From: Hemitrygon akajei | Taxonomy: Eukaryota | Length of the DNA: 64,000 bases | Reading direction: 5' to 3' | Assembly: GCF_048418815.1 (NCBI RefSeq) | Contig: NC_133154.1 | Span: forward strand, 388,043 to 452,042 | In this document: one piece after another, positions 1 through 64,000 of the stretch | How positions within the stretch are numbered: the stretch's first letter is position 1 | How the letters are laid out: each line of letters starts with the position of its first letter | Position numbers and translations under genes: made by a program | The notes under the pieces: model-generated | Database searches by the model: none | The model's input: the letters and a program-made list of their open reading frames with translations, nothing else | What the model was told of the DNA's origin: nothing

Positions 1-470
1 GAGGGAAGCTGGAGGTCAGGGAGGCTGAAGTTTGGAATCAAAGGGTCAGGGTCAGAGGGCTCCAGAAAGGTCAAAGAGGTCAAAGGTCAGGTTTCTGTTG
101 AGATCAGGTGGGTGATTAAGAGGTTGGGGGTGAGATCAATGGGTCTGTGGAATTTTTTGGGGGGCAGAATCAAGTTTCAGGGTAGGTCAGAAGTTAGGGG
201 AGGTTGGGGTTCAGGGTTGGAAGAAGTTGGGGAGTCAGGATTTAGCAGAGCTTGCAGGTCAGAATGTTTAGAAATTGGAGATGATGGTTAAGAGGAGGAA
301 GGAGGTCACATTTTGAGGAAGTTATTGAAGATCTTTGGCCAGGGTTTAGGGTGATTGGAGTCTGTCAGGGGAGGATAAGATTGATGGGGAAGTCACAAGG
401 TCACAGTTCAGGTGGAGCTTTGGGAGGTCAGGGGTCAGGTCTGGGTCAGGTCGGAGGTCAGGTGACCAAA
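1..470. repeat. Degenerate G-rich (GGTCAGR)n-like simple repeat with almost no C on the + strand
   Basis: Many tandem aggtcagg, gggtcagg and aggtcaaag units, with strong strand compositional asymmetry. Confidence 0.6.
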
Positions 471-1429
471 CTTACACTGATTGAGTAGGCGGGCTGCGTA
501 TCCATCGAAAGCATCAAGCAAGGCGCTGCCCAGGTAACAGCAAACAGCTGGAAGCGGGGACCTCGGCATCAGCCACAGGGAGAGGAGCAACAGCACGATC
601 CGTGCATAACCTGTGGGGAGACAGAGGGGTCACAGCCAAGTGGGTAGGATGCCAGTGTCCCTGGGAGAGAAGGGAATAATAGGGATCTTTCTATGATCGG
701 GTTACAAAGCAAGATCCCAGGGCAAAGTCTGCAGAGGGGGATCTTTGTGTGTTGGGGGGGTTTACAGAGAAAGATCCCAGGACAATCGGGGTTCTGTGAC
801 CCCGTCCACCCAACGATCCTAACCCCATGATTGATGCGTCCGGTCCCACTCATCCGCCCTGGCCCCGCCCACCGGCGTAATTCTCACCAATCAGGTTGGG
901 CACGAACAGGAAAACGTTGGCCATGGAGGTGGCGGTGGAGTAACGTCAACGTGGTGTCAGAGGGCAGGCAGAAGGGTCACCCCCCGCTTCGGCAACAGAG
1001 CCTACCGACGTCCCCGGGGCGCTCGGACCGCCTCTGCAGAGCTACAATGGCCGCCGCCATTTATAAAGCCAGGGTCAGGAGGACTGCACCACCAACTCCT
1101 AGTGCATGGGGGGAATCCCGATCCCGTGTGGGAGCAGGTCCCTCTCACCGGGTGAGATGTTTATATCGATGCCATACGACAGAAGTTGAGATTCTCTTTG
1201 GGGATGTAAACCTGGACTCCTTCCAGAGAATCGCTCTCCTCAGCCCCTGTTCGCCAAATGGAAAGTTCCTCCTCCCCCTCCCCCAATCTGGGCGCGTCTA
1301 TTCGCCGCCCCGGATGCGGGGGGGGGAGGGCCTGTTCCAACTGTAACCCCCGCGACTCGGACCATTCGTCCCGTCCGGTCTCTGCCGACCCAGATTCCCA
1401 TCAGCCCGCGTTAGGCCCAATTCCCTCTG

Positions 1430-2170
1430 AGTGTCTTTTAAATGCTGTTAAGATGCATACTTTATTGATCCCAAAGAAAATGACAGTGTCACAGTAGCAT
1501 AACAAGTGCACACATTAGAAATATTACAAATATTAGAAGAACTAAGAAAGAATAGCGTAAGTTACCTCAAACACTCTAACAGGAGGGTAGTCATCACTTT
1601 CCCGTCTACAGGTTGACTCATTATAGAGCCCAATGGCTGAAGGTAAGAATGCCCTCATATAGCACTCTTTGGAGCAGCACAGTTGGCTTAGTCTATTATT
1701 AAAAGTGCTTCTCTGTTCAGCCAAGGTGTCATGCAGAGGATGAGAAACATAGTCTAGAATTGCCAGAATTTTCCATAGAGTTCTTTGTTCTACCACAACC
1801 TCCAGTGTGTCCAGTTTGATTCCTATGATAGAGCCAGCCTTTCTAATCAGTTTATTGAGCCTGTTGGCATCACCTGCGTTAATGCCATTGCCCCAGCACA
1901 CCACCGCATAGAAGATGTTTCTGGCATCAACAGACTGGTAGAACATGTGAAGGAGAGGCCTGTATACTCCAACAGGCCTCAATCTCCTCAGGAAGTAGAG
2001 GCGACTCTGGCCCTTCTTGTACACAGTCTCTGTGTTGGTGCTCCACTCAAGTCTGTCATCCAGGTGCACCCCCAGGTATTTGTGGGTCCTCAGCACATCC
2101 ACGTCCTCAGTATCAATAGTAACAGGGAGCAGAGTAGGCTTAGACTTCCTGAAGTCCATCACCATCTCCT
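1430..2170 (-). mobile_element. 3' portion of a second LINE family (LINE-X); ORF 1542..2165 is the RT C-terminal domain and conserved tail
   Basis: The translation FYAVVCWG..NRLNKLIRKAGS...HPLHDTL...RSTFNNRL...FLPSAIGLYN recurs in this window at 4394..4765 and 8809..9281. It is followed by a 3'UTR ending gatcaataaagtat. Confidence 0.6.
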
Positions 2171-2339
2171 TTATCTTACTGATGCTGAGCTGCAGATGAT
2201 ACAGCTTGCACCATTTGTATCTGCCTCAGCCACTTCCTCTGGCGGTTTTTTCCATATACAGACCACCCTCTGGCTGAAATCATTGTCCTTCAGATCCCTA
2301 TTAAACCTCTCCCCTCTCACCTTAAACCTGTGCCCTCTG
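2171..2339 (-). mobile_element. CR1-like LINE 3' tail fragment
   Basis: The ORF translates RGHRFKVRGERF...NFFSQRVV, the CR1 ORF2 C-terminal motif seen throughout the window. Confidence 0.5.
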
Positions 2340-2612
2340 GTCGATGGTGGCATTATGACGGTATTGGAGATCAGTTCTGGCATCCTCTAGCGCCAATGAC
2401 CCAGGTTCAAACCCCACCACTGCCTGTAAGGTGTTTCTACGTTCTCCCCGTGGCCACGTGGCTTTCCTCCAGGTGCTTCAGTTTCCTCCCACTGGTCAGT
2501 CGGTTAATTACTGATTGTAATTGTCCTACGATTAAGCGAGGGTTGGATTGGGGTTGCTAGAGGCACAGCTCAAAGTGCTGGAAAGGACTGTCTCTAAATA
2601 AAATAAAATAAA
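2340..2612 (+). mobile_element. tRNA-related SINE with a conserved core and an (AAATAAAAT)n tail
   Basis: It has a B-box-like ggttcaaacccc. The core is gtttctacgttctccccgtggccacgtggctttcctccaggtgcttcagtttcctccc. A second copy lies at 11455..11700. Confidence 0.45.
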
Positions 2613-2699
2613 CAGCCCAACCCAGGAGAGAAGGCTATGGAGATGCACCCTACCTGCACCCGTTATGCTGGACTTTGGCCATCCAACACATGTCATCTT

Positions 2700-3060
2700 A
2701 CAGTTGCACAGTAAGACATAGGAGCAGAATTAGGCCACAGCGGCAGTGGAGGCCAAGTCATTGGGAGAATTTAAGGCGGAAGTTGATAGATCCTTGATTG
2801 GTTAGGGCAGTGGTCCCCAACCACCGGGCCATGGACCAGTACCGGGCCACAAAGCATGTGCTACCGGGCCACGAGGAAACGATATGATTTGGCGGTATGA
2901 AGCGATATGAGTCAGCTGACAGCCATATCTTTTGGTGGTTGGAGACCACTGGGTTAGGGCATGGAAGAAGGCAGGAGATTGGGGCAGGGGGAACCTGTGT
3001 CAGTCATGATGAAATGGTGGAGCAGACTCGATAGGTCAATGACTTGGCCTCCACAGTGTC
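2700..3060 (+). mobile_element. CR1-like 3' end, interrupted by a hAT MITE
   Basis: The sequence is a CR1 3' tail. Confidence 0.5.
2808..2951. mobile_element. 144-bp hAT-derived MITE with an 8-bp target-site duplication
   Basis: The termini are cagtggtccccaaccacc and ggtggttggagaccactg, an 18-bp TIR with one mismatch. The flanking 8-bp TSD is ggttaggg at 2800..2807 and 2952..2959. The first ~100 bp are near-identical to the 5' end of the hAT copy at 48705..48805. Confidence 0.75.
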
Positions 3061-3340
3061 TGTGGCAATAAATTCCACAGATTCACCCTTTGGCTGAAGA
3101 GATTCCTTCTCATCTCTGTTCTAAATGGACATCCCTTATTTCTGAGGTCCTCCAATATAGGAAACATCCTCCCCACATCCACTCTATCAGGATCTTTCAA
3201 TATTCAATAGGTTTCAATGAGATCCCTCCTCATTCTTCCAAACTCCAGTGAGTACAGGCCCAGAGCCATCGATTGCTCCTCATATGTTAACCCTTTTATT
3301 TGTGGGATCATTCTCATGAACTTCCTCTGGACTTTATAAA
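3060..3340 (-). mobile_element. CR1-like 3' tail fragment
   Basis: It matches the recurrent CR1 tail repeat attccacagattcacc...tttcaatgag seen at 18180, 18830, 19960, 43490 and 53300. Confidence 0.5.
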
Positions 3341-3799
3341 AACAGTTGTAGACAAGTCTGGTGACCAAGAAAGACCTGGTACGTGGTACGATATGGTTTA
3401 GTTGGACTCAGTTCAATGTCATTCAACCAGACATGAATACAGCCAAACGAGACAGCGTTACTCTGGAGTCAGGGTGCAAAGACACACTGCCAACAGTCAC
3501 ACATAAGATCACAATCATGTAACAAGAGTCCCGAAGCCACCCCCCCCCCCCCCAACAACACTACAGCTTGATACCCAGTCCTCACACATACAAGTCAGCA
3601 AATCCATATAGAATATCAGTAAAATACGAGACAGGATATATATGGTCCAGTTCATCTGACAACCAGCCCTCACACCTGCTAAGCGACCCTGTGGCTTTGA
3701 AGGCCTAGCCCTTGCCCCAGCCCCAACTCCTACTAGACAAGTCTGCAGCTTGGAGGCCCAGTGTTAGCATATTCAAGCACATATAGAATATTAGTAGAA

Positions 3800-5100
3800 A
3801 ATACAGCCACTCGAGTGTGTGTGTATATCTTACGATCTCACAAGTCAAGTGGCAGTCCTGGACTAAACTTGAATCTAGAAAAAATGATCAGTTGTGGCAG
3901 GGCCTGAATGCTATCTCTTCTTATAAAGTAAAATCAAGTGACAACAGGGGTTCACTTCCAGATGAACTCAGTGCCTTCACGTGGAGAAACCATCAGGAAC
4001 TCCCACAGCTCTCAATCAGCCCGTCATTTCAGTCTCTGAGGCTAACGTGCAGCCTTCAGGAGGGTGAATCTGGCCCAGTCAGGAAACCTGGACAAGCACT
4101 AAAAGACCTGTACTGATAACTGGATGGATCTTTAACATCTGGCTTCGGCAGTCCTAGGTACCCACCTGCTTCAGTTATACCGGTGCCTAAGAAGAATGTG
4201 GTGACCTGCCTCAATGACGATTGTCCAGCAGCACTTAGATTCCCTGTGATGAAGTCTTTGAGAGGTTGGTGCCGAAACATATCAACTGCTGCCCGAGAAG
4301 TGACTTGGATCCACTCCTGTTTGCCTACCGGACCAACAAGTCCACAGCAGATGCCATCTGAGGAGACTGAGGTCCTTTAACATCTGCCAGACGATGCTGA
4401 GGATGTTCTACGAGTCTGTGGTGGCCAGTGCTATCATGTTTGCTGTTGTGTGCTGGGGCAGCGGGCTGAGGGTAGCAGACACCAACAGAATCAACAAACT
4501 CATTTGTAAGGCCAGTGATGTTGTGGATGTGGAACTGGACTCTCTGACGGTGGTGTCTGAAAAGAGGATGCTGTCCAAGTTGTATGCCATCTTGGACAAT
4601 GACTCCCATCCACTCCATAATATACTGGTTAGGCACAGGAGTACATTCAGCCAGAGACTCATTCCACCGAGATGTTACACTGCACGGCATACGAAGTCAT
4701 TCCTGCCTGTGGCCATCAAACTTTACAACTCCTCCCTCGGAGTGTCAGACACCCTGAGCCAATAGGCTGGTCCTGGACTTATTTCCACTTGGCATGATTA
4801 ACTTATTATTATTTATGGTTTTATATTGCTATATTTCTTCACTATTCTTGGTGCGGCTGTAATGAAACCCAATTTCCCTCGGGATCAATAAAGTATGTCT
4901 GTCTGTATCTCAGTGGCTCTTCACTCAGCCCTGGGACATCTGGCCTTTTGCACGCTGGTTGAATGGTGCAATCTTTCATTGATTCTATTATGATTATTGG
5001 ATTTATTGAGTATGCCTACAAGTAAATGAATCTCAGGGTTGTACTTGGTGACTATGTGTACTTTGATAATAAATTAACTTTGAACTTTAATAGTCTCCAA
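3800..5100 (+). mobile_element. LINE-X internal and 3' fragments with an internal deletion
   Basis: ORFs carry LPDELSAF, PVPKK..V.CLNDDCP.AL..V.MK and then the C-terminal domain at 4394..4765. The 3'UTR ends tcgggatcaataaagtatgtc. Confidence 0.55.
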
Positions 5101-6130
5101 TGCCAGCACATATTTTCTTAGATAAGAGGCCCAAAATTGCTTAATACTCCGGGTGCAGTTTGACCAATGCCCTTCAACGGAAAATCTTACAAAAAGTAGT
5201 GGATACAGCCCAGACCATCATGCCTCAGCATTGTATCCTTGCTTGTATATTCTAGTGCTCTTGAAATGAATGCTAACAACCTCACCACTGACTCAACTTG
5301 CAAGTTAAACTTTAGGGAATCCTGCACAATGTCACCAAATCCCTTTGTGCCTCAGATTTCTAGATTTTCTGCCCACTTTCATTGCTTCTACCAAAGTACA
5401 CGACCACACACTTCCCTACACAGTATTCCATCTGCCACTTCTATGCCCATTCTCCCAATCTGTCTAAGTCCTTCTGCAGACTCTCCACTTCCTCAAAACT
5501 ACCTGCCCCTCCACCTTTCTTCATATCATCTCCACACTTTGTAACAAAGCCATCAATTCCATCATCCAAATCATTGACATATAGCGTAAGAAGAATCAGT
5601 TTCCCACGCAGACCCCTGTGGAACACCACTAGTCACCAGCAGCCAAGCAGAAAAGGCTCCCTTTATTCCCACTCTTTGCCTCCTGCCAATCAGCCACTGC
5701 TTTATCCATGCTAGTACCTTTCCTGTAATATCATGGACGCTTATCTTGTTTAGCAGCCTCATGTGTGGCACCTAGTCAAAGACCTTCTGAAATCCAAATA
5801 AACAGCATCCACTGACTCTCCTTTGTCTATCCTTCCTGTTATTTTCTCAAAGAATTCCAACAGATTTGTCAAGCAAGATTTCCCTTTAAGGAAACCATGA
5901 TGACTAGGGCCTATTTTATCATGTGCCTCCAAGTATCCTGAAACCGCATTCTTAACCGTTAACTCCAACATCTACCCAACCACTGAGGTCGGGCGAATTG
6001 GCCTATAATTTCCTTTCTTCTGCCTCCCTTCCTTCTCAAGGAGTGGAGTGACATTTGCAATTTTCCAGTCCTCAGGAGTCATTCCAGAATCTAGTGATTC
6101 ATGAAAGATGTCTCCATGATCTCTTCAGCC

Positions 6131-7002
6131 TACGCGACTCCCTTGTCCACGTCCTCCCCCCATCCCTTCCCACCGATCTCCCTCCTGGCACTTATCCTTG
6201 TAAATGGAACAAGTGCTACACCTGCCCTTACACTTCCTCCCTCACCACCATTCAGGGCCCCAGACAGTCCTTCCAGGTGAGGCGACACTTCACCTGTGGG
6301 TCGGCTGGTGTGGTATACTGCATCCGGTGCTCCCGGTGTGGCCTTTTATATATGGTGAGACCCGACGCAGACTGGGAGACCGTTTCGCTGAACACCTACG
6401 CTCGGTCCGCCAGAAAAAGCAGGATCTCCCAGTGGCCACACATTTTAATTCCACGTCCCATTCCCATTCTGATATGTCTATCCATGGCCTCCTCTATTGT
6501 CAAAATGAATCCAAACTCAGGTTGGAGGAACAACACCTTATATACCGGCTGGGTAGCCTCCAACCTGATGGCATGAACATTGACTTCTCTAACTTCCGTT
6601 AATGCCCCTCCTCCCCTTCTTACCCCATCCCTGACATATTTAGTTGTTTGCCTGTTCTCCATCTCCCTCTGATGCTCTCCCCCCCTCCTTTCTTTCTCCT
6701 GAGACCTCCCGTCCCATGATTCTTTCCCTTCTCCAGCTCTGTATCACTTTCGCCAATCACCTTTCCAGCTCTCAGCTTCATCCCACCCCCTCCGGTCTTC
6801 TCCTATCATTTCACATTTCCCCCTCCCCCCACTACTTTCAAATCTCTTACTATCTTTCCTTTCGGTTAGTCCTGACGAAGGGTCTCGGCCCGAAACGTCG
6901 ACAGCGCTTCTCCCTATAGATGCTGCCTGGCCTGCTGTGTTCCACCAGCATTTTGTGTGTGTTGTTGTTTGAATTTCCAGCATCTGCAGATTTCCTCATG
7001 TT
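6131..7002 (+). mobile_element. 5'-truncated Penelope-like element 3' end: GIY-YIG endonuclease domain plus a tail with a hammerhead motif
   Basis: The ORF at 6055..6602 contains the GIY-YIG core GVVYCIRCSRCGLLYMGETRRRLGDRFAEHLRSV, a CX2C motif and EEQHLIYRLG. It is flanked by a 12-bp TSD atctcttcagcc at 6119..6130 and 7003..7014. A second copy lies at 33419..34035. Confidence 0.7.
6866..6902 (+). ncRNA. Minimal hammerhead ribozyme motif in the PLE tail
   Basis: The core is CUGACGA, then helix II GGGU-CUCG-GCCC, then GAAAC, then the palindromic GUCGAC. PLEs are known to carry such minimal type-I hammerheads that dimerise through a palindromic helix III. Confidence 0.55.
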
Positions 7003-7499
7003 ATCTCTTCAGCCACCTTTTTCAGAACCCTGGGATGTAGACAATCTGGTCCAGGTGATTTATCTGCTTTCAAACCTTTCATATTCCCAAGTACCTTCTC
7101 ATTAGTAATGCCAGCTGCACCCACTTCTATCCCCTGACACTCAAATTTCTGGCATTTTGCTAGTGATTTCAGCTGTGAAGATTGATAAACAAAATATTTA
7201 TTCAGTTCATCCAGCATTTGATGTCCCCCATTACAGTCCTGTGTAAAAGTCTCTCTCTCTCTCTCTCTCCCTCCGCGCGTGCGTGCACACACGCACGCGC
7301 ACACACTTTTGTATCGTACAGGACTTTTGTACATCTCCAGTGTCATTTTCCAACAGTCTGATATTAGTTGCCTTCTGTTAGTTTTTTAAAAGCTTCCCAA
7401 TCCTCTAACTAAGGTGCACCTGGATAAGACTTGAGTGGAGCATCAATACAGAGACTGTTTACAAGAAGGGACAGAGTTATCTCTACTTCCTGAGGAGAC

Positions 7500-8800
7500 T
7501 GTGGTCGTTTGGAGTATTTAGGCCTCTCCATAAACTTCCAAAAGGCATTTGACAAGGTCCCACACCAAAGATTATTACTTAAAGTAAAAAATCATGGGAT
7601 TGGGGATAATATTCTGGCATGGGTGGAGGATTGGCTTTCTAACAGAAAACAGAGAGTTGGGATAAATGGTTTATTCTCAGACTGGCAGTTGGTGACTAGT
7701 GGTGTTCCGCAGGGGTCGGTGTTGGGACCCCAACTCTTTACAATCTATATTAATGATTTGGAGAAAGGGACTAAGTGCAACGTATCGAAGTTTGCTGATG
7801 ACACAAAGATGGGAGGGAGTGTAATGAGTGCGGAGGACATTGAAACCCTGCAGGGGGACATAGATAGGCTGAGTGATTGGGCAGAAATTTGGCAGATGAA
7901 ATATAATACTGACAAGTGTGAGGTCTTGCACTTTGGCAGGAAAAATAATAGAGCAAGTTATTATCTAAATGGAGAGAAACTGGAAAGTGCTTCTGTGCAA
8001 AGGGATCTGGGGGTCCTGGTGCAGGAAACACAAAAAGTTAGTATGCAAGTGCAGCAGGTGGTCAAGAAGGCCAATGGAATGCTGGCTTTTATTGCTAGGG
8101 GGATGGAGTATATGAACAGGGAGGTCTTACTGCAGTTGTACTGGGTATTGGTGAGACCACACCTGGAGTACTGTGTGCAGTTCTGGTGTCCATATTTAAG
8201 AAAGAACATACTGGCTCTCGAGGCAGTGCAGAGAAGGTTCACTAGGTTAATTCCGGGGATGGGTGAGTTGATGTATGATGAGAGGTTGAGTAGATTGGGA
8301 CTCTACTCATTGGAGTTCCGAAGAATGAGAGGCGATCTTATTGAAACATATAAGATTGTGAAGGGGCTTGATCGGGTGGATGCGGGGAGAATGTTCCCAT
8401 TGATGGGTGAAACTAGGACTAGGGGGCATAATCTTAAAATAAGGGGATGCCGTTCCAGGACTGAGATGCGGAGAAATTTCTTCACTCAGAGGGTAGTGGG
8501 GCTGTGGAATTTACTGCCCCAGAGAGCTGTGGAAGCTACTACACTCAATAAATTCAAAACGGAGATAGACATTTTCCTGGATAAAAATGGCATTAGGGGA
8601 TACAGTGAGCGAGCAGTTAAGTGGACATGAGGCTAGGTTTAGATCAGCCATGTGATCTCCTGGACCAGTTTTCGATAGCCTGGATGGGTCGGAGAGGAAT
8701 TTTCCAGATTTTTTCTCCTCAATTAGCAAATCGGTTTTTTTTCCTCGGGTGATCACATGGGTTTGGGCGGGATGAATAATAAAATAAAATGGGCGGCATG
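7500..8800 (+). mobile_element. CR1-like LINE 3' half; the 373-aa open ORF2 segment at 7509..8630 covers the RT C-terminal half
   Basis: The translation runs YLDFQKAFDKVPH ... FADDTK ... CEVLHFG ... LVRPHLEYCVQFW ... GLYSLEFRRMRGDLIETYKI ... RGHNLKI ... RRNFFTQRVV.LWN.LP with no frameshift. Confidence 0.8.
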
Positions 8801-8899
8801 GTGCCCTGTTGGTTGGCATTGTTGCCTTGTGGGATTCGGTGAAAACTAGAGTTAAGATTGGATCAGCCATGATTTTGTTGAATGGCGGAGCAGGCTTGA

Positions 8900-9900
8900 G
8901 GGGCCGATTGGCCTACTCCTGCTCCTATCTCTTATGTTCTTACGTTTACATGTCCTACCAGTGTGTTATCCCCAGGACAATCTTCTATGCAGAGGTGGGT
9001 TGGGGTAATGGGATCAACACAGGAGATACCAACAGGCTCATAAACTGATTAGAAAGGCTGGCTCTATTATAGGAGTCAAACTGCACACATTGGAGGCTGT
9101 GGTAGAACAAAGAACCCTACGGAAAATCCTGGCAATTCTGGACAATGTTTCTCACCGTCTGCATGCCATCTTGGCTGAACAGAGGAGCACTTTTAGTAAC
9201 AGACTAAGACAACTGCGCTGCTCCGAAGAGCGCTGCATGAGGTCATTCTTACCCTCAGCTGTTAGGCTCTGTAATGAATAAACCTACCGGCTGGGAAGTG
9301 ATGACACCCTCCTGTTAGGCTGTTTATGGTAATTTATTATTCATTCTTTCTTAGTTCTCATCTAATATTTGTATATCTGTGCATTTGTAATGCTACTGTG
9401 ACACTGTAATTTCCTTTGGGATCAATAAAGTATCTATCCATTTTTGCTCTATCAAATACCCTTTCTTTTGCTTTTATGCTGTCTTTGTCTTCCCTTGTCA
9501 GCAACCGTTACCTCATCCTCCCTTTAGAATGCTTCATTTTTGGGATGTATCTTTCCTGCACCTTCCAAACATCCCCATAACCACCCATCACTGCCGTCCT
9601 GCCTTCATCCCTGCTCATGTCCCGGCGAGAATCCAAACAAGCTGCATCTCTGCTTGGTTCAGAAACTGCACCACAGTGGGCAGGAAGGCTCTACTACAGG
9701 AAGTTAAATGTGCTCAATGCATCACCAGCACCAGCCTACCTAATATCAAGTACGTATATACAGAGAGGTACTGGAAAAGGGCCAATAACATCATGAAGGA
9801 ACCCAGTCACCCTACTCATGGACTGTTTGTCCCACTCCCGTCAAGGAGGAGGCTACGTAGCATTCACGGAAGGACCACAAGATTCAAAAACAGTTAATTT
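8900..9900 (+). mobile_element. Two LINE-X 3' fragments
   Basis: ORFs at 8809..9281 and 9529..9897 give the C-terminal domain and the tail HPTHGLFVPLPSRRRLRSIHGRTTRFKNS. Confidence 0.5.
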
Positions 9901-10959
9901 CCCCAAGATGCAAGTCTGATCAAAATCTCCACCCACTAACCTACTCCTCCACACCCCCAAACAATTCATTTCCTGTCAGTCACCTAATGTACAGACACTC
10001 CTGTACTCAGCAACACTTTATGGACATACACGTGTGCAGTACTGTACAAAAGTCTTATAGCGAGGGTGCCAGAGACTTTTGCACAGGGTTGTATTAATTT
10101 TATGTATTGTACTGTACTACTGTCTCAAAAAAAACTAATTTCATAATATATATGAGTGATGATAAACCTGATTCTGATGTGGGTCTCTATTGTGGACTGA
10201 GAGTAGGAAGGGACAGTAGGAGGGGAATCATGGTTGGGAAAAGGGGAAGGGAGAGGAGAGGGAGCAGGAAGCACCAGAGAGATATTCTGTAATGATCAAA
10301 AAACTAATTGTTGGGAATCAAATGACCTTGCCTGGTGTCTCAGGGCTGGGTGTGTGTGCACGCACTCTAGTCCCCTGACCCGCTGCACTCTCTCTGCCGC
10401 TTGTCCCACAGCGCTCCACCTCACCGTTCTCAACATCCCACCAGAATTACAAACTCTTTCTCCGCTCCACATTAGCAAACACAGTTTTGTGCAAAAGATT
10501 TAGTCATCTTAGCTATATAGGTGCTAAAGACTTTTGCACAGACTGTGTAACCTATCGATGGATTTATATTCATTGTGTTTTTATTACTATTGTGTCCTTT
10601 ATCTTACTGGGCATTTTTTATGCTGCATTGGATCTGGAGTAACAATTGTTTCACTCTGCTTTACACTTATGTGCTGGAAATAAGTGACATTAAACAATCT
10701 TGAATTCTGTATGTTTTATGCACCTCTGTAAGGTCACCCCTCAATCTCCTACACTCTAGGGAATAAAGTCCCAACCTGTCCAATATCTCTCCATAACTCT
10801 GTCCCTCGAGTCTGGGCAACACCTTTGTTCCAGCTTCATGGGATCTTTCAGTAGCAGGGTGACCAAAACTGAACACAGCACTCCAAGAGCGGCTTCACCA
10901 GCATCTTGTATCATCGTGCTCGACGACCACCGTCCGTCTTCTGGAGTTCCTCTGAAGAT

Positions 10960-11960
10960 CTAACCTGGGCCCAATGCATTATTGCAATCACAAGGCACCC
11001 CAGTGGCTCTACGTCAGGAGGATTTTGAGGAGATTCGGGATGTCACCAAAACCTCTAGCAAATTTCTATGGATGTATGGTGGAAAGCAGCACCACTTGGT
11101 CTGGAGGCCGTGACGCTCAGGACCGACTGAAGCTGCAGACCCATCGCAAGCACATCCCTCCCACTGTCAACGTCTGGCATCCATTACTAACGATTCTCAC
11201 CACAATCAGTTGAGACGTTCTCCAAAGGGGTTATTCATTAGTGGGTGCTGAGGCTGATCTGAGATCCACAGATTCTGGAGCGGTGATCAGCTTGTGATTA
11301 GGGAGCTGATCCAGACCTCACAACCCTGCCTCTTCACCAGCTGCTGATTGTCACGTGACTGAGGAGCATCATCTTCCTCTCCATCAACACATTTCCGAAT
11401 GGTCCATGAAGTCTACCTCACTTTGTGTTCTCTTTTGCACTTTTTGAAATATAACTGATAGTAATTTCTCTGTTTAATTTTAAAGTGTTAGCATGGTAGT
11501 GTAGCGATTAGTGTAATACTTTACAGTACTACCAATCCAGATACAGTCCCACTGCTGTCTATATGGAGTTTGCACGTTCTCCTTGTGGCTGTGTGGTTTT
11601 CCTCTGGGTGCTCCAGTTTCCCCCATGATCCGAAGATGTACGGGTTAGTAGGTTAATTGATCACATGGTTGTAATTTGGTGATGCCTCAAGTATGTGGTG
11701 TCCATCATTAAGGACCCACATCACTGGGACATACTGTCTTCTCATTGCTACCATCAGGGAGGAGATACAGGAGTTTGAAGACCCACACTCGACATTTCAG
11801 GAACAGCTTCATCCCCTCCACCATCAGATTTCTGAATGGATATTGAATCTATGAACATTATCTCAGTAACTTTTGCTCTGCTTGCACTATTTATTTAATT
11901 TAATTATATATGTACATAATTATGTGTGCACATACACTTTTTATTGTAATTTGTAATTTT
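10960..11960 (+). mobile_element. LINE-X 3' fragment carrying a SINE insertion
   Basis: The ORF at 10974..11213 reads FGMSPKPLANFYGCMVES. The tail HHWDILSSHCYHQGGDTGV is recognisable after the SINE. Confidence 0.45.
11455..11700 (+). mobile_element. tRNA-related SINE, second copy
   Basis: The core is gagtttgcacgttctccttgtggctgtgtggttttcctctgggtgctccagtttccccc, homologous to the copy at 2340..2612. Confidence 0.45.
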
Positions 11961-13399
11961 TATCAGTGTGTTGTACTGCTGCACAGATCAACACTTGCCG
12001 GTGATATTAAACCCGAGTCTAATTCTGGTTTTGTTGGGCCAGAACAGCGAGTTACCAAGCCATATCTCTAAATAAAAATAAAGGATATCCTGTCCCATAC
12101 TGCCGCCACAGAACAACACATTTCACGGTGTATATCAGTACCAATAAACACAAAAAATATTCCCAGTGCAGCCTCACTGATGTCTTGTATAAGTGGGAGT
12201 ATAATCTCGTGCAGCAGCTATCCCTGCCTGTACACTGAGTGTCCTGATTGTGTGTGTTCACCCTATATGCACCCCTTACAATACCATAAACAAAATCAAC
12301 ATCTGGCCCTCTTATTGGACAAAATTGACATTGTACTCTTATTGGACATCCCAGTGATTCAGGGTTTCCTCCTCTTATTGCCTCCCTGCCCAGCTCTCGA
12401 TGTTTCCCTGACTCCTCAGACTCTGCTCCACATCCCGGCATCTCTGACGATGTTTCATTTTAGTTCATTTTGCTTGGGGATACAGCCCTCTGAGCTGTGC
12501 CACCCACCCTAATCATGGGGCAATTTATAATGAGCAATAAGTAACTGGTAAGTCTTAGACTGTAGGAGGAAGCTGGGGCCCCTGGAGGTCCCACGATTTC
12601 ACAGGGAGGACATACAGACGACACCAGACTGTGAGGTCCTATGCTATAATGCGGTTTTGCTACTGCTATGACCCTGTGGAGCCAGACATTGATATTTTTC
12701 CTGTGAGTGCTGTGATCCTGTTGCAAATAACATCAAAACATAGGTCCATGATAATAAACTTCATGGTGAGGTGAAGGACTCTTTGGGGCCATGACTGATG
12801 GTGTGGTGAAGGAAGAGGGGTGGAGGCCATTAATGGCAATGTGGTGAAGGAAGAGTTACAGGGGCAATTGTAGCACTTGCCCCACAATGTGACTTCAAAC
12901 ACCACGATTATAGACTGGGATCTCCTTAGTGCCAGTGAATTTATTCTGTGCGTTGCTAAGATTCCACAATTCTCAGTCTCTTCTGTTCCGTTGTTTATTA
13001 TATAAAGGTGTCACATCAAAGAGGCAAGAAGTCAAACACCACAGAAACAGCCCTTTGGCCCAAACTCTGTGCTGTCCTTTCCCCTGCTAGAGAATTGGTC
13101 TATTATTGTCACATGTACCTAGCACCATGAGACTGTGGGGGGTGGGGGAGGCAATTAAAAATATGAACACTTTCGGTTATATGGACAATAACAGTCTTTT
13201 CCCAGGGTAGAGGGGTCTTAAATGAGGTGGGGGTGTTTAACATAGAAAACCTACAGCACAGTACAGGCCCTTTGGCCCACAATGCTGTACCAAACATGTA
13301 CTTAGTTTAGAAATTACCCAGGCTTACCCATAGTCCTCTATTTTTCTAAGCTCCATGTACCTATCCAGGAGTCTCTTAAAAGACCCTATTGTTTCTGCC

Positions 13400-15060
13400 T
13401 CCACCACCGTCATTTGCAGCTCATTCCATGCACTCTGTACCCACTTCCAAGCACCTTAAACCTGTGTCCTCTTGTGTTAGCCATTTCAGCCCTGGGAAAA
13501 AGCCTCTGACTATCCACATGATCAATGCCTCACATCATCTTACACACATCTATCAGGTCACCTCTCATCCTCCATCACTCCAAGGAGAAAAGGCTGAGTT
13601 CACTCGACCTATTTTCATAAGGCATGTTCTCCAATCCAAGCAACATCCTTGTAAATCTCCTCTGCACCCTTTCTATAGTTTCCACATCCTTCCTGTAGTG
13701 AGGCGACCAGAACTGAGCACAGTACTCCAAGTGGGGTCTGACCAGGGTCCTATATAGCTGCAACATTACCTCTCGGCTCCTAAACTCAACCCCATGATTG
13801 AAGAAGGCCAATACATCATATGCTTTCTTAACCACAGATTCAACCTGCACAGCAGCTTTGAGCATCCTATGGACTTGGACCCCAAGATCCCTCTGATCCT
13901 CCACACTGCCAAGAGTCTTACCATTCATACTATATTTTGTCATCATATTTGACCTACCAAAATGAACCACCTCACACTTATCTAGGTTGAACTCCATCAG
14001 CCTCTTCTCAGCCAGTTTTGCATCCTATCGATGTCCCGCTGTAACTTCCTGACAGCCCTCCACACTATCCACAACACCTCCAACCGTTGTGCCATCAGCA
14101 AATTTACTAACCCATCCTTCCACTTCCTCATCCAGGTCATTTATAAAAATCACAAAGAGTAAGGGTCCCAGAACAGATCCCTGAGACACACCACTGGCCA
14201 CCGGCCTCCATGCAGAATATGACCCATCTACAACCACTCTTTGCTTTCTGTGGGCAAGCCAGTCTGGAGCCACAAAGCAATGTCCCCTTGGATCCCATGC
14301 CTCCTTACTTTCTCAATAAACCTTCCATGGGGTACCTTATCAAATGTCTTGCTGAAATCCATATACACTACATCGACTGCTCTTCCTTCATCAGTATGTT
14401 CAGTCACATCCTCAAAAAATTCAAACAGGCTCATAAGGCATGACCTGCCTTTGACAAACCCATACTGACTATTCCTAATCATATTATGCCTCTCCAAATG
14501 TCCATAAATCCTGCCTCTTGGGATCTTTTCCATCAACTTACCAACCACTGAAGTAAGACTCACTGGTCTATAATTTCCTGTACTATCTCTACTCCCTTTC
14601 TTGAATAAAAGAACAACATCTGCAATACTCCAATCCTCTGGAACCTCCCCCGTCCCCATTGATGATGCAAAGATCATCACCAGAGGCTGAACAATCTCCT
14701 CCCTTACCTCTCACAGTAGCCTGGGGTACATCTCATCTGGTTCCAGTGACTTATCCATCTTGATGCTTCCCAAAAGCTCCAGCACATCCTTTTTTAAAAA
14801 ATTTCCCAATATCAGATCAAGTACAGCCTCTCCACGTGTAGGCTTATCTACATATTGTATCAGGAAACCTTCCTGAACACACCTAACAAACTCCACCCCA
14901 TTTAAATCCCTTGCTCTCAGGAGATGCCAATCAATATTTGGGAAATTAACATCTCCCACCATGACAACCCTGTTATTATTACACCTTTCCAGAATCTATC
15001 TCCCTATCTGCTCCTCGATGTCCCTGTTACTATTGGGTGGTCTATTAAAAAAAAGTAAAG
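13400..15060 (-). mobile_element. CR1-like LINE ORF2 (RT) with frameshifts
   Basis: Minus-strand ORFs at 13575..13997, 14025..14273, 14228..14680 and 14711..14962 give a near-continuous RT. Confidence 0.75.
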
Positions 15061-16119
15061 TTATTGACCCCTTCCTGTTTCTAATTTTACCCACAGAGAC
15101 TCCGTAGACAATCCCTCCATGACTTCCTGTTTTTCTGCAGCCCTGACACTATCTCTGATCAGCAGTGCCACACCCCCCACCTCTTTTGCCTCCTTCCCTG
15201 TCCTTTCTGAAACATCTGAAGCCTGGCACTCTAAGTATCACTGAGTCTGTGTAATGGTCACAACATCATAGCTTCAAGTACCTATCCAGGCTCTAAGCTC
15301 ATCCGCTCCTTGCATTAAAGTAAACACATCTCAAACTATCAGTCTGAGTGCATCAAAAGTCTTTCCCGAGGGTACAGAGTCCTAAATGAGGATGGGATGT
15401 TTGACAGTCTTTTCCCGAGGGTAGAAGGGTCCAAGATCTGTTTAAGGTGGGGGAATGAGGGATTTCAAAGGGATTTAAGCAATAGTCTATGCAACAAGCT
15501 GCCATAGGAAGTGGTTGAGGCAACTAAACTGTATCATTGAAGAAGTTCTTGAATAGGTACAGGGAGGGTGGGGCGTTAGAGGAACTCAGCAGGTCGGGCA
15601 GCATCTACGAAAAGGAGTAACCAGATGACATTCTTGAAGAGTCAGCTCAAAACGCAAATGCTTATTCATTCCCGACCTGCTGAATTCCTCCAGCATTTTG
15701 TGTCTGATGGTTTGGATTTCTAGCATCTGTAGAATTTCTCGTGTTGAGTTACCGGACGAAACTGTGATGTATCTGATAAGATAGTGCATCCGCAGAATCG
15801 TTTCGTTTCGCTCTGTCTCTACAGAGAGAACCGTCCCAACCTCTCCCGCTTCTCCCCATTACATCGCGCAGAGCTTCAGACCAGGAAACCTCTGCAGAGG
15901 ACAATCTCCTCTGCATCTTTTCCAACACAACAAATGCATTCCCATAACAGACCACTATTTGCTCCTTTCCATAGATGCTGCCTGGCCTGCAAAGTCCTCC
16001 ACATTTTGCATGCGCTGATTAATTCAGACATTTGCAGAAGCTCTTGTTTAGCACTATGATTCCCCACAACCTGCTGTGCGGAACTGATATTCTCAAGTGC
16101 GTGTGTCGGAAGGATTATT

Positions 16120-17260
16120 AAAAGCGCAGGAGAAAATATACGGAAGTGGGCGAATGAGGTCTCTTACGCCCCCCTCCGGCGCCGAGTTTCCGCTTCCGGC
16201 CGGGAGGGAGGCCGAGGCCTGAGGGCCTGATAGGAGCCTCGGGACTCGCGGCGGCGGCGATGAGGCGGGAACCGGGTCCGTGAGGAGAGGGTGCCTCAGC
16301 GAAGCAAGGGCAGGGAGGGAGGGAGGGAGCTGGGTTCCTCTGGAGAGGAATGGAGCTTGCGATGAGGGGGGAGGGGAGAACGGAGTGTTTGTCAGTTGAG
16401 GGGAGGGAAGGTGGGAAAGGAAGGCATTTCCCAGCCTCCATTGAGAGAGGGATGGGAAAGAGGGTGCTCCCTCAAGGAGGGAGTTAGAGGGAAGAGGAGG
16501 TGACGTAGGGAAGGAGAGGAGGGGATTCTCCTAGTATGAATGAGGGAGGAAGGGATGAGGGATTGAGGGGAAGGACCGAGGTTGAGGGTAGAAGGGGAGA
16601 GGATTCCCCTGGTGAGGATGGGGGAGGAAGTGAGGGAACGAGAGGGCGGAGATTCCCTTAGAGTGGAGGCCTATTCAGGGGTCGGAGTTCCTCCATTGAG
16701 GAAGTTTGGAGTAGGGAGAGGCACCACCTAGTGAGGGAAGAGGAAGTGACAGGGATGGAGGTAAAGGAGGAGGTGCCCCTATATAACCCTGTCCCTTCTG
16801 TCCCTCCTTGCAGGCGCGCTCGAGTGTAACGGCTACAGCGCAGAGCAGGATCCGGACACTCCCTCTGGCGCCCACCTCCCTGCACATCATCGATCCGCTG
16901 ACCCCTCCTTGACTGCCAGGTTCTGCAGGGGAATCGAGCTTCCGGCCGGAGGTGGAGGAGGAGGGGGCGGAGGGTACTTCCGAGGCCGGAGCCCAGGCTG
17001 GAGAGCACAGGGGCCAGAGGGGAAGGGCCGCCCGTCTCCCAGGCGCTGTGAGAGACCCCTGGGGGGGCTGGCGCGGCGATGGAGGGGACGGGAGGGAGAT
17101 GTCACTCCCCCTGGCCTGGGTGCCATCTTCCACAATCGATGGGGTCTTTCCTTCATCCATGAGCAGGGAGGCAAAGGGGCTCGCAGCCCACACGTTGTGC
17201 ATGGACACAGCTGGCGGGGAGCAGACGATGGGGCCCTGGCACACTATTTCTCCACAGGTG
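16120..17260. promoter_or_regulatory. CpG island, candidate promoter and first exon region
   Basis: This is the only CpG-dense, GC-rich non-repeat block in the window (ccggcgccgag, cgcggcggcggcgatg, gcaggcgcgctcgag). It ends in a consensus 5' splice site CAG|GTGAGT at 17257/17258 (+). A minus-strand donor GGC|GTAAGAG lies at about 16163. Confidence 0.5.
16909..17257 (+). other. Candidate first exon of an unidentified + strand gene; the 5' end is not defined
   Basis: The ORF is open to a perfect donor CACAG|GTGAGT. The Gly/Arg-rich translation matches no protein I can name. Confidence 0.3.
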
Positions 17261-17271
17261 AGTTGAACATA

Positions 17272-17790
17272 GAGTGAAGCTACCTCCACACCGTCCCATC
17301 ACACACTTCTGGGGTCAAACACAGAGTGAAGCTCCCTCCACACCGTCCCATCACACACTTCTGGGGTCAAACACAGAGTGAAGCTCCCTCCACACCGTCC
17401 CATCACACACTCCCAGAATCTGAAGCAGAGTGAAGCTCCCTCCACACCATCCCATCATGCACTTCTGGGGTCAAACACAGAGTGAATCTCCCTCCACACT
17501 GTCCCATCACACACTTCTGGGGTCAAACACAGAGTGAATCTCCCTCCACACTGTCCCATCACACACTTCTGGGGTCAAACACAGAGTGAAGTTCCCTCCA
17601 CACCGTCCCATCACACACTTACAGGGTCAGACACAGAGTGAAACTCCCTCCACACCGTCCCATCAGACACTCCCGGGGTCAGACACAGAGTGAAACTCCC
17701 TCCACACCGTCCCATCACACACTCCCGGGGTCAGACACAGAGTGAAGCTCCCGTCACACACTCCCAGGGTCAGACACAGAGTGAGGCTCC
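17272..17790. repeat. 52-bp minisatellite, about 10 copies
   Basis: The unit is caccgtcccatcacacacttctggggtcaaacacagagtgaagctccctcca. It begins 15 bp after the candidate donor at 17257. Confidence 0.85.
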
Positions 17791-17935
17791 ATCTGTTTTC
17801 ATGTGGGACGGAGCGTGAGTGAACATAACTGTCTGATGAACTGAGCGTTGGAACTGTTGCTGTGTTAATGCCGAGTCTGATATTCATTGCTCTCCCTCCC
17901 CCCCCCCCCCCCCCCCATTTGTTTCTCTTTTCCAG

Positions 17936-17968
17936 AATGGGATCGGATTTGGGAGAGGCACAAACAGG
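17936..17968 (+). other. Candidate 33-nt exon with a Kozak-context ATG
   Basis: A C20 and polypyrimidine tract plus cag acceptor end at 17935. The exon reads aATGGGATCGGATTTGGGAGAGGCACAAACAGG. The donor GTGAGTAT follows at 17969. Confidence 0.3.
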
Positions 17969-17999
17969 GTGAGTATCACAATTGTAAGACCGAAAGGCA

Positions 18000-20760
18000 T
18001 AGGAGCAGAATTAGGCCATTCAGCCCATCAAATCTGCTCCTTCATTCCATCGTTGCTGATTTATTATCTCTCACAACCCCAATATCCTGACCTCTCCCGT
18101 AACATTTGACGCCCTGGCTAATCAAGAACATATTAACCTCTGTCTTAAATGTACCTGATGACTTGGCCTACCCAGCTGTCTGTGGCAATGAATTCCACAG
18201 ATACACTACCCTCTGGCTGAAGGAATTCCTCCTAATCTCTGTTCTAAAGGGACATCACCAGTGATCCATTGAACCACTACACAGCTCCTCCACTGCCTCG
18301 TCTGTCTGTCACACCACTTTCAGGGAACCGTGTAGAGTTGGGATGTTAGATTGAAGTTTTCAAGTGATAAGTGAGGTTAATTTGGAGCATTGAGTGCAGT
18401 TCAGATGTCCTATCTACAGGAAGGATATCAGTAAGATTGAGAGAGCACAGTGAAAATTTACAAAGATGTTGCAGGGTCTAAGTTATAAGGTTAATTGTTA
18501 AACTGGTTAGGAGATTTTTTTGTTAGAGCATAGCAGATGAAGGGGAGATTATATAGAGGTATTCTAAATTATGAGGGGTATCAATATGGTAAATGTAAGC
18601 AGGCTTTTTCCTGTGAGCTCTCCATTTAGACCTTAAGAAAATAATGCACAGGATCAGATTTGGGTGATTCAGCCTGTCAAGTCTGCACCACCATTCCATC
18701 ATACTTCTCAAGCCCATTCCCCTCCCTTCTCTCATAACATTTCATACCCTAACTAATGAAGAACCTATCAACCTCTGCTTTTAATATACCCAGTGACGGC
18801 CTCCATAGCATCTGTGGCAGTGAATTCCACAGATTCACCACTCTGGCTATAGAAATTCTTCGTTGCCTCTGTTCTGAATCTGTGCCTTCTGGTCCTAGAC
18901 TATTGGAACCAGCTTCAGCACATCCATTTTGTCTAGGCCTTTCAATGGGATTCCCCTTGCCCCCATTCTCCTAAACTCCAGAGTACAGGTCCACAGGTGT
19001 CTAACCCTACATTAATCCTTTCATTTCTGGGGGTCATTCTCATGAACCTCCTGTGGACCCTTTCCAAAGCCAGCACAATCTTTCATGGATGTCACCCCAA
19101 AGCTGCTCACAATAACATACTCCAAATGCATTCTGATCAATGCTTTATAAAGCCTCAGTGTTACATCATAACTTATTGTACTTTCTAAATCAATGCTAAC
19201 ATCACATTTATCTCCCTTTGCACCTCTAATTTCTGAAATGTAGCCATGTTTAGAAAATAACCACACCTTTATTCCTCCTACCGAAGCGCATGACCTTACT
19301 CTTCCTGACTGTATTCCATCTGCTACTTCTTTCCCCATTCTCCAAATCTGCCTGAGTCCTTCTGAAAACTCCCTGCTTCCTCAACACTACCTGTCCCTCC
19401 ATGTATCTTTATATCATCTGCAAACTTGGCCACAAAACCTTCAATTCTGTCATCCAAATCATTGACATAAATTGTAAAAAGAAACAGTGCCAACACAAAT
19501 CCTTGCGTCACCAGCAGCCAACCTCAAACAGCCCCGCTCTTTGCCTCCTGCTAGTCAGCCAATCTTCCATCCATGTTAATATCTTCCCTGTAATGGGCTG
19601 TTACCTTGTTAAGCAGCCTCATGTGCAACAGCTTGTTAAAGGCCTTCTGAAAATCCAAGTGAACAACATCCACTCACTCCTTTGTCTATATGCCTGTTAT
19701 TTCTTGAAGAATCCGATTCAGATTTGAATCAGAATCAGGTTTAATATCACTAGCATATGTCACGAAATTTGTTGTTTTAGACCATAAGATATAGAAGCAG
19801 AAATAGAGCATTTGGCTCTGAGTCTGCTCCGTCATTTCATCATGGCTGATCCAATTTTCCTGTCAGCCCCAATCTCTTGCCTTCTCTCTGCATCCCTTCA
19901 TGTCCTGTCCAATCAAGAATCAACCTCTGCCTTAAATATATATAAAGACTTGGCCTGCACAGCTGCCTATGGCAACTAATTCCACTCTCAGGCTAAAGAA
20001 ATTTCTCCTCACCTCTGCTTTGAAGAGATGCCTCTCCATTCTGAGGCTGTGTCCTCTGTTTTTAGACTCTCCCACCATCAGAAACATCCCCTCCACATCC
20101 ACTCTGTCAAGGCCTTTCACCATTCGATAGGTTTCAATGAGGTCACCCCTCTTTCTTCTGAATTCTAGTGAATACAGGCCCAGAGCCACCAAAAGCTATT
20201 CATATGACAAAACATACAACCTTGGAATTATTTTCATGAACCCTCTTTGATCCCTCTCCAGTTTCAGCACATCCTTTCTAAGATAAGGGGCTCAAAACTG
20301 CTCTCAGGACTCAAAAGTGTGGCCTCACCAGTGTATAAAGTATCAACATTGCATCCTTGCTTTTAATTTGCAGTCCTCTTGAAATGAAAGCTAACATTGC
20401 AATTGCATTCCTCACCATTGACTCAGCCTGAAAATTAACCTTCAGGGAATCTTGCACAAGGACTCCCAAATCCCTTTGTGCCTCAGTTTTTTTGTATTTT
20501 CTCTTAATTTAGAAAATAGTCAATCCTTCCATTTCTGTAGCAAAGTGCATGACCGTACACTCCCCAACACTGTACTCATTTGCCATTTCTTTGCCCTTTC
20601 TCCCAATCTTGTCCTTCTGTAGCCTCTCAACTTCCTCAAACTACCTGCCCTGCCATCTATCTTCATATTGTCTGCAAACTTTGCAACAAAGCCATCATTT
20701 CCATCATCCAAATCATTGACATATAATGTAAAAAGAATCAGTCCCAACACAAACCCTCTT
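18000..20760. mobile_element. Cluster of CR1-like fragments in mixed orientation
   Basis: The cluster includes the tail at 18300..18560 (+) and the RT fragments at 19021..19511 (-) and 19932..20750 (-). The fragments show FADD and GLYSLEFRRKRGDLIETYRMVKG motifs. Confidence 0.6.
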
Positions 20761-22400
20761 AGAGCAAGAGGATAAGATGTGAGGTAATAGGACCAATCAA
20801 GGGTGACAGTGGAGAAGTGTGTATGGAACCGGAGGAGATAGCAAAGGTACTTAATGAATACTTTGCTTCAGTATTCACTATGGAAAAGGATTTGGCAATT
20901 GTAGGGATGACTTACAGCAGGCTAAAAAGCTTGAGCATGTAGATATCAAGGAAGAGGATGTGCTGGAGCTTTTGGAAAGCATCAAGTTGGATAAGTCATT
21001 GGGACCAGACGAGATGTACCCCAGGTTACTGTGGGAGGCGAGGGAGGAGATTGCTGAGCCTCTGACAATGACCATTGCATCATCAATGGGGACGGGAGAG
21101 GTTCCGGAGGATTTGAGGGTTGCAGATGTTGTTCCCTTATTCAAGAAAGGGCGTAGAGATATCCCAAGAAATTATAGATCAGTGGGTCTTACTTCAGTGG
21201 TTGGTAAGTTGATGGAGAAGATCCTGAGAGGCAGGATTTATGAACATTTGGAGAAGCATAATATTATTAGGAATAATTAGCATGGCTTTGTCAAAGGCAG
21301 GTCTTGCCTTACAAGCCTGATTTAATTTTTTGAGGATGTGACTAAACACATTGAAGAAGGTAGAGCAGTAGATGTAGTGTATATGGATTTCAGCAAGGCA
21401 TTTGATAAGGTACCTCATGAGAAAGTAAGGAGGAATGTGATCCAAGGGGACATTGCTTTGTAGATCCAGAATTGGCTTGTCAACAGAAGACAAAGAGCGG
21501 TTGTGGATGGGTTATATTCTGCATGGAGGTCAGTGACCAGTGGGGTGCCTCAGGGATCTGTTATGGGACTGCTTCTCTTCGTGATTTTTATAAATGACCT
21601 GGATGAGGAAGTGGAGGGATGGGTTAGTAAGTTTGCTGATGACACTAAGGTTAGAGGTGTTGTGGATAGTGTGGAGGGCTGTCAGAGGTTACAGCAGGAC
21701 ATTGATAGGATGCAAAACTGGGCAGATGCGTTCAACCCAGATAAGTGTGTGATGGTTCAATTTGGTAGGTCAAATATGATGGCAGTATTAATGGTAAGAC
21801 TCTTGGCAATGTGTAGGATCAGGTCCGAGTCCATAGGATACTAAAAGCTGCTGCGCAGGTTGACTCTGCCTTCATCAATTGTGGGATTGAGTTTAAGACC
21901 CAAGAGGTAATGTTGCAGCTATATAGGACCCTGGTCAGACCCCACTTGGAGTACTGTGCTCTGTTCTGATTGCCTCGGTACAGGAAGGATGTGGAAACTA
22001 CGGTAAGGGTGCAGAGGAGATTTACAAGGATGTTGACTGGTTTGGGGAGCATGCTTTCTAAGAATAGGTTGAGTGAACTTGACCTTTTCTCCTTGGAACG
22101 ACAGAGGATGAGCGGTGACTTGATAGAGGTGTATAAGATGATGAGAGGCATTGATCATGTGGATAGTCAGGCTTTTTCCCAGGGCTGAAATGGATAGCAC
22201 GAGAGGGCACAGTTTTAAGGTGCTTGGAAGAAGGTACAGAGGAGATGTCGGGTAAGTTTTTTTATGCAGAGAGTGGTGATAACGTGGAATGGGCTGCCAG
22301 CAACGGTGGTGGAGGTAGAAACGATAGGGTCTTTTAAGAGACTCCTGGACAGGTACATGGAGCTTAGAAAAAGAGAGGGCTCTGGGTAACCCCAGGTAAT
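20760..22400 (+). mobile_element. CR1-like ORF2 (RT) with stops and frameshifts
   Basis: ORFs run at 20960..21280, 21503..21844 and 21970..22188. Confidence 0.7.
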
Positions 22401-23860
22401 TTCTATAGTAAGGACATGTCCTGTACAGCTTTGTGGGCCAAAGGGCCTGTATTGTGCTGTAGGTTTTCTATGTTTCCAGACCCCTGAAGAACACAACAAG
22501 TCACCCGCAGCCAATCAGAAAAGGCTTCCTTTATTCCCTCTCTCCTCCTACCAATCAGCCACTGCTTTATCCATACTAGAATCTTTCCTCCAATATCATG
22601 GGCTCATAGCTTGTTAAGCAGCATGTGGCACCTTGTCAAAAGCCTTCTGAAAATCCAAGTACACAATATCCACCAACTCTCCCTTGTCTACCCTGCTTGT
22701 TACTTCTTCAAAGAATAATACCATATTTGTCAGGCAAGGTTTTCCCTTGAGGAAGCCATGCTGACTATGCCTTATTTTATCATGTGCCTCCAAGTACCCT
22801 GAAACCTTATCCTTAAGAATCGACTCCAACGTCTTCCCAACCACTGAGGTCAGACTAACTGGCTTATAGTTTCCTTTCTTCTGCCTGTCGCTTGTTAGAG
22901 TGGAATAACATTTGCAATTTTCCAGTCCTCCGGAGCAATTCAAGAGTCTATTTATCCTTGAAAGTTCATTACAGATATCTCCATGATCTCTTCAGCCACC
23001 TCTTTCAGAACCCCGGGTTGTACACCATCTGGTACAGGTGACTTGTCTACCTTCAGTTCTTTTAGTTTCTCGAGAACCTTCTCCCTAGTAATGGTAACTC
23101 TACTCCCTTTATGATTCCTGGCATCTGGAACTTTCACCATATTGCTACTGTCTTCCACAGTGAAGACTGATGCAAAATACTTATTCTGTTCATTCCCCCA
23201 TTACTATCTCTCCAGTATCCACTCTCACTACTCTTTTACACCATTGAAAGAACATTGAATATCCTTTAATATTAATGGCTAGCTTCCTTTCATATTCCAT
23301 TTTTACCTTAATTATTTTTCTTTTAGTTGCCTTCTGTTGTTTTTTTAAAAGGTTTCCAATCCTCCAACCTCCCTCTAATTTTTGCTCTATTTTATGCCCT
23401 CTTTTATGTTGGTTTTGACTTCTCTTGTAGCCATGGTTGTGTCACCTTGCCTTTAGAATGCTTCTTCTTTTTTTGTGATTTATGTATCATGCAACATCAT
23501 CTGAGTTGCTTCCAGAAACACCAGTCATTGCTGCTCTGTCATCATCCCTCCAGTGTTTTTTCTAATCAATTTTGGCCAACTCCTCTCTCACGCCTCTGTA
23601 ATTCCCTTTATCCCCTGTAATACTGATACATCTGACTTTAGCTTCTCCTCAAATTTCAGGGTGAATTCAGTCATATTATGATCACTTGTCCCCAGGTGTT
23701 CTTTTATAAGTTCTCTATTCAATTTCAGTTCATTGCACAATTCCCAGTCCAGAACATCTGATCCCCCAGTGGGCTCAACCATAAGCTGCTCTAAAAAGAC
23801 ATCTTGCAGGCACTTTAGAAATTCCCTGTCTTGGAATTCAGCACCAGCCTGATTTTCTAG
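22400..23860 (-). mobile_element. CR1-like RT and upstream fragments
   Basis: ORFs at 22614..22943 and 22952..23158 carry VYLDFQKAFDKVPH and KSPVPDG. The APE-end motif LGTSDHNMTEFTL lies at 23588..23782. Confidence 0.6.
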
Positions 23861-25450
23861 TCTACCTGCATGTGGAAGTCTCTTGTGATTTCAGCTGAGG
23901 GTATGATAGTGTTGAATGCTGAGCTGTAGTCAATAAACAGCAGCCTGATATGGGTATTGCTGTTGTCCAGGTGATCCAAGGCCAAGCAAACAGGCAGTGA
24001 GATCGCATCTGCTGTAGACCTATTGTGCCAGAGGCAAATTGCAGTAGGTCCAGGTTCTTGCTTAGGCAGGAGTTAATTGTGGTCATAACTAACCTCTCAA
24101 AGCACTTCATCACAGTAAATGTGGGTGCAACTGGGTGATAGTTATTGGGGCAGCTCATCCTGCTCTTCTTGGGCATTGGTATGATTGTCACTTTTTTGAA
24201 GTAGGTGGGAACCTCAGACTGCGGCGGTGAGGGATTGACGATGCCCTTGTACACTCCTGCCAGTTGATTGACACGTGTTTACCATGCCCTACCAGGTTTA
24301 CAATCAGGGTGTGATGGCTTACAAGGTTTCACCCTCTTGAAAGACGTTCTGGCATCAGCCTCTGAGACAGATCACAGGGTCACCAGCTACTGCAGGGATT
24401 TCCACAGGAGTAGTTTAATTCTCCTTTTCAAAACATACATAAAAGGCATTGAGCTCATCTGGGAGTGAAGCATCATAGCCATTCATGATGTCAGATTTCA
24501 CTTTGTAATGGCCTGCAAACTCTGGCAGAGCTGACACGCATCCAACTACATCTCTAACCTCATTTGGAATTGCCTTTTTCACCCTGAAAATAGTCTTCTG
24601 TAGGTCGTACCTGGACTTCTTGTGTAGTTCTAGGTTATTGGTCTTGAATGCCACAGATATACTGCTCAGCAGACAATGAATCTCCTGATTCATCTACTGC
24701 TTTTAATTTGGTTGTGTCCAGTATGTCCTTGATGGAACACACCTATCTAAGTTGGTGACAACTGTGGCATATCATTTACTCGAAGATGAATCCCTGAATA
24801 TAGTCCAGTCTACTGACTTGAAGCAGTCTTGTAAGCGCTCCTCTGTTTCCCTTGACCATACCCTCTTGGTCCTCACCACAGGCACTGCGGTCTTTAGTCT
24901 CTGCCTATACACTGGGAGTAGTAGAGACAGATGATCGAAATTTCCAAAGTGTTGGCTTCCCGTTGCACCGTTTTGTGCCTGCTGATTACATTGCTCAGCT
25001 CCTCCAGTGTTGGCCTGAAGGAGTTTTCCGCTGCTTACCAGGATGACACTGGAAAACGTGGATGACACTCAACTGCTAGATGTTTTAGTTTGGATGACCA
25101 GGACTGAGACAGAACCGCCACATCCATGCACCTTGATGAGTTAATCATGAAGCAGATGATACCTGCTCTGTCTGTAAAAGACTGAGCTGTCCTGTCTTTG
25201 CAGTGAAAGGTAAGCCATTGATCTGCAGCTCTGTGTCCAAAATGGCGGCAGTTAGCCATGTTTCCGTGAAGCAAAATACACCACAGTTCCTGATGACTCT
25301 GGTACACCAATCTTTCTCTGAGATTTTCAGTTTTGTCTTCCAGAGACTGTACATTTGCCAGCAGGTTAGACAGGATTGGGAGTTGAAGGTCTCTGCGTTT
25401 CAATCGTACCTGTGCTTTCACACTTCCAATTTCTTAAAGGGGAACTGCAC
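23860..25450 (-). mobile_element. LINE-X 5' half: APE, linker and RT N-terminus
   Basis: APE motif CFTETWL at 25145..25354, linker motif LPDELNAFYVCFE at 24415..24693, and RT start IIPMPKK...YHPVAPTFTVMKCFERLV at 23862..24254. Confidence 0.6.
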
Positions 25451-26058
25451 CCACAACTCAAATCTGCAGCCTGGGAGTATCAATGGATTTTTTAAGCATC
25501 TTTAAAAGATATTTAGTAGCTTTATAACAAGCAATGAGGAGGAATTTTGTTAATAGCATAAACAGAATATTTGATGATCCCCTTTGGAGCTGTACACAAA
25601 AAGTTGCCACTTATTGGTGCCTTCTTCAGAATCAGGCAAAATTTCCCCAAAAGGAAACCATATGCCTTTGTCCCTCCAAATACTCTGAAATGTCATCTTT
25701 AATAATGGACTCCCAACATCTTCCCAACCACTGAGGTCAGACTAACTGGCTTATAGTTTCTTTTCTTCTGCCTCTCTCCCTGGAGTGATATTTGCAATTT
25801 CCCACTTTTCCAGAACTATTCCAGAATCTAGTGATTCTTGAAAGATCATTACTAATCTCTTCAGTTACTTCTTTCAGAACTCTGGGGTGTAGTTCATCTG
25901 GTCCATGTGACCTTTCTGCTTCCCAAGCACCTTCTCCTTAGTAATAGCAATGATACTCACTTTGAATTTTGCACCCTGACACCTTTGAATTTTTGGCATA
26001 CTGCTAGTATGTTCCACAGGGAAGACTGATGAAAATTACCTACGGTACCTGCTGTTTC

Positions 26059-26620
26059 TTAGTCCCCCATTACTACCTCTCCATAATTTTCCAGCGGTCC
26101 GATATCTACTCTCACCTCTCTTTCAAAGTAAATTTTATTATCAAAGTACATACAACCCTGAGATTCCTCTTCTGCAGGCATACTTCGCAAACCTACAGGA
26201 TCAATGGACAACAAACTGCAAATGCAAATATAAATAGCAAAAAATAAGAAGCATGAAATAACAAGGTAAAGAGACCTTACAGTGAGACCTTTGTTGTGGG
26301 AACACCAGAAATATCCCCTTTTGTTCAAGAGCCTAATGGTTGAAAGATAGCAACTGTTCTTGAACCTGGTCGTGCAAGTCCTGAGGCCTGTACCTTCTAC
26401 CTGATGGCAGCAGTGAGAAAAGAGCATGGCCTGGATGGTGAGGATCTTTGATGATGGATGCTGCTTTTCTATGGCAGTGTTTCATGTAGATACGATCAAT
26501 GGTTGGGAGGATTTTGCTTGTGATGTCCTGGGCCGACTCCACTACCATCTGTAGAATTCTCTGCTCAAAAGGTACCGTAACACAGCCAGTCAGCACTCTT
26601 TCAACCACACCATCTGTAGA
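26059..26620 (-). mobile_element. LINE-X 3' end fragment
   Basis: The ORF tail reads HPGHALFSLLPSGRRYR...TTRFKNSCYLSTIRLLN. Confidence 0.5.
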
Positions 26621-27320
26621 AGTTTGCCGAGGGTTTTAATGATATGCCAAATCCCTGCAGACTCCTGAGGAAGTAGACTCTATCATGCCTTCTTTGCAAT
26701 TATATTTAGATGATAGGTCCAGAACAAGTCCTCTGAGATAGTCTTTATGTATCTGAAAAAAAAACTTCTGGTATCTTCTTTTATATTATTGGCTAGCATA
26801 CCTTCATATTTCATTTTGTCTCCTTATGGCATGTTTAGTTGCCTTCTGTTTTATTGGGGTTGCTTCTTTTGTTTTTGTGCTGTCTTTTACTTCCCTTGTC
26901 AGTTAGTCACATCATCCTCCCTTTAGAATATTATTGTTTTAGCTTCTAAATTCTCCCAGAAATTCCAGTCATTGCTGCTCCACCGTCATCCCTGCTGGTG
27001 GCCCACTCCAATCAACTTTTGTCAGCTCTTCTCTCATGCCTCTGTAATTTCCTTTACTTCACTGTAATACTGATACACCGGACGTTCACTTCTCCTTCTC
27101 CAGCTGCAGGGTGAATGCTATCATGTTATGATCACCACCGACAAAGGATTCCTTTACCTTAAGCTCGCTAATCAATTTTGGTTCATTACAGACCACCTAA
27201 TCCAGGCGTGTACGAGGATAATGTATACAAAATTATGAGAGGTATAGGGCAAATGCAAGCAGGCTTTTACCTTTACAGTTGGGTGGGACTAGAACTTGAG
27301 ATCATGTGAAAGGTGAAATA

Positions 27321-28923
27321 CAGTGGCATGCAAAAGTTTGGGCATCCCTGGACAAAATTTCTGTTACAATGAATAGCTAAGCAAGTAAAAGATTACCTGA
27401 TTTCCAAAAGGCATAAAGTTAAAGATGACACATTTCTTTAATATTTTAAGGAAGATTACATTTTTATTTCTCTTTTAGTTTTAAAATAACAAAAAAAAGG
27501 AAAAGGGCCCGAAGCAAAAGTTTGGGCACCCTGCATGGTCAGTACTTAGTAATGCCTCCTTTGGCAAGTATCACAGCTTGTAAATGCTTTCTGTAGCCAG
27601 CTAAGAGTCTTTCAATTCTTGTTTGGGGGATTTTTGCCCATTCTTCCTTGCAAAATGCTTCTAGTTCTGTGAGATTCTTGGGCCGTCTTGCATGCACTGC
27701 TCTTTTGAGGTCTATCCACAGATTTTTGATGATGTTTAGGTCGGGGGACTGTGAGGGCCATGGCAAAACCTTCAGCTTGCGCCTCTTGAGGTAGTCCATT
27801 GTGGATTTTGAGGTGTGTTTAGGATAATTATCCTGTTGTGGAAGCCATCCTCTTTTCATCTTCAGCTTTTTTACAGATGGTGTGATGTTTGCTTCCAGAA
27901 CTTGTTGATTGAATTCATTCTTCCCTCTACCAGTGAAATGTTCCCCGTGCCACTGGCTGCAACACAAGCCCAAAGCATGATCGATCCACCCCCATGCTTA
28001 ACAGTTGTTGAGGTGTTCTTTTCATGAAGTTCTGCACCCTTTTTTCTCCAAACATACCTTTGCTCATTGCAGCCAAAAAGTTCTATTTTAACTTCATCAG
28101 TCCACAGGACTTGTTTCCAAAATGCATCAGGCTTGTTTAGATGTTCCTTTGCAAACTTCTGACGCTGAATTTTGTGGTGAGGACGCAGGAAAGGTTTTCT
28201 TCTGATGACTCTTCCGTGAAGGTTATATTTGTGCAGGAGTCGCTGCACAGTAGAACAGTGCATCACCACTCCAGAGTCTGCTAAATCTTCCTGAAGGTCT
28301 TTTGCAGTCAAATGGGGGTTTTGATTTGCCTTTCTAGCAATCCTACAAGCAGTTCTCTCAAAGTTTTCTTGGTCTTCCAGACCTCAACTTGACCTCCATC
28401 ATTCCTGTTAACTGCCATTTCTTAATTACATTACTAACTGAGGAAATGGCTACCTGAAAACACTTTGCTATCTTCTTTTCACCTTCTCCTGCTTTGTGGG
28501 CATCATTTATTTTAATTTTCAGAGTGCTAGGCAGCTGCTTAGAGGAGCCCATGGCTGCTGATTGTTGGAACAAAGTTTGAGGAGTCAGGGTATTTATAAA
28601 GCTTTGAAATTTGTATCACCTAGCCTTTCCTAACAATGACTGAACAAGCCATAGTCCTAACAAGTTAATTAAGGTCTGAGACCTTGGTAAAGATATCTGA
28701 GAGCTCAAATCTCTTGGGGTGCCCAAACTTCTGCATGGTGCTCCTTTCCTTTTTTTCCCACTCTAAAATTGTACAAAACAAAAATAATACACTAATCTTG
28801 CTTAAAATGTTAGAAAGAATGTTTCATCTTTAACTTTATGACTTTTGGAGATCAGTTCCTCTTCTACTCACTTCACAGTAACAGAAATTTTGACCGGGGT
28901 GCCCAAACTTTAGCATGCCACTG
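27321..28923 (-). mobile_element. Tc1-like DNA transposon with TIRs and a TA TSD; the transposase is a pseudogene with frameshifts
   Basis: The TIRs are cagtggcatgcaaaagtttgggca and tgcccaaactttagcatgccactg. Internal direct repeats of gcaaaagtttgggcaccc are present. TA duplications lie at 27319..27320 and 28924..28925. Minus ORFs at 28358..28573, 27871..28311 and 27539..27973 give the HTH and DDE domains (WTDE, SPDLN). The element sits inside a CR1 3' tail spanning 27180..29440. Confidence 0.85.
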
Positions 28924-29844
28924 TATTTAAAGGGAACTTTTTCACTCAGGGTGAGGTGTGATTTAAAAGTTTGAATGGGTACATGGGTGGGAGGAATATC
29001 GAAGGCTATAGTCTGGTTGCAGGCAATGGTCTGAAGGGTGATGAGAGATGTACAATAAGAGGCATTGGTAGAGTGGGCAGGGCAGAAATAGCTTACAGGA
29101 GAGGGAATAATTTTGAGGTGATTGGAAGAAAGTATGGGGGGGATGTCAAGAGGGAGGTTTTGTACAGAGTGGTGGGTGTGTGGAACACCCTTCCAAGGGG
29201 TGGTGAGAGGCAGATGCATTAGGGACATGTAAGAGACTCACAGACAGCATATTGATGCAAGAAAAGGAGACAATGTTGGAGGGAAGGGTCTTGTTGATTA
29301 AAAGGTCAGCACATTTTGGAATATTATTGCATACAATTCTACGTTCTTAACTCCCAAATAAAGTAGAGGCACTGGCATTGATCAGTTAGGGCCAGGACAG
29401 GTCCTCGGAGACCTTGAGTAACACACACAAAATGCCAGAGGAATGCAGCAGGTCAGGCAGCATCTATGGAGGGGAAAAGCAGTTGCTGTTCTGGGCCAAG
29501 ACCCTTCTTCCAGCATGTGCAAAATCTTGTTTGTCCTGAGATGCTGAAGCCTTGGAACTTGAAGCCCACTCTTTACACCGCATCTTTTAGCCAAAAAGAT
29601 ATCCACCTGTACTTTCCTCATGAATCTAACTCACAATTCTTTTTGTATTATTCTGTTTGATTCAAACTTTTAACTTTTTTTTATATCTTGCACTGGATTG
29701 CAGCTGAGAAACTACAAACTTTAGGGTATCTGTTAGTGATAATTATTCTGATTGGGAACATCTTTAGCCGCCTTGTGCTCTGTGAAGCCGAACACCCTGC
29801 TTTTCCTCACTATGGTCTCACACTTCCCTCTTCTCTCATTACAG

Positions 29845-30270
29845 ATCCCTCGGCTGTTGTCCTGTACGAAGAATCTCTGGATGCGGCCCCTGTGGCCGAC
29901 TGAGTGTCGGGCCATCTCTGAACACGGCAGGGACTGGGTAGGGGAGTGGGAGGTTCCTTGAGCACATTGCCCTCTCTACCATACACGCAGAGCGTTCCCA
30001 TGGAGAGATGGGACAGTGGGGAGGGCAGGAGTGCAGGTGGTTGGTGTGGGAACAAGTGAAGGGTCTGTGAAAATCTGTCAGCAACGCCATTAAACTTCTT
30101 GTTTGTTTTTGTATCAGAGTCCCGCGTCCTGTCTTTGGTCTGGGGAGACAGGAGAGGGGGTGGGTGAGAGCAGGTGAGGAAGGGAAGAAGAGTTAGAGAC
30201 TCCTGTAGGACTCACAGCTGTTTTGAGAAATGTATAAAAAACCTTTATTAAATCGCACACGAAACACGGA
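29845..30270 (+). other. Speculative terminal exon of the + strand gene
   Basis: A polypyrimidine tract and cag acceptor end at 29844. A short ORF ends ...DPSAVVLYEESLDAAPVAD* in the phase reached from exon 1 through the 33-nt exon. ATTAAA lies at 30251..30256. Confidence 0.15.
30244..30249 (-). terminator. KIF22: AATAAA polyadenylation signal of the KIF22 3'UTR
   Basis: The plus strand reads tttatt at 30244..30249, about 185 nt downstream of the stop in transcript sense. Confidence 0.45.
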
Positions 30271-30432
30271 GGCTGGGTGGAGCCTCTGACACAAAGCATT
30301 ATGATACAAGCCATCATTACTGACGTACACCAGGAAAGCTGCTCCTTCTCCCACCCCACACCTTGAAGGAAGGAGAGGTGGGAATCCTCGGCAACTCCCT
30401 GAAGGGGGAGGGGGCTTCTGAAACTGACGCTG

Positions 30433-30462
30433 TCACTTGGCAAGGCAGCTGAGAGCGTTGGC
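30433..30462 (-). CDS. KIF22: KIF22 terminal coding exon (ANALSCLAK*); the 3'UTR extends to about 30228
   Basis: Acceptor tctctgtctcacag. It is in frame with the preceding exon. The peptide matches the kinesin Kid C-terminus as I recall it (...FLKANILGL...). Confidence 0.6.
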   Translation of the reverse strand, partial: ANALSCLAK

Positions 30463-31304
30463 CTGTGAGACAGAGAGAATGTGTTACATCCAGGGGTCAG
30501 GAAAGGGAAAGAGGCAGAGTGTTAGAGCCCATTGTAGTAGAGATGAGTCAGTTACACAGCACAGAAACAGCCCTTCAGCCCAACCAGTCCATGCTGACTC
30601 AGATCCCCATCTGAACCTGTCCTATCTGCTCACAATTGACCCAAATCCCTCTAAATCTTTCCTACGCATGGACCTGTCCGAGTGTCTTTTACATGTTAAT
30701 GTAGTTGCCTCAGCCACTTCCTCTGGCAGCTCGTTCCATTTATGGATGAAAAAGGTCCCTATTAAATCTCCTTTCCCTCATACTTTAAATGTGCCCTCTG
30801 GATTTTGATTCCCCAACCCGGGGAAAAGACTGCACATTCACCCTATCTGTGCCCCTCATTTTATACACCTCTGTAAGGTCAACTCTCAGTCTCCTACGCC
30901 CCAGGGAATAAAATCACAACCCATCCAATCTCTTCCATGTCTCAAGTCTCAACACCTCATAAATCTTCACCACGCTTTTTCCATCTAAACAGCATCTTTC
31001 CTATAGCTTAGTGACCAACACTTCAAGGCAGATCACCAACATGGGCTCCCTTCCACAAACCTCCTGATGGGAGGTTCCCTCCATTCCACAATCCTCCTGC
31101 AGTGAGATACACCCCTCCCACAACCTGCTGGGAAAAAGCTCCCCTCCCATTGGAAGCAACCCTCCCTTCTTCCAAACCCCCGGGAGAGAGGTTCTCTCCC
31201 ACAGGTCCCCTGCTACGTGAGGTGTAAGAGCCTCATGCAGCTGACCTGCCACCAGCCCCTCTCTGTCATTTGTTGAGTTGTTTTTTCACCTCTTGATTTC
31301 TCAC

Positions 31305-31361
31305 CTTCATGAAGGTGGAGAGGAACTTGGCTGACATGCCGACCTTGGCAAGATCCTCAAT
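31305..31361 (-). CDS. KIF22: KIF22 exon (IEDLAKVGMSAKFLSTFMK)
   Basis: Acceptor ctctctctgcag, donor GTGAGAAAT, phase 0 to 0. It is homologous to the VEDLERVEGI.GKQMESFLK segment that follows the HhH domain of Kid. Confidence 0.7.
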
Positions 31362-31499
31362 CTGCAGAGAGAGGAAGAGGGAGTGTGGTGAGAACTGGGA
31401 GGGAGGAAGAGAGGTTCAGAGACACACTGAACCCCAATCCCCTTGTTCTGCTCAAATCTGTCCGTCCATTTCCCACCCCCTCTCAAGATCAATTAACTG

Positions 31500-32820
31500 A
31501 ACCAGATGGACTTCATCCCAAATGTTTTGAAAGAGGTGGCTGAAGTGTTCATGGAGGCATTAGTAATGATCTTTCAAGAATCACTAGACTTTGGCATGGT
31601 TCCAGAGGACTGAAAAATTACAAATGCCATTTCACTCTTTAAGAGGGAGGGAGGCAAAAGGAAGGAAATTATAGTCCACGTAGCCTGACCTCAGTGGTTA
31701 GGAAGATGTTGGTGTCCATTGTTAAGGATAAGATTTTGGGGTACTTGGAGGCACGTGAAAAAGAAAATAGGCCAAAGTCAACATGGTTTTTCGTAAGGAA
31801 AAATCTTGCCTGACAAATCTGTTGGAATTCTTTGAGGAAATAACAAGCAGGATAGACAAAGGAGAGTCGATGGATTCTCCTTTGACAAGCTGCCACATGT
31901 GAGACTGCTGAAGGTAAGAACCCATGGTCAGGCAAAGATACTGGCATGGATGGAAGATTGGCAGGAGGCAGAGTGGGGAAAAAGGGAGCCTTTTCTGGTT
32001 GGTTGCCAGTGGCTGAGTGGAGCAGGGGTTGGTGTTGGGACTGATTCACGTTAATGATTTAGATGTCAGAATGAAAGGCTTTGCGAATGATATGAAGGTG
32101 GGTAGTTTTGAGGAAGCGGGGGGTTGCAGAAGGGCTGAAACAATTTGGGAGAATAGACAAAGAAGTGGCAGATGGAAAACAGCTTCAGGAAGTATACGGT
32201 CATGCACTTTGGTAGAAGAAATAAAGGCATGGACTTTTTAATGAGGAGAAAATTCAGAGATGCAAAGGGACCCAGGAGTCCTTGTGCAAGATTCTCTGAA
32301 GTTTCATTTGCAGATTTGAGTCTGTGGTGAGGAAGGCAAATGCAATGTAGCATTAATTTCAAGAGGACTAGGGAAAAAAAAGCAAGATGTAATGTTGAGA
32401 CTTTATAAAGCACTGGTGAGCCCTCACTTGGAGTATTGTAAGTAGTTTGGGCCCCTTGTGCAAGAAAGGATGTGCTGGCATTGGAGAGTATGAGGAGCGT
32501 TTGAGGTCTCTGGGCCTGTACTCACTGGAGATTAGAATAATGATGGAGGGGGTGGAATCTCATTAGAACACCTAGTCAGAGTAGAAGTGGAGATGATGTT
32601 TCCTATAGTGGGAGTATCTAGGAACAGAGGGCACAGCCTCAGAATAGAAGGACTTCCATTCAGAACAGAGATGAAGAGAAACTTCTTTAGCGAGATGACT
32701 GTGGAAGCCAAGTCATTGAGTATGTTTAAAGTGGAGGCTGATAGATTCTTAGTTAGTCATTGCATCAAAGGTTACAGGGAGAAGGCATTGAGAGGGATAA
32801 TAAATCAGCCATGATGGAAT
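31500..32820 (+). mobile_element. Degenerate CR1-like RT and 3' fragment
   Basis: Residual motifs include DFGMVPEDW, LVLGLIHVNDLD, LVSPHLEYCKQFGPL and RGHSLRIEGLPFRTEMKRNFFS. Confidence 0.5.
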
Positions 32821-33418
32821 AGTGGAGTAGACTTGCTGGGCTAAATTCCACTCCTATGTCTCATGGTCTCTCTGCACACACATTCACCCCAAAATCTGTC
32901 CATTCCCTACCACCCATTGGTTCCCCCTGCAACATTGTGGCACAACTGTGCAGGCACATGGACATCAGCGAGTTAGAGCAGTAGGAAGAATTTAAAAAGA
33001 AGACAGCTACATAGAGCGGACGATATAGAAGGGGTCAGAATAGGAGAGCTTTGGCTCAACGGGGCTTCAGCGAAAACACGTCGAGGCAAGGTAAGTTACT
33101 TGTGAAGAATAGGAATGGGAAGTATGTCTGTGAAGTCGGTGTTCTGTACTGGGTGTTAGACGTGGCCGCATGTGTGCCGGGTGTGTTGAGTTGCAGCTCC
33201 TGAGGGACCGCGTTAGTGAACTGGTGATGTAGTTCGACAACCTTCGTCTGGTCAGGGTAAGTGAGGAGGTGATGGAGAGGAACTATAGGCAAGTAGTCAC
33301 ACTGGGGCCTCGGGAGACAGGTAAGTGGGTAACAGTCAGGAGAGTGAAGGGCAAGGGTCAGATATTAGAGGGTACCCCTGTGGCTGTCCCCCTTAACAAT
33401 AAGTACTCCTGTTTGAGT

Positions 33419-34035
33419 CCCAAACAGTCCTTCCAGGTGAGGCAACACTTCACTTGTCTGTTGGGGTAATCTATTGCATCCAGTGCTCCCGGTGCGGCCT
33501 CCTCTACATCGGCGAGACACGACGCAGACTGGGGGAATCACTTTGTCGAGCACCTACGCTCCGTCCGCCACAACAGACAGGATCTCCCGGTTGCCACTCA
33601 CTTCAACTCTCTTTCACATTCCCATTCGGATATGTCCATACATGGCCTCCTCTACTGCCATGATGAGGCCAAACTTCGGCTGGAGGAACAACATCTCATC
33701 TACCGTCTGGTAGTCTCCAGCCCCTTGGTATGAACATCGAGTTCTCCAACTTCCGGTAATTCCCTCCCTCTCCCTTCCCCCATCCCACCTCTACTCTGTC
33801 TCCTAGCTGCCTATCACCTCTCATGACTCTGCCTTCTTCTACTACCCATAGTGCTTTCCCCATAGATTCCTTCACCTCTCCTGCCTAACCCCTCCCTGCT
33901 TCCCCTCCCCCCACCTTCTTCATAGGGCTCCTGCCCCCTCCTTTAGTCCTGACGAAAGGTCTCGACCCGAACCGTTGACTGCTTCTTTCAACGGATGCTG
34001 CCTGACCTGCTGAGTTCATCCAGCTTTTTTGTACG
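33419..34035 (+). mobile_element. 5'-truncated Penelope-like element 3' end, second copy, inserted in CR1 ORF1
   Basis: GIY-YIG motifs IYCIQCSRCGLLYIGETRRRLGE, PVATHFNS and EEQHLIYRL. The same tail as 6131..7002. The 12-bp TSD tcctgtttgagt lies at 33407..33418 and 34036..34047. Confidence 0.7.
33944..33979 (+). ncRNA. Hammerhead motif, second PLE copy, probably inactive
   Basis: CUGACGA, helix II AGGUCUCGACC, then GAAC instead of GAAA, then GUUGAC. The catalytic GAAA is mutated. Confidence 0.4.
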
Positions 34036-36759
34036 TCCTGTTTGAGTACTGTTGGGGAGAGGGGTGGTTGACCTACCAGGGGGAAACAACAGTGGCTGCA
34101 CTTCTGGCACAGAGTCTGGCCCTGTGGCTCAGAAGGCTAGGGAAAGGAACAGGATGGCAGGTGTGATAGGGGACTCTATAGTTAGAGGATCAGACAGGCG
34201 ATTCTGTGGACACAGGAAAAAAACTGGGATGGTAGTTTGCCTCCCAGGTGCCAGGGTCCGAGACGTTTCTGATCGTGTCCGCGATATCCTGAAATGGGAA
34301 GAACAGCCAGATGTAGTGGTACGTATTGGTACCAACGACATGGGTAGGAAAAGGGAGGAGGTACTGAAAGCAGACTACAGGGAGTTAGGAAGAAGCTGAG
34401 AAGTAGGACCTCAAAGGTAGTAATCTCGGGATTACTGCCTGTGCCACATGACATTGAGTATATGAATAGAGTGAGGTGGAGGATAAATGCGTGGCTGTGG
34501 GATTGGAGCAGGGGGCAGAGATTCAGATTTCTGGATCATTGGGACTTCCCTTGGGGCAGGCATAACCTGTACAAAAAGGACGGGTTGCACTTGAATCCAA
34601 GGGGGACCAATATTCTGGCAGGGAGGTTTGCTATGGCTATTGGGGAGAGTTTAAGCTAGAATTGCTGGGGGGTGGGAACCGAACTGAAGAGACAGAGGAA
34701 GGCTCACAGATAGAGAAAGCTTGTAGACAGTGTGAGAGGGAGGATAGGCAGGTGATAGAGAAGGGACATGCTCAATCCAATGGTTTGAGATGTGTCTATT
34801 TTAATGCAAGGAGGATCATGAACAAAGTGAATGAACTTAGAGCATGGATCAGTACTTGAAGCTATGATGTTGTGGCCATTACAGAGACTTGGATGGCTCA
34901 AGGACAGGAATGGTTACTTCAAGTGCCAGGCTTTAGATGTTTCAGAAAGGACAAGGAGGGAAGCAAAAGAGGTGGGGGCATGGTACTGCTGATCAGATAG
35001 TGTCATGGCTGCAGAAAAGGAGGAAGCTGTCTACTGAGCCTCTGTGGGTGGAAGTTAGAAACAGGAAGGAGTCAATAACTCTACTGGGTGCTTTTTTTAA
35101 ATATATCGTTACAGGGACTTCGCGGAGCACATAGGGTGACAGATTCCAGAATGGTGCATAATAATAGGGTTGTCATGATGGGAAATTTTAATTTCCTCAA
35201 TATTAATTGGCATCTCCCTAGAGCAAGGAGTTTAGATGGGCTGGAGTTTGTTAGGTGTATTCAGGAAGGTATGTAGGTAAGCCTACAAGAGGAGAGGCTG
35301 TACTTGATCTGGTATTGGGAAATGAATCTGGTTAGGGGTCAGGTCTCTCAGTAGGAGAGCATTTTGGAGATAGTGATCACAATTCTATCTCATTTACCAT
35401 AGCATCGGAGAGGGATAGGGACAGACAAGTTAGGAAAGCATTTGATTGGAGAAAGGGGAAATATGAAGCTCTCAGGCAGAAACTTGGAAGCAGTAGATGT
35501 AGTGTATATGGATTTCAGCAAGGCATTTGATAAGGTACCCCATGGAAGGCTTATTGAGAAAGTAAGGAAGCATGGGATCCAAAGGAGCCTTGCTTTGTGG
35601 ATCCAGAATTGGTTTGCACACAGAAGGCAAAGAATGCTTGCAGACAGGTCATATTCTGCATGGAGGTCGGTGACCAGTGGTGTGCCTCAGGGATCTGTTC
35701 TAGGACCCTTTCTCGTCATAATTTTAATAAATGACCTGGATAAGGAAGTGGAGGTATGGGTTAGTAAGTTTGCTGATGACACAAAGGTTGGGGGGTGTTG
35801 TGGATAGTGTGGAGGGCTGTCAGAGGTTACAGCGGGACATTGATAGGATGCAAAACTGGGCTGAGAAGTGACAGATGGAGTTCAACCCAAATAAGTGTGA
35901 GGTGGTTTATTTTGGTAGGTCAAATATAATGGCAGAATATGGTATTAATAATAAGACTCTTAGTAGTGTGGAGGATCAGAGGGATCTTGGGATCCAAGTC
36001 CATAGGACACTCAAAGCTGCTGCGCATTGGCCTTCATCAACCTTGGGATTGAGTTCAAGAGCTGAGAGGTAACGTTGCTGCTATATAGGACCCTGGTCAG
36101 ACCCCACTTGGAGTACTGTGCTCAGTTCTGGTCACCTCACTACAGGAAGGAGGAAACTAGAAAGGGTGCAGAGGAGATTTACAGGATGTTGCCTGGATTG
36201 GGGAGCATTACCTATGAGAATAGGTTGAGTGAACTTGGCCTTTTCTCCTTGGAGCGACAGAGGATGAGAGGTGACCTGATAGTGGTGTATAAGATGATGA
36301 GAGGTATTGATCATGTGGATAGGCAGAGGCTTTTTCCCAGGGCTGAAATGGCTAACATGAGAGGGCACAGTCTTAAAGTGCAGAAGTAGGTACAGAGGAG
36401 ATGTCAGGGGTAAGTTTTTAAAAAAATGCAGAGTGGTGAGTGCGTGTAATGGGCTGCCGGCGATGGTGGTCTTTAAGATCTTTTAAGAGACTCCTGGATA
36501 GGTACATGGAACTTAGGAAAATAGAGGGCTATGGATAACCCCAGGTAATTTCTCAGGTAAGGACATGTTTGGCACAGCATAGTGGGCCGAAGGGCCTGTG
36601 TTGTGCTGTAGGTTTTCTATGTTTTGATGTTTCTATGTAACCACCTAGAGGAGTCTACCACAGCCCCAACCCCATGTACTTGTGATGCGGACTGTCCCAC
36701 CTGCTTCTCACACTTTGTGTGAGGTCTGTGAGAACCCACCCCCAGCCCTTAGTCTGTAC

Positions 36760-36954
36760 CTGCGAGTACGGCCCATGGCACTCTCTCCAGCCAAGAATGA
36801 GCTGAGCGGTCTTGTCTCCCACCCTCTGCAAGGTCTTGAGCTGGCGGAGGGAGCCCTCATTCAGCACGGCCAGGATCTGTTCCTTCTGCTGTTCAGCAAG
36901 TTGTACATCCATCATCAACTCTACACCACCCCCCTGCTCCTTCTTTGCATTGTC
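36760..36954 (-). CDS. KIF22: KIF22 exon encoding the C-terminal helix-hairpin-helix DNA-binding domain
   Basis: The translation is DNAKKEQGGGVELMMDVQLAEQQKEQILAVLNEGSLRQLKTLQRVGDKTAQLILGWRECHGPYSQ. This is the ComEA-type HhH consensus. It aligns with the Kid segment [39 protein letters not shown]. Acceptor ctctccaccacctccag, donor GTACAG. Confidence 0.75.
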
Positions 36955-37508
36955 CTGGAGGTGGTGGAGAGACAGGGGTTGGAGTCAGCACCCACTCACC
37001 ATTCAAACACACTTCCTTCATCTACAGGGTCCAGAGTGGAGGTGGTAAGAGGAGAGGGCAGACACCGGTCACCCCTCACTCACACACACTCACTCTCCAT
37101 ACCAGCCTGCCTTCCCTGGGCTCCAGCGCAGAGAGGAAGGTAAGGACTGGTCAGGTTCTTATTCCTCACCTCTCAGGTACATGTCCCTCCACCCTCTGCT
37201 GGCAGGAGAGGAGGAGGTGGGAGAGAGACAGAGAGGTGGTGTGGAGACTGCAGTTGGATAGCAGTGTTTCTCTCTCATCCCCTCAGCCACATTCTCATTG
37301 AGGGTGTCCCTGAAAAGAGACACCCGTCAGAGTTAACACATCCATTTCCATCTCCACCAACAGTATCGCCCTGAGTACACAGAGTGACCTGGTCGAACAC
37401 AAGACAGCCTCTCTCTCCTTGGTGGGTGGTACTAACCCCTCCTCTCCCACATCCACCCCTCCAACCCCTAATTCCACCCCCCCCCCCCCCCCCCCCCCAC
37501 CATTTTAC

Positions 37509-37579
37509 CTCGACCTGCTTCTCCTTGCGCTTCAGCACCAGCACATCCCCGGTTTGGAGACACTCAGTATTGTCTATGC
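37509..37579 (-). CDS. KIF22: KIF22 exon (R)IDNTECLQTGDVLVLKRKEKQVE
   Basis: Acceptor ctctgctctctcccag, donor GTAAAATG. The phase-1 start matches the phase-1 end of the upstream exon. The basic KRKEK cluster aligns with Kid KNKGRKRK. Confidence 0.6.
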
Positions 37580-37856
37580 CTGGGAGAGAGCAGAGGCACA
37601 CACAACCGTCAGAGTGAACAAGGCAGGGGAAGGGTGAGGGTTTGAGGAACAAGAAGTGGGCAATGTTGGGAACAATGAGGGGGGTGGGGGAAGAGTTAAG
37701 GGAGTTGGATGACGGAGAGAAGGGGGGCTGATGACAGAATGGGGTAGAGAAGGGAGCAGGGTTTAGATATAGGTTGATAGGCAGAGGGAGGAGGTACGAA
37801 GACAGCCCCATGCATCGGTCTCCCTCCCTCCTGGACCCCTCACCCACAGAACGTAC

Positions 37857-38013
37857 GCTGTAAAGGGGTGACGATGGCTTTGTTCCTTTTCTTAGCCACT
37901 GAACTCTTACGCAGGATGGGGTCCTTGCCACAGGGGAGGAGGCCATTTCCAGTTCCTGTGGTTTCCTGTGCACTAATGACTTTCTCGAGTTCTTGCTGTC
38001 TCCGCTCCAAATG
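37857..38013 (-). CDS. KIF22: KIF22 stalk exon (HLERRQQELEKVISAQE...KKRNKAIVTPLQ)
   Basis: Acceptor atacacccag, donor GTACGT, phase 0 to 1. Confidence 0.6.
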
Positions 38014-38411
38014 CTGGGTGTATTTTATATAGATAGATATAAATATACACACACACACACCGAGAGGAGGGGGTAGAGAGGGAGAGAGAGAGAGGTACAT
38101 TGTGTGGTCAGATGACATCTCTCTGACATCTAGTTCCCTTAGCGTACAGGGATTCCCCTCTTTCTAACCCATGGGCCACAAGGCAAGATAAGGAACAGGG
38201 ATATTGCTGAATTCTCCCTCTCCCTCCAACCACTTTGCCCAAAGGTCTTTGCCCGAAACATTGAATGCTTTTATCCCTCTGTAGATACTGCCTGACCTGT
38301 TGAGTCTGTGGTGCTCTATATTTGCAGCATCGAAATAATATTGTATCCATCTCCCCAGTTCCCTCCCTCTCCTCCCCACTCCACCTCAGTGATCACTATG
38401 CTGTGATGGAC

Positions 38412-38762
38412 AGCAGGAATACCGGCCTGACACCACCCCCATCCCTTCCCCTGTGCACCTGGATCTGATCCTGGCCTGACCCCACCCCCATCCCTTCCCC
38501 TGTGCACCTGGATCTGATCCTGGCCTGACACCACCCCCATCCCTTCCCCTGTGCACCTGGATCTGATCCTGGCCTGACACCACCCCCATCCCTTCCCCTG
38601 TGTACCTGGATCTGATCCTGGCCTGACACCACCCCCATCCCTTCCCCTGTGCACCTGGATCTGATCCTGGCCTGACACCACCCCCATCCCTTCCCCTGTG
38701 CACCTGGATCTGATCCTGGCCTGACACCACCCCCATCCCTTCCCCTGTGCACCTGGATCTGC
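38412..38762. repeat. 49-bp minisatellite, about 7 copies
   Basis: The unit is ggatctgatcctggcctgacaccacccccatcccttcccctgtgcacct. Its first unit is the intron start of the KIF22 exon 38753..38936. The Gly/Arg-rich ORFs in the six-frame track here are artefacts of the repeat. Confidence 0.85.
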
Positions 38763-38936
38763 CGCCGGCTCTCCTCCAGCTTCCTGAGGAGTTCCTGCCT
38801 CTCGGCCTTGGGTGTGCCCAGCACAGGCAAGCCACTCCGACCCTGTGTGCGCAGCAGGTCCTCTAGCTTCGACAGACGCTCCATCACATCCGGCCCGTAC
38901 ACCTCACTGTTCAGTTCCTCTGGTTTCAGCAGTGGA
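38753..38936 (-). CDS. KIF22: KIF22 coiled-coil and stalk exon (PLLKPEELNSEVYGPDVMERLSKLEDLLRTQGRSGLPVLGTPKAERQELLRKLEESRRQIQ)
   Basis: Acceptor tctttccccactcgctgatctctggcag, donor CAG|GTGCAC, phase 2 to 0. It aligns with the Kid segment [32 protein letters not shown]. Confidence 0.7.
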
Positions 38937-39068
38937 CTGCCAGAGATCAGCGAGTGGGGAAAGAGCAGGTCTAGTTATCATCCTGGCTGAGGACACAGCT
39001 CCACCTACCTTCAAACTCAAAGTAAATTTATTATCAAAGTACTGTATGTTTTTATATATATATATATA

Positions 39069-39933
39069 CCGTAGATTCCGGATTTTAAGCCTCTACTTTT
39101 TTCCCACATTTTGAACAGCTTTGAACTTTGCGGCCTTTAAAACGGAGCGGCTAATGTATTATTTTTTTTCATGCCGGCCGAAAACATTTTGCCTCGTAAC
39201 AGTAGACCAATAAAATTGATGAGTAGTTCACAGAGGTCCAATGAAATTGTACGATAAATCAAGCGCACTTTCACAATTAAATTATTGTAAATCAGTCATT
39301 TGTACTCACCCTCATCAACATGGAAAACACTCGAAGAAAAGCATTGTGCTGCCTTTATGGCAGTTATTTAGTTTATAATATTTTCGCTTAGTAATTCATT
39401 TTCTAGTTAAAGTTAGAAGAGTTTTAACTATATTTGTTTTCTGTACTACATCGCGGGATGCTATGACGTCACACCTGGTTTCGCCGCGTCTTGTGGGAAA
39501 ACGCCGGTTTGCGATAAAACGGGACGGCGGGGGTCGAGCGGCGGAGCGAAAACGCTGCTTTTAAGTTAAAGGCGATCAATAACTTTTCCTGGTAGGCTGC
39601 AGTATATATATTTTTTACCAGTCGTTAGGAGATATTGGAATGTTGTTCAGTAAAAAAGTATACGCAACGTATATTTAAAAGTAGCCGTGTTACGGGCACG
39701 GTTCGAAAAAAAGCATTTGCAATATGTATTTGTTTTTGTTACCATATGGATTTAATTAAAAGTTAAAAAATCCTCACGTGTAATATCTTTCTGTGTAAAT
39801 ATCTCATATTACAACGTGGGACACCTGCGGCCGAAAATCCGGTGCGGCCTTTACAAGTAAAAAATTGATTTTATTTCTAAAATTAGAGCCAGCGGCTTTT
39901 AATCAGGTGCGCTCTGTAGTCCGGAATCTACGG
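39069..39933. mobile_element. 865-bp non-autonomous TIR DNA transposon (MITE-like) inserted in a (TA)n microsatellite
   Basis: Perfect 14-bp TIRs ccgtagattccgga at 39069..39082 and tccggaatctacgg at 39920..39933. Subterminal ggccgaaaa repeats. No ORF. It is flanked by tatata on both sides. It contains a CpG-dense patch with TGACGTCA at 39464..39471. Confidence 0.65.
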
Positions 39934-40099
39934 TATATATACACACACACACACACACCTTGAGATTCATTTCCTTGCAGGCATTTACAGGAAAAATAAA
40001 GAAATATATTAGAAATTATGAAAAGCTATAAATAGAAAAGACTGGCAAACAGCCAATGTGCAAAACAAAACAAATTGTGCAAATACAAAAAAAGAGAAA

Positions 40100-43000
40100 A
40101 AACTACCGGTAATAATAAATAAGCAATAAATATCAAGAACATCAGTTGTCGCGTACTTGAAAGTGTGTCTGTAGGTTATGGAGACAGTTCAAAGTTGAGG
40201 TCAGGGAAGCTCTCCACACTAGTTCAGCAGCTTGATAGTTGTAGCATAATAATTGTTCCTGAAATTGGTGGAGCAGGGTGGGACCCAAGGTTTCTGTACC
40301 TCCTGCCTGATAGTAGTCATGAGAAGAGAGCATGGCCTAGATGCTGGGGATATTTGCCATTGAGTGAGGGTGTTGTTGTGGCCCTCCTCAACCAGATTAT
40401 CAATCTCCCTCCTATATGCTGATTTGTCACCACCCTTGATTCGGCCAATGACAGTGGTGTCATCAGCAAACTTAAATACAGCATTGGAGCTGTATTCTGT
40501 TGTGATGCTGGGTTGTACAGTAGTTACTGAATAAATCTGGATATAAACATCTCACTGTACAAGTGAAGAACCAATGAAATGGCATCCACTGTTGACCTGT
40601 TGTGACAGTAGGCAAATTGGATAGGAGCCTGCTGTGTATTTACTTCTTCAGTGATATTTGAGTAATATTGTAAATATGTCATTTTAATTGAGCATTCTTT
40701 GTTTTCATAATACATTATGGATTATATGTACAAGTATGTAAACGGCATACATCAATACATCACTATGTCTTACGTCCGTGCCTCACTAAAGTAAAGAAAC
40801 TATGTACATAATTTTACCCTGGGCTCCTGTGTTTTTCTTTCAATTAGTTTTATGGTTTGGAGTTACAAACTGTAACAATGGTGATGAGTAAGTCTTAAAA
40901 TGAGCCTGAGGCAACTGCCTACCTGTTGAAGCGCAGCGTGTCTTCTTCACAAAGGGGAGAAGGAGATGTTTGAATCTCCCCCTCCCCCTCCCCCTTCATA
41001 AGCACAGCAAGACATTCGAGTTAAAAATAAAGCAGAAACCATACAAAATTAACAGGTTCATCAACAGTGAGTACGGGGTGATAAAAATAAATAAAAAGCA
41101 GAAATGGCTGGCTACATCAGAAAGGTAGACATATTTGATTCCACAAAAGATAATGAAACAAAGGAAATAGTCAATGAGAATGAGTGCTAGTTTTGACGAG
41201 TGTAATTGAACACATGCAAAGCACATGTCAGGTGGATAAAAATAAATGGACAACATAGGGAAGAGAAAAAGCTAAAAGTCAAGTTGCAGTTTCAAAAAGA
41301 GCACTAATTTGTACACTGTTGATGAAAAATCTGATGCTGAGAGTGACACAAGACTGGGTAGCCTTGAGATTTACAATGTGAAAACTAGCAATAGACATGC
41401 GTAACAGTGAAATACAATAACCGACAAGCCATGTTGGGCTTGTATGCGGTAAAAACAGGAGGGCCAGTATTGTGGGGTTGTTATTGACTGACACAACTAC
41501 AACCTGGTGGACGGACTTCCAATCATCTGTATGCCACATTCCATGCAATAAATTAAACCTAAGGCAAATTAAGAAAGGTACTGGATGATGCCACAGCAGT
41601 GTTCGGGGGGAGTGGGGGGTTGAAAGGGACTGAACTGCACTGAGCTGAAGCTGTGGGCTTCTGGATCAGTTACGGACTCACTTTTGTGAACTCAGTTCTG
41701 AATGCTATTTGCTTACTTTTATTGTTCACACGATTTGTTTTTTATCTCCTTCTGTTCATTGGGTGTTCAGAGTTCATTTGTTGTGTTGGGTTTTATTGAG
41801 TTACTTTGTTTTGTGGCTGCGTATAAGGAGATGAATCTCAAGGTTGTGCAAAGAATACATACTTTGATAAATTCAGTACTTTGAGCTTTGAAGTACATCA
41901 ATGACACAAGTCATTATGCCACAATGTCATAAGCATGCACCTCACTAACAACCAGTGTGCAAAAGACAACAAACTGAAAGAAATACCAATAACGATAATA
42001 ATATAGTAGTAATAAATATTAAGAACATGAAATGAAGAGTCCTTAAAGTGAGTCCATATGTTGTGGGAACAGTTCAGTGATGGAGTGAGGGAAGTTATGT
42101 CCTCTGGTTCGAGAGCCTGATGGGTGAGGGGTAATAACTGTTCCTGAACCTGGTGAACTGGGACCCAAGGCTTCTCCGCCTTCTCCCTGACGGCAGCACT
42201 GAGAGAGAGCATGTCCTGGGTGGTGGTGAAAAGTGAAGTACACACTCATCTCCCAGCTCAGTGTTTTTCTTTCGGTTAATTTCAGGAGTTACAAAACATA
42301 CCAGAGTCCTTTTTTTCCTAATTCTCATGCTATGCAAAAATCTAACTGGATCTTAGATATATTTAATGAGAGAGCTTCTACTGCTTTCCTGGACAGAGAA
42401 TTCCATAGATTCTCTAAAGATTTGCTTTAATGGTAACACCTACATTGAAACATGCAACACTCTCGAAAAAATGCAGTTCCTCCTCATCTCCGTCAGAAAT
42501 CTACTCCCCCCCCCCCCCAAATCTTGAGGCTATGTCCCTTTGTTCTAGTCAACTTTCCTGCCTCTATCTTATCCATCCCTTTCAGAATGTCATATATTTC
42601 TATAAGATCCCCTCTCATTCTTCTGAATTCCAGTCAGTACAGTCCCAGGTGATTCAATCTCTCCTCATGGGTAGAATCCCTCAGCTCTGGAATCAATCTA
42701 GTGAAACTCCTCTGCAATGGCCCTAGCCACTGTACCTTTTCTCAAGTTAAGACCAGTACCCGTGGTGCAGCCTCACCCCTCCCTGCTCTGAAATTTATTC
42801 CTCGATCTCTGAAGGCCAACCTTCCATTTGCTTTCTTGATAAACGGTTGTATCGGCAGACCAATCTGTGCAATTCAAGCACAAACACTCCTAAGACTCTG
42901 CACAGCAGCATGCTGCAGTTTTTCACTATTTGAATAATAAGCTGATCTTCTATTTGTTTCTTCCCAAGTGGATGACCTATTTATCAACAGTGTACTCCAT

Positions 43001-43745
43001 CTGCCAAACCCTTGCCCTTTCACTTAACCTATCAATATCTCTGCAGACTTTCCAAATCCTCTGTACAACCTGCTTTCCTACTCAATTTAGTGTCATCAGC
43101 AAACTTGGATATGCTGCACCCGGTCCATACTACCAAATGTTTAACGTATATGGTCAACATTTGCAGGCCCAGCAGTGATCCCGACTGCACTCTGCTCACC
43201 ACTTAACTACCAATCAAAGAAACACCCATTTATCCTAACTCCCCATTTTTTGTTGGCGAACCAACCGTCTATCCATGCTAATAACATTTCCCCATCTCCA
43301 TGCATTTTTATCTTATGTGCAAGTCCTGCATCTGCACACACATATGATCCAAATTACTACTACAAGGGTATGTGTGTCTAAAATGTCACAGGCTCTCAGA
43401 CTATGTTCCCTCTAAGCGCACACACAGGTTTTTCAACCAACGCCTGTCCAATCAAGGATCTATCAGCCTCTGCCTTAACTATACATATGGTCTCCACAGC
43501 TACCCGTGGCAAAGAATTCCACAGATTCACCACTCTCTGGCTAAAGAAATTCCTCCTCATCTCTGTTCTAAAAGGACACCCCTCTACTCTGAAGCTGTGT
43601 CCTCTGGTCTTAGACTCTCCCATTATAGTAAACATCCTCTTCACATCCATCTAATCAAGGTCTCTCACCATTTCATAGGTTTCAATGAGATCATCTGTCA
43701 TTCTCTGAATTCCAGTGAATACAGGTCCTGAGGGGTCAAATAATC
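40100..43745 (-). mobile_element. Cluster of LINE-X fragments with CR1-like tail pieces at the downstream end
   Basis: LINE-X fragments lie at 40100..40730 and 41880..42340, with LQFAYCHNRSTVDAISLVLH at 40524..40715 and LPSGRRRRSLGSQFTRFRNSYYPSPIRLSN at 42095..42337. CR1-like tail pieces span 42430..43745, including RGHSFRVEG...RRNFFSQRVVNLWNSLP at 43396..43650. Confidence 0.5.
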
Positions 43746-43749
43746 TCCT

Positions 43750-46700
43750 ATACAGCAAATCTTAATAGAAAGTCCTGTACAGATCGATTAGACCTCATTA
43801 ATCAGATTAAAGAATTAGATCAACTGTATGCTCAAACTAAGAATCCTGAATTATACAAGAAGCGTGTAGAACTTCAAACTAAATTTAATCTTCTGTCTAC
43901 TCAACCTGTTGAACGCCAACTTCTTGAAAGTAAGAGTCACTTTTATATTCATGGTGACAAATCTGGTAAATTTCTAGTTAATCAGCTGAGGCGTTCTAAA
44001 GCTAAACAACATATTATAAAGATCCGGAAGGAAAATGGAGATTTTACATCGGATCACTTAGAAATCAATGATGTATTTAAAAATTTTTACTCTCGACTTT
44101 ATTCCTCTGAATCTCTGAATGAGAATATTTCTGTTGATTTTTTTTTAAATAATCTGAATATTCCTTCGCTTTTATCTGATTTTAAAGCCAAACTTAATGT
44201 GCCTATATCATCAGGAGAAATATCTTTTGCAATTTCTGCATTGTCTTCAGGGAAATCTCCTGGACCTGATGGGTTCCCCGTAGAATTTTATAAATCATTC
44301 TCTTCACTTCTTTCTCCTCAGTTACTCTCAGTACTGTCTGACTCGTCTAATTATGGTAAATTGCCACCCTCTTTTAATGAGGCATCTATTATTCTTTTAT
44401 TAAAAAAGGGTAAAGACCCAACAGAGTGTTCCTCGTACAGGCCGATTCCTTTGCTTAATGTTGATGTTAAAATCTTGTCCAAAGTTTTGACTTATAGATT
44501 AGAAACTATTATTCCCTCTATTATTTCTGATGATCAAACTGGTTTTATTAAAAACCGTCTTCCTTTTTTTAATATTCGGCGTTTATTTAACATTTTATAT
44601 TCACCTTCAACTGGGATTCCTGAATGTGTTATTTCCCTCGATGTGGAGAAAGCATTTGATCATATAGAGTGGAACTACCTTTTTGCAGTTTTAGAAAAAT
44701 TTGACTTCCGTCAAAGTTTTATCTCTTGGATCAAATTGCTGTATCTGTGTCCTACTGCCTCTGTTTTGACTACGGTAATTTTCAGAAATCCCAGTTATTT
44801 AACCTCAAACGTGGCACCCGTCAAGGATGCCCTTTAAGTCCCTTTCTCTTTGATTTGGCTATAGAACCTTTGGCGATAGCATTTCGAAGCTGTCCTGAAT
44901 TGACCGGGATTTGGAGGGGGGGTGTTGAGCATAAAGTTTCTCTTTATGCTGATGACATTACTTTTTCTTTCAAATCAGTCTACATCCTTACCTCCAATGT
45001 TCTCACTTCTTGATCAGTTTAGCCAGTTTTCTTGCAATAAACTTAATTTACATAAGAGTGAACTTTTCCCAATTAATAAAGAAGCACAAGAATTAGCATT
45101 TCATGACCTCCCTTTTAAAGTAGTTCATAATCAATTTACTTATCTTGGGATTACAGTTACAAGGAAGTTTAAAGATCTTTTTCGTGAAAATTTTGCCAAT
45201 CTTTTATATACTACAAAACAGAGTCTGTCACAATGGTCACCTCTATCTATGTCTTTGGTAGGTCATATTAATGTTGTTAAAATGTATGTTCTCCCTAAAT
45301 TTTTATATTTATTTCAATCAATCCCAATTTTTATTCCTAAAACTTTTTTTGATTCCTTAGACTCTATTATTTTGTCATATCTGTGGAAGAATAAGCGTTC
45401 CAGAATTAATAAAGTTTATCTCCAAAAATCTAAAAAAGAGGGTGGCATGGCTTTACCTAACTTTCGTTTATATTATTGGGCAGCCAATATATGTTGTGCT
45501 ACCTTTTGGTCTTTTTTCCATAGCCAACCCAAGTGCCCTAATTGGGTGGCAATGGAGTTGAGTTCCACTAAAGGTCTATCTATTTCTGCACTTCTTGGCT
45601 CTGTACTCCCTAGTAGTTTGTCTAGATTAATTGTTAACCCTCGTTAGACACACTTTGCGAATATGGGCTCAGTTTAGGAAATTTTATGGTTTCTATGGTT
45701 TTTCCTCTTCTAGTCCTATCTTACATAATCACCTTTTTTTTACCTACTATGTATGATTCAACATTCCATGATTGGTATAGGAAGGGCATTAGACATTTTG
45801 AAGATCTTTTTATTGATAATCGCTTCGCATCTTTTCAACAGCTCTCTGCTAAGTTCAATCTGCCTAATGCCCATTTTTTTAGATATCTCCAAATTAGATA
45901 CTTTATTAATCCTTTAATTCCTAACTTCCCTGAAATGCCTGAGAAAAATGTTATGGATTTCTTTCTTTCTATTAATCCACTGAGTAAAGGTTTAATATCA
46001 TTTATTCGTGATAAATTAGCATTCTTACAGCATGCCCCTGTGGATAAAATTAGAATGGCTTGGGAGCATGATTTAAATATCTCTTTATCTGATGAGACTT
46101 GGGACTCGATTCTCAAATCGGTTAATTCAACCTCTCTTTGTGCTCGCCATTGCCTTTTACAATTTAAGATTGTTCAGAGCCCATATGTCTAAATCTAAAT
46201 TATCTCGATTTTACCCTAATATTAGTCCTCTTTGTGATAAATGCAAAAGGGGCGAGGCCTCCCTTATTCATATGTACTGGTCCTGTCCTAGCTTAGAGAA
46301 ATTTTGGAAAGATGTCTTCATAACTTTATCCTATATTCTGAATCACCACTTAGAACCTAACCCTTTAATTGCTTTGTTTGGTTTTTTGGGTGAGACAGAT
46401 ATACGTTTGAGTTCGACTAAGTGTCGAATACTATCTTTTGCTTCTCTCCTGGCTAGACGTTTAATCCTCCTTAAATGGAGAGATGTTGCCCCGCCCACGC
46501 ATGCTCAATGGCTTAATGATATTATGTCCTGCTTAGACCTTGAAAAAATTCATTATTCAGTTCTTAATTGGGATATAAAGTTCCATAAGGTCTGGGGACC
46601 TTTTATTGAGTACTTTCATAACCTTCCTCTTAATTAAGGTTTTTTTTTCGGTCCCTTGCTTTCAGCTCTTTTTTTTTGGTAGTAGGCATTATTATCTTCT

Positions 46701-46985
46701 GTTTTCAAGTGTATTTACAGTTTTGGGGGTTTGAACGTCCTGATTTATATTCTCTATATTGTGTTGTGGTTGGTCTGGAGTTTTTTGTTGTGGGGCTTGG
46801 GGAGGATACTAACTTTACATGACTTCAATTTGGGTGCTTTCTCAATTATCTTTTTTGTATTATATTATTATTGTATGTTTATTTTTGCACTGTATTAATT
46901 TTCTTCATTTTGGTTTGGGGTTTTTTTTTCTATCTGTAGTAATGTAGAAAATGCATTTAAAAAACCAATTAAAAAAAAATACTTC
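43750..46985 (+). mobile_element. 5'-truncated L1-like LINE: ORF2 RT and C-terminal domain, 3'UTR and A-rich tail
   Basis: ORFs at 44199..44837, 44922..45647, 45686..46192 and 46092..46637 carry [36 protein letters not shown] and YADDI. The 3' end carries an A-rich tail (ccaattaaaaaaaaat). Confidence 0.8.
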
Positions 46986-48805
46986 TCAGCCCACTGTCAT
47001 TTGCAAGCTCGAGGAGTTGATCTTCTTCCCGCGCTGACATGGATGATTCACCAGGGACATTCACAAATGGGTCACAGACCCATTCCTTTGCACGTCTTGG
47101 GTCATTTGTGGTTGGGAAGTAACACTTGAATTCTGTCGACAGCGAAGATAGGTGATCGCGTACCAGCTGTGAGAAGGACAGTGCAGCCTCAGTCTCTCCC
47201 AAAATCCCAGCTAATGTTGGGAACATGTCAAATATGCCCCTGTCCACTCGCTGTCCCCACAGTTCCAGTTTGGCTTTGAAAGCAGACACTTTATCTGCCA
47301 ACTTGAAGACAGTTGTCATTCTCCCCTGAAGTGACAAATTGAGTTCATTGTGCGGGCTGAAGATGTCACACAGGTAGGCGAGTTTTGCTATCCACTCCTC
47401 GTCACTGAAGTATACTACCAGTGGTGACTTTTTTCCTGAAAGAAATCTCTAGTGGCTCTCTTAACTCAAAAACCCTGGCCAGGGCTCTCCCCCTTGATAA
47501 CCACCTGACTTCAGTGTGTAAGAGAAGGCGTTTGTGCTCTGCATCCATTTCCTCGCAAAGCTGCTCAAACAGATGTGAGTTAGGGGCTCTTGCTTTGATG
47601 TGATTGATAACTTTAACAACATCACTCAATACGCTGTTAAGATCAGGTGACATTTTTCGGCTAGCCAGCATTTCCCTGTGTATGACACAGTATGTAGACT
47701 GGCATTCAGGAACAACCTCTTTGACTCGGGTAGTGAAACCAGACAGCCGTCCGTCCAGTCATAGCTGAAGCCCCGTCTGTGCATATTCCAACACTGAATG
47801 ACCAGTCCAGTTTGCCTGACATGTAGTCATTCAAAAACTTGGAATAGTTCTGCCCCAGTTGTGTTAGTTGGCAGTGGCAGCGCACACAAAATATCCTCAT
47901 GCACATCATCTTGAAATATATATCACACATAAACCAGCACTGTTGCCTTGTTGTCAACATCGGTAGACTTGTCGACCTGGATGGCATACCATGGTGACTC
48001 GTTAAGCCGTTCCAACAGCTGTGCTTCGATGTCCTCCACTATGTCATTGATTCTCCTTGAAACTGTGGTAGCTGAAAGAGAAACCTGTGCCATCTTGTTA
48101 GCTGCAGCTTTTCCCAACAGTTCACGGCACATGTCCTTGGCAGCAGGCAGAATCAATTTTTCACCAACAGTGAAAGGCTTCTTAGCCTTAGCAATACGGC
48201 TAGCCACTAAGTACGACGCTCTCAGAGCAGCAGCATTTGTGAAGGTGGTGGCTCTCAGCACTTGCTTCTGTCCCGCCTGCTCACGTTTTCTCCGCTCAAA
48301 AAACTCAACAGGTTTGTCTTTAAGTGCAGAGTGTTTGGACTCAAGATGCCACAGCAGTTTTGAGGGCTTCATTGCCTCATTAGACAGCTTGTCTCCACAT
48401 ATCACACACAGGGGGCTGGGAGTGTGGAAGTCACCGGTCGCATTAAAGCCATATTTTATGTACGACTTGTTGTATTTTCTGTTGAAGGAAGCTTTCTTTT
48501 TTTTGCAGTCTCGGCCTCAATTGTCTCTGCGTTATCATCATCGTTAGGCCTTTTATGTCCCCTACCACCTCTTCCAAAGAAACTCTTAAGCGGCGTTTGG
48601 TTTTTACTCATCGAGTAGTTGCAGGTTAATGACCGACTGATGACCTTATGTATGTAATGACCTCGCTTGTGTTCAAGTTCAACAGAGGGCATGACAGGGA
48701 ATGAGGAAAGGTGCAGCTGACTCATATCGTTTCATACCGCCAGATCATATTGTTTCCTCGCGGCCCGGTAGCACATGCTTTGCGGCCCGGTGGTGGGGGA
48801 CCACT
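46986..48805 (-). mobile_element. hAT superfamily transposon with a frameshifted transposase; 5' TIR intact, 3' end truncated by the adjacent L1
   Basis: Minus ORFs at 48456..48725, 47923..48405, 47706..47987, 47402..47671 and 46969..47337 give a ZBED/FAM200-like transposase. The 5' terminus cagtggtcccccaccaccgggcc is RC at 48805. It is the likely parent family of the MITE at 2808..2951. Confidence 0.75.
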
Positions 48806-49382
48806 GTTCTAGTCCTCCTGAAATGAATACTAACATTGCATTTGCCTTCCTCACTTGCAAATCAGCTTGCAAATTAACCTTGAGGGAATCCTGCACAAGG
48901 ATTCCCAAGTCTCTTTGTTCCCACGTATTTTTTAATATATTTTCTCTCCATTTAGAAAATAGTTAACTCTTTCCTTTCTTCTATCAAAGTACATGACCAT
49001 ATTCCATCTGCCATTTCTTTGCCCATTCTCCTAATCTGCCCAAGTCCTTCTGCAGCCTCTCTACTTCCTCAAAACTACCTGTCCCTCCACCTATCTTAAA
49101 ATCATCTGCAAACTTTTCAACAAAGCCATCAATTCCACCATCCAAATCATTGACATATATATGGTAAAAAGAATCGGTCACAACACAGAACCCTGTGGAA
49201 CACAGCTAATCACCGGCAGCCAGCCTTAAAAGGCTCCCTTTATTCCCACTCCATTCATCCTGCCAAACTGTCTCTGCTTTATTCATGCTAGAATCTTTTC
49301 AGGAATACTATTGGTTCGTAGTTGTTAAGCAGCCTCACATGTGGCACCTTGTCAAAGGCCTGAAAATCCAAGTACAATCGGC

Positions 49383-50263
49383 CCTCCTTATTCCACATGC
49401 GCGAATTCAACCAACCACGAATTGTGAAAACCCAGAAGTGCTCTTCCAGCACTTGTTGTTCGAACATGTACAGACTTTTTTTCTTGTCATTATTCCCTAA
49501 ACAATGCAGTATAACAAACATTTTACATAGCATTTACATTGTATTAGGTATTATAAGAAATCTAGAGATGATTTAAAGTATACGGGAGGATGTGCGTGGG
49601 TTATCGTGCATCGGAATCGAAAAAAATCGGAAGTTCTCTTACTAAGTAAGTCGGAACAGGTACATCCAGTATTAGTTAGTGTCAGTTAGTCAAACGTTTG
49701 TCTTAGTATATAGTATATATTTAACCTTTCTATGCATATAAAACACTTAAGAACGTATGTTTCAGCGCCGGGCTTGGGAACAGAAGTTCTTGGGACTTGG
49801 GACAGACCGCTCCCTAGAGCGCTCTCCACCATGCCGGGTTGATGTGGAGGATCAAAAACTCAAAACCCCAAAACCTAATATTAAACCACTGTGTTGCTTA
49901 GTACTAATTGTAGCTTTCATCGGGGCAGAGCCTTTCTCACTTTATCCTTTAAAATTGTTCCGATCATTGACTGACTTAGCCTAATGCTTTTCCAATGACC
50001 GATGGCGTTTCACCTCTTTCCGATCACTTTATTATTTCCACTTTATTTTCAATCGTGATTATTTTTGTGAATAGAAACACTGCACATTCAGAGCTCTGGC
50101 ACCAGGTCCTAATGTCCACCGCACTGAGACAGGTTAAATAAGGTCTGGGGTTCCGCTGGGTCCTAAGGTCCACCGGATTGAGACATCTGCAAATTTTGGT
50201 ATCCATGAGGGGTCCCAGAACCAATCCCTCGTGGATAAGGAGGGCCAACTGTACACAACATCA
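49383..50263. mobile_element. About 880-bp non-autonomous TIR element inserted in a CR1 RT fragment
   Basis: Imperfect terminal inverted repeats (t)cggccctccttattccac and gtggataaggagggccaac. Subterminal direct repeats ggtcctaa(t/g)gtccaccg..ttgagaca. No ORF. It interrupts a CR1 sequence between ...aaaatccaagtaca and catcaaccaattctcc. Confidence 0.45.
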
Positions 50264-52646
50264 ACCAATTCTCCTATCTATCCTGCTTGTAATTTCTTCA
50301 AAGAATTCCACCAGATTTGTCAGGCAAGATTTTCCTTCGAGGAAACCATGCTGACTATGGCCTATTTTATCACGTGTCTCCAAATACCCCGAGGCCTCAT
50401 CCCTAATAATAGACTCCAACATATTCCTAACCATTGATTTTAGACTAATTGGCTTATAATTTATTCTGCCTTTCTGTCTTGACAAGATCACAAGACAAAG
50501 GAGCAGGAGTAGGCCGTTCGGTCCATCGAGTCTGCTCCACCATTCCACCATGAGCTAAACTATTCTCCCGTCTAGTTCCAATTTCCAGCTTTTTTCCCAT
50601 ATCCCTTGATACCCTGACTAATTAGATACCTGTCAATCTCCTCCTTAAAAACCCTCAATGATTGGGCCTCCGCAGCTGTATGTGGCAACGAATTCCATAA
50701 ATCCACGACCCTCTGGCTAAAAAAAACTCTTCTTGAAGAGTGGGGTGACATTTGCAATTTACCAGTCTTCCAGAACCATTCCAGAATCTAGTGCTTCTTG
50801 AAAGATCATTACTAATGCCTCCATGATCTCTTCAGCCATCTCGTTCAGAACCCTGGGATGTAGACCACCTGGTCCAGATGACTTAACTACCTTCAGACCT
50901 TTCTGTTTCCCAAGAACCTTCTGTCTAGTTATTGTAACTTCACATGCGTCATGCCTCCTGAACTTCTACCATACTGCCAGTGTCTTCCACAGTGAAGACT
51001 GATGCAAAATACTTATTCAGTTTGTCCACCATTTCATGATATCCAATCACTTCTTCTCCAGCGTCGTTTTCTAGTGGTCCAATATCCATCCTCGCCTTTC
51101 ACACTTTATGTATCTGAAGAATCTTCTGGTGTCCTCTTTAATATTATTCATTAGCTTATTTTTGTATTCCATCTTTATCTCCTTAATGACTTTTTTGTTT
51201 GCCTTCTTTTGGTTTTTAAAAGCTTCCTAATCCTCTAACTTCCTGCTAATCTTTTCTCTATTACATGCCCTCTCTTTGGTTTTCATGTTGGCTTTGACTT
51301 CTCTTGTTAGCCGTGGTTGTGTCATCTTTCCTTTAGAATACTTCTACCTCTTTGGAATGTGTATATTCCGTGCCTTCTGAATTGCTTCCGGAAATTCCAG
51401 CCATTACTGCTCTGCCATCATCCCTGCCAGTGTTCTTTTCCAGTCAATTGTAGCCAGCTCCTCTCTCATCCTCTGTAATTCCCTTTACTCCACTGTAATA
51501 CTGATACATCTGACTTTAGCTTCTCCTTCTCAAATTTAAGGGTGAATTCAATCATATTATGATCACTTGCCCCTAAGAGTTCTTTTACCTTCAGCTTGCT
51601 AATCAATTCCGGTTCATTGCACAACACCCAATCCAGAATCCAGAAAAGCCATCTCGTAGGCACTCTAGAAATTTCCCCACCTATAATCCAGCACCAACCT
51701 AATTTTCCCAATCTACCTACATATTGAAATCCCCTATGACTATTGTATCATTGCCCTTTCGGCATTTCGGATTTGTAAGCCACATCCTACTGTTCAGGGG
51801 GTCTGTATATAACTCCCATCAGGGACTTTTTACTCTTTCAGTTCTCTAGCTCTATCTGCACTGATTCAACACCTATTGATTTGATTTTTTACCATCAGAG
51901 CAACACCACCTCCTCTGCCTTCCTGCCTATCCTATCGATACAATGTGATCTCTTGGACATTAAATTCCCAGCTATAATGTTTAGCCATGACTTAGTGATG
52001 TCCATAACATCATACCTGCCACACTTGGCCGCAGTCCATCATACACTGTAAACCTGTTCTTCCATTCCTCAGACCATCCCAACCCACAAATCAACAAGTC
52101 ATCTCTTGCTTTAGGCCAGGTGGGGGAAGATAGGAACTCTGACTGTTGCTGATTCTCTTACACACAAAGACAGACACTATGCTTCGAATCTGGGATCCCT
52201 CTGTCCTTATGTTGGAATTGTGCAGTCCCAGATCCCCATTTGAGCCAATCCCAACTGCTTGAGCTTACCCTCTAACTCTCAAAACCTTTCCCATCCATGG
52301 TTAATGTACCTGTCACAACCACTTCCTGCAGCATGTTCCATATATAGAACACTCCCTGGGTGAAATAGTTGTCCCCCAGGTCTCCTTGCTTTCAACCTGT
52401 GCTCTGCAGTTCTCAAAAGGAAAGGTTGAGGGATATGGGCAAACATGGGACTAGTTCGAATAGGGAAGTGGGTCGGCAGGGACCGGTTGGAAGGGCCAGA
52501 TTCCCTGATGTGTGGCTGTATCTGCAAGTCCAGCACGTTTCTTTCAGAGTGAATGGTGGAACCCATTTCTGGTACCACAGAAGCAGACAGAATGTCATGC
52601 TTTGTCCGTACACTCCACATGGCACCCATTCTAACCTTTCCACACA

Positions 52647-52758
52647 CCTCAAGGATAGCCCTCCGGATCCACCAGCATTTTCTGAATCATCCGCTTTGAA
52701 GACCTTGGCAGCCCCTTCCGAAGGGTCCTCCTGCTGATGTCGTTTCAGAGGATGCACA
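52647..52758 (-). CDS. KIF22: Candidate KIF22 neck/linker exon ((G)VHPLKRHQQEDPSEGAAKVFKADDSENAGGSGGLSL)
   Basis: Acceptor tcccctctcttcaag, donor GTGTGT. The phase-1 start and phase-2 end exactly bridge the motor exon (ends phase 1) and the exon at 38936 (starts phase 2). The composition matches the acidic linker of Kid. Confidence 0.4.
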
Positions 52759-53793
52759 CCTTGAAGAGAGGGGATTGCAATGAAGAACAAGAGTCATGGA
52801 TTGACAGTTATACAGTACAGACACAGGTCCTTTGGCCCAACTCACTCCCACCTTCCCCTAGGCCTCTAACCCATGCCAATCCATGTACTTACCCGGAAAT
52901 GTTTAAACATCGTCAATGTGGCCATCTCAACCACTGTTTCTGGCAACTCATTCCAAATAAACACCACCCTCTGCATGAAGAAGTTGCCACTGATGGCCCT
53001 TTTAAATCACTCTCCTCTGATCTTAAACTGCTGCCCTATGTTTTTTAGCACCCCCCCCCCCCCCAAGAAACAGGCTCTGTGCAATCTTTGCCCTGCATGA
53101 TCTTATAAAACAAGTAGGCCATTTGGCCCATCGAGTCCGCTCCGCCACTCCACCGTGGCTGATTTACAATCCCTCTCATCTCCACCCTCCTGCCTTCTCC
53201 CCGTAACATTTGACACCCTGACTAATCAAGAACCTATCTACCTCCACTTTGAATATACCTAATGACTTGACCTCCATTGCTGACTGCGGCAATGAATTCC
53301 ACAGATTCACTACCCCCTGGCAGAAGAAATTCCTCCTCATCTCTGTTCTAAAGAGGCACCCCTCTATTCTCCGGTCATAGACTCCCCTAGTATAGAAATC
53401 ATCTCTATAGCCACTCTGTCTGGGCCTTTCATTATTCTAAACTCAAGTGAGTACGGGTCCAGAGCCATCAAACACTCCTCATATGTTTCATTCCCTGGAT
53501 CATTCTCATGAACCTCCTCTGGACCCTCTCCAATGCAGAATTGCTCAGAATACTTCAAGCATGGAATGACCAATGACTTACAGTGCTATAAAAAGTATTC
53601 ACTACCGCCCCTTGGAAGTTTTTATACTTTAATCATTTCACAATATTAAATCACAAGTGCATTTAATTTGCATTTTTTGATACTAATCAACAAAAAAAGA
53701 CTGTTTCAAGTCAAAGTGAAAACCAATCTAGAATAATTAGAAATATAAAACACAAAATAATTGACTGCATAAGTATTCAGCCCTTTAATTCAA

Positions 53794-54088
53794 ATGAGAG
53801 GACATGATTTGAGAGTTAGGGGGCAAAAGTTTAAGGGAAACACGAGGGGGTATTTCTTTACTCAGAGAGTGATAGCTGTGTGGAATGAGCTTCCTGTAGA
53901 AGTAGTAGAGGCCAGTTCAGTTGTGTCATTTAGGGTAAAATTGGATAGGTATATGGACAGGAAAGGAGTGGAGGGTTATGGGCTGAGTGCGGGTAGGTGG
54001 GACTAGGTGAGATTAAGAGTTCGGCACAAACTAGGAGGGCCGAGATGGCCTGTTTCCGTGCTGTGATTGTTATATGGTTATAATATGA
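53794..54088 (+). repeat. CR1 3' tail copy A; inverted partner of 54830..55130
   Basis: It is about 96% identical over about 290 bp to the reverse complement of 54830..55130. Confidence 0.7.
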
Positions 54089-54425
54089 TACACCAAGTCT
54101 TCACTGGTGCAGCCAATTGGTTTTAGAAGTCACATAATTAGTTAAATGGAGATCACCATGTGCAGTCAAGGTGTTTCAATTGATTGTAGTAAAAATACAC
54201 CTGTATCTGGAAGGTCCAACTGTTGATGAGTCAGTATCCTGGCAAAAATTACACCACGAAGGAAAAAACCCTAAGAAACTCCATGAAAAGGTTATTGAAA
54301 AGCACAAGTCAGGAGATGGATACAAGAAAATTTCCAAGTCACTGAATATCCCTTGCAGTACAGTTAAGCCAATTATCAAGAAATGGAAAAAATATGGCAC
54401 CACTGTAAATCTGCCTATTTCTGAG

Positions 54426-55705
54426 GACACTTGGAATGAAATTTTTAAATTGGTTAATACTTCATCGTTATGCACCTGTCATTCCCTTCTACAATTTAAA
54501 GTGGTTCATACAGCCCATATGTCTGAAGGTAAGCTGTCTCATTTTTATTCGGATATATCTCCCTATTGTGATAGATGTAATAATGGAGAAGCTTCACTAA
54601 TCCATATGTTTTGGACTTGTCTGAGTCTTGAAAAATATTGGAAGGAAGGTGCTTTTTAAACTAAATTTTAAACCTAATCCTTTGACTGTCTTATTTGGTA
54701 TTGTCGGAGGAAATTATATTATTTTGGAGACACATGATTTGCATAATTTGGCCTTTATTTCTCTTATAGCTAGGAGGGCATTGTTGCTTAAGTGGAAGGA
54801 TGCCACTTCACCCACTCATACTCATTTCATGATGTTATATAACCATATAACAATCACAGCATGGAAACAGGCCATTCCGGCCCTCCTAGTCCGTGCCGAA
54901 CTCTTAATCTCACCTAGTCCCACCTACCCACACACAGCCCATAACCCTTCACTCCTTTCCTGTCCATATACCTATCCAATTTTACCTTAAATGACACAAC
55001 TGAACTGGCCTCTACTACTTCTACAGGAAGCTCATTCCACACAGCTATCACTCTCTGAGTAAAGAAATACCCCCTCGTGTTTCCCTTAAACTTTTGTCCC
55101 CTAACTCTCAAATCATGTCCTCTCGTTTGAATCTCCCCTACTCTCAATGGAAACAGCCTATTCACGTCAACTCTATCTATCCCTCTCAAAATTTTAAATA
55201 CCTCAATCAAATCCCCCCTCAACCTTCTACGCTCCAATGAATAGAGACCTAACTTGTTCAATCTTTCTCTGTAACTTAAGTGCTGAAACCCAAGTAACAT
55301 CCTAGTAAATCAATTATGTCTTGCTTAAATTTAGAGAAGATTCACCATTCAATTTCTGAACCTAGACAAGATTTTTTAAACATTGTGGGGACCTTTTTTG
55401 AATTACTTTCAAAATCTTTGATTTGCTATTAAGCACAGATGTTGGCTAATAATATGTTTTACTATATGTTAAGGATTTTTTCCTTTTCTTTTTTTTTAAA
55501 CCAAACAGCTGTATTTTTTTTCTGGTAGTAGGTTTAGATATTTTGTATAATAAAATTATTTTTTCCAATTTTATGTTTAAATTTAATCTATATGGATATG
55601 GGGTAATTACACTTCATCTGTGATTTCAATATATTGTAATTGAAATATATTATATATCTTACTGTACCCTGTATTCTTTTATGTAAGAAATTAATAAAAA
55701 TATTG
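54426..55705 (+). mobile_element. 5'-truncated L1-like 3' fragment inserted in the Tc1 element
   Basis: The ORF at 54171..54659 reads SLCTCHSLLQFKVVHTAHMSEGKLSHFYSDISPYCDRCNNGEASLIHMFWTC. It is homologous to 46130..46330 of the large L1 copy. The A-rich tail is aataaaaatattgaaaaagaaaaag. An approximately 125-bp duplicated Tc1 segment flanks it. Confidence 0.65.
54830..55300 (-). mobile_element. CR1 3' tail copy B, nested in the L1 fragment
   Basis: The ORF at 54914..55300 (-) reads GLYSLERRRLRGDLIEVFKILRG...RGHDLRVRGQKFKGNTRGYFFTQRVIAVWNELP. Confidence 0.7.
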
Positions 55706-56989
55706 AAAAAGAAAAAGAAAAGCACAAGTCAAGAGATGGATACAAGAAAATTTCCAAGTCACTGAATATCCTTGGAGTGCAGTAAAGTCAATCATCAACA
55801 AATGGAAAGAATATGGCACAGCTGTAAATCTGCCTAGAGCAGGCCATCCTCAAAAACTGAGTGACCGTGCAAGATGGGGACTAGTGAGGAAGACCACCAA
55901 GAGACCTATGACAACTCTAGAGGAGGTACAAGTTTCAGTGGCTGAGATGAGAGAGACTGAGCATACAACTGTTGCCCAGGTGCTTCACCAGTTGCAGCTT
56001 TATAGGAGAGAGGCCAAGAGAAAGCCACTGTTAAAAAAAAAACACAAATGAAATCTCAGCTGGAGTTTGCCAGAAGGCATGTGGGAGACTCTGAAGTCAG
56101 CTGGAAGAAGATGCTATGGTCTGATGAAACCAAAATTGTGTTTTTTGACCATCAGACTAACACTACACTTGGCGTAAGCCAAACACCACACATCATCAAA
56201 AACACACCATCCCTACCATGAAGCACAGTAGTGGCTGCTGTGGGAATGCTTCACTGCAGCAGGCCCTGAAAGGCTTGTGAAGGTAGAGGGTAAACTGAAT
56301 GCAGCAAAATACAGGGAAATCCTGCAGGAAAAAGCTGATGCAGTCTGCAAGAGAACTGTGACTTGGGAGAAGATTTGTTTTCCAGCGAGACAGTGACCCC
56401 AAGCATAAAGCCAAAGCTGCACAGAAATGGCTTAAAAACTATAAAGTTAATGTCCTGCAGTGGCCAAGTCAGAATCCAGAACTCAATCCAACTGAGAATT
56501 TGTGGCTGGACTTGAAAAGTGCTGTTCACTTATAATCCCCATGCAATCTGACAGAGCTTGAGCAGTTTTGCAAAGAAGAATGGGGAAACATTGCAGAGTC
56601 CAGATATGCAAAGCTGATAGAGACCTATCCACACAAATTCAAGGATGTAATTGTTGCCAAAGGTGCAGCTACTAAATAATGACTTGAAGTAGGAGAGTAA
56701 TTATGCAATCAATTATTTTGTGTTTAATAAAGTAATAATTTGAGACCTAGTTGTAGAAATTTGGTTTCACATTGGCACGAATGTTTTTTCTGTTAATCAG
56801 TGTCAAAAAAGCCAAATTAAATCCACTGTGACTCCGTGTTGTAAAACAATAAAACATGAAAACTTGTGGGGGGGGGGGGGGGGGGGCGGTAGTGAATACA
56901 TTTTATAGGCACTGTATGAAGCCTCAGCATTACATCCTTGTTTTTATGTTCTGGTCCTCTCAAAATAATGCAAATACTTGATTTGCCTT

Positions 56990-58110
56990 CCTTATCACTG
57001 ACTCAACCCGCAAGTTAACCTTTAGGGAATCCTGCACGAGGACTGTCATGTCCCTTTGCCCCACTGATTCCTGATTTTTCTCCCAACTTAGAACCTTTAT
57101 TCTTTCTACAACCGTGTAAGTGCGTACACTTGCCTACACTATATTTCAGCGCTATATCTTTGCCCTTTCCCCTAATCCAAGTCCTTCTGCAGACTCCCTA
57201 CACTTATCTTTCTATCATCGACAAATTAAGCCAGCCATCCAAGTCATTGACATAGAACATTAAAAAAAACAATCCCAACATCAACCTCTGCGGAGCACCA
57301 CTAATCACCAGCAGTCAAACAAGAAAAGGCTCCCTTTATTTCCACTCTTTACCTCTTGCCAACCTTCTATCCATCCTAGTACCTTTCCCATAATTCCATG
57401 GGCTCTTAGCTTCTTAAGCAGGCTCATGTGTGACATCTTGTCAAAGGCCTTCTGAAAATCCAAATAAACAACACCCACTGACTCTCCTTTGTCTATCCTT
57501 CCTGTTATTTTCTCAAAGAATTCCAACAGATCTGTTAGACAAGATTTCACCTTAAGGAAACCATGATGACTTTGGCCTATTTTATCTTGTACGTCCAAGT
57601 ATCCTGAAACCACATTCTTGACAATAGACTCCAACATCTTCCCAACCACTGAGGTCAGGTGAATTGGCTTATAATTTCCTTTCTTCTGCCTGCCTCTCTC
57701 CCTTCTTAAAGAGTAGAGTAACATTTGCAATTTTCCAGTTCTCTGGAACCATTCCAGAATCCAGTGATTCTTGAAAGATCATTACTAATGCCTCCACAAT
57801 CTCTTCAGCCACCTCTTTCAGAACCCTGGGGTGTAGACCATCTGGTCCAGGTGACTTGTCTATATTCAGATCTTTCAGCTTCCCAAACACCTTCTCTTCA
57901 GTAACAGCAACTGCACTCACTTCTGTACCCTGACACTCATGAACCCTTCCAAACATTTTATTAAAATCCACATCCACTGGTCTGCATTCATCAATGTGCT
58001 TTGTCACATTCAATTAGGCTTGGGAGGAATTGCTTGCCTCTCACAAATCCATATTGACTATCCCTCATCAGAGCATGTTTCTCCAAATGCCTGTAAATCA
58101 TGTCTCTAAG
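56990..58110 (-). mobile_element. CR1-like RT fragment
   Basis: ORFs at 57305..57730 and 57669..58013 carry VYLDFQKAFDKMSH and KSPGPDGLHPRVLKEVAEEI. Confidence 0.65.
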
Positions 58111-58562
58111 AATCTTCTCTAATAACTTATTCACCCCTGAATAAGACTGACTGGTCTATAATTCCCAGGGCTATCTCTACTGCCTTTCTTGAACAAAGGA
58201 ATAACATTTGCCCTCCTTTGATCATCTGTTCCTACTCTGTGGCTAGTAAGGACACAAAGATCATTGGCAAGGACGCAACAAACTCTTTGCTCACATCCCA
58301 TAATAACCTGGGGTATATCCTCAGCCCTGGGGCAGCTAATGTTTTCCAAAAGTGCCAGTATAACCTCTCATTGCTCAAGGTTTCCAGTATCTTCAGGATC
58401 TGTTGTGTCTCTGAATAAAGTGACATTCCAGAAGCTCACCAGTGCAGTATGAGAGACACCGTGTGTAGTCCTGGTCTGTCTGTGACGCAGAGAGTGACTG
58501 GGCCCCATGTGACAGCCAGATTCAGGGTGTAGCTTTAATACGCCAATTCCTCTGACACTCAC

Positions 58563-58716
58563 CGATAGGTTGGATGGTTTCACTGGTGAAAGGATGGTTG
58601 ACGATCAGCTTGGACTTGGCAGCAAAGTTGAGGGCGGTCAGGGTGTTGAAGTAGTGCTTGTATTCAGGTGCAATGTTGGTGATCATTACACTGTGAGCCG
58701 TGCCTCCCAGTGAGTC
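58563..58716 (-). CDS. KIF22: KIF22 exon encoding the C-terminal part of the kinesin motor domain
   Basis: The translation is [52 protein letters not shown]. It aligns with Kid DSLGG.[44 protein letters not shown]. Acceptor ccaaccccaccccag, donor GTGAGTGTC. Confidence 0.75.
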
Positions 58717-58779
58717 CTGGGGTGGGGTTGGACAAAGAACCTGTTACACACCCTGATCAGTTCAAACCCCCCCTTCCAA

Positions 58780-60710
58780 ATCAAAGTACAAAATTTCAAA
58801 GTACATATATGTCACCATATACTACTTTGAGATTCATTTATTGCAGGCATTCACAGGAAAAAGAAGAAATACAATAGAATTTATGTTCTATAAGTGTATA
58901 CCTCAGATAAATACTTTGTGGAGATTTGTGGATATATATGATTATATGATATATATGTACAATGTCTGAAATACATCTTATGGAAATGTTTGATGATGAA
59001 CTTCAATAAAAAAATAAATTACAAAAAAAGAATTTATGGAAAAAATATACATAAATAAAGACTAACAAATAAGTAATGTGCAAAACTAATGAGGACATGA
59101 GTTGCAAGAAGAGAGAATTGTAGGTTGAGTAGTGATCAGTGACATTATCCACGCTGGTTTGGAGCTGAATGGTTACAGGGTAATAACTGCTCCTGAACCT
59201 GGTGCTGTGGGACCCTAAGGCTCCTGTGCCTCCTGAAGATGGTATTAGCAAGAGGAGAGATGGTCTTTTCGGTGGGAACTTGATGATGGAAGCCACTTTC
59301 TTGTGGCATTGCTCCTTGTAAATGAGCTAAGTGGTGGGGAGGATTTTGCGGTGATGGATTGAGGTATGTCCACCACTTTCTTTAGCCTCTTTAGTTCCTG
59401 GGAACAGTCAGAGAACTATATTGGAAGCAAGACCAAGGAGAGGATGAACAAACAAGGTCTTTTGCTTTGGAGTCATGGAAATGAGAGGTGACTCGGTAGA
59501 GGTGTACAAGATGACAAGAGGCATAGATGGAGTAGACAGCCAGGGCTTTTTCCCAGGGTGGAAATGATTAATACAGGAGGGCACAATATTAAGTGACTGG
59601 TGGAAAGTACAGGGAAATGTCAGAGGTAGTGTTTTTTTTAAACACAGAGAATGATGGGTGTGTGGAATGCACTACCAGGAAGATACATTAGGGACACTTC
59701 AGACACTCTTAGATAGGTACATGGATGAAAAGGAAGAAAATGGGAGGTTTGAATCACTTCTAGGATTTGAAGTGTTAGATTGATTGTGGAACAGATTAAA
59801 AGCTCTGCACAACATCACTGCGCTATAGTGCTCTATGTTTTAAGGAAATGACTGCGGGCTTCAGGACAGGGCAGTCGAGAGGACACCCACCAGTCCCTCA
59901 ACGAGGAGTCAGTGGTGGAATACATGCTTAGCACACTGCTCAGTCCCTATACACTCAGGACTGTGTGCCCAAGTGCAGCTCAAATGCCATCCATAAATTC
60001 ACCAATAACACCACTGCTGCCGGCAGAATCTCAGGTGGTGACGAGGGGTCATACAGGGGTGAGATATATCAGCAAAAACTTCGCACGAAACATCAGCATA
60101 ATGAAGGAACTGATAGTGGACTGCAGGAACAGGAGGTTGGGAGAACACACACCAGTAGGATTAGCAGTGGAAAGGGTGAACAGTTGCATACTCCCAGGTG
60201 TCAACATCTCGGAAGATCTATCCTGGGCCCAACACATCAATGCAATCACAAAGATGGCACATCAACTTCATTGGGAGTTTTAGATTTTTTTAAATGTCAC
60301 CAAAGACTAGCAAATTTATACAGATGAACAATGGAGAGCATTCTGATTGGTTATATCACCGTCTGGTATGGAGGCTCCAATGTCATAAGAGACTGCAGAG
60401 ACTGACGTCTCAGATAGCTCCTTCACAGGCACCAGCCTCTCTACCATTGAGGACATCTTCAAAAGATGGTCCCTCAAGAAGACAACATCAATCATTAAGG
60501 ACCTTCACCATCCAGGATATGCTCTCTTCTCATTTCTACCATCGGGGAACTGAACAGAATACTCCAAGTTCAGCAATTTCTTTACCCGGTCGTTGGAATA
60601 TATGTGGAACTAGCTGCCAGAGGAGGAAGCACAACAGTATGTTGGGAAGGCCATACGTGGGAGTATTGTGTACAGTTTTGATCTCTCAACTGTGGGAAAT
60701 ATGCCAATAA
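58780..60710. mobile_element. LINE-X fragments
   Basis: The 3' end at 58780..59300 is in minus orientation. The fragment at 59860..60710 is in plus orientation. Tail ORF at 59003..59296 and ORFs at 59912..60283 and 60294..60710. Confidence 0.5.
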
Positions 60711-60719
60711 GCTGGAGCA

Positions 60720-63700
60720 AGTGCAGATGTGATTTACAAGGTTATTGCCAGTACTCGATGGGCTGAGTTATGGAGAGGGACTCAAGGAAGTGATTGAGGA
60801 AGGAGAGAAGTTGGCAGGTTGGTATTTTATTCATTGGAGTGTAGAAGACTGAGGGGTGACCTTACAGAAGGGTATAAAACCACGAGGGGCACAGATAGGG
60901 TGATTGCCCAGGGTTGGGCAATCAACAACCAGAAGGCACAGTTTTAAGGTGAGAGAGGAGAAGTTTAATAGAAACTGATGGGCAACTTGTTCACCCAGAG
61001 GGTGATCTGTTTATTGCCAGAGGAAGTGGATGAGACAGGTACATTAACAACATTTGAAAGACACTTGGACAGGTATATGGATAGGAAAGGCTGAGAGGGA
61101 TATGGGCCAAACCTATGTGGACTGGCATGGATGGGAATCTTGGTTGGCACGGATTGGTTGGGCTGAAGGGGAATGCACCCTCTGTGAATGGAGAGCTAGA
61201 GGACTATTTCTTCCTTCGACAGAAGGTTGGCAGTGACTGAGGAGAGGCAGCTCAAGGTATGATTTATGGTGTATTACTTTGGATACTGTTGGGGAGGGCA
61301 GGGCAGGATGACCTCGCAGAGGAAAGTCACAGCAGTCAGATCTCTGGCACTCAGAAAGGAAGGCGAGGGGGAGAGGCAACCCTCTTCATTGGAGTGTAAG
61401 AGACTGAGGAGTGACCGTATGGAGGAGTATAAAACCATGAGGGGCACAGATAGGGTGAATACACACAGGGGGAATTTTGGGGGATTTGTTAGTTAGGGGA
61501 ACAGAAAGGAGCTTCTGTGATAAGAATAAGATTCACAGACTGTATGTTGCCTGCTGGGTGCCAGGGTGCAGGACATCTCAGACATCAAGTCCTCAGCATT
61601 CTTAAATAGGAGGGTGAACAGCCAGAGGTCGCGGTCCACGTAGCACAAGTAATGATGTTCTGCAAAGTGAGTTCAGGAAGTTAGGTGCTAAATTAAAGGG
61701 CAGGACCTCCAGGGTTGTGATCTCAGGATTGCTGCGTACCATGTGCTACTGAGGCCAGAACTAGGAAGATTAGACAGTTTAACACTTGCCTAAAGAGTTG
61801 ATGCAGGAGGGAGGGCATAAGGTTTTTGGATTATTGGGCTCTCTTCCACAGAAGGTGAAACATGTACAGAAGGGACAGTTTGTACCTGAACTGGAGCAGG
61901 ACGAATATCCTAGTGGGAAGGTTTGTTAATGCTACATGGTGGGGTTTAGACTAGAATTGCAAGGAGATGGGAACCAGAATGCCAGAACCTTGTGGAGACA
62001 GATGTTGATAAGACGTCAGACAAAGTCAGGAATCAATAGATTGAGCATGGAGCAAGTAGTATCATAAGAAAGGCAGATTAGCTCAGGACATGGATCAACT
62101 CCTGGAATTATGATGTTGTATCGGTTAGTGAGACTTGGCTGTGGGAGGGTTAGGAATGACAGCTCAATATTCTGGGATTCCATTGATTTTTAGATGTGAC
62201 AGAACAGAAGAGATTAAAGGAGGGGAAAATGTCACAGCAGTGCTCCACCAAGACAGACTGGAGGACTTATATAGTGAGATGTTACGGGTGGAACTGAGAA
62301 ACAAGAAAGGTATGACCACGTTCATGGGGCTAGATTACAGACCACCATAGTCCTATGGATTTAGAGGAACAAATTCGAAGAGCAATCACAGACGGTTAGA
62401 AACATAGGGTTGTTATAGTAGGTGATTTTAACTTTCCACACATTGACTGGGAATCCAATACTGTAAAAGGACTAGATGGGATAGAGCTTGTCAAAGGTGT
62501 TTAGAAAAGTTTCCTTCATAGAAGGCCTAATGAGAGAGTGTGCGATATTGAATCTGCTATTAGGGAATGAAACAGGACAAGTGGCAGGTTTGTGTAGGAA
62601 ACACTTTGCATCTAGTGACCACGATGTCTTAGTTTAAAAGTAAATATGCAAAAGGATATGCTGGTCTGTGGGTTGAGATTCTAAATTTGAGAAAACCCAA
62701 TTTTGATGGCATCAGAAATGATCTGGCAAGTATAGATTGGGACAGGCTGCTTTTTGGCAAAGGTGTACTTGGTAAGTGGGAGGCCATCAAAAGCGAAATT
62801 TTGAGAGTACAAAGTCAGAATAAAAGGTAAAGATAACTAGTGTAGGAAACCTTAGTTTTCGAGAGATATTGAGGCCCTGATTAAGAGGGGGGGAAAGGTG
62901 CATAGCAGGAACAGGCAGGTAAGAACAAATGAGATACTTATGGAGTACGAAATGCAAGAGAAAACTTAAGAAAGAAATCAGGAGGGCTAAAAGAAGGCAT
63001 GAAATTGCTCTAGCAGACAAGGTGAAGGAGAAGTCTAAGGGATTTTAAAGATATGTTTTTAAGATAAAAGGATTGCAAGGAACAAAATTGGTCTCCTGGA
63101 AGGTCAGAATGGTAATCCATGTGCAAAGGCAAAACAGATGGGGGAGATCTGAAATGATTTTTTTTGCATTCTGTATTTACTCAGGAGACAGACACAGAGT
63201 CTATAAAAATGAGCCATAGTGGCACCAACTTCCTGGACCCTGTACAGATTACAGAGGAGGATGTGTTTGCTGTCCAGAGGGAAATCAGGGTGGACAGCTC
63301 CCCAGGGCCTGAAAAGATGATCCCTCAAACCCTGTGGGAGGCAAGTGCAGGAATTGCCAGGACTCAAGGAGAGATATTTAAATCATCCTTAGTGACAGGA
63401 GAGGTAGCGAAGGATTGGAGGATAGACAATGTTACTCTGCTGTTTAGAAAAGGCTCCAAACATAAACCAGGAAATTATAGGCTAATGAGACTGACATCAA
63501 TTGTAGGAAAGTTATTGGAAGGTATTCTAAGGGACTAGAAAAAGAAGTATTTGGATAAATATGGACTGATTAAGGATAGTTAGCATGGCTGTGTGTGGTA
63601 GATCATGTCTAACCAATCTTTCGAGGAAGTTACAAGGAAAACAGATTTTGTCTACGTGAACTTTAGAAAGGCATTGGACAGGGTCCCATATAGGAGGTGT

Positions 63701-64000
63701 GTTAAGCTGATTCAGTTGCTTGGCATTCAAGATGAGGTATGGCCAGAAGTCAACAAATTAGAGAGTACAGGGGAGATTTACTAGAATGTTGCTGGGGTTT
63801 CAGCACCTAAGTTACAGAGAAAGGTTGAACAAGTTAGGTCTTTATTCTTTGGAGCGTAGAAGGTTGGGGGACTTGATAGAGGTATTTAAAATTATGAGGG
63901 GATAGATAGAGTTGACATGGATAGGCTTTTTCCATTGAGAGTAGGGGAAATTCAAATAAGAGGACACGAGTTGAGAGTTAACCATATAACCATTACAGCA
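60720..64000 (+). mobile_element. CR1-like elements
   Basis: Two tandem 3' tails lie at 60720..61500. A 5' portion follows with the ORF1 esterase, APE and RT start, and runs off the end of the window. Motifs include RLRGDLTEGYKT.RGTDRV, VISGLLP and KSPGPEKMIP. Confidence 0.65.

What the first reader, a model, noticed from the sequence alone, without database searches (positions are those of the whole stretch)
6131..7002. Penelope-like element 3' ends with hammerhead ribozyme cores, 12-bp TSDs and a natural active/inactive pair
Two 5'-truncated copies (6131..7002 and 33419..34035) encode the PLE GIY-YIG endonuclease. Both carry a downstream tail containing a minimal hammerhead. At 6872..6902 the core is CUGACGA, then GGGU-CUCG-GCCC, then GAAAC, then GUCGAC. 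The palindromic GUCGAC fits the dimeric PLE hammerhead model. The second copy has GAAC in place of the catalytic GAAA, so it is predicted to be dead. Both insertions are flanked by exact 12-bp target duplications, atctcttcagcc and tcctgtttgagt, and both landed in CR1 elements. Solo tail fragments without the ribozyme recur at 15590..15720 as an inverted pair, and at 15955..15990, 29440..29475 and 38225..38300.
Basis: partly seen in the sequence, partly recalled or inferred. Interest (0 to 1): 0.65.

Follow-up and report, generated by a model that had tools for sequence, protein, structure and literature searches.

The report
Truncated Penelope retrotransposons with hammerhead motif
Two broken-off 3' ends of a Penelope-like jumping gene, each carrying the small hammerhead-ribozyme motif this class of element is already known to carry, sit inside older LINE repeats of what looks like a stingray genome; it is a correctly spotted but ordinary repeat.

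Summary
Copy A (6131..7002) and copy B (33419..34035) are 5'-truncated, frameshifted 3' ends of a Penelope-like element (PLE). Each is flanked by an exact 12-bp target-site duplication. Three uninterrupted paralogous LINE copies in the window prove the insertion of A.

The encoded GIY-YIG nuclease has the CCHH and CX4CX2C motifs of the Neptune PLE clade. The closest relatives are copies in the stingray Hypanus sabinus (95% identity).

The 34-nt element at 6869..6902 meets every published feature of the PLE "minimal hammerhead". My descriptor found it once in the window and never in 200 shuffles. No Rfam hammerhead model matches, and thermodynamic folding prefers a plain hairpin. Cleavage is therefore inferred by homology, not shown.

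A sibling copy keeps both wild-type bases, so B is ordinary post-insertion decay, not a designed "inactive partner". The dimer palindrome is ACGU, not GUCGAC. Most of the "ribozyme-less" tail fragments carry decayed ribozyme remnants.

The 3' ends fall into two classes 30-42 bp apart. This is the known PLE "tail" signature.

Verdict: a new member of a well-described kind, of low interest.

The parts
6119..6130 (+). Left copy of the 12-bp target-site duplication of copy A (ATCTCTTCAGCC)
   Evidence: Read directly. Recovered by the TSD scan at offset 0. Present once in three uninterrupted paralogous LINE copies.
6131..7002 (+). Copy A: a 5'-truncated PLE 3' end of 872 bp, starting in the linker between reverse transcriptase and nuclease
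   Evidence: 95.4% identical over 849 bp to Hypanus sabinus L004 6889-7732, and 90% identical to L001 9475-8606. Homologous to copy B.
6131..6602 (+). Pseudogenised C-terminal ORF: the linker with CX4CX2C (CKWNKCYTC), then the GIY-YIG nuclease with CCHH; stop TAA at 6600-6602; one frameshift near 6354
   Evidence: Translations. Pfam GIY-YIG 24.9 bits against a cut-off of 22.6. tblastn shows the frame change at 6354. 83 homologs at E<=1e-5.
6603..6868 (+). Pyrimidine-rich 3'UTR (the pLTR-equivalent part); it evolves fast
   Evidence: No significant similarity between A 6632-6865 and the corresponding part of B.
6869..6902 (+). Minimal type-I hammerhead motif. Helix I 5' strand GUC 6869-71. C3-A9 CUGACGA 6872-78. 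Unpaired A 6879. Helix II GGGU/GCCC 6880-83 / 6888-91 with loop CUCG 6884-87. G12A13A14 6892-94. A15.1C15.2G16.2U16.1 6895-98. C17 6899. The predicted cleavage is between 6899 and 6900. Helix I 3' strand GAC 6900-02.
   Evidence: Descriptor scan: one hit in the window and 0 in 200 shuffles. The identical 34-mer occurs in H. sabinus L001 8707-8680. The features match PMC4209133. No Rfam hit.
6903..6973 (+). Conserved tail core (ATAGATGCTGCCTGRCCTGCTG...CCAGCATTTTGTGTG...). The short class of 3' ends maps to about 6960-6973.
   Evidence: This is the best-conserved block in all 10-11 aligned copies. Short ends are seen in copy B, 29420 (minus strand), L001 8606, L004 about 7726 and L005 7553.
6974..7002 (+). 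Optional tail extension of about 30-42 bp (relative to the short ends at about 6960-6973), ending ...CCTCATGTT (the long class of 3' end). It contains the palindrome ATCTGCAGAT.
   Evidence: The same terminus occurs at window 15745, L001 16095, L001 12575, L005 3446 and L001 9965. It matches the PLE 'tail' described in PMC8557442 and PMC11167929.
7003..7014 (+). Right copy of the TSD of copy A
5441..7346 (-). Host CR1-like LINE (reverse-transcriptase region, decayed), interrupted by copy A
   Evidence: Minus-strand ORF fragments flank the insert. The reconstructed empty site matches at least six other LINE copies in the window across the junction. The CR1 assignment rests on motif knowledge (KSPGPD..HPRVLKE, HGF.KG.SCLTNL), not on a database test.
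33407..33418 (+). Left copy of the 12-bp TSD of copy B (TCCTGTTTGAGT)
33419..34035 (+). Copy B: a 5'-truncated PLE 3' end of 617 bp, from a second subfamily and with the short-type 3' end
   Evidence: 78% identical to A over the ORF. 84.5% identical to H. sabinus L001 12094-12545. Several frameshifts.
33946..33979 (+). Decayed hammerhead motif of copy B: G10.1A (33957), 11.4 G>A (33965; U-A replaces U.G), A15.1C (33972), C17U (33976)
   Evidence: Read directly. Alignments. Four non-standard pairs in the double-hammerhead model.
34036..34047 (+). Right copy of the TSD of copy B
33051..34659 (+). Host CR1-like LINE ORF1 region (esterase domain downstream of the insert), interrupted by copy B
   Evidence: Pfam Lipase_GDSL_2 35.8 bits against a cut-off of 32.9 on the flanking ORFs. 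That esterase ORF1 is typical of CR1-like LINEs is established knowledge.
29420..29512 (-). Older copy truncated at about the 5' edge of the hammerhead. The ribozyme is decayed (CTGGAAGAAGGGTCTTGGCCCAGAACAGCAAC). Short-type 3' end.
38241..38305 (+). Old decayed copy with a hammerhead remnant (CCCAAAGGTCTTTGCCCGAAACATTGAA) and the tail core
15579..15745 (.). Complex tail fragment. An inverted piece at 15579-15607 (minus strand) is followed by a sense piece at about 15625-15745 that has a deleted, decayed hammerhead remnant and the long-type 3' end (...CTCGTGTT).
   Evidence: Inverted repeat 15579-15598 / 15671-15690, 95% complementary.
15945..16050 (+). Old tail fragment with the long-type end; a possible heavily decayed hammerhead lies upstream

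Best explanation
Copies A and B are two independent, dead-on-arrival retrotransposition products of a Neptune-type Penelope-like element. They belong to two subfamilies about 78% identical to each other, in an elasmobranch genome (most likely a stingray).

Proposed mechanism; the steps are inferred from what is known of PLEs:
1. The element's GIY-YIG nuclease nicked the two DNA strands 11-12 bp apart.
2. The reverse transcriptase primed on the nick and began copying inside the 3' tail of the element RNA, at one of two sites 30-42 nt apart. A used the distal site and B the proximal site.
3. Synthesis stopped early. That left only the nuclease-coding end, the 3'UTR and the tail, flanked by a 12-bp target duplication.

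The 3'UTR carries the minimal type-I hammerhead that PLE pseudo-LTRs typically carry. It has no loop 3. Helix III can form only when the ACGU of two copies pair, either two RNAs or two pLTRs in one tandem transcript. Cleavage would then follow C17 (between 6899 and 6900). In the source element this motif probably acts as a weak, protein-assisted self-cleaving site, or as a structured part of the template RNA. In these truncated genomic copies it has no role.

Copy A is young. It has one frameshift, keeps all five CpGs of the motif, and is 95% identical to a relative, so its core is intact. Copy B is older, and its core has been broken by ordinary mutation.

Shown here: the homology, the TSDs, the empty sites, the protein motifs, the fit to the hammerhead motif, the two classes of 3' end, and the decay pattern.
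Inferred: the TPRT steps, the dimer fold and any cleavage.
For: TSDs and empty sites:
- Exact 12-bp TSDs.
- Three paralogous empty sites for A.
- Relatives have 11-bp TSDs: L004 5317-5327 with a 2.4-kb copy whose homology to L005 starts 5 bp later, and L001 16250-16240 with a 150-bp copy.

Protein:
- GIY-YIG above the Pfam cut-off.
- The translation VVYCIRCSRCGLLYIGETRRRLGDRFAEHL...THF shows CCHH with the cysteines between GIY and YIG.
- The translation CKWNKCYTC shows the CX2-5CxxC linker. Both are defining motifs listed in PMC8557442.
- In H. sabinus loci the same nuclease is contiguous with a reverse transcriptase carrying YIDD and the DKG-type motif KPADKGG. More than 1000 RT homologs carry RVT_1 / HTH_animal.

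Hammerhead:
- One descriptor hit against 0 in 200 shuffles, and an identical 34-mer in L001.
- The motif plus tail is a conserved island (81% identity) in a 3'UTR that otherwise does not align between the subfamilies.

Decay reading of copy B:
- The sibling copy L001 12458 keeps G10.1 and A15.1.
- Only 3 of 11 copies keep the whole core, and the changes cluster at CpGs.

Two classes of 3' end:
- Seen in the alignments.
- They match the two reverse-transcription start sites and the optional 30-40 bp tail of PLEs (PMC11167929; PMC8557442).

Inverted 5'-truncated neighbours:
- Seen at L001 about 9887 and L005 about 4710. This is the arrangement described for PLEs.
Against: - No Rfam hammerhead hit, even at E<=10.
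- ViennaRNA prefers an alternative hairpin in which G5-G8 pair with C15.2-C17. That fold scores -10.4 kcal/mol against -6.3 for the hammerhead-like monomer.
- The double-hammerhead scores -11.5 against -29.1 for an extended duplex.
- The tail folds no better than shuffled sequences (z = +0.24).
- Helix I is only 3 bp.
- There is no compensatory covariation. The only pair-preserving change is U.G to U-A at 10.4/11.4.
- No reverse-transcriptase sequence and no pLTR pair exist in the window itself.
- No genomic copy starts at the predicted cleavage site.
- The Neptune assignment rests on motifs, not on a phylogeny.
Confidence: 0.87

Rival explanations
1. The conserved 34-nt element is mainly a rod-like hairpin that the PLE protein recognises, made of helix I, a GACG/CGUC stem and helix II. 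On this reading the resemblance to a hammerhead is vestigial, and the RNA is not cleaved in this family.
For: - The predicted minimum-energy fold of the monomer and of the whole tail is exactly this hairpin.
- The double-hammerhead fold is about 18 kcal/mol worse than the best dimer.
- In L001 16230 the changes G8>A and C15.2>U would keep that stem paired.
- Published work found hammerhead mutants do not affect insertion in vitro, and found no RNA-seq ends at the cut site (PMC11167929).
- No genomic copy begins at the cleavage site.
Against: - Every invariant hammerhead core position is present, plus the non-obvious hallmarks (the extra nucleotide after A9, G10.1-C11.1, and ACGU). A plain hairpin would not need these.
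- The alternative stem follows almost automatically from the core sequence when N7=C and 15.2/16.2=C/G.
- The G8A / C15.2U pair in L001 is two CpG transitions in a dead copy, so it is not informative.
- The Anolis PLE hammerhead cleaves with the C3/G8 rescue logic when protein is added.
Confidence: 0.15
2. Copy B's GAAC core is a heritable feature of its subfamily, that is, a naturally inactive or differently regulated ribozyme lineage. On this reading A and B form a meaningful natural active/inactive pair.
For: - A and B belong to different subfamilies (78% identity).
- B and its sibling share 11.4 A and U17.
Against: - The sibling of B in H. sabinus (L001 12458-12575) has G at 10.1 and A at 15.1. 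The two disabling changes are therefore private to copy B.
- B is riddled with frameshifts.
- Only two members of this subfamily were available.
Confidence: 0.05
3. The short hammerhead-plus-tail fragments (29.4 kb, 38.2 kb, 15.6-16.0 kb) are copies of non-autonomous PLE derivatives, either retrozyme-like or SINE-like elements that borrow the PLE tail. On this reading they are not extreme 5' truncations of the autonomous element.
For: - Several short copies begin within 0-12 nt upstream of the hammerhead: window 29512, L001 16240 and L004 about 10630.
- Non-LTR retrozymes derived from PLE pLTRs are reported in vertebrates, including one chondrichthyan (bioRxiv 10.64898/2026.07.22.740005).
Against: - The copies are dispersed and single, never in head-to-tail arrays.
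- L001 16240-16095 has its own 11-bp TSD, like a simple truncated insertion.
- 5' truncation is pervasive in PLEs.
- No shared non-PLE 5' module was seen.
Confidence: 0.12
4. The hammerhead-like string is a chance match in a pyrimidine-rich UTR.
For: - No Rfam hit.
- The motif is short.
Against: - 0 hits in 200 dinucleotide shuffles of 64 kb on both strands.
- The same 34-mer, or recognisable decayed versions of it, occurs at the same position of the element in 11 copies from two subfamilies and two data sources.
- It sits where PLEs are known to carry the motif.
Confidence: 0.01

Closest known systems
Neptune-clade Penelope-like elements of fishes (EN+ PLEs; Arkhipova 2006; Craig et al. 2021, PMC8557442)
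   Same: - C-terminal GIY-YIG nuclease with CCHH, with the cysteines between GIY and YIG.
- An extra CX2-5CxxC linker motif (here CKWNKCYTC).
- Heavy 5' truncation.
- Target duplications.
- Inverted 5'-truncated neighbours in related loci.
- An optional tail of about 30-40 bp.
- A hammerhead in the 3'UTR / pLTR.
   Different: - Only truncated ends are present in the window, so there is no reverse transcriptase and no pLTR pair.
- Clade placement is by motif only. Nematis shares the linker motif, and no tree was built.
- The TSDs look narrowly 11-12 bp in the four cases measured, whereas the literature calls them variable.
- This stingray family itself was not found described in the papers searched.
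PLE minimal hammerhead ribozymes (min-HHR; Cervera & De la Pena 2014, PMC4209133; Lunse, Weinberg & Breaker 2017, cited in PMC6765202)
   Same: - Type-I layout.
- CUGANGA and GAAA boxes.
- An unpaired nucleotide between A9 and G10.1.
- G10.1-C11.1.
- No loop 3, with a palindromic ACGU that can form helix III only in a dimer.
- A short helix I.
- Location in the repeat downstream of the ORF.
   Different: - Helix II is 4 bp, whereas 6-8 bp was reported for several invertebrate families.
- Helix I is only 3 bp.
- Cleavage was not tested here.
Poseidon PAc of Anolis carolinensis (Frangieh et al. 2024, PMC11167929)
   Same: - Two adjacent internal reverse-transcription start sites explain the two classes of genomic 3' end.
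- The hammerhead lies 60-100 nt upstream of those ends.
- That ribozyme is weak alone and protein-assisted.
   Different: - It belongs to a different clade (no CX2-5CxxC linker).
- In PAc the hammerhead overlaps the ORF start, and the start sites lie in an AC-rich stem-loop inside the ORF.
- Here the end regions are GU-rich (GTGTTTGAA-like), and their position relative to the ORF start is unknown.
Non-LTR retrozymes of animals (Cervera & De la Pena 2020, PMC7229834; Li et al. 2026 preprint)
   Same: Hammerhead-bearing, PLE-related, non-coding short units found in non-mammalian vertebrates.
   Different: - Retrozymes are tandem arrays with canonical type-I hammerheads that give circular RNAs.
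- Here the copies are single and dispersed, flanked by TSDs, and continuous with the PLE ORF.

Membership tests
Penelope-like elements (EN+) | [quoted passage not shown] | tested here: met
   Pfam PF01541, 24.9 bits against a cut-off of 22.6, on the frameshift-corrected translation of 6131-6602. The ORF ends 25 codons after the conserved N (GMNIDF).
Penelope-like elements (EN+) | CCHH zinc-finger motif with the two cysteines between GIY and YIG (PMC8557442) | tested here: met
   Read directly from the translation: VVY-CIRCSRC-GLLYIG ... AEH ... THF.
Penelope-like elements (EN+) | Telomerase-related PLE reverse transcriptase in the same ORF, upstream of the nuclease | tested here: inconclusive
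   Absent from the window, because both copies are truncated. In H. sabinus relatives (L004, L005, 87-95% identical) the nuclease is contiguous with a reverse transcriptase carrying YIDD, KPADKGG and LSKGLSFVP. RT homologs carry RVT_1 / HTH_animal. No phylogeny against TERT or LINE reverse transcriptases was made.
Penelope-like elements (EN+) | Pseudo-LTRs from partial tandem insertion, and/or an inverted 5'-truncated copy at the 5' end | tested here: inconclusive
   Not present for A or B, which are solo truncated copies. Inverted neighbours are seen at L001 9883-9965 / 9887-8606 and at L005 4710. A small inverted pair lies at window 15579-15690.
Penelope-like elements (EN+) | Optional 30-40 bp 'tail' extension, i.e. 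two classes of 3' end | tested here: met
   About 5 short and about 6 long 3' ends, 30-42 bp apart, among 11-13 copies.
Penelope-like elements (EN+) | Target-site duplication from staggered nicks | tested here: met
   12, 12, 11 and 11 bp. Empty-site paralogs exist for A.
Neptune clade of PLEs | Additional CX2-5CxxC zinc-finger-like motif in the RT-EN linker (absent in Penelope/Poseidon) | tested here: met
   CKWNKCYTC (C-x4-C-x2-C) at 6200-6226. Also present in homologs such as CNRRKCYTC. Nematis shares this motif, so the clade is not uniquely fixed.
Neptune clade of PLEs | Placement within Neptune in a reverse-transcriptase phylogeny | not tested
   No reference Neptune, Nematis or Poseidon reverse-transcriptase sequences were available in the tools.
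PLE minimal hammerhead (type I) | Conserved core: C3U4G5A6N7G8A9 and G12A13A14, an A15.1-U16.1 pair, and H17 | tested here: met
   Copy A at 6872-6899 has all of them. Copy B fails at 15.1 (C).
PLE minimal hammerhead (type I) | Unpaired nucleotide between A9 and 10.1, and a G10.1-C11.1 pair | tested here: met
   A6879 is unpaired, and G6880 pairs with C6891. The hallmark is listed. Copy B has A10.1.
PLE minimal hammerhead (type I) | No loop 3; palindromic 15.2-16.2, so that helix III forms between two copies | tested here: met
   ACGU at 6895-6898. In the double-hammerhead model all pairs are standard for A, and four pairs are broken for B.
PLE minimal hammerhead (type I) | Helices supported by covariation | tested here: inconclusive
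   11 copies were aligned. The only pair-preserving change is U.G to U-A at 10.4/11.4. The other changes are decay in dead copies.
PLE minimal hammerhead (type I) | Site-specific self-cleavage (as a dimer and/or protein-assisted) | not testable with these tools
   This needs in vitro transcription or 2',3'-cP end mapping. Thermodynamic prediction does not favour the active fold.
Rfam hammerhead families (Hammerhead_1, _3, _II, HH9, HH10) | Covariance-model match | tested here: not met
   No hit at the gathering threshold over the whole window, or at E<=10 on 6700-7050 and 33800-34100. As far as I know, those models expect a closed helix III.
Non-LTR retrozymes | Head-to-tail tandem units, each with a hammerhead | tested here: not met
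   The hammerhead/tail copies are single and kilobases apart: 6.9, 15.6, 16.0, 29.5, 34.0 and 38.3 kb.

The most novel reading that the evidence does not exclude
In this stingray PLE family, reverse transcription may start at either of two copies of a short GU-rich repeat in the tail (GTGTT(G)TTTGAA at about 6957-6973 and ...GTGTT(TGAA) at about 6998-7002). At the proximal site, the nicked target may be positioned by base-pairing with the template.

The evidence is that the TSD of copy B (TCCTGTTTGAGT) matches the tail sequence that would have followed its 3' end at 9 of 12 positions. The TSD of L004 (TTTCAACATTT) matches at 5 of its first 6.

That would differ from the homology-independent internal initiation reported for the Anolis element.
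Probability: 0.1. Interest if true: 0.3.

Novelty: new member of a known kind. Interest (0 to 1): 0.15.

Why it matters
It matters little beyond annotation.
- It documents a young Neptune-type PLE subfamily in a stingray-like genome. Its minimal hammerhead is intact in copy A, with all five CpGs preserved.
- The 11 copies form a natural series of decayed versions of the motif.
- It illustrates why covariance-model scans miss PLE hammerheads.
- A genome-wide follow-up could supply elasmobranch data on two open PLE questions: what the hammerhead is for, and how the two reverse-transcription start sites are chosen.
- It also flags gene models in H. sabinus that have absorbed fragments of this element as exons.

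Tried and rejected
1. Rfam cmscan at the gathering threshold on the whole window, and at E<=10 on both tails, gave no hammerhead. The only hit was a chance NEAT1_2 match at E=5. I rejected this as decisive because the motif class lacks loop 3.
2. Thermodynamic folding of the monomer, the homodimer and the whole tail gave no support for the hammerhead fold and no stability signal (z = +0.24).
3. Empty-site test for copy B. The only paralog spanning the junction (L001 15423-15827, 69% identity) was too diverged to align at the junction.
4. I looked for PLE reverse-transcriptase sequence elsewhere in the window by tblastn and found none.
5. I looked for a full-length element with an upstream pLTR, to place the hammerhead and tail relative to the ORF start. 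L005 4711-7553 is nearly full length, but an inverted copy abuts it at 4710, and no other 5' region was found in the loci held. The idea that the ATG at 6920 starts the ORF (as in Anolis PAc) is not supported. Subfamilies A and B differ by a 1-nt indel just downstream.
6. The marine-metagenome PLE ends (L002, L003) showed no minimal hammerhead by descriptor in the 300-400 nt after the stop codon.
7. Pfam on the decayed LINE fragments flanking A gave no hit. The CR1 call for that flank rests on paralogs and on remembered motifs.
8. The Lunse et al. 2017 paper could not be opened.
9. I checked whether any copy starts at the predicted cleavage site, and none does.
Full report
**Observation**

- Copy A (6131..7002) is bracketed by ATCTCTTCAGCC at 6119-6130 and 7003-7014.
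- Copy B (33419..34035) is bracketed by TCCTGTTTGAGT at 33407-33418 and 34036-34047.
- A blind scan for the longest direct repeat across each 3' end returns exactly these 12-mers at offset 0.
- I rebuilt the empty site of A from its flanks and searched the window with it. Six other LINE copies span the junction. Three of them align cleanly as ...CCATGATCTCTTCAGCCACCTCTTTCAGAACCC... with a single copy of the 12-mer.
- So A is an insertion with a genuine 12-bp target-site duplication.
- For B, the only junction-spanning paralog was too diverged to align. There the case rests on the 12/12 match at the exact limits of homology to A.

**What the copies encode**

- A and B are 78% identical over the coding part and 81% over an 89-bp block containing the hammerhead and tail. 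The 3'UTR between those blocks does not align.
- A has one frameshift, near 6354. B has several.
- The corrected translation of A is ...TYPCKWNKCYTCPYTSSLTTIQGPRQSFQVRRHFTCGSAGVVYCIRCSRCGLLYIGETRRRLGDRFAEHLRSVRQKKQDLPVATHFNSTSHSHSDMSIHGLLYCQNESKLRLEEQHLIYRLGSLQPDGMNIDFSNFR*.
- It passes Pfam GIY-YIG (24.9 bits against 22.6).
- It shows by eye the two motifs that Craig et al. list as diagnostic (PMC8557442). One is CCHH with the cysteines between GIY and YIG. The other is the CX2-5CxxC linker, which is present in Neptune and Nematis and absent in Penelope/Poseidon.

**Relatives**

- A database search found 83 relatives. These are mostly short gene models, plus three NCBI models from the stingrays Hypanus sabinus and Hemitrygon akajei that have absorbed the element as exons.
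- Longer models and three H. sabinus loci show the same nuclease contiguous with a reverse transcriptase. That enzyme carries YIDD, KPADKGG and LSKGLSFVP, and has RVT_1 / HTH_animal Pfam hits.
- Copy A is 95.4% identical to L004 6889-7732. Copy B is 84.5% identical to L001 12094-12545.
- The window therefore most likely comes from a dasyatid ray, and it holds members of two subfamilies of one PLE family.

**The hammerhead**

Rfam finds nothing, at the gathering threshold or at E<=10. The published PLE "min-HHR" (PMC4209133) is defined by:
- the CUGANGA and GAAA boxes;
- an unpaired nucleotide between A9 and 10.1;
- a G10.1-C11.1 pair;
- no loop 3;
- a palindromic 15.2-16.2, so that helix III forms only between two copies.

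Copy A reads GUC|CUGACGA|A|GGGU-CUCG-GCCC|GAA|ACGU|C^GAC at 6869-6902 and meets every point.

I wrote a descriptor with these rules. It finds this one site in the window, none in 200 dinucleotide-preserving shuffles, and the identical 34-mer in H. sabinus L001.

The palindrome that matters is ACGU (15.1-16.1).

**Caveats on activity**

- ViennaRNA prefers a rod-like hairpin in which G5-G8 pair with C15.2-C17. It scores -10.4 kcal/mol against -6.3 for the hammerhead-like monomer.
- The double-hammerhead scores -11.5 against -29.1 for an extended duplex.
- The whole tail folds no better than shuffled sequence.
- This agrees with published data. PLE hammerheads cleave poorly in vitro even as dimers.
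- The Anolis one cleaves only when the element's protein is present. It is dispensable for insertion in vitro (PMC11167929).
- So membership of the motif class is well supported, but catalysis by this sequence is inferred.

**The "active/inactive pair"**

- The changes at 10.1 and 15.1 should both be disabling. That follows from established hammerhead mutagenesis knowledge, and four pairs break in the dimer model.
- The only other member of B's subfamily that I could fetch (L001 12458..) has G10.1 and A15.1. These two changes are therefore private to a decayed pseudocopy.
- Among 11 aligned copies, only three keep the whole core. Most changes are CpG>TpG or CpG>CpA at the motif's five CpGs.
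- The pair is ordinary neutral decay of dead copies. It is not a natural experiment with any special standing, although the series could be used as a set of test variants.

**The other fragments**

- The fragments at 29420-29512 (minus strand), 38241-38305 and 15625-15745 align through the ribozyme region. They show decayed versions of it, for example CTGGAAGAAGGGTCTTGGCCCAGAACAGCAAC. They are older copies, not ribozyme-less tails.
- The inverted pair is at 15579-15598 / 15671-15690.

- The 3' ends fall into two classes.
- The long class ends ...ATCTGCAGATTTCCTC(A/G)TGTT. Members are A, window 15745, L001 16095, L001 12575, L001 9965 and L005 3446.
- The short class ends 30-42 bp upstream, within GTGTGTTGTTGTTTGAA. 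Members are B, window 29420, L001 8606, L004 about 7726 and L005 7553.
- This is the optional 30-40 bp "tail" regarded as a PLE signature. It has been explained by two adjacent internal reverse-transcription start sites.
- TSDs in two relatives are 11 bp. This family therefore seems to use an 11-12 bp stagger.
- Related loci also show the inverted 5'-truncated neighbour typical of PLEs.

**Hosts**

- B sits in the ORF1 region of a LINE whose downstream ORF hits Lipase_GDSL_2. That esterase ORF1 is characteristic of CR1-like LINEs (established knowledge).
- A sits in a LINE reverse-transcriptase region with many paralogs in the window.
- Because such LINEs fill the window, two hits in them need no targeting.

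**Comparison and verdict**

- Everything tested fits an EN+ PLE of Neptune type carrying the standard PLE minimal hammerhead.
- PLEs and their hammerheads are documented across non-mammalian vertebrates. One surveyed chondrichthyan has PLE-related retrozymes, and the preprint reports Neptune and Poseidon PLEs in five vertebrate classes.
- The finding is a correct identification of a known kind of element, with some over-interpretation of detail. It is a new family member at most, and of low interest.
- The least ordinary reading left open is microhomology-guided choice between two repeated start motifs in the tail. It rests on two junctions, and I rate it at about 10%.

Noticed in passing
window 34036-34047 against the tail consensus; L004 7720-7737: At two short-type 3' ends, the start of the TSD resembles the tail sequence that would have followed. 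Copy B's TCCTGTTTGAGT matches TGTTGTTTGAAT at 9 of 12 positions. L004's TTTCAACATTT matches TTTGAA at 5 of its first 6. Three other short-end junctions show no such similarity. This may be chance or microhomology-assisted priming.
   Followed up: partly
window 6957-6973 and 6996-7002 (also L001 16145-16095): Both classes of 3' end lie in similar GU-rich strings (GTGTTGTTTGAA and CGTGTTTGAA). These are separated by a segment containing the 10-nt palindrome ATCTGCAGAT (6983-6992). They could mark the two reverse-transcription start sites of this family.
   Followed up: partly
window 6872-6899: The hammerhead core can refold into a simple hairpin (U4-G8 with C15.2-G1.1). That fold is predicted to be about 4 kcal/mol more stable than the hammerhead-like monomer. 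It follows almost automatically from N7=C with 15.2/16.2=C/G.
   Followed up: partly
window 6274-6282 (CAG|GTGAGG inside the nuclease ORF); proteins P0083, P0075, P0081: NCBI gene models of Hypanus sabinus and Hemitrygon akajei contain fragments of this PLE nuclease as exons (SRP14 isoform X2, ATP synthase subunit C3-like isoform X1, VKORC1L1 isoform X2). In P0083 the element-derived exon ends exactly at ...SFQ, the donor-like CAG|GTGAGG. These are exonisation events or annotation artefacts.
   Followed up: partly
window 15579-15745; L001 9883-9965 / 9887-8606; L005 about 4710: Inverted tail pieces abut the 5' end of sense copies. In the window and in L001 the inverted piece starts at nearly the same tail position (...(A/C)GTAGATGCTGCC), about 16 nt downstream of the predicted cleavage site. 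The sense piece in the window has lost that same stretch.
   Followed up: no
window 7509-8630 (plus strand), and 22.7, 25.7, 31.5, 50.3-51.0, 57.5 kb: The window is packed with CR1-like LINE copies. One has an intact 373-aa C-terminal reverse-transcriptase ORF (Pfam RVT_1 66.7 bits) ending in the NFFTQRVV..WN.LP motif. At least six paralogs of the region hit by copy A are present.
   Followed up: partly
L004 1340-3791 (Hypanus sabinus): A roughly 2.4-kb tandem array, with a unit of about 69 bp, stays open in three reading frames on both strands. The frames are about 800 aa long and made of repeats such as VVSLGCIYVLWVTVVRRN.
   Followed up: no
L002 724-1410 and L003 89-775 (Tara / marine metagenome contigs): Two marine-metagenome contigs carry a 228-aa PLE nuclease end (P0025, 49% identical to copy A's). 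My descriptor found no minimal hammerhead in the 300-400 nt after the stop codon.
   Followed up: partly
window 38050-38105: A (CA)n and (GA)n microsatellite run lies about 140 bp upstream of the decayed copy at 38241.
   Followed up: no

Follow-up and report, generated by a model that had tools for sequence, protein, structure and literature searches.

The chromokinesin KIF22 (Kid), a kinesin-10, is built from a motor domain, a coiled coil and a DNA-binding tail with two helix-hairpin-helix (HhH) motifs (PMC13581288), and the role of the CDK1 site T463 of the human protein has been described (PMC9302971). Drosophila NOD, also a kinesin-10, likewise combines an N-terminal motor with a C-terminal DNA-binding tail (PMC13581288). 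This likeness is drawn from the literature, and NOD was not among the homologues of the KIF22 tail in the searches run here. We analysed a window of 64,000 nucleotides (nt) in which a preliminary description had placed the 3' half of KIF22, and found that positions 30228..58716 of the minus strand very probably hold the 3' half of a functional, single-copy KIF22/Kid orthologue of a cartilaginous fish. That interpretation is supported after two corrections, a shift of exon 2 and the division of one proposed intron into two.

The identity of the gene was examined through its exons and its spliced product. A tblastn search with the KIF22 protein of the sawshark Pristiophorus japonicus (XP isoform X2, P0001) recovered all eight of the proposed exons, in order, on the minus strand and with no competing place in the window; for six, E-values lay between 1e-23 and 2e-4. 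When the spliced product was searched for protein homologues, all named matches were KIF22, the top ones being those of the sharks Pristiophorus (65% identity, E=1e-121) and Mustelus (62%), with none above 65% in the collection. Among structures in the PDB, the best match for the motor end was the human KIF22 motor (6NJE, E=9e-17), followed among kinesins by KIF15 (E=3e-4), and the best match for the tail was the human KIF22 HhH domain (2EDU, E=1e-20, residues 238-316). Both the named homologues and the PDB search thus place the product closer to KIF22 than to other kinesins. In an end-to-end alignment of the product with KIF22 of sharks, frog, teleosts and a hemichordate, 50 columns were invariant.

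In the corrected model, the eight exons join in phase from 58716 to 30433 into 960 nt (319 codons and a TGA), uninterrupted by stops or frameshifts and with canonical (AG/GT) dinucleotides at all 14 splice sites. Seven of the exons stand exactly as first proposed, with canonical borders, but exon 2 had been placed one base off. The exons consist of unique sequence, in a window made up of at least 44% repeats, and are spread across 28 kb with transposon-filled introns. Aligned to an intronless transcript contig of a related species (L002), the product is colinear across the exon joins and shows no break at the junctions.

Table 1. Features of the KIF22 locus. Exons are numbered from the first (exon 1) to the last (exon 8) in the window, all on the minus strand.
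Feature	Position	Strand	Details
Exon 1	58563..58716	-	motor end and start of neck/linker; ends in phase 1; AG/GT
Intron 1	52760..58562	-	5.8 kb
LINE reverse-transcriptase fragment	57305..57778	-	intron 1; Pfam RVT_1 E=2e-10
Tc1/mariner transposase fragments	54171..56048	+	intron 1
Exon 2, linker, corrected	52648..52759	-	GVHPLKRHQQEDPSEGAAKVFKADDSENAGGSGGLSL; phase 1 in, phase 2 out; AG/GT
Intron 2	38937..52647	-	13.7 kb
hAT transposase remnant (Charlie/ZBED5-SCAND3-like)	46972..48516	-	intron 2; frameshifted, 3'-truncated
LINE, 5'-truncated	43719..46634	+	intron 2, antisense to gene; Pfam RVT_1 E=5e-17, 1e-16
Exon 3	38753..38936	-	PLLKPEEL...VMERLSKLEDLL...GTPKAERQELLRKLEESRRQIQ; AG/GT
49-bp x 6.9 tandem array	38424..38761	-	begins in last 9 nt of exon 3; TRF
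Exon 4	37857..38013	-	HLERRQQELEKVISAQ... rest of coiled coil, then variable stalk ...KKRNKAIVTPLQ; AG/GT
Exon 5	37509..37579	-	(R)IDNTECLQTGDVLVLKRKEKQVE, basic patch; AG/GT
Exon 6	36760..36954	-	first HhH motif and start of second; AG/GT
Exon 7	31305..31361	-	second HhH motif, IEDLAKVGMSAKFLSTFMK; AG/GT
Exon 8, coding part	30433..30462	-	ANALSCLAK and TGA (stop 30435..30433); AG acceptor
3' UTR, putative	30228..30432	-	AATAAA at 30249..30244

We compared the locus with the sawshark protein and with Mustelus asterias, using its protein 'KIF22-B' (P0002) and the corresponding genomic locus (L001). End-to-end identity to the shark KIF22 proteins was 64-66% against either shark, and 73% between the two sharks. 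The window protein is therefore farther from each shark than the sharks are from one another, which indicates a separate lineage. The Mustelus gene contains the same eight 3' exons, with seven of seven intron positions and phases identical. Four exons differ in length, by 6-12 nt and solely by multiples of 3, and the seven phases are conserved for this reason. Both genes have long, repeat-rich introns, and this part of the gene covers 32 kb in Mustelus versus 28 kb here.

Conservation varied from exon to exon. In tblastn with shark KIF22, exon 1 showed 83-89% identity, exon 3 showed 66-68% (E=4e-20; 69% to the Mustelus exon by blastn), exon 4 showed 52-55% (E=4e-10) and exon 5 showed 58-63% (E=2e-4), while exon 6 was recovered at E=4e-20. 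Exons 4 and 5 share their phase with the Mustelus exons but differ from them in length (157 vs 169 nt and 71 vs 65 nt, respectively). Exon 7 was 90% identical to the sawshark protein (tblastn) and 82% to the Mustelus exon (blastn), with 57 nt in both. In exon 8, which has ten codons, eight of the ten residues (80%) matched the sawshark C-terminus ANVLSCLAK. The ending ...MKAN.LSCLAK is common to the sawshark and the window protein, and the C-terminus of Mustelus is 14 residues longer than here. An AATAAA follows the stop, as had been proposed, and lies 183 nt past it; it is the sole AATAAA or ATTAAA within 1.4 kb after the stop, and probably marks the poly(A) site of KIF22.

The linker exon had been described as the least certain of the eight. 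At 52647..52758 its borders would be GG/TG and its frame would contain two stops, and we rejected those coordinates. The exon itself is real, and a shift by +1 gives it AG/GT borders and an open frame. By tblastn it matched residues 284-322 of the sawshark protein (49% identity, E=0.007) and the Mustelus protein (41%, E=0.03). It covers the least conserved part of the protein, and both these modest E-values and the lack of a DNA-level match to the Mustelus exon (blastn) would suit a gene that is KIF22 but takes its linker from an unrecognised exon, of length 1 mod 3, elsewhere in the 19.6 kb that separate exon 1 from exon 3. We consider this exceedingly improbable, because the corrected exon is the only segment of the interval similar to the linker of two shark proteins, has the expected order and strand, and combines AG/GT borders with exactly the required phase. 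It also has features common to shark KIF22, namely GV.P.KR at its start and SGS..L..SPLLKP over the 3' junction, and the Mustelus linker exon is its counterpart in relative position and phase and is of near-equal length (118 vs 112 nt here).

Since exon 2 is real, the 19.7-kb span between 58563 and 38936, first described as a single intron, is two introns, but the Tc1, LINE and hAT remains reported within it were indeed found there. The intron 1 Tc1/mariner fragments gave Pfam matches to HTH_SB (E=1e-17 at 54171-54659) and HTH_Tnp_Tc3_2 (E=2e-10 at 55707-56048), both on the plus strand. The plus-strand LINE in intron 2 carries a reverse transcriptase and a C-terminal Cys/His knuckle. The hAT-like ORF fragments alone gave no match in Pfam, and a homologue search was needed to confirm the assignment. 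This search returned 789 homologues at E<=1e-10, the best at E=1e-270 and 83% identity, with the best matches found in rays. Together with the pattern of identities, these ray matches give no more than a hint of a batoid or another non-shark chondrichthyan. The homologues bear names such as SCAN domain-containing protein 3-like, ZBED5, HAT C-terminal dimerisation domain protein and Transposase, and carry PF14291, some also PF05699. The gene is stretched because its introns accumulated these LINE, Tc1/mariner and hAT copies.

The protein assembled from these exons follows the domain order claimed for it: motor end, acidic linker, stalk, a KRKEK patch that closes exon 5, and HhH. The argument that a motor followed by a C-terminal HhH domain is diagnostic of KIF22 fits the published architecture, but the window contains no more of the motor than its final 38 residues. 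They matched positions 290-327 of the 327 of Pfam Kinesin (PF00225; E=1e-6), at 28.4 bits slightly below the cut-off of 29.3 for this fragment. The tail matched HHH_3 (E=6e-7, 29.9 bits vs a cut-off of 27), and two h-x-x-h-x-G-h-G-like motifs can be read in it, one being LAKVGMSAKFL. Pfam and PDB together identify it as a C-terminal DNA-binding region with two HhH motifs, as in KIF22. The stalk between motor and tail holds the conserved coiled coil: the block ERQELLRKLEESRRQIQHLERRQQELEK aligned with this region in Kid of Xenopus and sharks and gave a weak leucine-zipper-type Pfam match (E=0.0012).

Human KIF22/Kid (UniProt Q14807; 6NJE, 2EDU) and Xenopus Xkid share with the window protein the order of motor end, flexible linker, TPK(R)ER, coiled coil, basic patch and two HhH motifs. 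Linker and stalk are weakly conserved in this comparison, and identity to Xkid is ~41% across the whole tail. Exon 3 covers the second microtubule-binding domain region and the TPK motif that corresponds to T463, the CDK1 site of the human protein, and with it the coiled coil begins. At the aligned position of T463 (STPKRER), the window protein reads GTPKAERQ. With Ala, not Arg, three positions past the Thr (TPKA here, TPKR in human), only the minimal S/T-P CDK motif is retained, and the site is a predicted, minimal T-P target of CDK1.

Two measurements address whether this reading frame has been maintained. Against Mustelus, pN was 0.23 and pS 0.76; synonymous sites are saturated at this pS, and we therefore give the raw values and no dS. 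Against the transcript contig of the related species, dN/dS was 0.16. Non-synonymous change is far under synonymous change, which shows purifying selection on the gene. A pseudogene or partial duplicate, a 3' fragment that lacks a working 5' half and is not expressed as a kinesin, would account for the absence of motor exons from 58717..64000, where tblastn with five KIF22 proteins (E<=10, word size 2) found none, and would be in keeping with a locus swamped with transposons and a minisatellite that duplicated a splice donor. It is nevertheless very unlikely in the face of 319 open codons, a full set of canonical splice dinucleotides and a pN well under pS, and the conserved intron positions exclude a retrocopy. 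In Mustelus, the intron preceding the DSLGG exon is also long (>7 kb), so that the lack of an upstream exon within the 5.3 kb available here is expected. The KIF22 locus is very probably an intact, ordinary orthologue; its N-terminal motor exons probably lie past position 64000, and it is presumably transcribed in the source species.

At the exon 3 donor the locus differs from that of Mustelus, which has no 49-bp array there. The array (98% matches, TRF score 662) carries the weak donor CAG|GTGCAC seven times, as read directly from the sequence, so that the donor of exon 3 is followed downstream by six near-identical copies. Splicing probably uses the first of the seven. Computed frames show that copies 4 and 7 are in frame and would add 49 or 98 Gly/Pro-rich residues, an insert that would split the dimerising coiled coil midway, between RRQIQ and HLERRQQ; the remaining four copies shift the frame, and transcripts using them are predicted to contain premature stops. 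It is doubtful, if conceivable, that the array donors serve in splicing, with the array as a lineage-specific modulator, possibly polymorphic in length, of KIF22 output or dimerisation.

We also searched the rest of the window. For a neighbouring gene downstream, long ORFs in 1..30000 gave transposon domains only (Pfam), and neither a MAZ zinc-finger query nor a scan for C2H2 motifs found a match in the same interval. Rfam and tRNA scans of the entire window were empty.

By homology, the tail of the encoded protein would bind chromosome arms and its motor would walk to microtubule plus ends, producing a polar ejection force in mitosis. This is routine annotation and no new kind of thing: the architecture, function and vertebrate distribution of KIF22 are well described, shark orthologues are already annotated, and the significance beyond annotation is small. 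The outcome is a corrected model of the 3' half of KIF22, and it demonstrates that the exons of a conserved mitotic motor gene can be picked out one by one even at a cartilaginous-fish locus dense with repeats. The duplicated exon 3 donor might repay a look, as a natural case of seven near-identical competing 5' splice sites in an essential gene.

We compared five KIF22 proteins with the window by tblastn, which recovered all eight exons, in order and on the minus strand, of the gene that a preliminary description had identified as the kinesin KIF22 (Kid). Seven of the eight exons, described there as joining in phase across AG/GT borders, stood exactly as first placed, while exon 2 was off by one base. 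At 52647..52758 this exon would be flanked by GG and TG and would contain two in-frame stops, and that position was rejected. At 52648..52759 its borders read ...TTCAAG/GTGTGC...CTTGAG/GTGTGT, the frame is open, and the exon is entered in phase 1 after exon 1 and left in phase 2 before exon 3. The same description had considered this linker exon the least certain; it indeed gave the weakest matches (49% and 41% identity; E = 0.007 and 0.03) but is real, and tblastn with the five proteins found no other linker-like sequence between exons 1 and 3. Exon 2 and the shark proteins have in common GV.P.KR at the start and ..SGS..L..SPLLKP over the 3' junction. All 14 splice dinucleotides are canonical, and the joined exons comprise 960 nt, or 319 codons, with a TGA at 30435..30433. 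The AATAAA reported after the C-terminus was confirmed at 30249..30244, 183 nt past the stop, as the only one within the next 1.4 kb.

KIF22 exons and transposon-derived features (Mustelus, M. asterias; sawshark, Pristiophorus japonicus)
Feature	Position	Strand	Length (nt)	Mustelus length (nt)	Content or basis	Sawshark residues	tblastn match (minus)
Exon 1	58563..58716	-	154	154	motor end	232-284	58719..58561
Exon 2	52648..52759	-	112	118	linker; corrected	284-322	52760..52650
Exon 3	38753..38936	-	184	184	GTPKAERQ, coiled-coil start	320-384	38947..38753
Exon 4	37857..38013	-	157	169	remainder of coiled coil	384-441	38016..37855
Exon 5	37509..37579	-	71	65	KRKEK patch	439-462	37586..37515
Exon 6	36760..36954	-	195	189	HhH motif 1	475-533	36921..36745
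Exon 7	31305..31361	-	57	57	HhH motif 2	528-547	31364..31305
Exon 8	30433..30462	-	30	72	TGA stop	547-556	30465..30436
5'-truncated LINE	43719-46634	+			RVT_1, Pfam
Second RT fragment	57305-57778	-
Tc1/mariner HTH domains	54171-54659, 55707-56048	+
Frameshifted hAT remnant	46972-48516	-			SCAND3/ZBED5-like hAT transposase, homologue search, E=1e-270
RVT_1	7494-8627	+
RVT_1	14231-14710	-
DDE_3	27542-27997	-
ALKBH8_N-type match	1545-2225	-

The identification as KIF22 was supported by domains, homologues, structures and alignment. Exon 1 encodes the end of the kinesin motor (Pfam profile positions 290-327 of 327), and exons 6-7 encode an HHH_3 helix-hairpin-helix domain that exceeds the curated Pfam cut-off. 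The spliced product had 31 matches in a collection of 5.8 billion proteins, and all named ones were KIF22. In this search the shark P. japonicus ranked first (65% identity, 100% coverage, E=1e-121) and the shark Mustelus asterias second (62% identity), followed by the transcript-derived protein P0003 (52%), Xenopus (41%), teleosts (~40%) and a hemichordate (34%). Identity of the predicted protein was 64-66% with each of the two sharks and 55% with P0003; the sharks compared with one another gave 73%. These values, like the hAT matches in rays described below, point to a cartilaginous fish outside the lineages of these two sharks. Among PDB entries, the best match to the N-terminal 62 residues was the human KIF22 motor (6NJE, E=9e-17), and the best to residues 238-316 was the HhH domain of human KIF22 (2EDU, E=1e-20); after KIF22, the highest-scoring kinesin was KIF15, at just E=3e-4. 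In the multiple alignment, colinearity held all the way from DSLGG to ...MKANALSCLAK at the C-terminus, and 50 columns were invariant. These results support an ordinary orthologue of the well-known KIF22.

The M. asterias locus (L001) has the same eight exons, and each of its splice junctions falls at the codon corresponding to that in the window; exon length differences are all multiples of three, and all seven intron phases are therefore conserved. As annotated, the Mustelus C-terminus (L001 38903..38974) extends 14 residues beyond the ...SC(L/M)(A/V)K end of the window and sawshark proteins, reflecting either a lineage-specific stop loss or an annotation quirk. Two Logan contigs, L002 and L003 (1.8 kb), encode P0003 as an uninterrupted ORF and are thus spliced transcripts; they align with predicted residues 1-315, unbroken at every junction. 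Were this copy a pseudogene, we would not expect its unbroken reading frame and 14 splice dinucleotides that are all canonical, nor the excess of synonymous (0.76) over non-synonymous (0.23) differences from Mustelus (proportions, the synonymous one saturated), nor a dN/dS of 0.16 against the L002 transcript. This sequence evidence argues for a functional gene.

The exon 3 donor lies at the edge of a tandem array (49 bp x 6.9, 98% matches; 38424..38761, minus strand) that begins in the exon's final 9 nt. The donor CAG/GTGCAC is present seven times at 49-nt spacing, one copy reading GTACAC, with predicted last exonic bases at 38753, 38704, 38655, 38606, 38557, 38508 and 38459. The reading frame is open across the array and copies 1, 4 and 7 preserve it, but only the first gives a product colinear with orthologues. 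Splice-site inspection of L001 found no such array at the corresponding donor in Mustelus. The extra donors may be used in splicing, and the array may be polymorphic or an assembly artefact.

Within 58717..64000, tblastn with the five proteins detected no motor exon preceding DSLGG, which makes the intron there longer than 5.3 kb; its Mustelus counterpart is likewise long, extending past 7 kb of flanking sequence. With 319 of ~640 residues (full size estimated from orthologues), the label of a 3' half was fair.

At least 44% of the window consists of sequence that recurs elsewhere in it or in the Mustelus locus; the exons, by contrast, are unique. The Tc1, LINE (first described as L1) and hAT insertions assigned to a single 19.7-kb intron are present, but because exon 2 is real the interval holds two introns: 52760..58562, with Tc1 copies and one RT fragment, and 38937..52647, with the LINE and hAT. 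A C-x2-C...H-x4-C knuckle and a weak zf-RVT match are compatible with placing the LINE in the L1/Tx1 group. The dead hAT copy, which Pfam missed, has its best matches in rays: protein identity is 81-83% with rays (Mobula, Hypanus) and with the teleost Centroberyx, 70-76% with frogs and further teleosts, and 67-69% with squamates and a spider. In the tail of the host gene, KIF22, cartilaginous and bony fish share just ~40% identity. Such a patchy, high-identity spread is typical of horizontally transferred hAT families. At 54138..54656 (+), a single open frame joins a Tc1 Sleeping-Beauty-type HTH to an L1-type Cys/His RT tail and therefore represents nested transposon fragments. It is flanked by two inverted copies of one LINE 3'-end sequence (53773..54003, +; 54917..55309, -; ...FFTQRVIAVWNELP...), and LINE tails resembling it (FFSQRVVNLWNSLP) are also present at 43399-43650, 50575-50787 and 53179-53436.

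Downstream, coding potential in the 30 kb of 1..30227 was exclusively transposon-derived. No MAZ-like zinc-finger gene was detectable there, unlike in the human KIF22 neighbourhood. A GC-rich (58-65%), CpG-enriched island at ~15750..17250 (CpG obs/exp 0.5-0.84, against 0.1-0.2 nearby) contained no recognisable coding sequence and is directly followed by a tandem array (52 bp x 9.6, 89% matches; 17266..17790); it could be a repeat, or mark an unrecognised neighbouring gene's promoter or first exon.

The domain order first proposed, from motor end through coiled coil and KRKEK patch to HhH, held when placed exon by exon. Kid/KIF22 consists of a motor, a flexible neck/linker, a conserved coiled coil through which the motor dimerises, and a DNA-binding tail with two HhH motifs, and the full-length protein transports dsDNA along microtubules (PMC13581288). 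Its polar ejection force is switched on by CDK1 phosphorylation of T463, directly N-terminal of the coiled coil (PMC9302971). Each of these elements has a place on the exons described here, with GTPKAERQ of exon 3 as the putative counterpart of the T463 site. Judged by homology to this published architecture, the KIF22 of H. akajei would function like Kid/KIF22.

What the first reader, a model, noticed from the sequence alone, without database searches (positions are those of the whole stretch)
38412..38762. A 49-bp minisatellite that seeds from, and multiplies, the 5' splice site of a KIF22 exon
The donor of exon 38753..38936 is CAGATCCAG|GTGCACAGGGG. The intron then begins directly with about 7 tandem 49-bp units. 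Each unit contains ATCAGATCCAG|GTGCACAGG, a near-copy of the exon-intron junction. The array therefore offers a ladder of cryptic donors at 49-nt spacing. Because 49 is not divisible by 3, only every third cryptic donor would be in frame. Array length changes could modulate splicing of this stalk exon.
Basis: seen in the sequence. Interest (0 to 1): 0.6.

Follow-up and report, generated by a model that had tools for sequence, protein, structure and literature searches.

The report
Minisatellite repeating a KIF22 splice donor
A 49-bp tandem repeat in an intron of a shark KIF22 gene starts nine bases inside the preceding exon and so copies that exon's splice donor six more times; this is real, but the same arrangement is already described in human F7, IFI6, CBS, LMNB2 and PDGFA, where usually only the first donor is used.

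Summary
On the minus strand, 38419..38761 holds exactly seven 49-nt units with four differences from the consensus unit in 343 nt. Unit 1 is the last 9 nt of a KIF22 stalk exon (38936..38753) plus the first 40 nt of the intron. The weak donor CAG|GTGCAC therefore recurs six times at 49-nt steps. Copies 3 and 6 are in frame (+49 and +98 aa). Copies 1, 2, 4 and 5 shift the frame and give early stop codons.

The first donor is the ancestral one. The annotated Mustelus asterias orthologue ends the same 184-nt exon at the same codon (CAGATACAG|GTACCG). Eight orthologous proteins align without a gap across the junction. Mustelus lacks the 49-bp array and carries an unrelated minisatellite in that intron, so the array is specific to this lineage and either young or recently homogenised.

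This is a known kind of structure: a minisatellite whose first monomer spans an exon-intron boundary (PMC1557585). In F7 only the most upstream donor is used, and monomer number does not change donor choice. The claim that array length modulates splicing is untested here and that precedent argues against it. My verdict is a new member of a known kind, probably neutral, of low to moderate interest.

The parts
38419..38761 (-). Minisatellite: seven in-register 49-nt units (CAGATCCAG|GTGCACAGGGGAAGGGATGGGGGTGGTGTCAGGCCAGGAT). Four variant positions in total: unit 4 G>A at donor position +3, unit 6 T>G, and two in unit 7 at its 3' edge.
38753..38936 (-). KIF22 stalk (coiled-coil) exon, 184 nt, encoding ...PLLKPEELNSEVYGPDVMERLSKLEDLLRTQGRSGLPVLGTPKAERQELLRKLEESRRQIQ and ending in phase 0. 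Its last 9 nt (38753..38761) are also the first 9 nt of unit 1.
   Evidence: the Mustelus orthologous exon is also 184 nt
38747..38755 (-). Authentic 5' splice site CAG|GTGCAC (cleavage between 38753 and 38752). It is weak: about 3.8 bits against 12.7 for the consensus, and the predicted U1 duplex is -6.8 against -14.0 kcal/mol.
38698..38706 (-). Pseudo-donor 1 (+49 nt). Shifts the frame; stop codon 38 nt into the next exon.
38649..38657 (-). Pseudo-donor 2 (+98 nt). Shifts the frame; stop codon 160 nt after the junction.
38600..38608 (-). Pseudo-donor 3 (+147 nt), CAG|GTACAC. In frame; would insert 49 aa (VHRGRDGGGVRPGSDPGAQGKGWGWCQARIRSRCTGEGMGVVSGQDQIQ).
38551..38559 (-). Pseudo-donor 4 (+196 nt). 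Shifts the frame; stop codon 38 nt into the next exon.
38502..38510 (-). Pseudo-donor 5 (+245 nt). Shifts the frame; stop codon 160 nt after the junction.
38453..38461 (-). Pseudo-donor 6 (+294 nt). In frame; would insert 98 aa.
38014..38752 (-). Intron of 739 nt when the first donor is used. The array makes up 334 nt of it. The acceptor is ...aaaatacacccag|CATTTGGAG.
37857..38013 (-). Next KIF22 exon, 157 nt (HLERRQQELEKVISAQ...AIVTPLQ).
37509..37579 (-). KIF22 exon, 71 nt (IDNTECLQTGDVLVLKRKEKQVE).
36760..36954 (-). KIF22 exon carrying the start of the helix-hairpin-helix DNA-binding region (…[35 protein letters not shown]).
58567..58719 (-). tblastn match to the C-terminal end of the kinesin motor domain ([37 protein letters not shown]...). 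The ends of this exon were not mapped.

Best explanation
This is a lineage-specific minisatellite of the F7-IVS7 type, young or recently homogenised. A 49-bp segment made of the last 9 bp of a KIF22 stalk exon and the first 40 bp of the following intron was duplicated in tandem and then amplified to seven copies, by replication slippage or unequal exchange (inferred). Because the copies are added 3' of the first unit, the coding sequence and the authentic donor stay intact. The six extra copies lie in the intron as sequence-identical pseudo-donors. The most likely behaviour (inferred, not shown) is that the spliceosome uses the most upstream donor and removes the whole array with the intron. 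This follows from the upstream-first rule shown experimentally for F7. The growing exon size is also expected to work against the copies: 233 to 478 nt instead of 184 nt. Only the first donor has the purine-rich exon sequence (GGAAGCTGGAGGAGAG) just upstream. Rare use of a copy would give transcripts with premature stops (copies 1, 2, 4, 5), which would probably be degraded. Use of copies 3 or 6 would put a Gly/Arg/Pro-rich 49- or 98-aa insert in the middle of the coiled coil. The array is most probably neutral.
For: Shown: the array and its register. Gene identity and exon model with AG/GT at every boundary. The Mustelus asterias orthologue, NCBI-annotated as KIF22-B, has the same 184-nt exon ending CAGATACAG|GTACCG at the same codon and has no 49-bp array. 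Eight orthologous proteins from sharks and mammals show no gap at the junction. The unit occurs nowhere else in the window or in the Mustelus locus, so it is not a dispersed element. There are four differences in 343 nt, and the most divergent unit is at the 3' edge. All donors score the same and are weak. Frame consequences were computed. From the literature: in F7 IVS7 (37-bp monomers, 4 bp exon + 33 bp intron, 5-9 copies) only the most upstream site is used, the pseudo-sites work only when the upstream ones are mutated, and 1-12 monomers give the same donor choice. LMNB2 and PDGFA also use only the authentic site (PMC1557585).
Against: No transcript evidence for this species could be reached, so donor usage is inferred. 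Two members of the class, IFI6 and CBS, do use the first two pseudo-sites as well as the authentic donor. This donor is weaker than the F7 donor (U1 duplex -6.8 against -9.3 kcal/mol), which could make the choice less strict. Predicted RNA accessibility does not favour the first donor over copies 3 and 6. The F7 rule was established in mammalian cells, not in cartilaginous fish.
Confidence: 0.8

Rival explanations
1. The pseudo-donors are used at appreciable levels. The locus would then produce a ladder of isoforms: out-of-frame ones removed by nonsense-mediated decay and in-frame +49/+98-aa ones. Array length would tune KIF22 output.
For: All seven sites are equal in sequence and weak. The array is stop-free in all three sense frames. 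IFI6 and CBS use two pseudo-sites constitutively. Tandem-repeat length is associated with splicing at thousands of human loci (PMC10078293 abstract).
Against: In F7, LMNB2 and PDGFA only the authentic site is used, and in F7 the monomer number does not change the choice. Being stop-free is not unusual for this G-rich unit: 8% of shuffles are too. Orthologues have no insert. The insert would break the coiled coil (inference). The array is absent in Mustelus.
Confidence: 0.13
2. The array is a selected cis-element. Six extra U1-binding sites and about 21 G-runs downstream of a weak donor would recruit U1 snRNP or hnRNP H/F and strengthen definition of the stalk exon, or serve as back-up donors.
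For: The authentic donor is weak. Each unit has GGGG, GGG and GGGGG runs. In F7, when the first site is mutated the next copy takes over. The same intron in Mustelus also carries a G-rich minisatellite.
Against: In F7, deleting monomers or mutating the G triplets changed nothing. The Mustelus donor is just as weak and works without a reiterated junction. There is no sequence conservation between the two introns. The near-identity of the units points to recent expansion or homogenisation rather than long-term maintenance.
Confidence: 0.05
3. The true donor in this species is a downstream copy (3 or 6), so that part of the array is coding.
For: Copies 3 and 6 keep the frame and the read-through has no stop.
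Against: The exon is exactly 184 nt in both sharks when the first donor is used. Human, other mammalian and shark proteins are colinear at the junction. No database protein contains array-encoded residues: three profile or sequence searches found only proteins without an insert.
Confidence: 0.02
4. The copy number, or the array itself, is an assembly artefact.
For: Nothing specific. Tandem arrays are prone to collapse or expansion in assemblies, and I could find no second assembly of this species.
Against: The register is clean, with four unit-specific variants at different positions and a diverged edge unit, as expected of a real minisatellite.
Confidence: 0.04

Closest known systems
Human F7 intron 7 VNTR (HVR4), 37-bp monomers (Borensztajn et al. 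2006, PMC1557585; O'Hara & Grant 1988 as cited there)
   Same: The first monomer spans the exon-intron boundary. The authentic donor is followed by identical pseudo-donors. Copy number is similar (5-9 against 7). The monomer is G-rich. The period is not a multiple of 3, so only some copies keep the frame.
   Different: The F7 monomer takes 4 bp from the exon, against 9 bp here. The period is 37 against 49 bp. The donor is UGG|GUGGGU, which is stronger against U1 than CAG|GUGCAC. The F7 case is a mammalian coagulation gene with demonstrated polymorphism (H5-H7; PMC3166910) and demonstrated exclusive use of the first site. Neither could be tested here.
Human IFI6 (6-16) exon 2/intron 2 minisatellite (Turri, Cuin & Porter 1995, cited in PMC1557585; the paper itself is not held)
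   Same: A minisatellite that straddles the boundary and provides multiple splice donors.
   Different: The IFI6 authentic donor is followed by 25 pseudo-sites, and the two most proximal of these are used constitutively together with it. A 12-nt unit, which would make the insertions in frame, is my recollection of the 1995 paper. Here the units are 49 nt and mostly shift the frame.
Human CBS intron 13 minisatellite, LMNB2 100-bp repeat ('reiterates the exon/intron junction', de Stanchina et al. 1997) and PDGFA intron 4 81-bp repeat (all as summarised in PMC1557585)
   Same: Boundary-spanning monomers that reiterate the donor. LMNB2 and PDGFA use only the authentic site. In LMNB2 the repeat covers most of the intron; here it covers 45%.
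   Different: Different genes, unit lengths and copy numbers (10-20). CBS uses two pseudo-sites.
Splicing-associated tandem repeats in general (Hamanaka et al. 2023, PMC10078293)
   Same: Intronic tandem repeats whose length can correlate with splicing.
   Different: That is a statistical class of mostly short repeats not containing the splice site itself. No association data exist for this locus.

Membership tests
Boundary-spanning minisatellite (F7 IVS7 / IFI6 / CBS / LMNB2 / PDGFA type) | Head-to-tail array of monomers of roughly 10-100 bp | tested here: met
   Period 49, seven units, 98% matches
Boundary-spanning minisatellite (F7 IVS7 / IFI6 / CBS / LMNB2 / PDGFA type) | The first monomer contains the exon-intron junction (last exon bases plus first intron bases) | tested here: met
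   Unit 1 = 38761..38713 = 9 exon nt + 40 intron nt. The junction position is supported by the annotated Mustelus orthologue and by gapless protein alignments
Boundary-spanning minisatellite (F7 IVS7 / IFI6 / CBS / LMNB2 / PDGFA type) | The authentic donor sequence is reiterated in the downstream monomers | tested here: met
   Six copies: five identical over positions -9 to +40 or more, and one with G>A at +3, which is still a GT donor
Boundary-spanning minisatellite (F7 IVS7 / IFI6 / CBS / LMNB2 / PDGFA type) | Only the most upstream site, or the first few sites, are used in vivo | not testable with these tools
   No transcript data for this species. Exact-sequence look-ups and an exact-pattern scan found no other copy of the locus
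Boundary-spanning minisatellite (F7 IVS7 / IFI6 / CBS / LMNB2 / PDGFA type) | Copy-number polymorphism (VNTR behaviour) | not testable with these tools
   Only one haplotype is available. The near-identity of the units fits recent turnover but is not a test
KIF22 (Kid, kinesin-10) | Kinesin motor domain | tested here: met
   Only the C-terminal end of the motor lies in the window: Pfam PF00225 at 30.8 bits against a cut-off of 29.3; 63% identity to human KIF22 residues 330-380 (sequence as I recall it) and 89% to Mustelus KIF22-B
KIF22 (Kid, kinesin-10) | C-terminal helix-hairpin-helix DNA-binding region after a short coiled-coil stalk | tested here: met
   tblastn gives 55% identity to the human and 62% to the Mustelus HhH exon. 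Pfam HHH_3 reaches only 19 bits against a cut-off of 27 because the domain is split over two exons. The profile search returns only proteins that are either named KIF22 or its OriP-binding-protein fragment, or unnamed

The most novel reading that the evidence does not exclude
In this shark the reiterated weak donors are really used. KIF22 would then produce isoforms with a 49- or 98-aa Gly/Arg-rich insert in the stalk, together with decay-targeted frameshifted transcripts, and copy-number variation of the array would set the KIF22 dose. That would be a natural, heritable splicing rheostat in a chromokinesin, and a non-mammalian test of the 'oriented scanning' rule for 5' splice site choice.
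Probability: 0.1. Interest if true: 0.45.

Novelty: new member of a known kind. Interest (0 to 1): 0.22.

Why it matters
As it stands this is an ordinary, probably neutral structural variant of an intron. Its value is as a natural test case: seven sequence-identical, weak 5' splice sites at fixed 49-nt spacing in a cartilaginous fish. Transcript data from this species would show whether the upstream-first rule established for human F7 holds outside mammals and for a donor with only six base pairs to U1. It also matters for annotation. Gene predictors and splice-aware aligners can place the junction on any of the seven copies, and two of those choices give an open reading frame, so spurious KIF22 'isoforms' with a 49- or 98-aa insert could appear in automated annotation.

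Tried and rejected
1. Orthologous introns. Only one relative with genomic DNA could be reached, Mustelus asterias (L001). The whale-shark homologue P0001 has no genomic record, and a shark-only profile search found no further relatives. The array could therefore not be dated more closely than 'after the split from the Mustelus lineage'.

2. Other copies of this locus. Exact look-ups of three ORFs that read through the array and an exact scan of metagenome contigs for the 35-nt intronic core found nothing. There are no population or second-assembly data.

3. RNA structure as an explanation for donor choice. Local accessibility of the 9-mers is low for all seven donors (0.0000-0.0035, against a median of 0.012) and does not single out the first donor. 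GTGCAC is a palindrome, so units pair with each other in the predicted fold. This was inconclusive, as it was in F7.

4. Coding potential of the array. It is stop-free in all three sense frames, but so are 8% of shuffled units, so I reject this as evidence of coding.

5. Dispersed repeat or transposon origin. The unit has no other copies in the window or in L001. Rejected.

6. Microhomology origin. GCCGG lies in register 3 nt upstream of both array ends, but the internal junctions (GCCAGGAT) resemble the 3' flank (GCCGGTAT, 2 differences) more than the exon (GCCGGCGG, 4 differences). A simple GCCGG-mediated slippage is therefore not supported; I read this directly from the sequence.

7. Splice-site scoring. 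MaxEntScan and Shapiro-Senapathy consensus values could not be computed with curated tables. I used an approximate position weight matrix from remembered human frequencies, plus U1 duplex energies.

8. Turri et al. 1995 is not in the library, so it is cited only through PMC1557585.

Full report
**What is in the sequence**

Tandem Repeats Finder reports one array at 38424..38761 with period 49, 6.9 copies, 98% matches and score 662. Phased from the exon side on the minus strand, the array is exactly seven 49-nt units at 38419..38761. The units have 0, 0, 0, 1, 0, 1 and 2 mismatches to CAGATCCAGGTGCACAGGGGAAGGGATGGGGGTGGTGTCAGGCCAGGAT. None of 100 dinucleotide-preserving shuffles gave any match.

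The four variant positions are:
- G>A in unit 4, which turns GTGCAC into GTACAC;
- T>G in unit 6;
- two changes at the 3' edge of unit 7.

The unit occurs nowhere else in the 64-kb window or in the orthologous shark locus. It is therefore a local minisatellite, not a dispersed element.

**The gene and the exon**

The minus strand carries the 3' half of a KIF22 (Kid, kinesin-10) gene.
The stalk alignment stops exactly at 38753.
- Pfam confirms the end of the kinesin motor domain at 30.8 bits against a cut-off of 29.3. It gives a sub-threshold HHH_3 match on the split HhH domain.
- Database searches return a whale-shark fragment (P0001, Rhincodon typus, 46% identity). They also return an NCBI protein named 'kinesin-like protein KIF22-B [Mustelus asterias]' (P0002, 58% identity, full coverage) and mammalian KIF22 fragments.
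- Mapping P0002 on the window gives a colinear exon series with AG/GT at every boundary tested. The stalk exon is 38936..38753 (184 nt). It is followed by 38013..37857, 37579..37509, 36954..36760 and an exon near 31364..31305.

Yes, as far as comparative evidence can show.
- In the Mustelus genomic locus (L001, GCA_964213995.1) the annotated orthologous exon runs 21505..21688. It is also 184 nt and ends CTCCAGATACAG|GTACCG at the same codon (…LEESRLQIQ|KLEQRQ…).
- Eight orthologous proteins (three sharks including this one, and five mammals) align without any gap across the junction.
- The nine exon bases shared with the repeat, CAGATCCAG, are ancestral coding sequence; Mustelus has CAGATACAG.
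- The direction of copying was therefore from the junction into the intron.

**Consequences of the architecture**

Unit 1 consists of 9 exon bases plus 40 intron bases. The donor 9-mer CAG|GTGCAC therefore recurs at +49, +98, +147, +196, +245 and +294 nt. The copy at +147 reads CAG|GTACAC.

All seven sites are weak and equal.
- They score about 3.8 bits on an approximate human position weight matrix, against 12.7 for the consensus.
- The predicted duplex with the 5' end of U1 is -6.8 kcal/mol, with six pairs from -3 to +3. This compares with -14.0 for the consensus, -9.3 for the F7 donor and -7.1 for the Mustelus donor.

| Copy used | Effect |
|---|---|
| 1, 4 | Frameshift; stop codon 38 nt into the next exon |
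| 2, 5 | Frameshift; stop codon 160 nt after the junction |
| 3 | In frame; inserts 49 aa |
| 6 | In frame; inserts 98 aa |

The insert is Gly/Arg/Pro-rich and would sit in the middle of the coiled coil. The array has no stop in any sense frame, but 8% of shuffled units share that property, so this is not evidence of coding.

The intron is 739 nt with the first donor, and 334 nt of it is array.

**Age and origin**

Mustelus has no trace of the 49-bp unit. Its 1470-nt orthologous intron instead carries an unrelated G-rich 24-26-bp minisatellite. That array starts about 200 nt after the donor and contains no junction motif. The two introns are otherwise not alignable.

Together with the four differences in 343 nt and the diverged edge unit, this points to a lineage-specific array that expanded or was homogenised recently. 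A GCCGG pentamer lies in register near both ends. However, the internal junctions resemble the 3' flank rather than the exon, so a simple microhomology slippage is not supported (read directly from the sequences).

**Comparison with what is known**

The arrangement is a described class. Borensztajn et al. [quoted passage not shown] They list the following:

| Gene | Monomer and copies | Donors used |
|---|---|---|
| F7 IVS7 | 37 bp (4 exon + 33 intron), 5-9 copies | First only |
| IFI6 / 6-16 | 25 pseudo-sites | Authentic plus two pseudo-sites |
| CBS IVS13 | 15-20 repeats | Authentic plus two pseudo-sites |
| LMNB2 | 100 bp | Authentic only |
| PDGFA | 81 bp | Authentic only |

For F7 they showed the following:
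- The pseudo-sites are functional but silent.
- Destroying upstream sites activates only the next copy, with increasing exon skipping as more sites are destroyed.
- Constructs with 1 to 12 monomers give the same donor choice.
- Mutating the G triplets in the monomer has no effect.
- Secondary structure does not explain the choice.

The F7 array is polymorphic in humans (alleles H5-H7), and its phenotype associations are weak or inconclusive (PMC3166910).

**Interpretation**

The best-supported reading is a neutral, boundary-spanning minisatellite in which the most upstream donor is used and the six copies are removed with the intron. Three points favour the first donor:
- the upstream-first rule shown for F7;
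- exon size, which is expected to count against the copies (184 nt with the first donor, 233-478 nt with a copy);
- the purine-rich exon sequence that only the first donor has directly upstream.

These last steps are inferences. No transcript or population data could be reached. My own accessibility calculation does not discriminate among the donors.

The suggestion that array length modulates splicing remains possible, because IFI6 and CBS do use pseudo-sites. It is, however, contradicted by the closest experimental precedent.

**Verdict**

The feature is real and correctly described, and it is a new member of a known kind. Interest is low to moderate. Its main uses are as a natural non-mammalian test of 5' splice-site choice among identical sites, and as a warning for automated annotation of this gene.

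Noticed in passing
window 37477..37498: A run of 22 G on the sense (minus) strand starts 11 nt after the donor (GAG|gtaaaatggt) of KIF22 exon 37579..37509. This is a second G-rich simple sequence directly downstream of a 5' splice site in the same gene.
   Followed up: no
window 16780..17790 (+ strand): The only other minisatellite in the window (17266..17790, 52 bp x 9.6, 89% matches) begins 9 nt after a consensus-like donor CACAG|GTGAGT at 17257|17258. That donor closes a GC-rich open frame with an acceptor-like ccttgcag| near 16812 and a TATATAA near 16780. The start of the unit (ACACAGAGTGAAGC) resembles the junction (CCACAGGTGAGTTG) if indels are allowed. I did not establish whether this is a real exon of a neighbouring gene or a degenerate repeat copy. 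The unit has no other copies in the window or in L001.
   Followed up: partly
L001 21889..23115 (Mustelus asterias, orthologous intron): The same KIF22 intron in Mustelus carries an unrelated G-rich 24-26-bp minisatellite (GAGGGAGGGAGTGTGTGTGCGCGC, about 40 copies in all), including an inverted block at 22559..22734. Two sharks thus have independent G-rich arrays in the same intron. This may reflect a locally unstable or recombination-prone region.
   Followed up: partly
L001 23371..23586: A 77-bp repeat (2.8 copies, 96% matches) lies about 40 nt downstream of the donor of the next Mustelus KIF22 exon.
   Followed up: no
window 38468..38516 (unit 6) and all units: The T>G variant in unit 6 creates the only canonical four-tract G-quadruplex motif (GGGGAAGGGATGGGGGTGGGG) in the array; the other units have three G3+ tracts. 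Each donor core GTGCAC is a palindrome, so predicted RNA folds pair units with one another.
   Followed up: partly
window 35442..35807 and 44199..44837 (+ strand): Reverse-transcriptase (Pfam RVT_1) ORF fragments lie antisense to KIF22. The fragment at 44199..44837 is inside the long intron between the exons near 52.7 kb and 38.9 kb; the one at 35442..35807 lies between the exons at 36760 and 31364. Many blocks in these introns also match repeated sequences in the Mustelus locus at 72-85% identity.
   Followed up: partly
P0001 (Rhincodon typus EukProt model g36197.t1): The whale-shark gene model appears to read through introns: unalignable stretches follow …TPLQR and …GPYSQV. It should not be used as a reference for exon boundaries beyond the stalk exons.
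   Followed up: no

What the first reader, a model, noticed from the sequence alone, without database searches (positions are those of the whole stretch)
39069..39933. Undescribed 865-bp TIR element carrying a CpG-dense patch with a perfect CRE palindrome
Perfect 14-bp TIRs ccgtagattccgga. Subterminal ggccgaaaa repeats. No coding capacity. It sits in a (TA)n tract inside a KIF22 intron. The otherwise AT-rich element contains a 120-bp CpG-dense segment at 39450..39570 that includes TGACGTCA, the consensus cAMP-response element. This could donate a regulatory module. The TIR sequence does not match the Tc1 or hAT termini in this window, and I cannot recognise the superfamily.
Basis: seen in the sequence. 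Interest (0 to 1): 0.55.

Follow-up and report, generated by a model that had tools for sequence, protein, structure and literature searches.

The report
Young non-coding TIR transposon in KIF22 intron
An 865-bp non-coding DNA transposon copy with perfect 14-bp inverted ends sits in a TA repeat inside a KIF22 intron of what looks like a stingray genome; it appears recently inserted, is otherwise an ordinary kind of element, and its cAMP-response motif is no more than chance would give.

Summary
Perfect 14-bp inverted ends (39069-39082 and 39920-39933) bound an 865-bp segment with no coding capacity. It interrupts a (TA)n(CA)n microsatellite, 132 bp upstream of a 3' splice site of KIF22 (minus strand).

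A 14-bp inverted repeat alone is not significant: 63% of simulated windows contain one. The case rests on three things coinciding: the ends, identical TA flanks, and a sharp change in composition exactly at those ends.

- **CpG content:** CpG observed/expected (o/e) is 1.47 inside the element, 0.23 in the flanks and 0.29 window-wide. The whole element, not only the 120-bp patch, has escaped CpG decay. This is best explained by a recent insertion of a non-autonomous cut-and-paste transposon.
- **Superfamily:** It cannot be assigned from one copy. The target-site duplication (TSD) could be 2, 4, 6 or 8 bp. A TA target (Tc1/mariner-like) is mildly favoured. hAT terminal, piggyBac, PIF/Harbinger and ISL2EU defining features were tested and not met.
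- **CRE motif:** TGACGTCA is a post-hoc match, and the patch narrowly misses CpG-island criteria.
- **Copy number:** The decisive test could not be run, because no host genome, Repbase or Dfam was accessible. No copy turned up anywhere I could search.

Verdict: a real but ordinary element of modest interest.

The parts
39069..39933 (.). Whole 865-bp non-autonomous TIR element
   Evidence: It is bounded by perfect 14-bp TIRs. It has no ORF longer than 61 aa and no Pfam, Rfam or tRNA hit. GC is 38.5%, with 47 CpG, CpG o/e 1.47 and CpG/GpC 1.04, against 0.14-0.71 for every other feature tested.
39069..39082 (+). Left terminal inverted repeat CCGTAGATTCCGGA
   Evidence: Similarity between the two ends stops at 14 bp.
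39920..39933 (-). Right terminal inverted repeat (reverse complement of the left)
39053..39068 (.). Left flank (TA)8: target microsatellite and left copy of the TSD
   Evidence: The last 2, 4, 6 or 8 bases equal the first 2, 4, 6 or 8 bases of the right flank.
39934..39941 (.). Right flank (TA)4, the right TSD copy (up to 8 bp), followed by (CA)n from 39942
   Evidence: Odd TSD lengths are excluded by the TA phase.
39450..39570 (.). CpG-dense patch (17 CpG, GC 57%, o/e 1.81), possibly a remnant of the parent element's promoter or 5' region (inferred)
   Evidence: It fails the 200-bp CpG-island criteria.
39464..39477 (.). TGACGTCA (CRE consensus) directly abutting CACCTG (E-box)
   Evidence: This is a motif match only, and statistically post hoc.
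39175..39184 (+). Subterminal CGGCCGAAAA, left copy
   Evidence: D14. It is in direct orientation relative to the right copy.
39828..39837 (+). Subterminal CGGCCGAAAA, right copy
   Evidence: D14. GCGGCC occurs 3 times and AAAACG 4 times, all on the + strand.
39129..39142 (+). TGCGGCCTTTAAAA, left copy of a second subterminal direct repeat
   Evidence: D5. The partner at 39843-39856 is 93% identical.
39843..39856 (+). TGCGGCCTTTACAA, right copy of the second subterminal direct repeat
   Evidence: D5.
38754..38936 (-). KIF22 coiled-coil exon; its 3' splice site lies 132 bp from the element
   Evidence: Minus-strand reading shows the acceptor ...ctctggcag|TCCACTG and the donor CAG|gtgcac. For gene identity.

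Best explanation
This is one copy of a non-autonomous, cut-and-paste (class II) DNA transposon. It has no transposase gene.

**Mobilisation.** It would be mobilised in trans by a DDE-type transposase from an autonomous relative. That enzyme would recognise the 14-bp terminal inverted repeats, and probably the CG-containing subterminal motifs (GCGGCC, AAAACG, CGGCCGAAAA). This step is inferred.

**Insertion.** The element integrated by a staggered cut into a (TA)n(CA)n microsatellite in a KIF22 intron, duplicating an even-length TA-repeat target of 2-8 bp. The geometry is shown; the exact TSD length is not resolvable.

**Age.** The insertion is evolutionarily recent. Both ends are identical, including 4 CpG sites. 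The element is also the only segment of the window that has not undergone methylation-driven CpG decay. The CpG data are shown; the age is inferred.

**Superfamily.** This is unresolved. A TA target, as in Tc1/mariner, is the mildly favoured reading (about 40%). An 8-bp TSD, as in hAT and similar superfamilies, comes next (about 20%).

**CpG patch.** The patch with CRE and E-box motifs is most simply a leftover of the parent element's promoter or 5' region, not a demonstrated host regulatory module (inferred).
For: - **Ends:** Perfect TIRs, the only two matches in the window.
- **Flanks:** Identical TA-repeat flanks extend the perfect inverted repeat to 22 bp.
- **Composition:** An island of distinct composition coincides with the TIRs. 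The first CpG is at 39070 and the last at 39931, with none between 38951-39070 or 39931-40107. CpG o/e is 1.47 against a window mean of 0.288 (sd 0.138), and the best non-overlapping window scores 0.79. TpG and CpA are 0.80 and 0.95 inside against 1.20 and 1.24 outside.
- **Comparison with other features:** CpG/GpC is 1.04, against 0.14-0.71 for the Tc1, hAT, CR1 and L1 copies, an exon and the candidate CpG island.
- **Controls:** Other 14-bp inverted repeats in the window have no TSD and no contrast in composition.
- **Non-coding:**. No RNA gene was found.
- **Not contamination:** No match to E. coli, plasmid, phage or viral DNA.
- **Target:** Tc1-family transposases such as Sleeping Beauty prefer ATATATAT centred on the TA target (PMC8934666).
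- **Host context:** DNA transposons make up about 7% of a stingray genome (PMC12946260).
Against: - Only one copy was seen. There is none elsewhere in the window, and none in any collection I could search. Mobility and family membership are therefore inferred from structure alone.
- A 14-bp inverted repeat is common by chance.
- The flanking TA 'duplication' is also what any insertion or rearrangement inside a TA microsatellite would show.
- The termini (CCG...CGG) do not match the usual CAG-type ends of Tc1/pogo or the YARNG ends of hAT.
- High CpG could alternatively reflect protection from methylation rather than youth.
Confidence: 0.78

Rival explanations
1. The element is a hAT-type (or other 8-bp-TSD superfamily: P, Merlin, Novosib, Zisupton) non-autonomous element. 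It would have inserted at the (TA)8/(CA)n border and duplicated TATATATA.
For: An 8-bp perfect duplication is compatible with the flanks. A 14-bp TIR and short CG-containing subterminal repeats are typical of hAT elements (from established knowledge of Ac/Ds; motifs). A decayed hAT transposase is present in the window.
Against: The terminus CCGTA does not fit the hAT YARNG consensus: it has C rather than A at position 2 and A rather than G at position 5. TATATATA does not fit the weak nTnnnnAn target consensus. The TIR has no match near the hAT remnant in the window.
Confidence: 0.2
2. The element is piggyBac-like and inserted at a non-canonical TATA site.
For: The first 7 bases, CCGTAGA, differ at one position from the piggyBac terminus CCCTAGA (recalled from memory, not tested). 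A 4-bp palindromic duplication TATA is compatible with the flanks. A second inverted motif sits at asymmetric distances from the two ends (I10).
Against: The defining TTAA target is absent. The conserved CCC/GGG terminus is not met. The 7-base resemblance is well within chance.
Confidence: 0.06
3. The segment is not a mobile element. It would be a native, hypomethylated intronic regulatory segment (CpG-island-like, with a CRE) that happens to be bracketed by a chance inverted repeat inside a microsatellite.
For: 14-bp inverted repeats occur by chance in 63% of simulated windows. CpG retention is what germline-unmethylated regulatory DNA shows. CRE and E-box motifs are present.
Against: - The chance inverted repeat would have to fall exactly on both edges of the CpG-rich domain and directly against identical TA flanks. 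That is roughly 4^-14 per placement, or about 1e-5 allowing ±50 bp of slack (an estimate by inference).
- GC is only 38.5%, and no 200-bp window meets CpG-island criteria.
- The AT-rich arms also retain CpG.
- Control inverted repeats show nothing similar.
Confidence: 0.04
4. The segment is an assembly or contamination artefact, or a somatic or foreign insertion, rather than germline host sequence.
For: The composition is foreign to the host: CpG/GpC is 1.04 against 0.14-0.71 or lower elsewhere. The segment is single-copy in all the data available here.
Against: There is no similarity to E. coli, plasmid, phage or viral DNA, and none to prokaryotic DNA beyond a single chance 20-mer. The clean TIR-plus-TSD junction geometry is that of a genuine transposition event, not a chimeric join.
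Confidence: 0.04
5. The element has been co-opted: its CRE/E-box patch acts as a cAMP-responsive enhancer or alternative promoter for KIF22 or a neighbouring gene. This could be true in addition to the transposon reading.
For: A perfect TGACGTCA abuts CACCTG within the densest CpG patch.
Against: The motif match is post hoc, and the palindrome count equals expectation. A recent insertion leaves little time for co-option. No conservation, chromatin or expression data exist here.
Confidence: 0.07

Closest known systems
Non-autonomous Tc1/mariner-type elements (TA-target MITE-like deletion derivatives)
   Same: TIR-bounded and non-coding. It is flanked by TA, and it inserted in an alternating TA tract, which is the preferred target context of Sleeping Beauty-type transposases (PMC8934666).
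   Different: The TIR is only 14 bp and has no inner direct-repeat copies. The terminus CCGTAG is not the usual CAGT/CAGG or YYAGGT. At 865 bp it is larger than typical MITEs. TA cannot be distinguished from 4-, 6- or 8-bp duplications here.
Non-autonomous hAT elements (Ds-like)
   Same: It has a short TIR (10-25 bp), short CG-containing subterminal repeats, a size under 1 kb, and flanks compatible with an 8-bp TSD.
   Different: The terminal bases do not fit YARNG, and the target does not fit nTnnnnAn.
piggyBac-like elements
   Same: The ends are CC...GG, with one mismatch to CCCTAGA. The target is AT-rich and palindromic. The subterminal inverted motif is asymmetric.
   Different: There is no TTAA target-site duplication, and the third base is G rather than C.
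ISL2EU / PIF-Harbinger (PHIS superfamily)
   Same: It has an AT-rich target preference. An AT dinucleotide TSD is formally possible if the TIR is read as 15 bp starting with A.
   Different: The ISL2EU target context A|AT|T is not met, because the flanking bases are T and A. The 3-bp TWA duplication of PIF/Harbinger is excluded by the TA phase (PMC4482050).

Membership tests
Class II TIR transposon (generic, non-autonomous) | Terminal inverted repeats at both ends | tested here: met
   Perfect 14-bp TIRs. On their own they are at chance level.
Class II TIR transposon (generic, non-autonomous) | Target-site duplication directly flanking the TIRs | tested here: met
   The flanks are identical for 2, 4, 6 or 8 bp. 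However, they lie in a TA microsatellite, so the length and specificity are ambiguous.
Class II TIR transposon (generic, non-autonomous) | Multiple genomic copies sharing the same boundaries, or an empty site | not testable with these tools
There is no copy in the window, none in 106 kb of other elasmobranch DNA, and none in the metagenome, viral or prokaryotic scans.
Class II TIR transposon (generic, non-autonomous) | Absence of a transposase ORF (non-autonomous) | tested here: met
   The longest frame is 61 aa, there is no Pfam hit at E<=10, and there are no protein homologues.
Tc1/mariner | TA target-site duplication | tested here: inconclusive
   TA is present on both sides but cannot be distinguished from longer TA-repeat duplications.
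Tc1/mariner | Characteristic termini (CAGT/CAGG for Tc1/pogo, YYAGGT for mariner) and TIRs of roughly 20-30 bp or more, or an IR/DR structure | tested here: not met
   The terminus is CCGTAG, inverted identity stops at 14 bp, and there are no inner repeats of the TIR. The consensus termini are recalled from established knowledge.
hAT | 8-bp TSD | tested here: inconclusive
   TATATATA on both sides is compatible but not demonstrable.
hAT | Terminal consensus YARNG | tested here: not met
   The terminus is CCGTA.
piggyBac | TTAA target-site duplication and CCC...GGG termini | tested here: not met
   The flanks are TATA and the termini are CCG...CGG.
PIF/Harbinger | 3-bp TWA TSD | tested here: not met
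   No odd-length duplication is possible in any register of the TA flanks. The definition is from PMC4482050.
ISL2EU | AT TSD within an A|AT|T target | tested here: not met
   With a 15-bp TIR reading, an AT duplication is possible, but the flanking bases are T and A rather than A and T (PMC4482050).
CpG island (Gardiner-Garden and Frommer) | At least 200 bp, GC >= 50%, CpG o/e >= 0.6 | tested here: not met
   None of 665 200-bp windows qualifies. The maximum GC is 49.5%, although o/e is 1.64.
Functional cAMP-response element | CREB/ATF occupancy and cAMP-dependent activity | not testable with these tools
   There is only the motif TGACGTCA at 39464.

The most novel reading that the evidence does not exclude
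The copy belongs to a currently or very recently active DNA transposon family in a stingray-lineage genome, with termini that fit no curated superfamily. It may have arrived recently, possibly by horizontal transfer. This would explain why, alone among everything in the window, it shows no CpG depletion at all. An intact autonomous partner would then be a new active vertebrate transposon.
Probability: 0.12. Interest if true: 0.55.

Novelty: new member of a known kind. Interest (0 to 1): 0.25.

Why it matters
If the family is truly young, it would show ongoing DNA-transposon activity in a cartilaginous fish, and its autonomous partner could be a usable active transposase. The intact-CpG signature is a simple, assembly-free marker for finding such recent arrivals.

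As it stands, this is one uncharacterised non-autonomous transposon copy in an intron. The host lineage carries DNA transposons as about 7% of the genome (PMC12946260), so the finding is ordinary. The proposed regulatory role for the CRE has no support beyond a motif match.

Tried and rejected
- **Protein search for other copies:** I concatenated all six-frame ORFs of the element and searched 5.8 billion predicted proteins. There were no hits.
- **Exact-pattern DNA scans:** I scanned for both termini and the CRE patch in metagenome, viral and prokaryotic genome collections. The only match was one chance 20-mer in a Bacillota MAG, with no further similarity.
- **Contamination check:** BLASTN against plasmids, phages and E. 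coli gave no match, which rejects a cloning-host IS element or vector contamination.
- **Literature:** A full-text search for the TIR string found nothing.
- **Other annotation of the element:** Rfam and tRNA scans gave nothing above noise. Pfam on the ten longest frames gave nothing.
- **Orthologous KIF22 introns:** The attempt failed.
- **Sampling other elasmobranch genomes:** I fetched loci via LINE proteins from Chiloscyllium, Hypanus (two loci), Leucoraja and Mobula, 106 kb in total. There was no copy and no TIR match, but the sample is far too small to be informative.
- **TIR significance:** I rejected the 14-bp TIR as significant by itself after simulation.
- **Superfamilies ruled out:** PIF/Harbinger, ISL2EU and piggyBac were rejected on target-site grounds.
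- **Internal end-like sequence:** I rejected the idea that the internal sequence CTGCAGTATATATA (39597) is an older element end; the match is mostly low-complexity TA.

Full report
**Observation.**
- CCGTAGATTCCGGA at 39069-39082 is matched by its perfect reverse complement at 39920-39933. No other match exists in the window, even with two mismatches.
- The unit is flanked by (TA)8 on the left (39053-39068) and by (TA)4 then (CA)n on the right (39934 onward).
- CGGCCGAAAA occurs twice, at 39175 and 39828. Both copies are on the + strand, so they are direct rather than inverted repeats. A second direct pair, TGCGGCCTTTA(A/C)AA, lies at 39129 and 39843.
- GCGGCC occurs 3 times and AAAACG 4 times, all on the + strand.
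- The longest open frame in any of the six frames is 61 aa. The ten longest frames hit nothing in Pfam at E<=10. Rfam gave only a sub-threshold snoRNA match (20 bits against a gathering score of 95), and there is no tRNA.
- TGACGTCA occurs once in the window, at 39464.

**Host gene and organism.** KIF22 is confirmed on the minus strand.
- A stop-to-stop frame at 58525-58743 matches the C-terminal end of the kinesin motor (PF00225).
- A frame at 36658-36984 matches the helix-hairpin-helix domain HHH_3 (PF12836).
- The concatenated exon translations retrieve kinesin fragments, one of them named KIF22.
- Reading the minus strand shows the exon at 38754-38936, with acceptor ...ctctggcag|TCC and donor CAG|gtgcac. 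The element therefore lies in the intron, 132 bp upstream of a 3' splice site.
- The host is a cartilaginous fish. A CR1-type reverse-transcriptase ORF in the window has its best named hits in elasmobranchs.
- Window repeats are 95.7% identical to a Hypanus sabinus locus, 92.9% to Mobula, 80-85% to Leucoraja and about 70-74% to Chiloscyllium. This points to a batoid, probably a myliobatiform ray.

**Is the structure more than chance?** The inverted repeat alone is not.
- First-order Markov simulations of the window give a mean of 1.55 perfect, non-low-complexity 14-mers with an inverted partner within 3 kb. 63% of simulations have at least one.
- The real window contains several isolated 14-bp inverted repeats that look like chance: 28963/29660, 39957/41831 and 44362/45434.
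- The candidate stands out because three independent features coincide.
  - **Flanks:** The ends abut identical TA-repeat flanks, extending the perfect inverted repeat to 22 bp.
  - **Target site:** The flanks are compatible with a target-site duplication.
  - **Composition:** The base composition changes exactly at the ends.
- None of the control inverted repeats has a TSD longer than 1 bp or any contrast in composition.

| Measure | Element | Comparison |
|---|---|---|
| CpG o/e | 1.47 (47 CpG) | 500-bp flanks 0.23; 865-bp windows elsewhere: mean 0.288, sd 0.138, best 0.79 |
| CpG/GpC | 1.04 | Tc1 copy 0.14, CR1 ORF 0.34, hAT remnant 0.43, L1-like element 0.50, KIF22 exon 0.53, candidate CpG island at 16-17 kb 0.71 |
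| TpG o/e | 0.80 | 1.20 outside |
| CpA o/e | 0.95 | 1.24 outside |

- The first CpG is at 39070 and the last at 39931. There are none in the adjoining 119 bp on the left or 176 bp on the right.
- The AT-rich arms are undepleted too: o/e is 1.07 on the left and 1.50 on the right. The 120-bp patch is simply the densest part of an element that has not experienced CpG decay anywhere.
- TpG and CpA, the products of CpG decay, are not in excess inside the element.
- Together with two identical TIRs that preserve four CpG sites, this is best read as a recent insertion copied from a CpG-rich master element.
- Protection from methylation is the alternative reading. Horizontal arrival is possible but not required, because young active families can keep CpG-rich consensus sequences.

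**What kind of element?**
- Because the flanks are alternating TA, only even-length duplications are possible: 2, 4, 6 or 8 bp, in either register.
- PIF/Harbinger (3-bp TWA) is excluded, along with other superfamilies that make odd-length TSDs.
- ISL2EU requires AT within A|AT|T (PMC4482050). The flanking bases here do not fit.
- piggyBac requires TTAA and CCC/GGG ends; neither is met. CCGTAGA does differ by one base from the piggyBac terminus as I recall it, but that is a lead, not a test.
- hAT is compatible in TSD length, TIR length and the presence of subterminal CG-containing motifs. Its terminal YARNG consensus is not met.
- Tc1/mariner is compatible in target. Sleeping Beauty prefers ATATATAT centred on the duplicated TA (PMC8934666), which is exactly the context here. 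However, the 14-bp TIR, the CCGTAG terminus and the lack of inner repeats are atypical.
- Repbase classifies non-autonomous DNA transposons by TSD length plus agreement of terminal positions 1-11 (PMC4482050). That needs many copies and the library, and neither was available here.
- I therefore leave the superfamily open, with these estimates:

| Reading | Probability |
|---|---|
| TA target | about 0.4 |
| 8-bp TSD type | about 0.2 |
| piggyBac-like | about 0.06 |
| Other or unknown | remainder |

**The CRE and the 'regulatory module'.**
- In Markov simulations of the element, TGACGTCA appears in 0.55% of trials. The motif was chosen after the fact from hundreds of recognisable sites.
- The element contains 5 perfect 8-bp palindromes against 4.9 expected.
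- An E-box (CACCTG) abuts the CRE, and CACCTG/CAGGTG occurs three times in the element. This too is a post-hoc observation.
- No 200-bp window meets CpG-island criteria; the maximum GC is 49.5%.
- The simplest reading is that the patch is a remnant of the parent transposon's own promoter or 5' region, retained in an internal-deletion derivative. Any host regulatory role is untested speculation.

**Searches for relatives.**
- There is no second copy in the window.
- All element frames concatenated gave no protein-level match against 5.8 billion proteins.
- There was no exact match to either terminus or to the CRE patch in the JGI metagenome or IMG/VR viral collections.
- One 20-mer matched a Bacillota MAG. 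About one such match is expected by chance, and there was no further similarity.
- There was no similarity to plasmids, phages or E. coli genomes, which excludes a cloning-host IS element or vector artefact.
- The TIR string appears in no paper in the library.
- There was no copy in 106 kb of sampled elasmobranch DNA, which is an uninformative sample.
- The decisive test, copy number and boundaries in the host genome, could not be run.

**Verdict.**
- The interpretation as a TIR transposon is well supported structurally (about 0.78), and the CpG analysis strengthens it.
- The 'undescribed' and multi-copy claims are untested, and the CRE claim is not supported.
- This is a new member of a known kind: a young-looking, non-autonomous DNA transposon copy. 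The host lineage has DNA transposons as roughly 7% of the genome (PMC12946260).
- Interest is modest (0.25). The most novel reading not excluded is an active or recently invaded family of unrecognised superfamily, to which I give about 0.12.

Noticed in passing
window 38424-38761 (minus-strand gene): A 49-bp tandem repeat (6.9 copies, 98% identical) begins within the last bases of the KIF22 exon and contains its 5' splice site (CAGATCCAG|GTGCAC). The donor is therefore reiterated about 7 times at 49-nt spacing, which is not a multiple of 3. It could offer alternative, frame-shifting donors.
   Followed up: partly
window 53783-54082 and 54838-55133: A near-perfect inverted duplication of about 300 bp of a LINE 3' tail brackets about 750 bp. 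The arms are 95.7% and 94.9% identical to a copy in Hypanus sabinus (L004 14294-14593). This is the best clue to the host lineage.
   Followed up: partly
window 27316-28928: A Tc1-like element with recognisable inverted ends and decayed transposase frames (27539-28311, minus strand). It is strongly CpG-depleted (CpG/GpC 0.14), a useful contrast to the candidate.
   Followed up: partly
window 46969-48547 (minus strand): A decayed hAT/ZBED-like transposase is split over three frames. No terminal inverted repeats could be found around it.
   Followed up: partly
window 39957-39970 and 41831-41844: An isolated perfect 14-bp inverted repeat, ACCTTGAGATTCAT, lies right beside the (CA)n tract. It has no TSD, and CpG o/e is 0.28 inside. 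It looks like a chance repeat and serves as a control.
   Followed up: yes
proteins P0056 and P0058: Proteins labelled 'reverse transcriptase family protein' from Proteus mirabilis and Klebsiella pneumoniae, on 1.6-kb contigs, are 56-58% identical to the vertebrate CR1 reverse transcriptase of this window. This is probably vertebrate DNA contaminating bacterial assemblies.
   Followed up: no
L002 (ENA metagenome ERZ23499145, sample SAMN20336530): A 1.5-kb 'metagenome' contig is 96.9% identical over 1131 bp to the CR1 copy at window 7534-8664. This suggests host DNA from the same or a closely related ray is present in that sample.
   Followed up: no
window 16000-17300: A GC-rich stretch (GC 60%, CpG o/e 0.54, locally about 1.0 at 16140-16200) lies downstream of the KIF22 3' end. 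It may be the promoter CpG island of the neighbouring gene.
   Followed up: no
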